Source of the DNA: Candidatus Omnitrophota bacterium
GTDB lineage: Bacteria > Ratteibacteria > UBA8468 > MWAK01
Reading direction: 5' to 3'
Assembly: GCA_043797665.1 (NCBI GenBank)
Contig: JAZDPL010000001.1
Location: 1-25,836 of the forward strand
Length of the DNA stretch: 25,836 nt
Numbering within the stretch: position 1 is the stretch's first letter; every line of letters begins with the position of its first letter. A program made the position numbers and the translations under genes. Under the pieces are notes generated by a model that worked only from the letters and a program-made list of their open reading frames with translations, ran no database searches and was not told where the DNA came from. Below are positions 1-25,836 of this stretch, piece after piece.

Positions 1-178
1 TTTCGGTCAGAACCTTCCCGCCCTGGCTGTCAGAGATAATTTCTACCGCGCCGGTCTGCTCGGAGATGACCGCCGAGAGGTTAGGACCGGTAAGCATTGC
101 GGCGGAAACGCCGGCGGAAAAAACAAAAGAGACGAAAACGGTAAATAATGTTCCCGGCATGATATTTCTCAATTTCAT
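1..178 (-). CDS. 5' part of a secreted protein (runs off the window edge); apparent paralog of the 1163-aa protein at 6185-9676
   Basis: Not in the ORF track. Hand translation from ATG at 178, preceded by SD-like AAGGGGG: MKLRNIMPGTLFTVFVSFVFSAGVSAAMLTGPNLSAVISEQTGAVEIISDSQGGKVLTE, open to the edge. Signal-peptide-like N-terminus; the mature start resembles ITLYGKEMTAVLSDTTGQVISISDAVGARVL of the 1163-aa protein. Confidence 0.8.
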   Translation of the reverse strand, partial: MKLRNIMPGTLFTVFVSFVFSAGVSAAMLTGPNLSAVISEQTGAVEIISDSQGGKVLTE

Positions 179-209
179 GGTACCCCCTTGACTGACAACA
201 GATTTGCGG

Positions 210-986
210 CTATTTAAGACCTTCGTAACGGACCGAAATAAAACGGATGGTAATCTCATCGGGACTCAGTGCCCGGTTGTAGATACGCAACTGGTCTATC
301 AACGTTTTTGAATCGTTCGCAACAAAATAACTCCCGCCGACGAATATTTCACCCTTATTCAATTCCTCCGGAGGCGGGGGGCATCCGAGCGGGACCTGAC
401 CGCCGGGTTGTCCGTCAATGTAAAGGGCTACTCCCTTATCCGACCAGGTTACCGCAACATAATGCCAGACGTCCGGCACCCAGTTCTTTCCCATGGGGAC
501 GGCCATGAAAGTATTCTTCGATTGCCCTTCAGTTCCCATAATGAAATAGATGGAAGCCGCTTCCGAGTGCTTATAGAGGATAAAACTCCACGGCCCTCCA
601 TAGATACGTATAAAGTGATGAAATGCATTGTCTTCCTTGTTCCAGTCCACCGGCTTGACCCACATCTCCATGGTACCTTCCCTGGCGTTGATGTTGCCGT
701 CAGCCTTATACCGGAACCAGTCGGCATGGCTTATGACCGCCGCCTGCCCGACCTTGCCCTCGACAAAAGCGGGCTTACCGACCAAAGTAACTTCGCTGCT
801 GCCTTTGGCGATTGCCGGAACGCCGCTCCCGTCAAACGGCAGGTAAAACAACACGTCTTTGTCTCCGGCCGCTTGGGATTCCTGGGCAAACAAATCCGGC
901 CGGAAGATGCCGGCCGCCGCACAAAAAAAGACCGCCACCGCAATAATTGAGAAAATTCTCCCGCCCAAATCATGTAACGCCTTCAT
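210..986 (-). CDS. Secreted LamG / concanavalin A-like jelly-roll domain protein
   Basis: 258 aa; hydrophobic signal region; LamG-like motifs LFYLPFDG, EGTMEMWVKP, WHYVAVTW, LYIDG, IDQLRIYNRALSPDEI; SD AAGGAGG upstream. Confidence 0.85.
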   Translation of the reverse strand: MKALHDLGGRIFSIIAVAVFFCAAAGIFRPDLFAQESQAAGDKDVLFYLPFDGSGVPAIAKGSSEVTLVGKPAFVEGKVGQAAVISHADWFRYKADGNINAREGTMEMWVKPVDWNKEDNAFHHFIRIYGGPWSFILYKHSEAASIYFIMGTEGQSKNTFMAVPMGKNWVPDVWHYVAVTWSDKGVALYIDGQPGGQVPLGCPPPPEELNKGEIFVGGSYFVANDSKTLIDQLRIYNRALSPDEITIRFISVRYEGLK

Positions 987-1033
987 GAGCCTCCTTTATA
1001 AAATACCCCTTTGCCGATTATCAAAATTCTCGC

Positions 1034-2143
1034 CTATCTCCCCTCGCAGATACGCCGTTTTGCCTCCAGGTAGTATAACCAGTTCCGGTAGGAAACGTCC
1101 GGCGGCGCAAGGTGGTCCAACTGGGGCAGGTAACCGCCGTCTTCAAGCAATTCCGGCAGTTTGGAAAGGAGTTCCCGGTCAATCTCTTCTTTTCCTTTTG
1201 TCAGGGCGCGCTTGTCTATGCCGCCCCAGAGGCGAAGGTCCCGGCCGTATTCCCGGCGCAGGGCCGCCGGGTGCATCTCCTCCTTGCATTGCTCCAGGGG
1301 ATAGAGACAGTTGATGCCGGATTGAATCAAGAGGGGGATGACCGCCCTGGGGTCGCCGTCGGTGTCAATGAAAATGACCTCCACGCCTTTTTTCTTCAGG
1401 AATTCGTTTGCCCGAAAATAACCCGGCAACAGGAATTCCTTGAAGATAGCCGGGGAGACAAGAGGACCGTTCTTGAAGGAAAAGTCCTCCCACCACATGA
1501 AGTAGTCGATCCGCACTTCACTCAGCGCCGGCTCCGTCAGTTCCAGGGTAAATTCAACGATAAACTCCACCATCTCGCGTGCCAGCGCCGGGTCGTCGTA
1601 GAAGATGGTGCAGGCGTTCTCCGTTCCCATCCAGGTGCGAATCATGGAATAGAGCCCGACGGAACCGAGGCCGGGCCCCCAGACGATGTCTTCTCCCTGC
1701 CGGATGGAAGCGACTATCTTCTTCCAGTCGGCCGGGTAGCGTTCCGGGTTTTTCGGGTCATAGCGGCTCTTGATGGCTTGGAAATCTTGCCGGGAGTTGA
1801 CCGGGAAGGAGATAAACTGGGGCATCGCGGAACTGTTTCTGAGGGATTTCACCACCGCGCCGTTTGTGTTCCTGATGGTAATGGTGCCCTGGTCTTCGGA
1901 AAGAACCTTCTCTTCAAAATGGGGCAGAATGCCCGGGTTAAGCCCGAGGCATATCTGCTTATCCAGGCGGAAATATTCATTCCCGTTGAAGGTGAGGGTT
2001 GTCTCGTCCAGCCCGATACCGGTCGGCATGCCTTCTTTCAGCCATTGGTCCCTGGTTTCCTTCCAGCAGCCCACTTCTATCAACGGTACCCGGTCAACCG
2101 GCTCAAAGCGCATCAGCCGGTTGAACCGTTCTTTGTTGGTCAT
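1034..2143 (-). CDS. Uroporphyrinogen decarboxylase (URO-D / MtaA-CmuA-like) superfamily protein, function unknown
   Basis: 369 aa; MTNKERF...DRVP start, WEDFSFKNGPLVSP, DTDG, GGIDK, GGYLPQLDHLAPPDV. Lacks the HemE RQAGR motif. Confidence 0.85.
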   Translation of the reverse strand: MTNKERFNRLMRFEPVDRVPLIEVGCWKETRDQWLKEGMPTGIGLDETTLTFNGNEYFRLDKQICLGLNPGILPHFEEKVLSEDQGTITIRNTNGAVVKSLRNSSAMPQFISFPVNSRQDFQAIKSRYDPKNPERYPADWKKIVASIRQGEDIVWGPGLGSVGLYSMIRTWMGTENACTIFYDDPALAREMVEFIVEFTLELTEPALSEVRIDYFMWWEDFSFKNGPLVSPAIFKEFLLPGYFRANEFLKKKGVEVIFIDTDGDPRAVIPLLIQSGINCLYPLEQCKEEMHPAALRREYGRDLRLWGGIDKRALTKGKEEIDRELLSKLPELLEDGGYLPQLDHLAPPDVSYRNWLYYLEAKRRICEGR

Positions 2144-2162
2144 TTAGGTAGCATAGACCGTG

Positions 2163-2882
2163 TTAATTCTGCTTGGTGTACTTAGTCCAATCCGCAAAGA
2201 AGTTACTCACGGAAAGCCACTGGGCGTGTCCGTCGGCAAAGACAAAGCAGAAACCATTGCTATGCCGTGCTGACATCCTGTTATACTTAAAAACCTCTGC
2301 TGTATGAAAAGAATCATTAACACCGTCTAAATCCTGGTCAACGGTTGGAGCGTAGTTATCAATCGCGTACCACCCGTAGGTATCGCCGATCATAACCGTG
2401 TCCGGCGTCATCCTGGTGAGTTTCTTTTGAGGGAAGCCATAAGCGGGAATGGTAAATGGACCGACATTGCCGCTCACGCCAACACCGCCTTCGAAGTCAC
2501 AAAGGGCTCCGTAGCATTGCCCTGGGGCTTGGGGTGCAGACGGACATTTCATCCAGTTGTAACCAAAAGTCAACTGAGCCGATGTCCCATAGCCCGGTGT
2601 GTTAAGGTATGGTCCGAGCTTCGCCATCCAGTAGTATGCTACGTTACTCGATTCGTCTGTCATGGGGGGTATGTAATCCTCGTTGTCGTTGCAGTACATT
2701 ATCAACGCCAGTCCCGCTTGCTTCAGGATACTGAGGCACCCGGCTTGTCTGGCTTTTGCCCTTGCCTGGCTTAGTGCCGGCAGGAGCATCGCCGCCAGGA
2801 TGGCGATGATGGCGATAACCACCAACAACTCAATCAACGTAAATCCCATTGCTTTCCTTACCGCTTTTTTTATCTTTGCCAT
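2163..2882 (-). CDS. Prepilin-type N-terminal cleavage/methylation protein with H-X9-DG C-terminus (DUF1559-like), copy 1
   Basis: 239 aa; basic leader then [39 protein letters not shown]-terminal [22 protein letters not shown] upstream. Confidence 0.92.
2785..2846. repeat. 62-bp segment identical to 5999-6060 (prepilin N-terminal helix coding region)
   Basis: Base-by-base comparison gives 62/62 with 5999-6060 and 55/62 with 25648-25709. Confidence 0.9.
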
Positions 2883-2903
2883 TTTATTTACCTCCGTACT
2901 TTA

Positions 2904-2953
2904 GTAGGGGTCGGATTTATCCGACCCGCGGGCTCGATGAATCGAGCCCCTAC
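2904..2953. repeat. GTAG-family REP-like double-hairpin element, copy 1
   Basis: GTAG-GGGTCGGAT-TT-ATCCGACCC-GC-GGGCTCGAT-GA-ATCGAGCCC-CTAC: two perfect 9-bp inverted repeats bracketed by GTAG/CTAC; intergenic; 46/50 identical to 12443-12492. Confidence 0.88.
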
Positions 2954-2963
2954 AATTTACCGC

Positions 2964-4010
2964 TCACTGTTTCATAGGCGCTCCTTTGGAGGATTCCCGT
3001 ATAATCAGATTCGGTTTAAGGAGTTTGGAAGTAACCTTCTCCCCTTTAATCATTTTGCGTAAGGTCTTTGCCAGTTCCTGGCCCAGCATGTAATCATTGG
3101 AATCCACGGAACTCAAGGAGGGCCTGGAGTACTCGGAGAATTCCTCGTTGCCCACGCTTATCACGGCTATGTCGTCCGGGACGCGCCGTCCGCAATCGCC
3201 TACCGCCCGCATGACGCCGAAACCGCACATATCGCAGTGCGCGAAAACCGCATCGCAGGTTCTTCTGCTCTTAAGAAACCTGGAGATGGCATTATATGAC
3301 CATTCAAAATAGGAAAATTCCGCGGGGTTGCAGTTAAAAACGAGTTTTTCATCAAAGGATATTCCTTCCTCTTTCAGCGCTTTTTTGTATCCGGCGAGCC
3401 GGAGTATCCCGATAGGATTGGAGTTAAACGTATTGGTTATGCAGGCAATCTTCCGGCGGCCTGTCTTGAGGAGATGGCTGGCGGCAAGGTACCCGGCCAT
3501 CCGGTCGTCGTGGCCGACAAAGGGACTGGTGATTTCCGGATGCAGGTTCACACCCATGCAGACAAGGCGAACCCCCCGTCGTTCCAGTTCGCCGACATAA
3601 TCTCTTATTTTTTTGCTCCAGTTCAACGTGGAAACGAGAATAGTGCCTTCAACCTTCTTGCCAAACATGAATTCCAGCGCTCTCTGCTCGCGGTCAGGGT
3701 CGTATTCAGTCGCATATACGACGATCCCGTAGTCCTCCTGTTCAAAATAGCGTTGAATACCCTGGAGCACGATTCCCTGCTTCCTGTCCAATGCGCTCGC
3801 CATAACAGCGCCGATTAATCCGGTCTTTCCGGAACGTAAACCGCGCGCCAGAAAATTGGGCCGGTAATTCAATTTCCGGACGATGTCCATAACCCGATTT
3901 TCGGTTGCGGGGCTGATCTTTATCTTCGCAGCCGTGCCGTTAATAATCCGGGAAACGGCCCCGGCGGAAACGCCGGCTTCCTTGGCTATTTTTTTCAGGG
4001 TGACATCCAT
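2964..4010 (-). CDS. LacI-family transcriptional regulator
   Basis: 348 aa; HTH VTLKKIAKEAGVSAGAVSRIIN, hinge LNYRPNFLARGLRSGKT, C-terminal RVPDDIAVIS...PSLSSV...LIIRESS. Confidence 0.95.
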   Translation of the reverse strand: MDVTLKKIAKEAGVSAGAVSRIINGTAAKIKISPATENRVMDIVRKLNYRPNFLARGLRSGKTGLIGAVMASALDRKQGIVLQGIQRYFEQEDYGIVVYATEYDPDREQRALEFMFGKKVEGTILVSTLNWSKKIRDYVGELERRGVRLVCMGVNLHPEITSPFVGHDDRMAGYLAASHLLKTGRRKIACITNTFNSNPIGILRLAGYKKALKEEGISFDEKLVFNCNPAEFSYFEWSYNAISRFLKSRRTCDAVFAHCDMCGFGVMRAVGDCGRRVPDDIAVISVGNEEFSEYSRPSLSSVDSNDYMLGQELAKTLRKMIKGEKVTSKLLKPNLIIRESSKGAPMKQ

Positions 4011-4028
4011 ATGGTTCTTCCCGGTAAG

Positions 4029-4042
4029 TATAACGTTTGAGT
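4029..4042. promoter_or_regulatory. Candidate LacI-type operator, copy 1
   Basis: tataacgtttgagt, 13/14 identical to 6099-6112; imperfect palindrome around a CG; lies between the predicted -10 and the lacI ATG. Confidence 0.6.
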
Positions 4043-4052
4043 ATCAGTTATA

Positions 4053-4081
4053 ATATTAGAACTTTTTCCAGGAATTGTCAA
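4053..4081 (-). promoter_or_regulatory. Sigma70-type promoter for the LacI gene
   Basis: Minus strand TTGACA (4081-4076), 17-nt spacer, TAATAT (4058-4053), in the 110-bp gap upstream of lacI. Confidence 0.78.
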
Positions 4082-4120
4082 GCCGTCAGGGTTCTTTCCT
4101 TTCGGGTTGCTTCTTTTCTC

Positions 4121-5338
4121 TTAACTTCTATCGTGCGGGCCTATCCAGACCTTGCCTTCTTCATCAAAACGCCAGCCCGGGGTCCTCACGGATAATTCGT
4201 TCTTCCCCCGATTCTCCTCCACCTGCCTGGTGGTCTCTTCCCAACTGCATATGCCGCTGACCGCATCCAGGACACGGACGTTCTGGGCTCCCACGGTGCA
4301 GGCATATTTCAAGCTCATCTCTATGGTCTTTCCTTTCAGATAGGCGGCCAGAAAACCGGCGATGGCGGAATCACCGGACCCGGTGGCGCTGGCTATTTCC
4401 GATACATGGTAACTCGGTTCCCAGAGTTCGCGTCCAGCCCAGTTGTCCAAATCCGGGAATCCGCCGGAACAAATCAGAGAAAGCTCTTCTCTAACGGCCG
4501 TCCTCACATAAAACCCTCTGTAACCGCATTTGATGCCGGCAATTCTTGCGCCCAACCCGAGCATCTTACCGGAAAGCCGCGTCAAATCTTCGCCCTCAAA
4601 CCGGCTCAGGAGATCTTTGCCTTCCGCGGACTTCAACTTCCGGAGGAATTCCTCCTTCTCCAGCATATACAACATCTCTTCAGCACTCGGGAAGAAGATA
4701 TCCACGTAAGGAAGCACCTTCTCCAAGACGGTACGCCAGTCAACCTTCCCGGAAGGGCTGTCCGGGTCGGGCAGGGAAACATCCAGTGATGTAACAACGC
4801 CCAGTTCCCTGGCCTTTTTATAAATCCTCGCCAGCTGGTCTCCGTCGTTTTCATACAAACGGCGCATCAAAGGCGGGTAACCCAGATGAAAGATTTTGGC
4901 TTTTCCCACGATGTCGAAATTTATGTCTTCATACCCGAATGTGTTATTGGCGCCGGGGTTGTGGAGAAAGACGCGGTCTATCCCCGGAGGAGCAACCACG
5001 ATGGTATAAGAAGTATTCTCTCCCCGGGCGATTCTCATGCCTTCGGCCGCTGCATGGTCGCTCAGTTTTTCAAGAACAATCCTGCCGAAATCGTCGTCGC
5101 CCACTTTTCCCATGAATTCCACCCTGGCTCCCAGCCGGTGGAGAGCCAGGCCGGTGTTAGAGACAGGGCCTCCCGTGGAAATGGCCGCCTCTTCCACATT
5201 GACCAGTTTTCCCGGTTTGAAAAGCTCCTCGATGCGCTTCCCTCCGCTGCCGGGAAATTTAGGAATAATATCCAGGCAGATATGACCGGCCGCCGCTACA
5301 TCACTATCTCTTTCCGCCACGAGTTTCTCCTTACTCAT
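4121..5338 (-). CDS. PfkB / ribokinase-family carbohydrate kinase
   Basis: 405 aa; AGHICLDI, GGPVSNTGLALHRLG, GKVGDDDFG, C-terminal anion-hole motif ATGSGDSAIAGF. Confidence 0.92.
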   Translation of the reverse strand: MSKEKLVAERDSDVAAAGHICLDIIPKFPGSGGKRIEELFKPGKLVNVEEAAISTGGPVSNTGLALHRLGARVEFMGKVGDDDFGRIVLEKLSDHAAAEGMRIARGENTSYTIVVAPPGIDRVFLHNPGANNTFGYEDINFDIVGKAKIFHLGYPPLMRRLYENDGDQLARIYKKARELGVVTSLDVSLPDPDSPSGKVDWRTVLEKVLPYVDIFFPSAEEMLYMLEKEEFLRKLKSAEGKDLLSRFEGEDLTRLSGKMLGLGARIAGIKCGYRGFYVRTAVREELSLICSGGFPDLDNWAGRELWEPSYHVSEIASATGSGDSAIAGFLAAYLKGKTIEMSLKYACTVGAQNVRVLDAVSGICSWEETTRQVEENRGKNELSVRTPGWRFDEEGKVWIGPHDRS

Positions 5339-5418
5339 TGGTTGTTCTGCGAAGGGGCGGTGGAATTCTAACTCTCGTCGTGATAGACAACTACGATATC
5401 GGCTTCGTGTCAGAAGAA

Positions 5419-6072
5419 TCAGTACGTCGTGTACTTGGCCCAGTTTGGGAAAAGTTCGGCTTTACCGAGCCGTTCCGCGTGGCCGTCGGCAAAGACAAAA
5501 CAGAAGCCGTCGCTGTGCCGGGGTTCCATGTAGTTGTATTTGTAGCCGGCACTGGAATTGACGGAATCATTGATACCGTCACCATCCTGGTCAGCCCCCA
5601 ACACATAGGTTAAGATTGCATAACCGTGCGAGTCGCCTATCAGGATGGTATAGGATTTCAGGTTTCCCAGTTTTATCAGGGGGAAAGTATCCGCGACAAG
5701 CGGGCCGGCACCGGAACCCTCGCTGAACAGCGCGCCGTAGGACTGGCCGTTACCCTTGGGCGCGGAGGGACATTTCATCCAGTTGTAACCGACGTATTTC
5801 CCGGACGGAGCCGAAATGTACCCCCTGATAGCGTACATCCAGTAATCGTTTAGAGAACCCCCGGCGCCGTAATACATAGCCGGCAGGTAGTCCTCGTTGT
5901 CGTTGCAGTACATTATCATCGCCAGTCCGGCCTGTTTTAAGTTGGCAAGGCAGTTTGCCTGCCTGGCCTTTGCCCTTGCCTGGGAAAGAGCCGGCAAAAG
6001 CATCGCCGCCAGGATGGCGATGATGGCGATAACCACCAACAACTCAATCAACGTAAATCCGCGTTTCTTCAT
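5419..6072 (-). CDS. Prepilin-type N-terminal cleavage/methylation protein with H-X9-DG C-terminus (DUF1559-like), copy 2
   Basis: 217 aa; [62 protein letters not shown]. Confidence 0.92.
5999..6060. repeat. 62-bp segment identical to 2785-2846
   Basis: Direct comparison, 62/62 identical including third codon positions. Confidence 0.9.
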
Positions 6073-6098
6073 TAGGCAACTCCTTTCACATAACTACA

Positions 6099-6112
6099 TA
6101 TATCGTTTGAGT
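6099..6112. promoter_or_regulatory. Candidate LacI-type operator, copy 2
   Basis: tatatcgtttgagt, 13/14 identical to 4029-4042; lies between the predicted -10 and the SD of prepilin copy 2. Confidence 0.6.
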
Positions 6113-6136
6113 TGTTACCCCTAACCTGATATTTTT

Positions 6137-6166
6137 AGTATAGAACTTTTTTTCTTTATTTGTCAA
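6137..6166 (-). promoter_or_regulatory. Sigma70-type promoter for prepilin copy 2 and the PfkB kinase
   Basis: Minus strand TTGACA (6166-6161), 18-nt spacer, TATACT (6142-6137); shares AAAAAGTTCTA with the lacI promoter. Confidence 0.78.
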
Positions 6167-6184
6167 TTGACTGTTCTCTTTACT

Positions 6185-9100
6185 TTACTTTACTTCCCCG
6201 GAAAAGACCATGTCGCCGAATCCGGCCGGGTCGTTCCAGGCGCCGTTGGTCCAGACCGACGCCTCCCCGGTGATGTCGGCGCGCATGAAGGTAACACCCC
6301 AGATGTCACCCGGCTTTGGTTTCTTGCCAAAGTTATTGAAAGGCAGTTTCATCTCGCACATCCAGCCGACGTTGTAGTTGAGCCCGGTTTTAACCTCATA
6401 TTCTCCGTTCCACTTCATGTCCCATCCGGTTTCGGAGTTCTTGATGTCCGCGACCGTGCCGGCAGTGTCAATTCCGATTTCATAATAGTTGGTCATGTCC
6501 CGGTAAGGGTCAATAAAGATATGGCAGTGGTCGGAAAGCCAGACCTTGGCTTCCGGCACTTTTGCGTCTTCAAGATTTATGATGGGCTCCAGATTGTCAA
6601 AGAGCATGTACAGGTTGTCATCATCATAGCACAACCTGACCAGCGCCTTGGAACCGGCAAGCGCATCCTTGCCGTACAGGAAGAAATCGGTCGCCACCTC
6701 GCAGTTCTTCCAGCAGGCGTCGTTTCCGTATCCGTCAATAACCGGCGGAGTTTTGGTGCGGCAGACGGTCAGTTTGCGCTTAAGTTCTTTTATTTTGACT
6801 ATGTCTCCCTCTCTGGCAGACAGCAGATGTATGTCGGCGATATTCATCTCTTTACCCCCGGCCGGATAGAAAATAAGACCCATATAGGTAGTTGCATCCC
6901 ATTTCTTCACCGTAGTGGACGGGGTCATCTGGTCTTTGTAGACGTTGAACTCTTTCCATCCGGCAAAAGCATCTTTGATTTCATAGGTCCAATTGTCCCC
7001 GGCAGCCAGACGAACTATCGCCTTGCCTCCGCTCTTTTCACCTTTCACCTTGATGCTGAAGCCGCCGGCTTCTTCCTTCTGCGTCATATAGGCATCTATC
7101 GAACCGCCGCCCGGGCTTATCTCTTTAAGCGCCAGACAGCTCTTGCCGTCTTCCTGGTAGGCGCGGTGGTCAAGGTTGTGGTAGAAGAGCCGGTGGCTGG
7201 TTTCAGTCCAGTAATCGGAACCGGGGTTTGCGTAGGCGGCTTTGGGAAGTTCTGCAAAATTGGGTTTTGCATCGGAAATCCGGACGGCTGACTTACCCTT
7301 GGTGAGGTCAAGAAGAATGAACTTGTTGTTTAAGATTTCTGTCAGCGCGACTTTGGCTTGCCTGCCGTTTATCTCTGTCTTAACCCCTTTCCAGTCCTGG
7401 GGGACATAAGCAAGGACCTGGGCGGTGTTATTGCTGTTCTGAACCGAGAGGTTATAAAAAGGAGCGTCTGCCGGTAAGAAGCCGGTTATCTTTACTCCTT
7501 TATTTTCAGGCAGAAGGAAAGAGGTACGTTCTCCGTTGAAGGTATAAACCCAGCCCGGTACCTGGGTGATAGTGTGATAGTAATTGTGCAGGGGCTCCAT
7601 CTCCATGGTGTGGGTATACTTCGCCGGCGGGTTCTTGACAACGCCAAAACTGATGGTTCGGAGGTAGTCCACCTTCCAGGGAATCGGCTTGAATACATCC
7701 ACCATTTCGGTTGAGGAGAGCAGAGAATCAAAGGTAAAGAGGTAATTGCCCTTTTTGTACTTCAGGTCTGCGGTATTCAGGGAAATTTTCTGGTCACCGC
7801 CTGTGTCTCCGTGCAAGAGGGCGGGGATTACCAGTGCCTCGCCCTTGTCCATCGGTTCAATCTCCAGTTTGTCGGTCTGAAGTTTCCACCAGGAAGGATA
7901 GACAGAGACATCGCTGGCTGTCATCTCCAGCATTTCGTCTATCACCTTCTCGTGGGCCAAACTGTGGGAAACGTCCCGCCACCAGTTGGTTGCGTTCCTG
8001 ATCCAGCCCCGCATCCCGGTCTGGCCATTTCTGATGCCGTAGATTCCCCTGGTTCCGTAGCAGAGGTTAACCCAGACACCGGGCCGGTTAGTGCGGTACA
8101 GGATACCCAGGGAACCCGGGACTGCCAGCGTTCTCCAATCCTTTTTCTCCCAGCGGTCCGGCTGCTGGCACTCCATGTAACTGCCGTGCGACCACAAGGC
8201 ATCAGTCCCGGAGACGTTCTGAATGATTGCCGCATCGTTCTTTTCAAATATCTTCCCCAGTTCATCGTAAAATTTTGCGTTCTCATAACTCTGGACTACG
8301 TTCTTTGTCTTCCAGTTAATACCCTCGGACACACCCGAATCGATGTGTATCCAGTCAAAACCCAGGTCGGTTATGTAATGGCTCAACTGGTTCAGAAGGT
8401 ACTCGCGATAGCCGCTGGAGAAATCCGGGACCCCGCCCAGTCCGGTGCCGTCTCCGCCGAACTGTATCTTTCCTTCCTGGTCATAGAGCATCCAGTCCTT
8501 GTGGTCATCGTAGGGAGGAGTACCGGCGGTGGGAGTGAAAGTAGCGTATCCGCCTACCTTTATCCGGGGAGAAATGGCTTTGAGCATCCTGATGTTTTCC
8601 TTGAGTTCTTCAATCGGGACCGGCTGGCTGTACCCGGTATCGGTGTAGGTGTAATATCGAAAGGTCCCCTGATAGGGGAAATCTCCCTGCACCGTCCAGT
8701 GATTGAAGAAGACCAGCAGGTATTCGTCGTCTTTGAGGAGTTTCATGAAATCGGCCACATCTTTGAGTACGCCATCCCGGTTTTTCATGAGACCTACCAT
8801 CCCGGCTCCCGGGTCGCTGATAAACATCCGGCCCTTCGGAAACCAGGTGGATACTTTGCGGCCGCGGTAATCGGAATAGGGCGGCTGACTGTAGATAAAC
8901 CGATGGTAGTCAAACGGGTCACCGCCAATCAGGGCGTACCGGGTTTCCAGGTTCAGTCCGGTCTGGTCGTTGATGAAGCCCAGGCCGATGGCGGTGATGG
9001 CGCCGCCGGGGACGAGTTTCGATTCCACGGAGGGATGGGCGTCACAATAGAAATAGCGCCCATTGACTTTATACCGGTAATGGGTGAAGACCCGGTCGCT

Positions 9101-9676
9101 CCCGGGGAAGTAATAGATAAAACTGCCGGTGGAAAATGTCCAGGCCTTCGGTTCTTTAATACTTGAACCGGCGGTAAACGGGACTCCAAAGACCTTCCAG
9201 CCGTCATCGGTTGGCAAATAGTAATCACCGTCTTTATAGAGGTCCGGGTCCAGGGTGCTGTGGGAAGAGAGTTTAAAGAGCAGTTTGTCCTTGTTGCCGG
9301 TCAGGTACTTTGTCTCCTTTTCCAGGACCTGGCCGGCGAGGCGGTACTGCTTGGAGGTTTTGATGCCCAGTTTCCGGTTGAGGCATTCAAAGGAGACCCG
9401 GTTCTTATCCACCTTCCTGGAGAGGACCGAGTCGTCTGCTTCGGTGGAGGTCTTGCCATCCAGGTCGTAGCGGTCCTCACTCCCGACCAGTACCCTGGCG
9501 CCGACGGCATCGGAGATACTTATCACCTGGCCGGTAGTATCCGAGAGAACTGCGGTCATCTCTTTGCCGTAAAGGGTGATGCTTCCGGCAAAGGATTCAA
9601 AAGGTGCGGCGGCCATGGCGATAAACAATATCAACAGCAAAAATAACGTTGCGCTCTTTATATCCCTCTCCTCCAA
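6185..9676 (-). CDS. Large secreted modular protein: putative glycoside-hydrolase-like catalytic core with a C-terminal CBM9-like sugar-binding domain
   Basis: 1163 aa; signal peptide KSATLFLLLILFIAMAAAPFESFA; GH-like YREYLLNQLSHYITDLGFDWIHIDSG; CBM9-like PPVIDG..DACW...VRLCYDDDNLY...HIFIDP...WMCEMKLPF...PKPGDIWG. Start codon uncertain. Confidence 0.7.
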   Translation of the reverse strand: MEERDIKSATLFLLLILFIAMAAAPFESFAGSITLYGKEMTAVLSDTTGQVISISDAVGARVLVGSEDRYDLDGKTSTEADDSVLSRKVDKNRVSFECLNRKLGIKTSKQYRLAGQVLEKETKYLTGNKDKLLFKLSSHSTLDPDLYKDGDYYLPTDDGWKVFGVPFTAGSSIKEPKAWTFSTGSFIYYFPGSDRVFTHYRYKVNGRYFYCDAHPSVESKLVPGGAITAIGLGFINDQTGLNLETRYALIGGDPFDYHRFIYSQPPYSDYRGRKVSTWFPKGRMFISDPGAGMVGLMKNRDGVLKDVADFMKLLKDDEYLLVFFNHWTVQGDFPYQGTFRYYTYTDTGYSQPVPIEELKENIRMLKAISPRIKVGGYATFTPTAGTPPYDDHKDWMLYDQEGKIQFGGDGTGLGGVPDFSSGYREYLLNQLSHYITDLGFDWIHIDSGVSEGINWKTKNVVQSYENAKFYDELGKIFEKNDAAIIQNVSGTDALWSHGSYMECQQPDRWEKKDWRTLAVPGSLGILYRTNRPGVWVNLCYGTRGIYGIRNGQTGMRGWIRNATNWWRDVSHSLAHEKVIDEMLEMTASDVSVYPSWWKLQTDKLEIEPMDKGEALVIPALLHGDTGGDQKISLNTADLKYKKGNYLFTFDSLLSSTEMVDVFKPIPWKVDYLRTISFGVVKNPPAKYTHTMEMEPLHNYYHTITQVPGWVYTFNGERTSFLLPENKGVKITGFLPADAPFYNLSVQNSNNTAQVLAYVPQDWKGVKTEINGRQAKVALTEILNNKFILLDLTKGKSAVRISDAKPNFAELPKAAYANPGSDYWTETSHRLFYHNLDHRAYQEDGKSCLALKEISPGGGSIDAYMTQKEEAGGFSIKVKGEKSGGKAIVRLAAGDNWTYEIKDAFAGWKEFNVYKDQMTPSTTVKKWDATTYMGLIFYPAGGKEMNIADIHLLSAREGDIVKIKELKRKLTVCRTKTPPVIDGYGNDACWKNCEVATDFFLYGKDALAGSKALVRLCYDDDNLYMLFDNLEPIINLEDAKVPEAKVWLSDHCHIFIDPYRDMTNYYEIGIDTAGTVADIKNSETGWDMKWNGEYEVKTGLNYNVGWMCEMKLPFNNFGKKPKPGDIWGVTFMRADITGEASVWTNGAWNDPAGFGDMVFSGEVK

Positions 9677-9693
9677 TCATTGAAGTTTTGCTG

Positions 9694-10767
9694 TTAAAGA
9701 ATCTTCTTGAGGTGCTCCATGTAATAGAGATAATTCTTAAAGGGTACGTCCGGCGGCATGGAGTGGTCCAGCCCGGGGACATAGCCCCCTTCTTCCACCA
9801 GGGGCCGGACGCGGCGCAGTTCGGCGTCAATGGCGGCCGGGCCCTCGGCCAGGGCGTGTTTGTTAATCCCGAACCAGAGGCGCAGGTTGCGGCCGAACTG
9901 GCGCCGGACCTTGACTACGTCCATTCCGCACTGCGCTTCAAAGGGGTACAGAATGTTTATACCCGCATCCATCCAGAGGGGGATAAGAGAAGTCATGTTG
10001 CCGTCGCTGTCCAGAGAGATTAGTTTAACCCCGCGGGAGTTGAGGAACTCAACCACCCGGCGGTATCTGGGCAAGGCGAACCTGCGGAACATCTCCGGGC
10101 TGACCAGCGGCCCGTGTTTGTAAGCCATGTCTTCCCAGAAACTGTAGGAGTCCACATCGGTATGTTCCAGAATCTTACTCATCATGGCGATGATGAAATC
10201 CGCGGTGGCGTCCATCATCTCTTCCACGAAAGCCGGGTCTTCATAAAAAAGGAGGCAGAGCCGCTCCACACCAACCAGCGCCCGAAGACCTCCGAAAAAC
10301 CCGCCCCACCGGTCGGAAATGACAATCAGAGGGAAAGTGCGGTTGCGATAGGCGGATAGATTTCCGGCGTAATCCGCTCCTATGCGCGCGGCCAAATCCG
10401 GCTGCATCCGTTCCTTGTAGAAGCGCCGGAACTCCTCGCGCGTCTCCACCGGAAACTTCACGAATTGGGGCATGGAAGACATCGGTCTGTCCTTCCGTTC
10501 TCGTATCGTGATGCCTTCGTGATTAATGAAAAGCACCGTTTCCGCGTCTTCGGAGAGTATCTTCTTTTCGAAGGGCGGATTGGGAAAGAACCAGCCGCTC
10601 TGCCAATCCCAGCGGTCAATATCAAACCGGGGCGGGTTATCCGGGTCGTAACCCTCGGTCTTCCAGCGTTCAATCGTCTCCGGCCAGGTGCCGGTCCAGA
10701 CACCGTAGACGCACCGGTCAGACGGCTTGTAGTTCATCACGTTAAGAAACCGCTCCCGGTCATTCAT
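9694..10767 (-). CDS. URO-D superfamily protein (subtype A)
   Basis: Start moved from 10857 to ATG 10767 (MNDRERF aligns with paralogs, SD AAGGAG, ATGA overlap with the upstream stop); WEDMAYKHGPLVSP, DSDG, GGYVPGLDHSMPPDV. Confidence 0.87.
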   Translation of the reverse strand: MNDRERFLNVMNYKPSDRCVYGVWTGTWPETIERWKTEGYDPDNPPRFDIDRWDWQSGWFFPNPPFEKKILSEDAETVLFINHEGITIRERKDRPMSSMPQFVKFPVETREEFRRFYKERMQPDLAARIGADYAGNLSAYRNRTFPLIVISDRWGGFFGGLRALVGVERLCLLFYEDPAFVEEMMDATADFIIAMMSKILEHTDVDSYSFWEDMAYKHGPLVSPEMFRRFALPRYRRVVEFLNSRGVKLISLDSDGNMTSLIPLWMDAGINILYPFEAQCGMDVVKVRRQFGRNLRLWFGINKHALAEGPAAIDAELRRVRPLVEEGGYVPGLDHSMPPDVPFKNYLYYMEHLKKIL

Positions 10768-12392
10768 CTTTTTGTCTCCTTGCTGCGTTCCAGCACCAGG
10801 ACCCAGTCCTGGCAAATGGGGTGCCGCTGGGCTGAAGACAGTTTTTGTATATCCCAACTGCCGTTCTCATCCGGTGTGACCGGACCGATTTCATGTTCCG
10901 TGCCGTCAACCGGGTTAAAAAGAAACGCATGATAACGGATATCTTTCTCGATATCCTTGACATATTTTATAACACCCGCCCCGGCTAGGGGAATAAAGAC
11001 GATGCGTATTTCTCCGGGAATGCCGGCACAGTGCGCCGCGTACAGCTCTTCATTGCTCCAGCGCGGCTCAACCCATTCCGGATGCGGTTCAAAACGCCAC
11101 CACGGATACCTTTCCAGAAACCGTTTTGCCAGGGAGAGATTGGCTGAGCCCGGCAGTTGAAATGCATCTTCCCAGGGCGTGTTTCCCCAGGCCATGCCGT
11201 GCGGTGACGGGCCGTAAGGTTTTTCCCGGGTATTCACCTGCCAGATGCCGTTGGCACCGTACGTGTGTCCGGCGGCGCCATTCAGAATACAGGACCAGAA
11301 CATCATCCGCTGGACCTCCTGTCGGCATGCTTCGCCGATGCCTTCGTAACAGACCTCGCTGTCTATTACCGGCATCTTTGGTTCCCGACCATATGCCTCG
11401 GCCACGGTCGACACGGTGGCAGGCAAACTTTGTCTGTCTCCATGACCGGTTTGGAGCATGTCAAAATCCAGCACCGCCGGGTCTTCCACCTGGTCCCGGC
11501 CTTTCCGGGTCGGGTGGATCGTAATCAGGTTGTGGTAAGGGTCAACCCCGCGGACGTATCTGCCTATTTCGGTCCAGCCCTTCTTCTGAAACTGACTGTC
11601 TTTTTCCTTGGTCTCGGAAAGATAGTAGGGCATTACGCCTTCACCGGCCAGGCACCAGACAACCGGGTAGACGCCGTATCGCGCCACCAGGTTGCGCCAG
11701 TGTCTCTTCATCTTCTCTATACCCATCCAGGGCAGAAAATAACCCCAGCAGCCGACGATGCAGGGCGTCAGGCCGGAACGCACGAGCCAGTTTATGCGCA
11801 GGTCGGCCATGTCAAAATACGCCGGATTGATACGGGCATAATCCTTCTCCCAGGGGAACCCGGCTTCATTTGCTCCGCGCTCGTCAAATGCCGGCATGTC
11901 CGGATAAAGACCGGCGATAATCTGGATAACCGAAAACCCTTTCGCTGCCCGGTCAGCGGCCAGGAGCTGAAAATCGCCGGGCCAGCCCAGCCGTTTGCAC
12001 AATTCCATCCACCAGGTATCGCCTAACCAGAAAAACGGAGTACCGTCGGCGTGTTCCAGAAAGCGCTTATTCTGCGACACCTGCAGGCGGCCGCGCCGGT
12101 AGAGAGGATTATTACCTTCGTACGTGGTAACCTCTAATACGCCTTTTTGACCATGGAGACCGGCATCCTGCTTATCAGAACAGACGCTGCGCCAGGTGCA
12201 CCGGCCCGGCTCAGAGGCGGCAAACCGGACCCGGAATTCATTGCCGCCGGCCCAAAACGCCGGAACCTGCCATTCATGGCCGCCGGTTCCGGTGAAGATA
12301 ACGTCCACCTCAATTTCGTTAAAGATGTCGCGATGTTTCTTCCCTGCGGTCAACGGAAATTCCGCCGGCACATTAGTCTGTCCGTAAAGCAT
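10764..12392 (-). CDS. DUF5060/DUF4038-type protein (apiosidase/GH140-like putative glycoside hydrolase), no signal peptide
   Basis: 542 aa; VPAFWAGGNEFRVRFA, HADGTPFFWLGDTWW, INPAYFDMAD, WCLAGE, LITIHP, LDFDMLQTGH, PVIDSEVCYEG, AGHTYGANGIWQ; SD AAGGAG. Confidence 0.82.
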   Translation of the reverse strand: MLYGQTNVPAEFPLTAGKKHRDIFNEIEVDVIFTGTGGHEWQVPAFWAGGNEFRVRFAASEPGRCTWRSVCSDKQDAGLHGQKGVLEVTTYEGNNPLYRRGRLQVSQNKRFLEHADGTPFFWLGDTWWMELCKRLGWPGDFQLLAADRAAKGFSVIQIIAGLYPDMPAFDERGANEAGFPWEKDYARINPAYFDMADLRINWLVRSGLTPCIVGCWGYFLPWMGIEKMKRHWRNLVARYGVYPVVWCLAGEGVMPYYLSETKEKDSQFQKKGWTEIGRYVRGVDPYHNLITIHPTRKGRDQVEDPAVLDFDMLQTGHGDRQSLPATVSTVAEAYGREPKMPVIDSEVCYEGIGEACRQEVQRMMFWSCILNGAAGHTYGANGIWQVNTREKPYGPSPHGMAWGNTPWEDAFQLPGSANLSLAKRFLERYPWWRFEPHPEWVEPRWSNEELYAAHCAGIPGEIRIVFIPLAGAGVIKYVKDIEKDIRYHAFLFNPVDGTEHEIGPVTPDENGSWDIQKLSSAQRHPICQDWVLVLERSKETKR

Positions 12393-12409
12393 GCTGTCTC
12401 CTTTTCAAA

Positions 12410-12433
12410 GCGACCCTGAAAGGGTCGCACTAC
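12410..12433 (-). repeat. Single GTAG-type REP-like hairpin of a different sequence class
   Basis: Minus strand GTAG-T-GCGACCCT-TTC-AGGGTCGC: perfect 8-bp stem preceded by GTAG, 9 bp from the double-hairpin element. Confidence 0.7.
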
Positions 12434-12442
12434 GTTCAAATC

Positions 12443-12492
12443 GTAGGGGTCGGATTCATCCGACCCGCGGGCGCGATAAATCGCGCCCCTAC
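12443..12492. repeat. GTAG-family REP-like double-hairpin element, copy 2
   Basis: GTAG-GGGTCGGAT-TC-ATCCGACCC-GC-GGGCGCGAT-AA-ATCGCGCCC-CTAC; immediately downstream of the mutarotase stop; 46/50 identical to 2904-2953. Confidence 0.88.
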
Positions 12493-12493
12493 G

Positions 12494-12811
12494 TTATTCC
12501 AGGTAGAAAATATGCTCCAGCCATTCCGGTCCGCCTTTTTCAAGGTCGCCGGAACCGGATTCAAAGTATGGCGCCATAAACTCCTGCCATTTCCGGTTGA
12601 TTTCGGTTTCGCCGAGTTTTCGCAGGGATTCTTCCGGGTCTTCGGATTCGAAATAACCGACGAGCAGACCGTCCGGACGCAGGAACATGGAATAATTCCT
12701 GATTCCCGTCTCGCGGATTGCCTGCCGCATTTCCGGCCATACACGGTGGTTCTTCTTGTACTCTTCCACCATCCCTTTCTTAAGCCGCAACAAAAAACAG
12801 ACTCGTTTCAT
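12494..12811 (-). CDS. rhaM: L-rhamnose mutarotase family protein
   Basis: 105 aa; RVCFLLRLK, EEYKKNHRVWPEM, GIRNYSMF, LVGYFE, KWQEFM, LEHIFYLE; SD AAGGAG. Confidence 0.88.
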   Translation of the reverse strand: MKRVCFLLRLKKGMVEEYKKNHRVWPEMRQAIRETGIRNYSMFLRPDGLLVGYFESEDPEESLRKLGETEINRKWQEFMAPYFESGSGDLEKGGPEWLEHIFYLE

Positions 12812-12824
12812 TATTGATTCTCCT

Positions 12825-13943
12825 TTAAAACTCCCCCTTGAGCAACCGGCTCTTCAGTTCAAGGTAGTAAAGGAAGTTTTCGTAGGAGATTTCCGGAGGG
12901 AAAGTGTGGTCAAGGTGGGGGATGAACCCTCCTTTTTCAAAAAGCGGGGGAATCTTGGCGTACAATTCCCGTTCAATGGCTTTCTTGTCTTTTGACAGTT
13001 CAATCTTATCGATACCTCCGGCTAAAACCAGGTCCCTGCCGAACTTTTTTCGCAGACGCATCGGGTCCATTCCGGACGCCTGTTCCAGGGGCCAGAAGCA
13101 GGTTATGCCTGCTTCAAGCATCAGGGGTATCAGTACCTCCGGGTCTCCGTCGGAGTCAAGCCAGAAGTGTTTAATGCCTGCCTTCCGGAACCGGTCGATA
13201 ACGCGCCGGTAGCGGGGCAGGAAAAACTTCTTGAAAATCTGGGGCGAAATGAGCGGGCCTCCTTTTCCGGCGAAATCCTCGAAGAAGTTGAAGTAGTCAA
13301 AGTTTACTTCATTGAGGGCTTTCTCTGTTGTTTGAAGCAGAAAGTCCACGTTAAAGTCCATCATCTCTTCCACGAAAGCCGGGTCGTCGTAGAAAAGATA
13401 GGATATTTCCTCGGTCCCCACCCAGCTGCGTAATTGGGAATAGAGTCCGAAGGTACCGTTTCCGAGCAGGCACAAGGGTTCGGGTCTGTCTTTCCACGCC
13501 CGCACTTCTCTGTCCCACCAAACCGGATACCGGATGATAGAATCGGGGTTATACCTTTTCTTGATTTCCAGGAAACTTTTACGGTCGGTTACCGGATGGG
13601 AAATAAACTGGTCCATGCACATCCTTCCGCCGTGGACGGTACCTTCCTTCAGGGCTTTGGTGACGATTCCGCTGACCCCGCGCGCCACTATGTACCGTTC
13701 GTCCTCTTCAAGTACTTCGTACTCAAATGCCGGGACCACGCCGACATTTATGTGTGCGAAGTCCCTGGGCTCAAGTTTGAAATAAGGATCTCCTTCAAAC
13801 CAGTTAAGGTAAGCCATATCCTGAGGCATACCTTCTTTTATCCATCGCTCAACTGCCTGCGGCCAGGCAGCCAGTTCATAATTGGGCAATTGGTCCGGCT
13901 GTTCAAAATCCATAACCTTGAGAAAACGTTCTCTTCCTGTCAT
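12825..13943 (-). CDS. URO-D superfamily protein (subtype B)
   Basis: 372 aa; MTGRERF, GTVHGGRMCMDQF, FEDFAGKGGPLISP, DSDG, GGIDK, GGFIPHLDHTFPPEI. Confidence 0.87.
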   Translation of the reverse strand: MTGRERFLKVMDFEQPDQLPNYELAAWPQAVERWIKEGMPQDMAYLNWFEGDPYFKLEPRDFAHINVGVVPAFEYEVLEEDERYIVARGVSGIVTKALKEGTVHGGRMCMDQFISHPVTDRKSFLEIKKRYNPDSIIRYPVWWDREVRAWKDRPEPLCLLGNGTFGLYSQLRSWVGTEEISYLFYDDPAFVEEMMDFNVDFLLQTTEKALNEVNFDYFNFFEDFAGKGGPLISPQIFKKFFLPRYRRVIDRFRKAGIKHFWLDSDGDPEVLIPLMLEAGITCFWPLEQASGMDPMRLRKKFGRDLVLAGGIDKIELSKDKKAIERELYAKIPPLFEKGGFIPHLDHTFPPEISYENFLYYLELKSRLLKGEF

Positions 13944-13954
13944 GGGGTTCCTTT

Positions 13955-16027
13955 CTACCGATTAATAAGTTTTTGTCTTAGGATTAAAGAATCCAGTTTT
14001 TTTCCGGAAACCAGAGAAGCAAAGCGCCCGGCATTCATTTCAATCCGTTTGAGCGCTTCCGGGGTAAACAGGGCAACCCAGTCTTTTGGGATTGAACCTG
14101 CGCCGTGAAGAGTTCCGGCAAGCATAGCCGCCCGACCGGCGATGGTATCGGCATCCCTGCCGATATTGGTCCCGCCGATGGCTGCCTGCCTGACGTCCCC
14201 TTTGGAAATAACCAGCATCGCCAGGGACAGGCCGAACAACTCCAAGGGGTCTATCATGTGGTAAAAGAGGCATTTCTTGTAGAGTTCAGCTCGGGCGGCA
14301 AAGACGTCCGTGTACCCGGCTGCTATGTCCAGGCATGTCTCCAGGTACTGGTGGACGTTATTAAACTTTCTTCTGTCGAAAGTTCTCAGGGGTTTTCTTG
14401 GCGCCAGAGAAAGGACTGCGTCACACACACTGCGTACGGTTGCTTCCGGTTTCATCGCCTCCGCGGTCGCAGCAGCCAGGAGGGCGGCGGCGGTCACGTC
14501 AAGGCCGCGCTGGTACATGTAGGAAATAGCGGTGGCATCAATCACCGCGTATCCGGGGTCACAGGCATGGTAGATGCCGACCGGCTCCATGCACATGACC
14601 GTGGAGCCGGTCACCTGAATCCAGTGTCCGGTAATTCTGGTATCCCAGCCGGCGCAAATCAGGTCATAGGCGTTTCCCATGCAGTGCGGAAAGAAATGGT
14701 CCCGGTTCAGATATTCTTTCCAACGCTGGCCGAACTGGCGAGCCATCACCGGGTTACCGTCGGCTTTCAGGTAGGTTTCCACCAAGTGCATTGCCATCTG
14801 ATTATCGTCTTCTCCTTCCAGCCGTTCCGGGTTCAAGACTGTCTTAATGCCGCCGGGGTGTTTTTGGTCTATTTCCCAATAGAACATGCCTTCGGTGGCA
14901 GACCCCATGGCGTTGCCGATGGCTCCGGCCAGGATGCACCCGTGAATCTTGTCTTCCAGCAGAGAGACTTTGTTTTGTTTGGTTTCCTGCAGGGAGCGGA
15001 TTTCCGTAATAATCTCTTTTTCCCCGGATATTCTCTTCCTGGCAACCTCTGCCATTGGAAACCACGGTTCGGCAATCGGCTCGGCCCATTCCAGCCATTC
15101 CCCGGGGAAAATATCTTTTCCGTAAAGAGCACCGGAAATCGCACCGGCAATAACCGGAGAAACTATGGCGTTTCCGCCTGGATTCAGAAGAAGCGCCATA
15201 ATCTTTTGCGGTTCTTGGGCGTATTTTTCCAGTAAGGGAAGAACGTAATAGATCGGGTTGAAAGCGGTCCAGTTGGTCTTTCTTTCCGTGACAACCTTCC
15301 CGCCAAAATGATACCACCAAGCAAGAAATTCTTCTTCCGACCGGGATTTGAAATACCGCCTGCTATCTCCAATCAGGGGGTTTATCTGGTAGCATAAATC
15401 CTTATTGTTTTGAAAAGCGATTTTGAGGACAGAATCAACAATCTTTTCCGGATTTGCCCCGGGAGCGAAAGCCGCGGAAATTGCCACTGCACAGAGCGCG
15501 GCCCAATCCGCACCGACTCTTGGCTGGCAGACCGAGGCGATTTCCACTCCGTCAAGATAGGCATACTCCGGGTCGGCAAAATGGTAAATGCCCACCGCAG
15601 GCATTGCCGTACCGATAAGACCACAGGGAGCATTTCCCAGGCCGCTCAACCTCGGGTGCATACCCTCACGGAGAATCTCCTGAACCGTATGGATGCCATC
15701 CCAGGCGAAAACAGGTCCGGAAAGTTTCGGGTCATCTTTAAACAAATCAGCAAAATCTTCCGGGGTAACCCGTCCCTTCTTCTTGAGATAGGCCTGAATG
15801 CCCAGGTCAATAAATGGGGTTACCGACCGCCAGAAAACACGGTTTTTCTCCTCTTTATAACCAGAAACCCTTTCCAAACGAACGCTGAATATCTCTTCCG
15901 GTTTTTTGGCTTCAAACCTCTCCGGCTGGACAGTTTTTGCAAATCCCAATTCAGCACCAATTACACTGCCAACCAGACACCCCTGTATCTTTTCTTCCAG
16001 TTTCACAGACTCCCCCTTTCTCACCAC
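13955..16027 (-). CDS. ADP-ribosylglycohydrolase family protein with two tandem domains
   Basis: 690 aa; two repeats starting KIQGCLVGSVIGAELG and KIHGCILAGAIGNAMG; second domain has EGEDDNQM and GRDADTIAG. True start may be GTG 16006 behind AGGGGGAG. Confidence 0.85.
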   Translation of the reverse strand: MVRKGESVKLEEKIQGCLVGSVIGAELGFAKTVQPERFEAKKPEEIFSVRLERVSGYKEEKNRVFWRSVTPFIDLGIQAYLKKKGRVTPEDFADLFKDDPKLSGPVFAWDGIHTVQEILREGMHPRLSGLGNAPCGLIGTAMPAVGIYHFADPEYAYLDGVEIASVCQPRVGADWAALCAVAISAAFAPGANPEKIVDSVLKIAFQNNKDLCYQINPLIGDSRRYFKSRSEEEFLAWWYHFGGKVVTERKTNWTAFNPIYYVLPLLEKYAQEPQKIMALLLNPGGNAIVSPVIAGAISGALYGKDIFPGEWLEWAEPIAEPWFPMAEVARKRISGEKEIITEIRSLQETKQNKVSLLEDKIHGCILAGAIGNAMGSATEGMFYWEIDQKHPGGIKTVLNPERLEGEDDNQMAMHLVETYLKADGNPVMARQFGQRWKEYLNRDHFFPHCMGNAYDLICAGWDTRITGHWIQVTGSTVMCMEPVGIYHACDPGYAVIDATAISYMYQRGLDVTAAALLAAATAEAMKPEATVRSVCDAVLSLAPRKPLRTFDRRKFNNVHQYLETCLDIAAGYTDVFAARAELYKKCLFYHMIDPLELFGLSLAMLVISKGDVRQAAIGGTNIGRDADTIAGRAAMLAGTLHGAGSIPKDWVALFTPEALKRIEMNAGRFASLVSGKKLDSLILRQKLINR

Positions 16028-17100
16028 CTAATTATCTTCCACAATTGCTCCATATAGTAACAGTAATTGGCAAATGGGACATCGGGCGGTATGCTGTGGT
16101 CAAGTCCGGGTACATAACCGCCCTCCTGAACCAGGGGCCGGATACGTCTAAGTTCGGCGTCTATGGCCGGGGGTCCCTGTGCCAGAACGCGTTTGTCTAT
16201 GCCAAACCAGATCCGTAAGTCCCGACCGTACTTGCGCCGGACCTCCCGCACATCCATACCGCTCTGCGCTTCAAAGGGATAGAGAATATTAATGCCGGCA
16301 TCAAGCCACACCGGAATCAGCGGCCAGATATTACCATCGCTGTCCAGCGTAACGAATGGAACACCTCGTGAACGTATGAAATCTACCACGCGCTTATACC
16401 TGGGCAGGGCATACTTCCGGAACATCTCGGGGCTGATGAGCGGTCCGGTCTTATAAGCCATATCTTCCCAGAATCCATAGACATCTACATCCGTGTAATC
16501 CAGAATCTTTCCCATCATGGCAATGATAAAGTCCGCAACCCCATCCATCATTTCCTCAACAAAGGCCGGCTCGTCGTAGAAAAGAGTGCAAAGTTTTTCC
16601 ACGCCGACCATAGCCCGCAAGCCGCCGAAGAAACCTCCCCAGCGGTCAGAGATGACGATGAGCGGGAAGTCCCGATTCCGATAAGCGGCAAGTTTTTCAG
16701 CATAGTTCTCGCCTATCCGGCTGGCAAGGTCCGTCTGCATTCGTTCCTGATAAAACTTCCGGAACTCCGTCCGGTTCTCTATCGGAAACCGCACGAACTG
16801 GGGCATTGAAGAGAAAGGGTTGCCTTTGCGTTCTCGCATCAGAATGCCCTCGTAGTTGACATATAAAATGGTCTCTTTATTTTCCTCAATAATCTTCCGC
16901 TCAAAGACCGGATTAGGAAAAAACCAGCCACCCTGCCATTCCCAGAGGTCTTTTTTGAAGAGCGGCTCCTGGGATGGGTCATATCCTTCTTTCTTCCACC
17001 GTTCAATAGTTTCAGGCCAGGCACCGGTCCAGACACCATAGACACACCGGTCCACCGGTTTATAATTCATTACCTTTAAGAACCGCTCCCGGTCAGTCAT
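16021..17100 (-). CDS. URO-D superfamily protein (subtype A), close paralog of 9694-10767
   Basis: Start placed at ATG 17100 (MTDRERF; track start 17130). Shares DRCVYGVWTG, WPETIERWK, SSMPQFV, FPLIVISDRWGGFFGGLRA and GGYVPGLDHS with 9694-10767. Confidence 0.87.
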   Translation of the reverse strand: MTDRERFLKVMNYKPVDRCVYGVWTGAWPETIERWKKEGYDPSQEPLFKKDLWEWQGGWFFPNPVFERKIIEENKETILYVNYEGILMRERKGNPFSSMPQFVRFPIENRTEFRKFYQERMQTDLASRIGENYAEKLAAYRNRDFPLIVISDRWGGFFGGLRAMVGVEKLCTLFYDEPAFVEEMMDGVADFIIAMMGKILDYTDVDVYGFWEDMAYKTGPLISPEMFRKYALPRYKRVVDFIRSRGVPFVTLDSDGNIWPLIPVWLDAGINILYPFEAQSGMDVREVRRKYGRDLRIWFGIDKRVLAQGPPAIDAELRRIRPLVQEGGYVPGLDHSIPPDVPFANYCYYMEQLWKIIRW

Positions 17101-17122
17101 TTTAAGCCTTTTTACTCTTTTT

Positions 17123-18250
17123 CTAGGCACCGTAACGGCCTTCTATCAGTTTCTTTTTGACCTCTAAGTAATACTGGAAGTTTTCGTAGGAGATATCCGG
17201 CGGCACCGAGTGGTCGATGGTGGGAATATATCCCCCGGTCTCTAAAAGATAAGGCACCTGACAGAGGAGTTCTTTTTCAATCTCTTTTTTGCCTTTGATT
17301 AACGCCCGTTTGTCAATACCGCCCATAAGAGCAAACGCCTGGCCATACTCCTTCCGAATCTTTACCGCATCCATCCCGGCCGCCCGTTCTATCGGGCAGA
17401 TCTGGTTCATCCCGGTCTCAATGATAAGGGGGAAGAGGACTTCAATGTTTCCATCGCTGTCCAGGCTGATAATATCCACGCCGTGACTGCGCAGGTATTC
17501 GTTGAGCCGGCGGTACCGCGGTAAGAGGAACCGCTTGAAGATACCGGGCGAAACAAGGGGCCCGTTCTTAAAGGCAAAATCCTCAAAATAGTTAAACCAG
17601 TCTACCTCTACGTCCTGGAGTGCCTGACGGGTTACCTCCACAAAGAAGTCAGCCATAAAATCAAGCATTTCCTCAGCCAGTACTGGATCGTCATAGAAGA
17701 TGGTGCAGGCGTTTTCCGTACCCATCCAGCGCCGGAGCATACTGTAAAAACCAAAACCACCAATTCCGGTTAAGGCCAGCGGATAATCACGTCCTTTATA
17801 ACACCGCACCACGTCAGACCACCAGCGCGGGTAGCGGATGGGGGAGTGGGGGTTGTAACGTTCTTTCATCTTTAAGAAACTTGCCCGGTCCGTAACCGGA
17901 AAACTGAGGTACTGGTCCATTGACATTCGGCCGCCTCTGACCGTTCCGTCCTTGAGGGTCCGGTGCACAATACCGTCAGAACCCCGGAAAAGGATGATAC
18001 GGTCATCTTCTTCTAAGACCTCATCTTTGAACCCGGGCACCATTCCGGAGACGTTGAGCGGAATGTATTCCCAACGTTCAAAACCAAAAAACTCGTTTCC
18101 GTTTATGAAGAGGTCCGGATGGACGTCCTGGGGCATACCCTCGTTGTACCACCGCTCCAAAGTTTGGGGCCAGAAGGCGATTTCTATGTAGGGAGCATGG
18201 TCGATACTCTGAAAACGGTTGCAGGTCAGAAACCTTTCCCGATTGTTCAC
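17123..18250 (-). CDS. URO-D superfamily protein (subtype B)
   Basis: Start placed at GTG 18250 (xNNRERF aligns with paralogs; GGAGG very close upstream; track start 18289); GTVRGGRMSMDQY, FEDFAFKNGPLVSP, DSDG, GGYIPTIDHSVPPDI. Confidence 0.85.
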   Translation of the reverse strand: MNNRERFLTCNRFQSIDHAPYIEIAFWPQTLERWYNEGMPQDVHPDLFINGNEFFGFERWEYIPLNVSGMVPGFKDEVLEEDDRIILFRGSDGIVHRTLKDGTVRGGRMSMDQYLSFPVTDRASFLKMKERYNPHSPIRYPRWWSDVVRCYKGRDYPLALTGIGGFGFYSMLRRWMGTENACTIFYDDPVLAEEMLDFMADFFVEVTRQALQDVEVDWFNYFEDFAFKNGPLVSPGIFKRFLLPRYRRLNEYLRSHGVDIISLDSDGNIEVLFPLIIETGMNQICPIERAAGMDAVKIRKEYGQAFALMGGIDKRALIKGKKEIEKELLCQVPYLLETGGYIPTIDHSVPPDISYENFQYYLEVKKKLIEGRYGA

Positions 18251-18275
18251 ATACCTCCGTTGAAAATAATAGATG

Positions 18276-20630
18276 TCAAAAATCGGCACACGGCCGGATT
18301 TCTACCAGGACAACAGAAAGCGGCTGCATACTGAGCCGTTCACGGCGCGGAAGAGATGTGGATTTCAACCAGGATTCAGGCACGCCGTCGGTGATTCGGT
18401 TCACGTTAAAAGATTCAGATGGTGTTTCGTATCCGGACAGTTCGACCTCGAACGCTACCGGCTCCTCGGAGATATTGACGAAGATATACCCGATACGGCC
18501 GTCCCGGCCACGGAATGCGGCGTGCTGAACCGCATAATCCTGTACCTCATGGCGCTGCTGCGGGTCCGCATGGTGGGCTGAGCCGTCATAGAAAAACTTG
18601 CAGTATTGAGCCGTGACCATCGGCACGTCAATCCGGGGAGGCCGGAGCATTTCCCCGAACATAACGTAGGGCCAGCACTCGGCAGCGGCCGCCCGTATGA
18701 GCTTCCGGTAGAAACCGATGGTAATCGGATTGTGGTCGGCCGGCTCCTTGAAATACCGTCCGCCGGTCGGCACCACCCCCTGGGTAAGCGCTTTGCCAAG
18801 ACTGCGGGTCCAATACAACACTTCCGGCCGGTTGGATTCCACATAGGCAGCGCAATACGAACCGATGTATTCGTTATAAACATAATTGAACAGCGGAATG
18901 GTCTCCCCTCCCATGGGCATACCGCGGGAGTAATGACCAAAATACTCCATGTTGCCTGCTCGGTGGTCGTACATATCAAGATAGGGAATGAAGTTCTCCG
19001 AGATACCCTCGGTGGTGATGGCACAGTCCGCATTCCGTGCCTTACCCTGCCGGCGAACCTCTGCCAGAATGCGTCCCCATGCTTCCGACCACCACGAGCC
19101 GTGCCCGATGGGATGACCGTGAGCCGGGTCGTAACAGGTTTTACTGCCGCAACAGGGGAAGTTGTCAATCTGAACAACGGTGCAGCCGAGGTCAAGACAT
19201 CGGACGAAAATTTCCGCGGTCAGGTTTTGCGTGTACGCCGTGTGGGGGCACAGCCAGGAAACTTCCCATCCCTTAGACCATGATTGAATGACCGGGTTGC
19301 CGGCCGGTTCCTTGATGGCGTGGGGATGTGCTTCGGCGTTGAACCGGTCCCAACTGTCAAAGACCGGTTCGTGCGGGCTTTTGACATACCAGCACCCGCC
19401 GGTGATATACACGAAACCGTAATTTCCTGCCTTTCGCAGGCGCGCCATAGCTTCATGGAAAACCTCCTCTCCTTCCCGCGGAGGAAAGAATCCGGCCGGA
19501 CCGGTCCAGGCACCGCCGCCTTCCCAGTTAAAGACCAGTGCCAGCAAAGGCACGCCGGCTTCCTCAGAGAGTTTGTTCACAACCTCCGCAATCTGCTTTA
19601 TGGTATGGTTAATCTTCAGGACCGGTATATCATAGTTGGACATCTGAAATACGCCGAATCCGGTTCGCATCCAATTGGCGATGTCCCGGTCCCAGAGTTT
19701 CTTTTCGCACCACCACTGCTGGGTTGCCCAGGACTTGTAGATGTCCGCGGCCTCGTACCAATCGCCGTGGAATACCTCCAGGATGTTGTCATAACCGATT
19801 TCAACGTCGGCACCGGACTTTTCCCCGGGGAAATGCGACACCGACATAATCGGATAAGGACCAAGGTGGTCCCAGGGCTCCATGCTAAATCTCTTCACGT
19901 TCTGGCCGGCATCGTGGGTCGCAAGATACAATCCGGCCAGGTCGTTGTAGAATGCATACATCTGCATGGGCAGGCTGCCCGGATAAAGGCCACTGACCCG
20001 GCCGAGACCCACATCCGCTGTTTCCGGACCGGGTCCGCTGCAGAGCGGCAGACGGTCCTTCACCGGGAAAGGATTTTTGAACAGGTAACCTTCGCCTTGA
20101 TAAGGGACAGATAGGGCTTCCCCCGGCGCGGGGTCACCCACCTTCGACAAACCGGAGATGACCGGACACGTCAACTGGTAAAGAGCGGCATCAGCCGGGA
20201 TGCCGGTCACTGCCATGTGCCAAACGCTACGAAGGGAGTCCGGGGCTAACGAGATTTTTACCGAGACTTTGAGACCGGGGATGGAAAGGCCGGAAGAGGC
20301 AAGGGTCAGCGTAACCGTTCCCTCAGTCTCATCCTGCGTCCATTCCAGCCGGCTGGCTTCTCCGCTGTCGTGCCATTCCAGATTTTGTTCCGGCGAACGG
20401 CGCACCGCTAATCGCCAGAGCAGTGCCGGAGCCTCAGCGTCGCGGCGGAGCTGGCAGCCGGTAGCTTTGTCCAGAATTGAGGTCAACGCGCCGTTCCGGG
20501 TCTGACTGAAACCGAGTTCAAGGCAGGCGTTTCCCAGAACGATATGGTTGCCCTCAGTGCGGACGTAAACCGATGATTGGGCCGGTGTGCATCCAGACAT
20601 AATATTCTCTTCAGAACGTTCCTTTCTCAC
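18276..20630 (-). CDS. DUF6259-like putative glycoside hydrolase, no signal peptide
   Basis: 784 aa; YPGSLPMQMYAFY, GLYLATHD, FHGDWYEAADIYKSWA, VVQIDNF, CYDPAHGHPIG, ITTEG, IPLFNYVYNEY, GEMLRPP. Start may be ATG 20600. Confidence 0.72.
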   Translation of the reverse strand: MRKERSEENIMSGCTPAQSSVYVRTEGNHIVLGNACLELGFSQTRNGALTSILDKATGCQLRRDAEAPALLWRLAVRRSPEQNLEWHDSGEASRLEWTQDETEGTVTLTLASSGLSIPGLKVSVKISLAPDSLRSVWHMAVTGIPADAALYQLTCPVISGLSKVGDPAPGEALSVPYQGEGYLFKNPFPVKDRLPLCSGPGPETADVGLGRVSGLYPGSLPMQMYAFYNDLAGLYLATHDAGQNVKRFSMEPWDHLGPYPIMSVSHFPGEKSGADVEIGYDNILEVFHGDWYEAADIYKSWATQQWWCEKKLWDRDIANWMRTGFGVFQMSNYDIPVLKINHTIKQIAEVVNKLSEEAGVPLLALVFNWEGGGAWTGPAGFFPPREGEEVFHEAMARLRKAGNYGFVYITGGCWYVKSPHEPVFDSWDRFNAEAHPHAIKEPAGNPVIQSWSKGWEVSWLCPHTAYTQNLTAEIFVRCLDLGCTVVQIDNFPCCGSKTCYDPAHGHPIGHGSWWSEAWGRILAEVRRQGKARNADCAITTEGISENFIPYLDMYDHRAGNMEYFGHYSRGMPMGGETIPLFNYVYNEYIGSYCAAYVESNRPEVLYWTRSLGKALTQGVVPTGGRYFKEPADHNPITIGFYRKLIRAAAAECWPYVMFGEMLRPPRIDVPMVTAQYCKFFYDGSAHHADPQQRHEVQDYAVQHAAFRGRDGRIGYIFVNISEEPVAFEVELSGYETPSESFNVNRITDGVPESWLKSTSLPRRERLSMQPLSVVLVEIRPCADF

Positions 20631-20849
20631 CGCCTAATAATCTTCCGCAATTACTATATAGGGGTTGGCAAACGCTACATCGGGCGGTATGCTGTGGTCA
20701 AGCCCGGGTACGTAACCGCCCTCCTGAACCAGAGGCCGGATACGTCTCAGTTCTGCGTCTATGGCCGGGGGCCCCTGAGCCATAACGCGTTTGTCTATGC
20801 CAAACCACATCCGTAAGTTCCGGCCGTACTTGCGCCGGACCTCCAGTAC
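20621..20849 (-). pseudogene. 5'-truncated, frameshifted remnant of a subtype A URO-D gene (homologous to 16015-16251)
   Basis: About 166/180 nt identical to 16067-16246 in the core by hand count; net 8-nt loss near the 3' end shifts the frame (ANPYIVIAEDY versus ANYCYYMEQLWKIIRW); only the last ~75 codons remain. Confidence 0.88.
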
Positions 20850-20877
20850 CATCACCCAGTCTTGATGATTTTAAATA

Positions 20878-21747
20878 TTATTCCCACCTTCTTCGTGGAC
20901 TAAAACCAACAACCTCTTGCATCTTAGAACAGTCAAAAAATGAAGCGTAAGGCTCTTTCTCGTAAATATAAGGTTTACGGATAATGACATCTTGTCCATA
21001 GCGTTCGTAGATAATATCTAGTGTTGGTTTACTAAAATAAGTTGTTGGACCACATACCAGGAAAATTTCATATTCAACTTCATCATGAAGAGCAAATGCA
21101 GCCACAGCTTCACAAAAATCATCCACCGATAGATATGGGCTAAAAAGAAGACGTGGATCTTGTTCCGCACGACCTTGTTGAATCAATGGCATAACAGTCT
21201 GTTTAAAACCTTCCAAACCACGGTCTGTCATCACCCACTGATACCGCAGAACAATAAACTTAATACCATATTGTCTGTTGAAACCTTTCGCCATAATCTC
21301 ACCGAATAGTTTACTATAACTATAAGCTTCATTTGGCGTGCACGGATGTTCTTCATCAATCGGAAAATATTTTGGTATAGGCTTATATCCTTTTGGCATA
21401 TGTCCAAACCCCATGGCAGATTCACTGGAACAATGTATAACACGACCTACACCAGCAGACGCTACGGCATTGAAAACATTGAAAGTCATTAATGTATTTT
21501 CTGACAATACCCGTTGGTCTCCTACATTCCGAGCAGTTGGCCAATTCGCAAGATGTACTACAAGATCATGACCTTTCATTATCTCTGGCAAATTTGTTGG
21601 TTCAAGCAAATTTGCTATCTTGCTACAAACACCTGGTTCTTGGCACTCTTGAATGTCTATGCTAGTGACATAATGACCATTTTGTACCAAATGCCGGCAT
21701 AAATGATGACCAATATTTCCTGCTCCACCAGTAACGATAATCCGCAT
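20878..21747 (-). CDS. NAD(P)-dependent epimerase/dehydratase (extended SDR) family oxidoreductase
   Basis: 289 aa; IIVTGGAGNIG, VVHLA, CSSESAMG, PIDEEHP, YSYSK catalytic YxxxK; SD GAGG. Confidence 0.92.
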   Translation of the reverse strand: MRIIVTGGAGNIGHHLCRHLVQNGHYVTSIDIQECQEPGVCSKIANLLEPTNLPEIMKGHDLVVHLANWPTARNVGDQRVLSENTLMTFNVFNAVASAGVGRVIHCSSESAMGFGHMPKGYKPIPKYFPIDEEHPCTPNEAYSYSKLFGEIMAKGFNRQYGIKFIVLRYQWVMTDRGLEGFKQTVMPLIQQGRAEQDPRLLFSPYLSVDDFCEAVAAFALHDEVEYEIFLVCGPTTYFSKPTLDIIYERYGQDVIIRKPYIYEKEPYASFFDCSKMQEVVGFSPRRRWE

Positions 21748-21764
21748 AATTTAACCTCGTTATC

Positions 21765-22490
21765 CTATGGAATCACTGGAGTCAGGGATTCATCCTTCGT
21801 CTTTTCTTCCTGATGATAATTAGTTTTAATCTCTTCGGCGGATAAAGCACGGTTATAGATCTTCGTCTCACCGATAAAACCGCTGAACCATCTCTGAGTT
21901 CCGTTCTCCGACCCAAAATAAAGGTTTGGGGTAACGACCCCCCCTATGCCACCCTCAAGCCACTCCTGGGAGAAAGTCCGCTCACCATTAAAATAGGCCG
22001 TAATCTCCTCATTCTCGATGCTATACACTAACGCTATATAACTCCACTTATCTACAGGAACTCTTGAAGGGGGGTATACCCAAAACCAATCGTCATTCCT
22101 CGCCGTTCTGTTTTCACTCCTTACGTAATTCTCCTCCAGAATTAACGTCCATACATACTTGGAGACAATCATGCCGCCATGAAATACCCGAGGTACCTTT
22201 ACCCAGGTAGTAATTGTCAGTGGGCCATCAATCTGAAGACTGGTACTATTCCCGCAATTTACATAGTCATCTTTGTGGTCAAATAGAAGAGCACAAGCAG
22301 TCTTCCCCTTAACCCAGGTTGCACCGTATATCTTACCGTCGTTACCGTTTCCGCTACTATCATGCAGAATTTCACCAGAGCCTTCATCAAACTTCCACCA
22401 GCCGGCAAGTCCTTCTTCGGCTTTAGTAGAAAGAGCAAAACAAAATACAAAAAACATTACCCCGACACCCAATACATATTTTTTAACCAT
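21765..22490 (-). CDS. Secreted LamG / concanavalin A-like jelly-roll domain protein
   Basis: Start moved to ATG 22490 (SD AAGGAGG; MVKKYVLGVGVMFFVFCFALSTKA signal peptide); LAGWWKFDEGSG, DSSGNGNDG, LTITTWVK, WSYIALVY, KIYNRALSAEEI. Confidence 0.87.
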   Translation of the reverse strand: MVKKYVLGVGVMFFVFCFALSTKAEEGLAGWWKFDEGSGEILHDSSGNGNDGKIYGATWVKGKTACALLFDHKDDYVNCGNSTSLQIDGPLTITTWVKVPRVFHGGMIVSKYVWTLILEENYVRSENRTARNDDWFWVYPPSRVPVDKWSYIALVYSIENEEITAYFNGERTFSQEWLEGGIGGVVTPNLYFGSENGTQRWFSGFIGETKIYNRALSAEEIKTNYHQEEKTKDESLTPVIP

Positions 22491-22492
22491 AC

Positions 22493-24985
22493 CTATTCCT
22501 CCTTTACCCATATTATCTTAAATTTCCCGAGGTCCTGTTCAAATTCAAATCCTCCATCACTCATATTTATAGGCTTATTACTCTCCCGGCTGTCTATTCT
22601 AATTACTCCATCATAGGTATTGTTGTCACAAAACTCCAGTTTATCGTAGGCAGACAGTTTTCCTTTAAGTTTAAGATTTTGCAAATTGAGTTGAATTTTA
22701 ACTTTGGTGTTTCCCGTACCTAAATTAGCGACCACGGCAAGGACTCCGTTTTTAGGATGTCGGTATAAACTAACATATACATCCGTACTCCCGGAATTGA
22801 CAGTAACATACTCTTTGTTTTTCCAGTAAGGGAGCCACTCCGCCTGCTTGCGACCAAATTCATCCATTATCTTCCATGCTGCTTGCAAGTACATCCGAGA
22901 AGGTGGTAAATCGTGAAGGAGGGATATAGCAAGACCGTGGGTTGACTGCTTATCCCATGAGAACAAGCAATCGTGTAAGAACTCAGCCGGCACACCAAAC
23001 TGATGCCCCATAAATTCAGAGCGAAAGACGTCTAATGGCATCTTCTCTAAAATCGGGGCGTTTTCAGAAATTCCCAACATTTTACCCCTATCACCAAGAT
23101 GCTCACCGTCCCAATAACTTGTAGCCCAGCTCATAATAGGGGTCAACATATTAAGGGAATTATGCAAATTTATCTGGCCATCAGGCTTACGTTTTATAAC
23201 TATGGCATACATACGCTGCATTATCTGGCGGCAGGCAAATATAGAGTTAGTTCTCTCAACCCTACCACTCAACCCTATATATCCGCAGCCATGTAAAATA
23301 TTTTTGCAATAACCGTTGGGGTGAAACACCGAAGGTAGACCATCTAAGTAAACACCATCTACGCCATACTCATCCATCATTGTTTTAGCAAGGCCATCTG
23401 CCAGGCGGTCCTGCCAAACGCTCTTCCAGCAAATATTGAGACACCTCTGGCTTGCCATAGGAGGGCTATTAAGGAAAGCTTCGTATACAATCGCAGGCAT
23501 CGCAGGGCATTCTTCCTTGAATAGGGGCCATTCTGGTTCTAAATCTGACAACGAGGCAGCAAGATAGAGGAGAACCTGACTCCCACGTTCATGGCAATCT
23601 TTAACCAGTTTCTTCAGTTCTTCTACATAGGGGGTTGAAGTGCTACCGAAGGCATCCGTCCATTGTTCGTGAAGGGCGAAAGTCTTAAAGCCGTAATCAA
23701 GAACTGATTTTGGAACATTGAAGCGGTCACCGCTGCCACGCGTCATGCCTGTGCCAAAACGACCCTGGTTCAGGTGTGCGAACCGATAGTCCCAAACATC
23801 CTTTATAACCGGCTTAACCGGTGTAGCTTGAAGACCAAAGGTATAACTTAGTTCAACAACTTCATCTTTAGGCTGCATGATGGGTATCCCCAAGGGATGA
23901 GTTATTCTATTCCCTGGTTTTAGGTGGATTGGTTTGTCCACTAAATGTAATCGGAGCTTCACTACATCCCTTTGTGGCAAAACTTCTATATTGCGAGTTA
24001 CCTTAATGTTATACCAATCCTTCTCTGATTCACAAAACCACTCCAGCCCCCGCTCCTCATCACCTAACCATATCATAGGTACAAATGATGTGACCCAGAT
24101 ATCCTTAGGGGTAAAGCCTACCCTACCCTCAAAGCCGGGTGTATAGATGTATTTTGCATACTCGGCAAGAAGTGGTATCTCAAGGGTTAATTCTTCTAAC
24201 TTTAAAACTCGCTTTGGTGTAACTTTGCAGTCTATTCTGATCATTCCATCGTATTCAATCTGCACTTCTCCTGACAGACTTAACCCTCCGGATAATGCCT
24301 CCCGGGTAAAGGAAATGATACCCGGGGTCTGTTTTTTTATCTTAGGAGAATTCCACTCAAAAGACACAACCTTACCATCAACTTTTGCTATAATGTCTAT
24401 TGGTCCGGCAAGAATAGAACTTCCTCTGGTTTCAATTTTTGCCGGAAACAGGCTATTATCGCTAAAATGGTATGCCCTGCCCCATACCTTAACTGTCAAA
24501 TCTCTGCCTTTTTGCTCAATTTCAACCGGTGTCCACGGAGGAAGCACTTCTTCAGTTATTCCTTCTTTTGAATTCAACCAAGTAAATTTTTCTAATTCTT
24601 TTGGCCACCAGGTAAACTCTTTCACAGACTCTTCACCCAACTGGAAGCCACCGGAATCTTTGGCAATTGCCTTGAGGCGGTAGATGCCCGCAGGTGAGTC
24701 CTGCATAGTAAAGGCGGCCATAAATTGCCTGGGCTTAGATAAAGGTATCGGCTTAAGTTCCTGATGCTCAATTACTTTAGATGTACCCGAACTGATCAGG
24801 GTTAATTCTATCTCACCTACCGCATCAGAATCTATACCTGACTTCTTAAAATCAAAATCCACTACTATCTTTCTCTGGCCATATAGTGGGTGCAATATCA
24901 TAAAATCACTTTCAGCTTTTACATCTCTGATTAAACCAAATGCAAAAAGCCCGACTAAGACATACAATATAGTCTCCTTAACCAT
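22493..24985 (-). CDS. Secreted DUF6067-like putative glycoside hydrolase
   Basis: Start moved to ATG 24985 (SD GGAGG); signal peptide ending VKA; VLPPWTPV, VWGRAYHF, IEYDGMIR, WLGDEERGLEWFCES, FGLQATPVKP, YGVDGVYLDG, SYWDGEH. Confidence 0.75.
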   Translation of the reverse strand: MVKETILYVLVGLFAFGLIRDVKAESDFMILHPLYGQRKIVVDFDFKKSGIDSDAVGEIELTLISSGTSKVIEHQELKPIPLSKPRQFMAAFTMQDSPAGIYRLKAIAKDSGGFQLGEESVKEFTWWPKELEKFTWLNSKEGITEEVLPPWTPVEIEQKGRDLTVKVWGRAYHFSDNSLFPAKIETRGSSILAGPIDIIAKVDGKVVSFEWNSPKIKKQTPGIISFTREALSGGLSLSGEVQIEYDGMIRIDCKVTPKRVLKLEELTLEIPLLAEYAKYIYTPGFEGRVGFTPKDIWVTSFVPMIWLGDEERGLEWFCESEKDWYNIKVTRNIEVLPQRDVVKLRLHLVDKPIHLKPGNRITHPLGIPIMQPKDEVVELSYTFGLQATPVKPVIKDVWDYRFAHLNQGRFGTGMTRGSGDRFNVPKSVLDYGFKTFALHEQWTDAFGSTSTPYVEELKKLVKDCHERGSQVLLYLAASLSDLEPEWPLFKEECPAMPAIVYEAFLNSPPMASQRCLNICWKSVWQDRLADGLAKTMMDEYGVDGVYLDGLPSVFHPNGYCKNILHGCGYIGLSGRVERTNSIFACRQIMQRMYAIVIKRKPDGQINLHNSLNMLTPIMSWATSYWDGEHLGDRGKMLGISENAPILEKMPLDVFRSEFMGHQFGVPAEFLHDCLFSWDKQSTHGLAISLLHDLPPSRMYLQAAWKIMDEFGRKQAEWLPYWKNKEYVTVNSGSTDVYVSLYRHPKNGVLAVVANLGTGNTKVKIQLNLQNLKLKGKLSAYDKLEFCDNNTYDGVIRIDSRESNKPINMSDGGFEFEQDLGKFKIIWVKEE

Positions 24986-25028
24986 GGTAATCACCTCCGT
25001 TTAAAATAAGGATTAAAAAATATACCCC

Positions 25029-25745
25029 TTAATAGTTCGCTCGGTTGTCGGGGATAAAGGTAATGTAATCTGGAGGACCTGAGTTCAAGGATAGGCCATA
25101 CTGCCCTAAATTCGCATACCATTGCACATGTCCGTCAGCAAAGAGAAGATTTGCTCCGTTTGAATGCTCTCTAGCCCCCAGCACACCGTTACCGTTAAAA
25201 TTTTCGAACCACGCATAGCCCTCTGCCAACACATTTATATTGTTATACCAGTCTCCATCGACACGTCGAGTATTGGGACAAAGAACAATAACTTGAGCAG
25301 GGTTCATAATATTTCCTATCTTAATTGGGAGACAGGTCCCGACGGGTAAACGAAAAACGTCGGTCCAGAGATTGGTGTTATATGCGTAACTAACAATACC
25401 ACCATAGCTGGGGCTGGTAAGGGGTCTGCGGTCATTTGGGCATACAAAAACCTTCTTATTGTTAATGTATGGTAAGAGTAGTCTGGCATAAGTTGGCTTT
25501 GCATCGTAGGAGGTAAAGTCCGTATCCGTTGGAAATATGTCATCATTATCCTGACAATACATATAAAACGCCAGGCCTATCTGTTTTAAATTACTGGTAC
25601 ACTGCGCCTTCCGGGCTTTTTCTCGCGCCTGACTCAACGCCGGCAGCAGCATCGCCGCCAGAAGGGCGATGATGGCGATGACCACTAACAGCTCAATCAA
25701 CGTGAACCCATGTCGGGGAGGGCGTGATAAAATCTTGTTACACAT
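25029..25745 (-). CDS. Prepilin-type N-terminal cleavage/methylation protein with H-X9-DG C-terminus (DUF1559-like), copy 3
   Basis: 238 aa; [83 protein letters not shown]. Confidence 0.92.
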
Positions 25746-25781
25746 ATGACACCTCCAAATTTGAAGTTCTCAAAAGGGAAG

Positions 25782-25810
25782 AAAAAGGGAAGAGAGCCAC
25801 CGGCTCTCCT
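25782..25810 (-). terminator. Possible intrinsic terminator or attenuator hairpin upstream of prepilin copy 3
   Basis: Minus strand GAGAGCC-GGT-GGCTCTC followed by TTCCCTTTTT; the U-tract is interrupted and upstream context is cut off by the window edge. Confidence 0.4.
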
Positions 25811-25836
25811 GAAAAAAAGATGAAAGAACGGACAGA

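Follow-up and report, generated by a model that had tools for sequence, protein, structure and literature searches.

What do prepilin-type proteins do at the heads of gene runs for sugar use, when the same stretch of DNA carries no visible transporter? The window that raises this question, a 25,836-nt stretch, is an entire contig with no flanking sequence on either side (Table 1), from an assembly of 2.69 Mb that is 86% complete. Three prepilin-type genes with a G|FTLIE site had been noticed in a sequence-only reading, and all three proved to be real H-X9-DG/DUF1559-type proteins: each has the cleavage site, matches N_methyl and TIGR02532 over cut-off, scores 32.9 to 47.4 bits against the N-terminal part of the SBP_bac_10/DUF1559 profile (PF07596, cut-off 23.3), and ends close to a literal H-X9-DG, with basic leader, G|F site, E5, and a hydrophobic tract of about 21 residues all present. 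TIGR04294 (cut-off 19) was matched by copy 1 (21.1 bits) and copy 3 (25.1 bits), while copy 2 was not among the matches listed at E≤0.01. In its model (pLDDT 80, helix at 3 to 53), copy 2 has a pilin-like fold and probably not that of a solute-binding protein (SBP) or SusD. Its top 17 fold matches were pilins or pseudopilins (best Z 5.5, rmsd 3.8, 119 aligned), with EpsG second-best and ComP among the best (Z 5.1), and no SBP was among the matches listed; the predicted type IV pilin fold is thus a weak but consistent match. No known lectin fold was found in its head: Foldseek gave no match at E≤0.001, and the best structural Z was 5.5.

Table 1. Features of the 25,836-nt window
Feature	Position	Strand	Basis
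Start of predicted secreted protein, 59-aa stub cut by contig end	1..178	-	ORF, signal prediction
Predicted secreted stand-alone LamG protein	210..986	-	domain match
URO-D/MtaA-like protein	1034..2143	-	domain match
H-X9-DG prepilin copy 1, 239 aa; in one clade with copy 2 (heads 45% identical)	2163..2882	-	domain match, motif, head comparison
LacI-family regulator	2964..4010	-	domain match
Putative 14-bp operator, second copy, behind lacI promoter	4029..4042	-	motif recurrence
Sigma70-like promoter before lacI	4052..4081	-	motif scan
PfkB-family carbohydrate kinase	4121..5338	-	domain match
H-X9-DG prepilin copy 2, 217 aa; DxDxDG motif in head	5419..6072	-	domain match, motif, predicted structure
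Putative LacI-type operator, 14 bp, common to lacI upstream region	6099..6112	-	motif recurrence
Sigma70-like promoter upstream of copy 2, TTGACA-18-TATACT, 11/12 match	6137..6166	-	motif scan
Predicted secreted 1163-aa protein, C-terminal CBM9	6185..9676	-	domain match, signal prediction
URO-D/MtaA-like protein	9694..10767	-	domain match
Signal-less DUF5060 + apiosidase-like hydrolase	10764..12392	-	domain match
RhaM-family mutarotase	12494..12811	-	domain match
URO-D/MtaA-like protein	12825..13943	-	domain match
ADP-ribosylglycohydrolase-like protein, 690 aa, two matched stretches	13955..16027	-	domain match
URO-D/MtaA-like protein	16021..17130	-	domain match
URO-D/MtaA-like protein with DxDG and DH motifs	17123..18289	-	domain match
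Signal-less DUF6259 glycoside-hydrolase-like protein	18276..20630	-	domain match, signal prediction
Truncated duplicate, 3' end of URO-D-like gene at 16021-17130; module junction	20634..20852	-	sequence comparison
NAD-dependent epimerase/dehydratase (SDR); end of low-GC module	20878..21747	-	domain match, GC
Predicted secreted stand-alone LamG/ConA-like domain protein	21765..22511	-	domain match, signal prediction
Predicted secreted GH123_N-domain protein, about 830 aa	22493..24994	-	domain match
H-X9-DG prepilin copy 3, 238 aa; first gene of low-GC module; head outside clade of copies 1 and 2	25029..25745	-	domain match, motif, head comparison

The neighbors agreed with the earlier description, in which GH123_N, LamG, and SDR genes follow copy 3, PfkB follows copy 2, and copy 1 lies after lacI and before URO-D-like and LamG genes; domain search likewise recovered the CBM9, DUF6259, RhaM, and apiosidase-like proteins (the names DUF6067 and DUF4038 used before correspond to GH123_N and Apiosidase-like). 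Copy 3 heads its run only in the sense that no other gene lies between it and the contig end, and the protein placed after copy 1 and called large is predicted to be secreted but appears only as a 59-aa stub. A co-located regulator and glycan enzymes are present, as in the definition of a Bacteroidota polysaccharide utilization locus (PUL), and the 19 contig proteins scanned included, as had been claimed, no transporter or pilus-assembly protein: no susC/susD pair, no cognate ABC permease and ATPase, and no PilM or other assembly gene. As for co-induction by the glycan, the runs that turned up were small-share ones stored as contigs. The idea of one PUL-like glycan system had to be given up, as a low-GC block at 20.9 to 25.7 kb (GC 0.41 to 0.45 vs 0.49 to 0.58 elsewhere) joins the rest where the 3' end of a URO-D gene is repeated in truncated form, making the contig a patchwork of at least two modules. 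Five URO-D-like genes and the ADP-ribosylglycohydrolase-like gene take up much of its middle. The CBM9 protein has a 50% identical paralog on contig C35, which also sits directly upstream of a pilin paralogous to copy 2, and the LamG protein at 210 to 986 has a 58% identical paralog in the same C35 pilin locus; all six members of the GH123_N protein's paralog family lie within three genes of a pilin.

Copy 2 had further been placed directly behind a promoter and operator. The sigma70-like site is there (6166-6137), and the 14-bp motif, found twice against a chance mean of 0.20 (2 of 100 shuffles reached two), is a plausible LacI-type operator by recurrence. As a general pattern, a promoter of its own does not hold for the pilin, which is usually the gene after the regulator: genome-wide, a sigma70-like site lies upstream of 9/59 pilins vs 25/35 LacI genes.

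The assembly holds 59 full-length H-X9-DG/DUF1559-type pilins, a family of about 60 copies, and the proposed enrichment beside LacI-type regulators and glycan genes was strongly borne out across the genome. A LacI-type gene lies directly upstream and co-oriented at 16 of the 59 (random mean 0.4, maximum 4 in 2000 draws) and downstream at only one, and two further genes are single regulator-pilin ORFs. The next gene carries a GH, CBM, LamG, or GH-like DUF domain for 35/58 pilins vs 8/126 random genes (Fisher p=6e-15), is co-oriented in 57/59, and is predicted to be secreted in 33/59 (random mean 8.0); by a crude predictor, 53/60 pilins have at least one secreted neighbor. The context is not glycan-related for 4/60. 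Glycan homologs not picked as neighbors also lie within three genes of a pilin more often (34/70) than background genes (150/1079). Between paralogs, the first 56 residues are a median 79% identical and the heads 23%, and W and Y make up 11.4% of the heads vs 5.4% of other predicted secreted proteins. The residue before the cleavage site is A, S, or N rather than G in 32/58; as Gly or Ala is the residue described there (PMC9934059), 15 pilins with S or N may escape processing. Similar heads have similar neighbors (Mantel p=0.0015), a correlation that rests on three pairs and follows from co-duplication.

No TonB receptor match and no sugar ABC permease was found in the assembly, absences that are soft at 86% completeness. 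The two ABC permease pairs are PstC/PstA, judged by one member tested per pair, with two Opp-type genes besides, and one SSF and three MFS proteins occurred among the 104 of 108 multi-pass proteins scanned. The pilus/T2SS-like machine that had been supposed to be encoded elsewhere is represented by located genes: one prepilin peptidase (PilD), five PilC/GspF, four secretins, four PilT/PilU-family ATPases over cut-off, and seven PilB/GspE-like ATPases. The T2SS-type genes present include one GspD over cut-off, two GspG, and one GspK. Three pilin runs of this genome include an inner-membrane carrier candidate, an SSF symporter or DUF6785, and we rejected the pilins as stand-ins for such carriers. 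Two of the three DUF6785 copies sit in pilin runs, and the family occurs in 39/41 related genomes. The DUF6785 model aligned over its full length with the YS1 transporter (TM 0.65/0.70, E=5e-8 and 1e-7; next match E=0.02), which predicts an OPT/YSL transporter fold; a role in sugar transport is suggested by gene context only. OPT/YSL carriers are known to act on peptides and metal chelates and are not known to take sugars.

Related genomes share much of this picture. TIGR04294 is present in 41/41, five of them carry 28 to 63 full-length pilin copies each, and a LacI or GntR-LacI gene lies upstream at 11/30 pilin loci from five other genomes; the arrangement of regulator upstream and enzyme downstream recurs in other families and in a Sedimentisphaeraceae record. 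TonB receptor matches occur in only 10/41 genomes, with one to three each; two same-genus or same-family relatives have one apiece, and a third relative has one too. Fusions of the pilin module with a PstS-like binding domain (E=2e-5) or with LamG (P0092) occur in other genomes. Planctomycetales homologs are followed by small genes (about 140 to 170 aa) without glycan domains, so the family is not sugar-linked everywhere. The suggestion that the pilins occupy the place of SusD or of ABC SBPs is not supported for the latter, since one genome of the same family carries genes for LacI, a pilin, and a sugar SBP within a single co-oriented run and the predicted fold is that of a pilin; at most, the analogy would apply to the outer-membrane step served by SusC/SusD.

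We propose that substrate-specific minor pilins, borne by a shared pilus or pseudopilus able to retract, may capture glycans for import through a shared secretin, doing the job of SusC/SusD in Bacteroidota, a reading whose chances of being right or wrong we hold to be evenly balanced. The order of regulator, pilin, and glycan enzyme, the nearly constant N-terminal helix, the variable head, and the machinery genes elsewhere form its basis, and the siting beside sugar regulators and enzymes, with no TonB receptor or sugar ABC permease found, makes the pilins likely sugar-specific capture tips. A sugar would lift LacI/GntR repression, allowing expression of the matching pilin; after cleavage by PilD, PilB/PilC would assemble this pilin into one of several type IV filaments; the aromatic-rich head would bind the glycan of its locus, and PilT retraction would draw the glycan through the secretin to periplasmic hydrolases. 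The products of these may pass the inner membrane through a small set of shared carriers, for which DUF6785, with its predicted OPT/YSL fold, and one SSF symporter are candidates. Small oligosaccharides could also enter via general porins without a pilus, and pilins that only fastened the cell to a polymer or helped enzyme export would be expected to show this gene layout too.

Adhesion or enzyme display without import is the strongest of these alternatives, though we consider it unlikely. The pilins, induced and each specific for a substrate, would act as adhesins or would dock LamG/CBM proteins and hydrolases, keeping the cell and its enzymes on insoluble glycan while released small sugars enter via porins; the clustering of stand-alone LamG genes near pilins (10/15 within three genes) and the pilin-LamG fusion are in keeping with this, as are the glycan-binding minor pilins that serve adhesion in Streptococcus sanguinis (PMC9934059), the pili said to aid chitin attachment in Fimbriiglobus (cited in PMC11131199), and the attachment role described for MUL2 (PMC13174399). 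However, such a role does not account for high pilin numbers in a class where TonB receptors are seldom or never found; some pilin loci (3/60) have no hydrolases other than signal-less ones, and a lipobox in only 1/60 predicted secreted neighbors argues for little lipid-based surface anchoring. Alternatively, each pilin could be a pseudopilin specific for its substrate, by which a type II secretion system common to all of them would recognize and export the adjacent large enzymes, as the T2SS-type genes, the co-oriented and often predicted secreted next genes, and the rank of EpsG among the fold matches would allow; T2SS export of alginate lyases is suggested by the authors of the Verruconatronum study (PMC13274419). 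We doubt this more strongly, since signal-less glycan homologs lie as near to pilins as secreted ones (16/36 vs 18/34, p=0.63) and long homologs often have a cytoplasmic-type protein fused ahead of the pilin. Moreover, the T2SSs known so far use a single set of pseudopilins for many substrates. Least probable of all is a passenger that spreads with mobile sugar modules, or a sensor that signals with the adjacent regulator, with no transport role, as the mosaic contig with its GC step and junction scar and the LacI/GntR regulator-pilin single ORFs (23 of the best 120 long homologs) could suggest. Against it, placement is directional and repeated in other families, the pilin pair C76_12/C79_4 retains its partner genes despite their rearranged order, and LacI, which detects sugars inside the cytoplasm, has no need of a sensor at the surface. 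The even spread of copies over the Tuwongella genome would also fit a passenger (PMC8567305).

Published work already covers the family, its expansion, and one alginate-induced example. PVC DUF1559/SBP_bac_10 (PF07596) and H-X9-DG (TIGR04294) proteins share the N_methyl motif, DUF1559 N-terminal part, and H-X9-DG tail with ours, and the large paralog expansion as well (91 in Tuwongella, PMC8567305; 68 in Planctopirus, PMC10632474), and the PVC literature compared, in the portions available, assigns them no function. The pilins here are shorter (about 200 to 270 aa), match only the first 55 to 65 of 268 profile positions, and lie between sugar regulators and glycan enzymes, unlike those at the Planctomycetales loci examined. 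Verruconatronum alginivorum has 67 PulG-like pseudopilin paralogs, likened to ours by description. One of them is encoded in an alginate-induced cluster alongside lyases and an SSF symporter, and the over-expressed proteins include a pseudopilin; in contrast to the genome here it has a TonB system, its authors read the T2SS as an enzyme exporter, and the available text gives no genome-wide link between pseudopilins and glycan loci (PMC13274419). In Akkermansia, likewise a PVC bacterium, the type IV-like pilus locus MUL2 is tied to mucin use but is one conserved four-gene locus whose pilin resembles archaeal pilins (PMC13174399), from which our pilins, about 60, dispersed, variable, and roughly one per sugar locus, are set apart by description. 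ComP, in DNA uptake, and S. sanguinis PilC are also non-core minor pilins that bind a polymer, glycans in the case of PilC, but both are single-copy, and PilC uses a grafted lectin module for adhesion (PMC9934059). Bacteroidota PULs likewise combine, for many glycans, a regulator, a surface specificity protein, hydrolases, and sometimes an inner-membrane carrier per locus, whereas here no TonB receptor was found and no SusD-like fold is seen, specificity would come from a pilin, and the loci would share a pore whose gene lies elsewhere.

Our literature search found no published glycan import by pilus retraction. More tentatively than for import itself, and with some doubt, we suggest by analogy that bacterial glycan foraging may have a third general plan in addition to SusC/SusD and ABC loci. 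Some 60 exchangeable, inducible pilin tips, each with an unvarying stalk and a hypervariable aromatic head, would be mounted on a common retractable filament, which would haul the glycan in through a secretin much as competence pili take up DNA, with DUF6785 OPT-fold carriers at the inner membrane. If true, DUF1559/H-X9-DG proteins, among the largest paralog families of PVC bacteria, would gain a function, DUF6785 a fold and candidate role, and PVC-type bacteria without TonB receptors a mechanism of selfish polysaccharide uptake; for some Planctomycetota, polysaccharides are said to be imported "via an unknown mechanism" (PMC11131199). The pilin would also serve to mark glycan loci and new enzymes in lineages for which searches with susC/susD come up empty. 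Since the neighbors in the regulator-pilin-enzyme layout predict a ligand class for each pilin, the role is directly testable with soluble heads on glycan arrays. One NCBI record already bears the title "DUF1559 family PulG-like putative transporter".

Throughout the genome, the variable-headed H-X9-DG prepilin-like proteins (hereafter pilins) are tied to regulators and glycan genes, and the enrichment beside LacI and carbohydrate genes against random genes, which the sequence-only reading had proposed to count genome-wide, proved strong. Gene calling with a codon-based script gave 2,494 genes, and a motif scan found 73 prepilin-like frames, 59 of which are full-length family members, a sixtieth member being an ORF that joins LacI and pilin. 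A co-oriented LacI-family gene stands directly upstream of 16 of the 59 pilins (random mean 0.4, maximum 4 in 2,000 draws) and within two genes upstream of 25 (random, 1.6), but within two genes downstream of only 1; conversely, 23 of the 35 LacI genes are followed by a pilin no more than three genes downstream. At 35 of 58 pilins, a GH, CBM, LamG or GH-like DUF domain is encoded by the next gene (34 of 53 from one domain scan plus five cases annotated otherwise, one of them positive, with one contig-edge gene left out), compared with 8 of 126 random genes (9 counting DUF5107; Fisher p = 6e-15), the control having been drawn as 130 genes, of which 126 were annotated (114 + 12) and 4 at contig edges were dropped. 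As a guard against circularity, we took 70 homologs of glycan proteins, none chosen as pilin neighbours, and 34 of them had a pilin at most three genes away, compared with 150 of 1,079 background genes. By family, this distance was kept by 11/12 DUF4838, 6/6 GH123_N and 10/15 stand-alone LamG homologs, but by only 11/50 URO-D-like ones (background, 13.6%). Four pilins lie in non-glycan contexts. Pilins do not in general head their own operons (9/59 with an upstream promoter site versus a background of 12.5%), and membrane-protein neighbours are not scarcer than by chance (11/59 versus 11.7 random).

In the model of copy 2 (pLDDT 80), a helix of 50 residues carries a globular head, and the predicted fold is that of a type IV pilin. 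Foldseek gave nothing at E<=0.001 with this model, and a wide fold search was weak but consistent, its first 17 rows all being pilins or pseudopilins (PilA4, Z 5.5; EpsG, 5.3; ComP, 5.1) and no lectin fold being listed. Median identity between paralogs is 79% over the first 56 residues and 23% over the heads, in which Trp and Tyr make up 11.4%, versus 5.4% among 348 other proteins predicted to be secreted; such a pairing of constant stalk and variable, aromatic head would fit a set of binders that share one machine. Copies 1 and 2 have a DxDxDG motif, which we take to be a possible calcium-binding site.

Nor did the reading fail for want of machinery, since type IV filament genes are abundant elsewhere in the genome: 5 PilC/GspF, 4 secretins, 1 prepilin peptidase and 4 PilT/PilU over the cut-off, with 7 PilB/GspE-like, PilM, 2 GspG and GspK. 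The 2.7-Mb genome has four or more distinct gene clusters for type IV filaments or T2SS (contigs C21, C22, C68 and C75), and several minor-pilin cassettes lie on C30, C52 and C7. LptF/G show an outer membrane, and no TonB-dependent receptor was found in the genome (86% complete); within the class, TonB receptor matches occur in 10 of 41 genomes (8 over the cut-off), at 1 to 3 copies. Of 108 proteins with at least five predicted helices, the 104 scanned included 1 SSF, 3 MFS, two ABC permease pairs (both PstC/PstA by the single member tested in each), two Opp-type permeases and 3 DUF6785/DUF6784 proteins, and no PTS or TRAP family; 9 had no domain match, of which, on rescan, one was OPT-like and 5 stayed blank. 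The lone SBP_bac_8 (solute-binding protein, SBP) match, an orphan sugar-SBP-like protein (L130:13554-14774, contig C30), lies among dehydrogenase genes, without a predicted signal peptide or ABC neighbours. Several relatives have one SBP_bac_8 match per genome, adjoining an ATPase and an 11-TM permease, in systems that presumably resemble the Fe/thiamine-type ABC, and in one further locus (L305:212-1666) an SBP_bac_8 match is fused to GntR.

Three pilin runs include an inner-membrane carrier candidate: regulator-pilin-F5/8 protein-DUF6785-oxidoreductase (C72), CBM9-pilin-GH42-GH2-DUF6785 (C79) and regulator-pilin-DUF4838-SSF-URO-D (C37), some of these labels having been assigned through paralog families or by inspecting the sequence. 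The DUF6785 model (pLDDT 79) was matched over its length by the barley YS1 transporter (TM 0.65-0.70, E=5e-8), and the DUF6785+DUF6784 proteins, with their predicted OPT/YSL transporter fold, are a candidate inner-membrane importer; a PDB sequence search with the DUF6785 alignment gave 0 matches, and its profile showed weak similarity to that of the OPT-like C63_14 (probability 26%). Of 41 related genomes, 39 have the DUF6785 family; none of 14 controls does. A three-gene run on C63 (L196:11579-17968, L197:1-1941) of DUF6785, a 1,456-aa Peptidase_M28 + FtsX protein and an OPT-like protein lies a short way upstream of a pilin whose surroundings are not glycan-related. The same-family relative G004 has 9 SBP_bac_8 matches, and a single run there (L303) contains GH116, URO-D-like, LacI, pilin and sugar SBP genes; the presence of a pilin and a sugar SBP in one run overturns the idea that pilins are stand-ins for ABC binding proteins. 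Together with the carrier candidates of the three runs, it indicates that the pilin acts alongside inner-membrane systems and so belongs to the step at the surface or outer membrane.

Drawing on the layout, enrichment, conservation, machinery genes and scarcity of standard importers, which are established directly, and on the predicted pilin fold and predicted OPT fold of DUF6785, we propose, giving it about an even chance, that every pilin is co-induced with its locus, processed and built into a shared filament, and would then bind its own glycan and be retracted through a secretin, thereby importing the glycan. Such loci would work like a Bacteroidota PUL, but judged by susC/susD they are no members of that class. 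The original proposal of sugar-capture subunits in the SusD or ABC-SBP position is partly supported, more firmly across the genome than within the window: enrichment and machinery speak for it, while the single system and the replacement of ABC-SBPs were lost. Gene context cannot separate import, adhesion or display, and export adaptor models well. Adhesion or enzyme display we regard as possible but rather unlikely. Among the best 120 of 1,217 long homologs, a glycan enzyme lies ahead of the pilin in 12, and the pilin is C-terminal in all 12; this would suit a polyprotein or the loss of a stop codon, and led us to reject the idea of fused hydrolases displayed on the pilus. Akkermansiaceae attach to glycans via one conserved pilus locus (PMC13174399), and the accessible part of PMC9934059 describes S. 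sanguinis PilC as a lectin pilin. A T2SS export adaptor seems improbable. In Verruconatronum, one of 67 PulG-like paralogs lies in a cluster induced by alginate, which the authors read as T2SS export in the accessible part of PMC13274419. The export model is weakened in our genome because signal-less homologs sit as near pilins (16/36) as secreted ones (18/34), though shared loci blur that test and secreted and membrane labels are approximate, signal peptides and membrane helices having been called by a crude hydropathy rule. That the pilins are passengers or sensors has only a slight chance.

The family and its expansion have been published without a function, as far as the accessible parts of PMC8567305, PMC10632474 and PMC4807772 go, and one NCBI record in the family is named 'PulG-like putative transporter'. 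By term search, pili, pilin and pilus are absent from the accessible text of a Kiritimatiellia synteny preprint (10.64898/2026.10.06.756941), and in literature mostly without subscription journals and without supplements we found no paper that describes the regulator-pilin-enzyme layout as a rule across a genome or shows a genome-wide link between pilins and glycan loci. With uptake by pilins as the proposal, what a large orphan family does becomes directly testable, as does an open question about uptake.

Regulator and pilin share one reading frame twice in the genome (C8:31840-33750 and C65:29409-31298) and in 23 of the best 120 of 1,217 long homologs (P0015-P0097), with the regulator ahead; prepilin peptidase could free the regulator from the pilin, or stop codons could have been lost. 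A group of 20 homologs with a C-terminal extension matched PstS as a profile (E=2e-5; alignment A4, including P0049, P0062, P0072, P0098 and P0109; three named Armatimonadota), so pilins bearing a solute-binding domain exist.

All 41 genomes searched from the class match TIGR04294, and none of 14 controls does; five relatives have 28, 34, 46, 57 and 63 full-length pilin copies. Their 30 best-scoring loci, which are no random sample and come from kin that are not independent of one another, have LacI or GntR-LacI directly upstream at 11 (21 upstream frames scanned); of 21 downstream fragments, truncated at about 480 aa, 7 have glycan domains. A Sedimentisphaeraceae record (L010) has the order LacI-pilin-LamG; in the Planctomycetales loci picked for scanning, the pilin is followed by small genes without glycan domains.

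The window spans all of contig C87, which belongs to a 2.69-Mb assembly of 93 contigs, and its minus strand holds all 19 scanned genes and two gene fragments. Domain scans and a motif check bore out the three prepilins and their neighbours, and no transporter or pilus-assembly gene was among the 19 proteins scanned; five URO-D-like genes and one ADP-ribosylglycohydrolase-like gene are additional. The window is a mosaic and not one 25.8-kb system, as GC is 0.41-0.45 over 20.9-25.7 kb versus 0.49-0.58 in the rest and a truncated duplicate of a URO-D 3' end joins the low-GC module at 20634-20852. Copies 1 and 2 group in one clade (support 0.996) with a contig C35 pilin, and paralogs of the window CBM9 and LamG proteins occur in the locus of that pilin too; copy 3 falls outside the clade. 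The best matches of copy 2 are records titled uncultured bacterium, Ca. Omnitrophota, Verrucomicrobia and Planctomycetota, and its head has only 2 close homologs outside the window.

Pilins of the window and candidate inner-membrane carriers elsewhere in the genome
Feature	Position	Strand	Content
H-X9-DG prepilin copy 1	2163-2882	-	G|FTLIE, N_methyl, N-terminal part of DUF1559, literal H-X9-DG
H-X9-DG prepilin copy 2	5419-6072	-	G|FTLIE, N_methyl, N-terminal part of DUF1559, literal H-X9-DG
H-X9-DG prepilin copy 3	25029-25745	-	G|FTLIE, N_methyl, N-terminal part of DUF1559, literal H-X9-DG
Carrier candidate, C72	L212:5188-7146		DUF6785+DUF6784
Carrier candidate, C63	L197:1-1941		DUF6785+DUF6784
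Carrier candidate, C79	L229:10405-12333		DUF6785+DUF6784

Ahead of copy 2 lies a near-consensus promoter with a 14-bp motif 3' of it; the motif occurs a second time behind the lacI promoter and is probably an operator of that LacI. Expression data comprised four sequencing runs sharing 5-6% of words, and the two examined as contigs had mostly the conserved pilin N-terminus and patchy cover. Two adjacent 20-bp hairpins lie between lacI and copy 1 (2883-2963), and similar sequence seems repeated between other genes (e.g., near 12436-12490), resembling a REP-type repeat. The URO-D/MtaA-like genes (1034-2143, 9694-10767, 12825-13943, 16021-17130 and 17123-18289) belong to a set of 50 genome paralogs, 21 of which have HxCG at the place where these five all have DxDG. 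A CdhD gene is present in the genome, so methyl transfer from sugars is one idea for what these proteins might do. ADP-ribosylglycohydrolase-like genes lie within sugar loci both in the window (13955-16027) and in a relative, directly upstream of a pilin (L275:2193-3629), a placement that suggests a glycosidase-like role.
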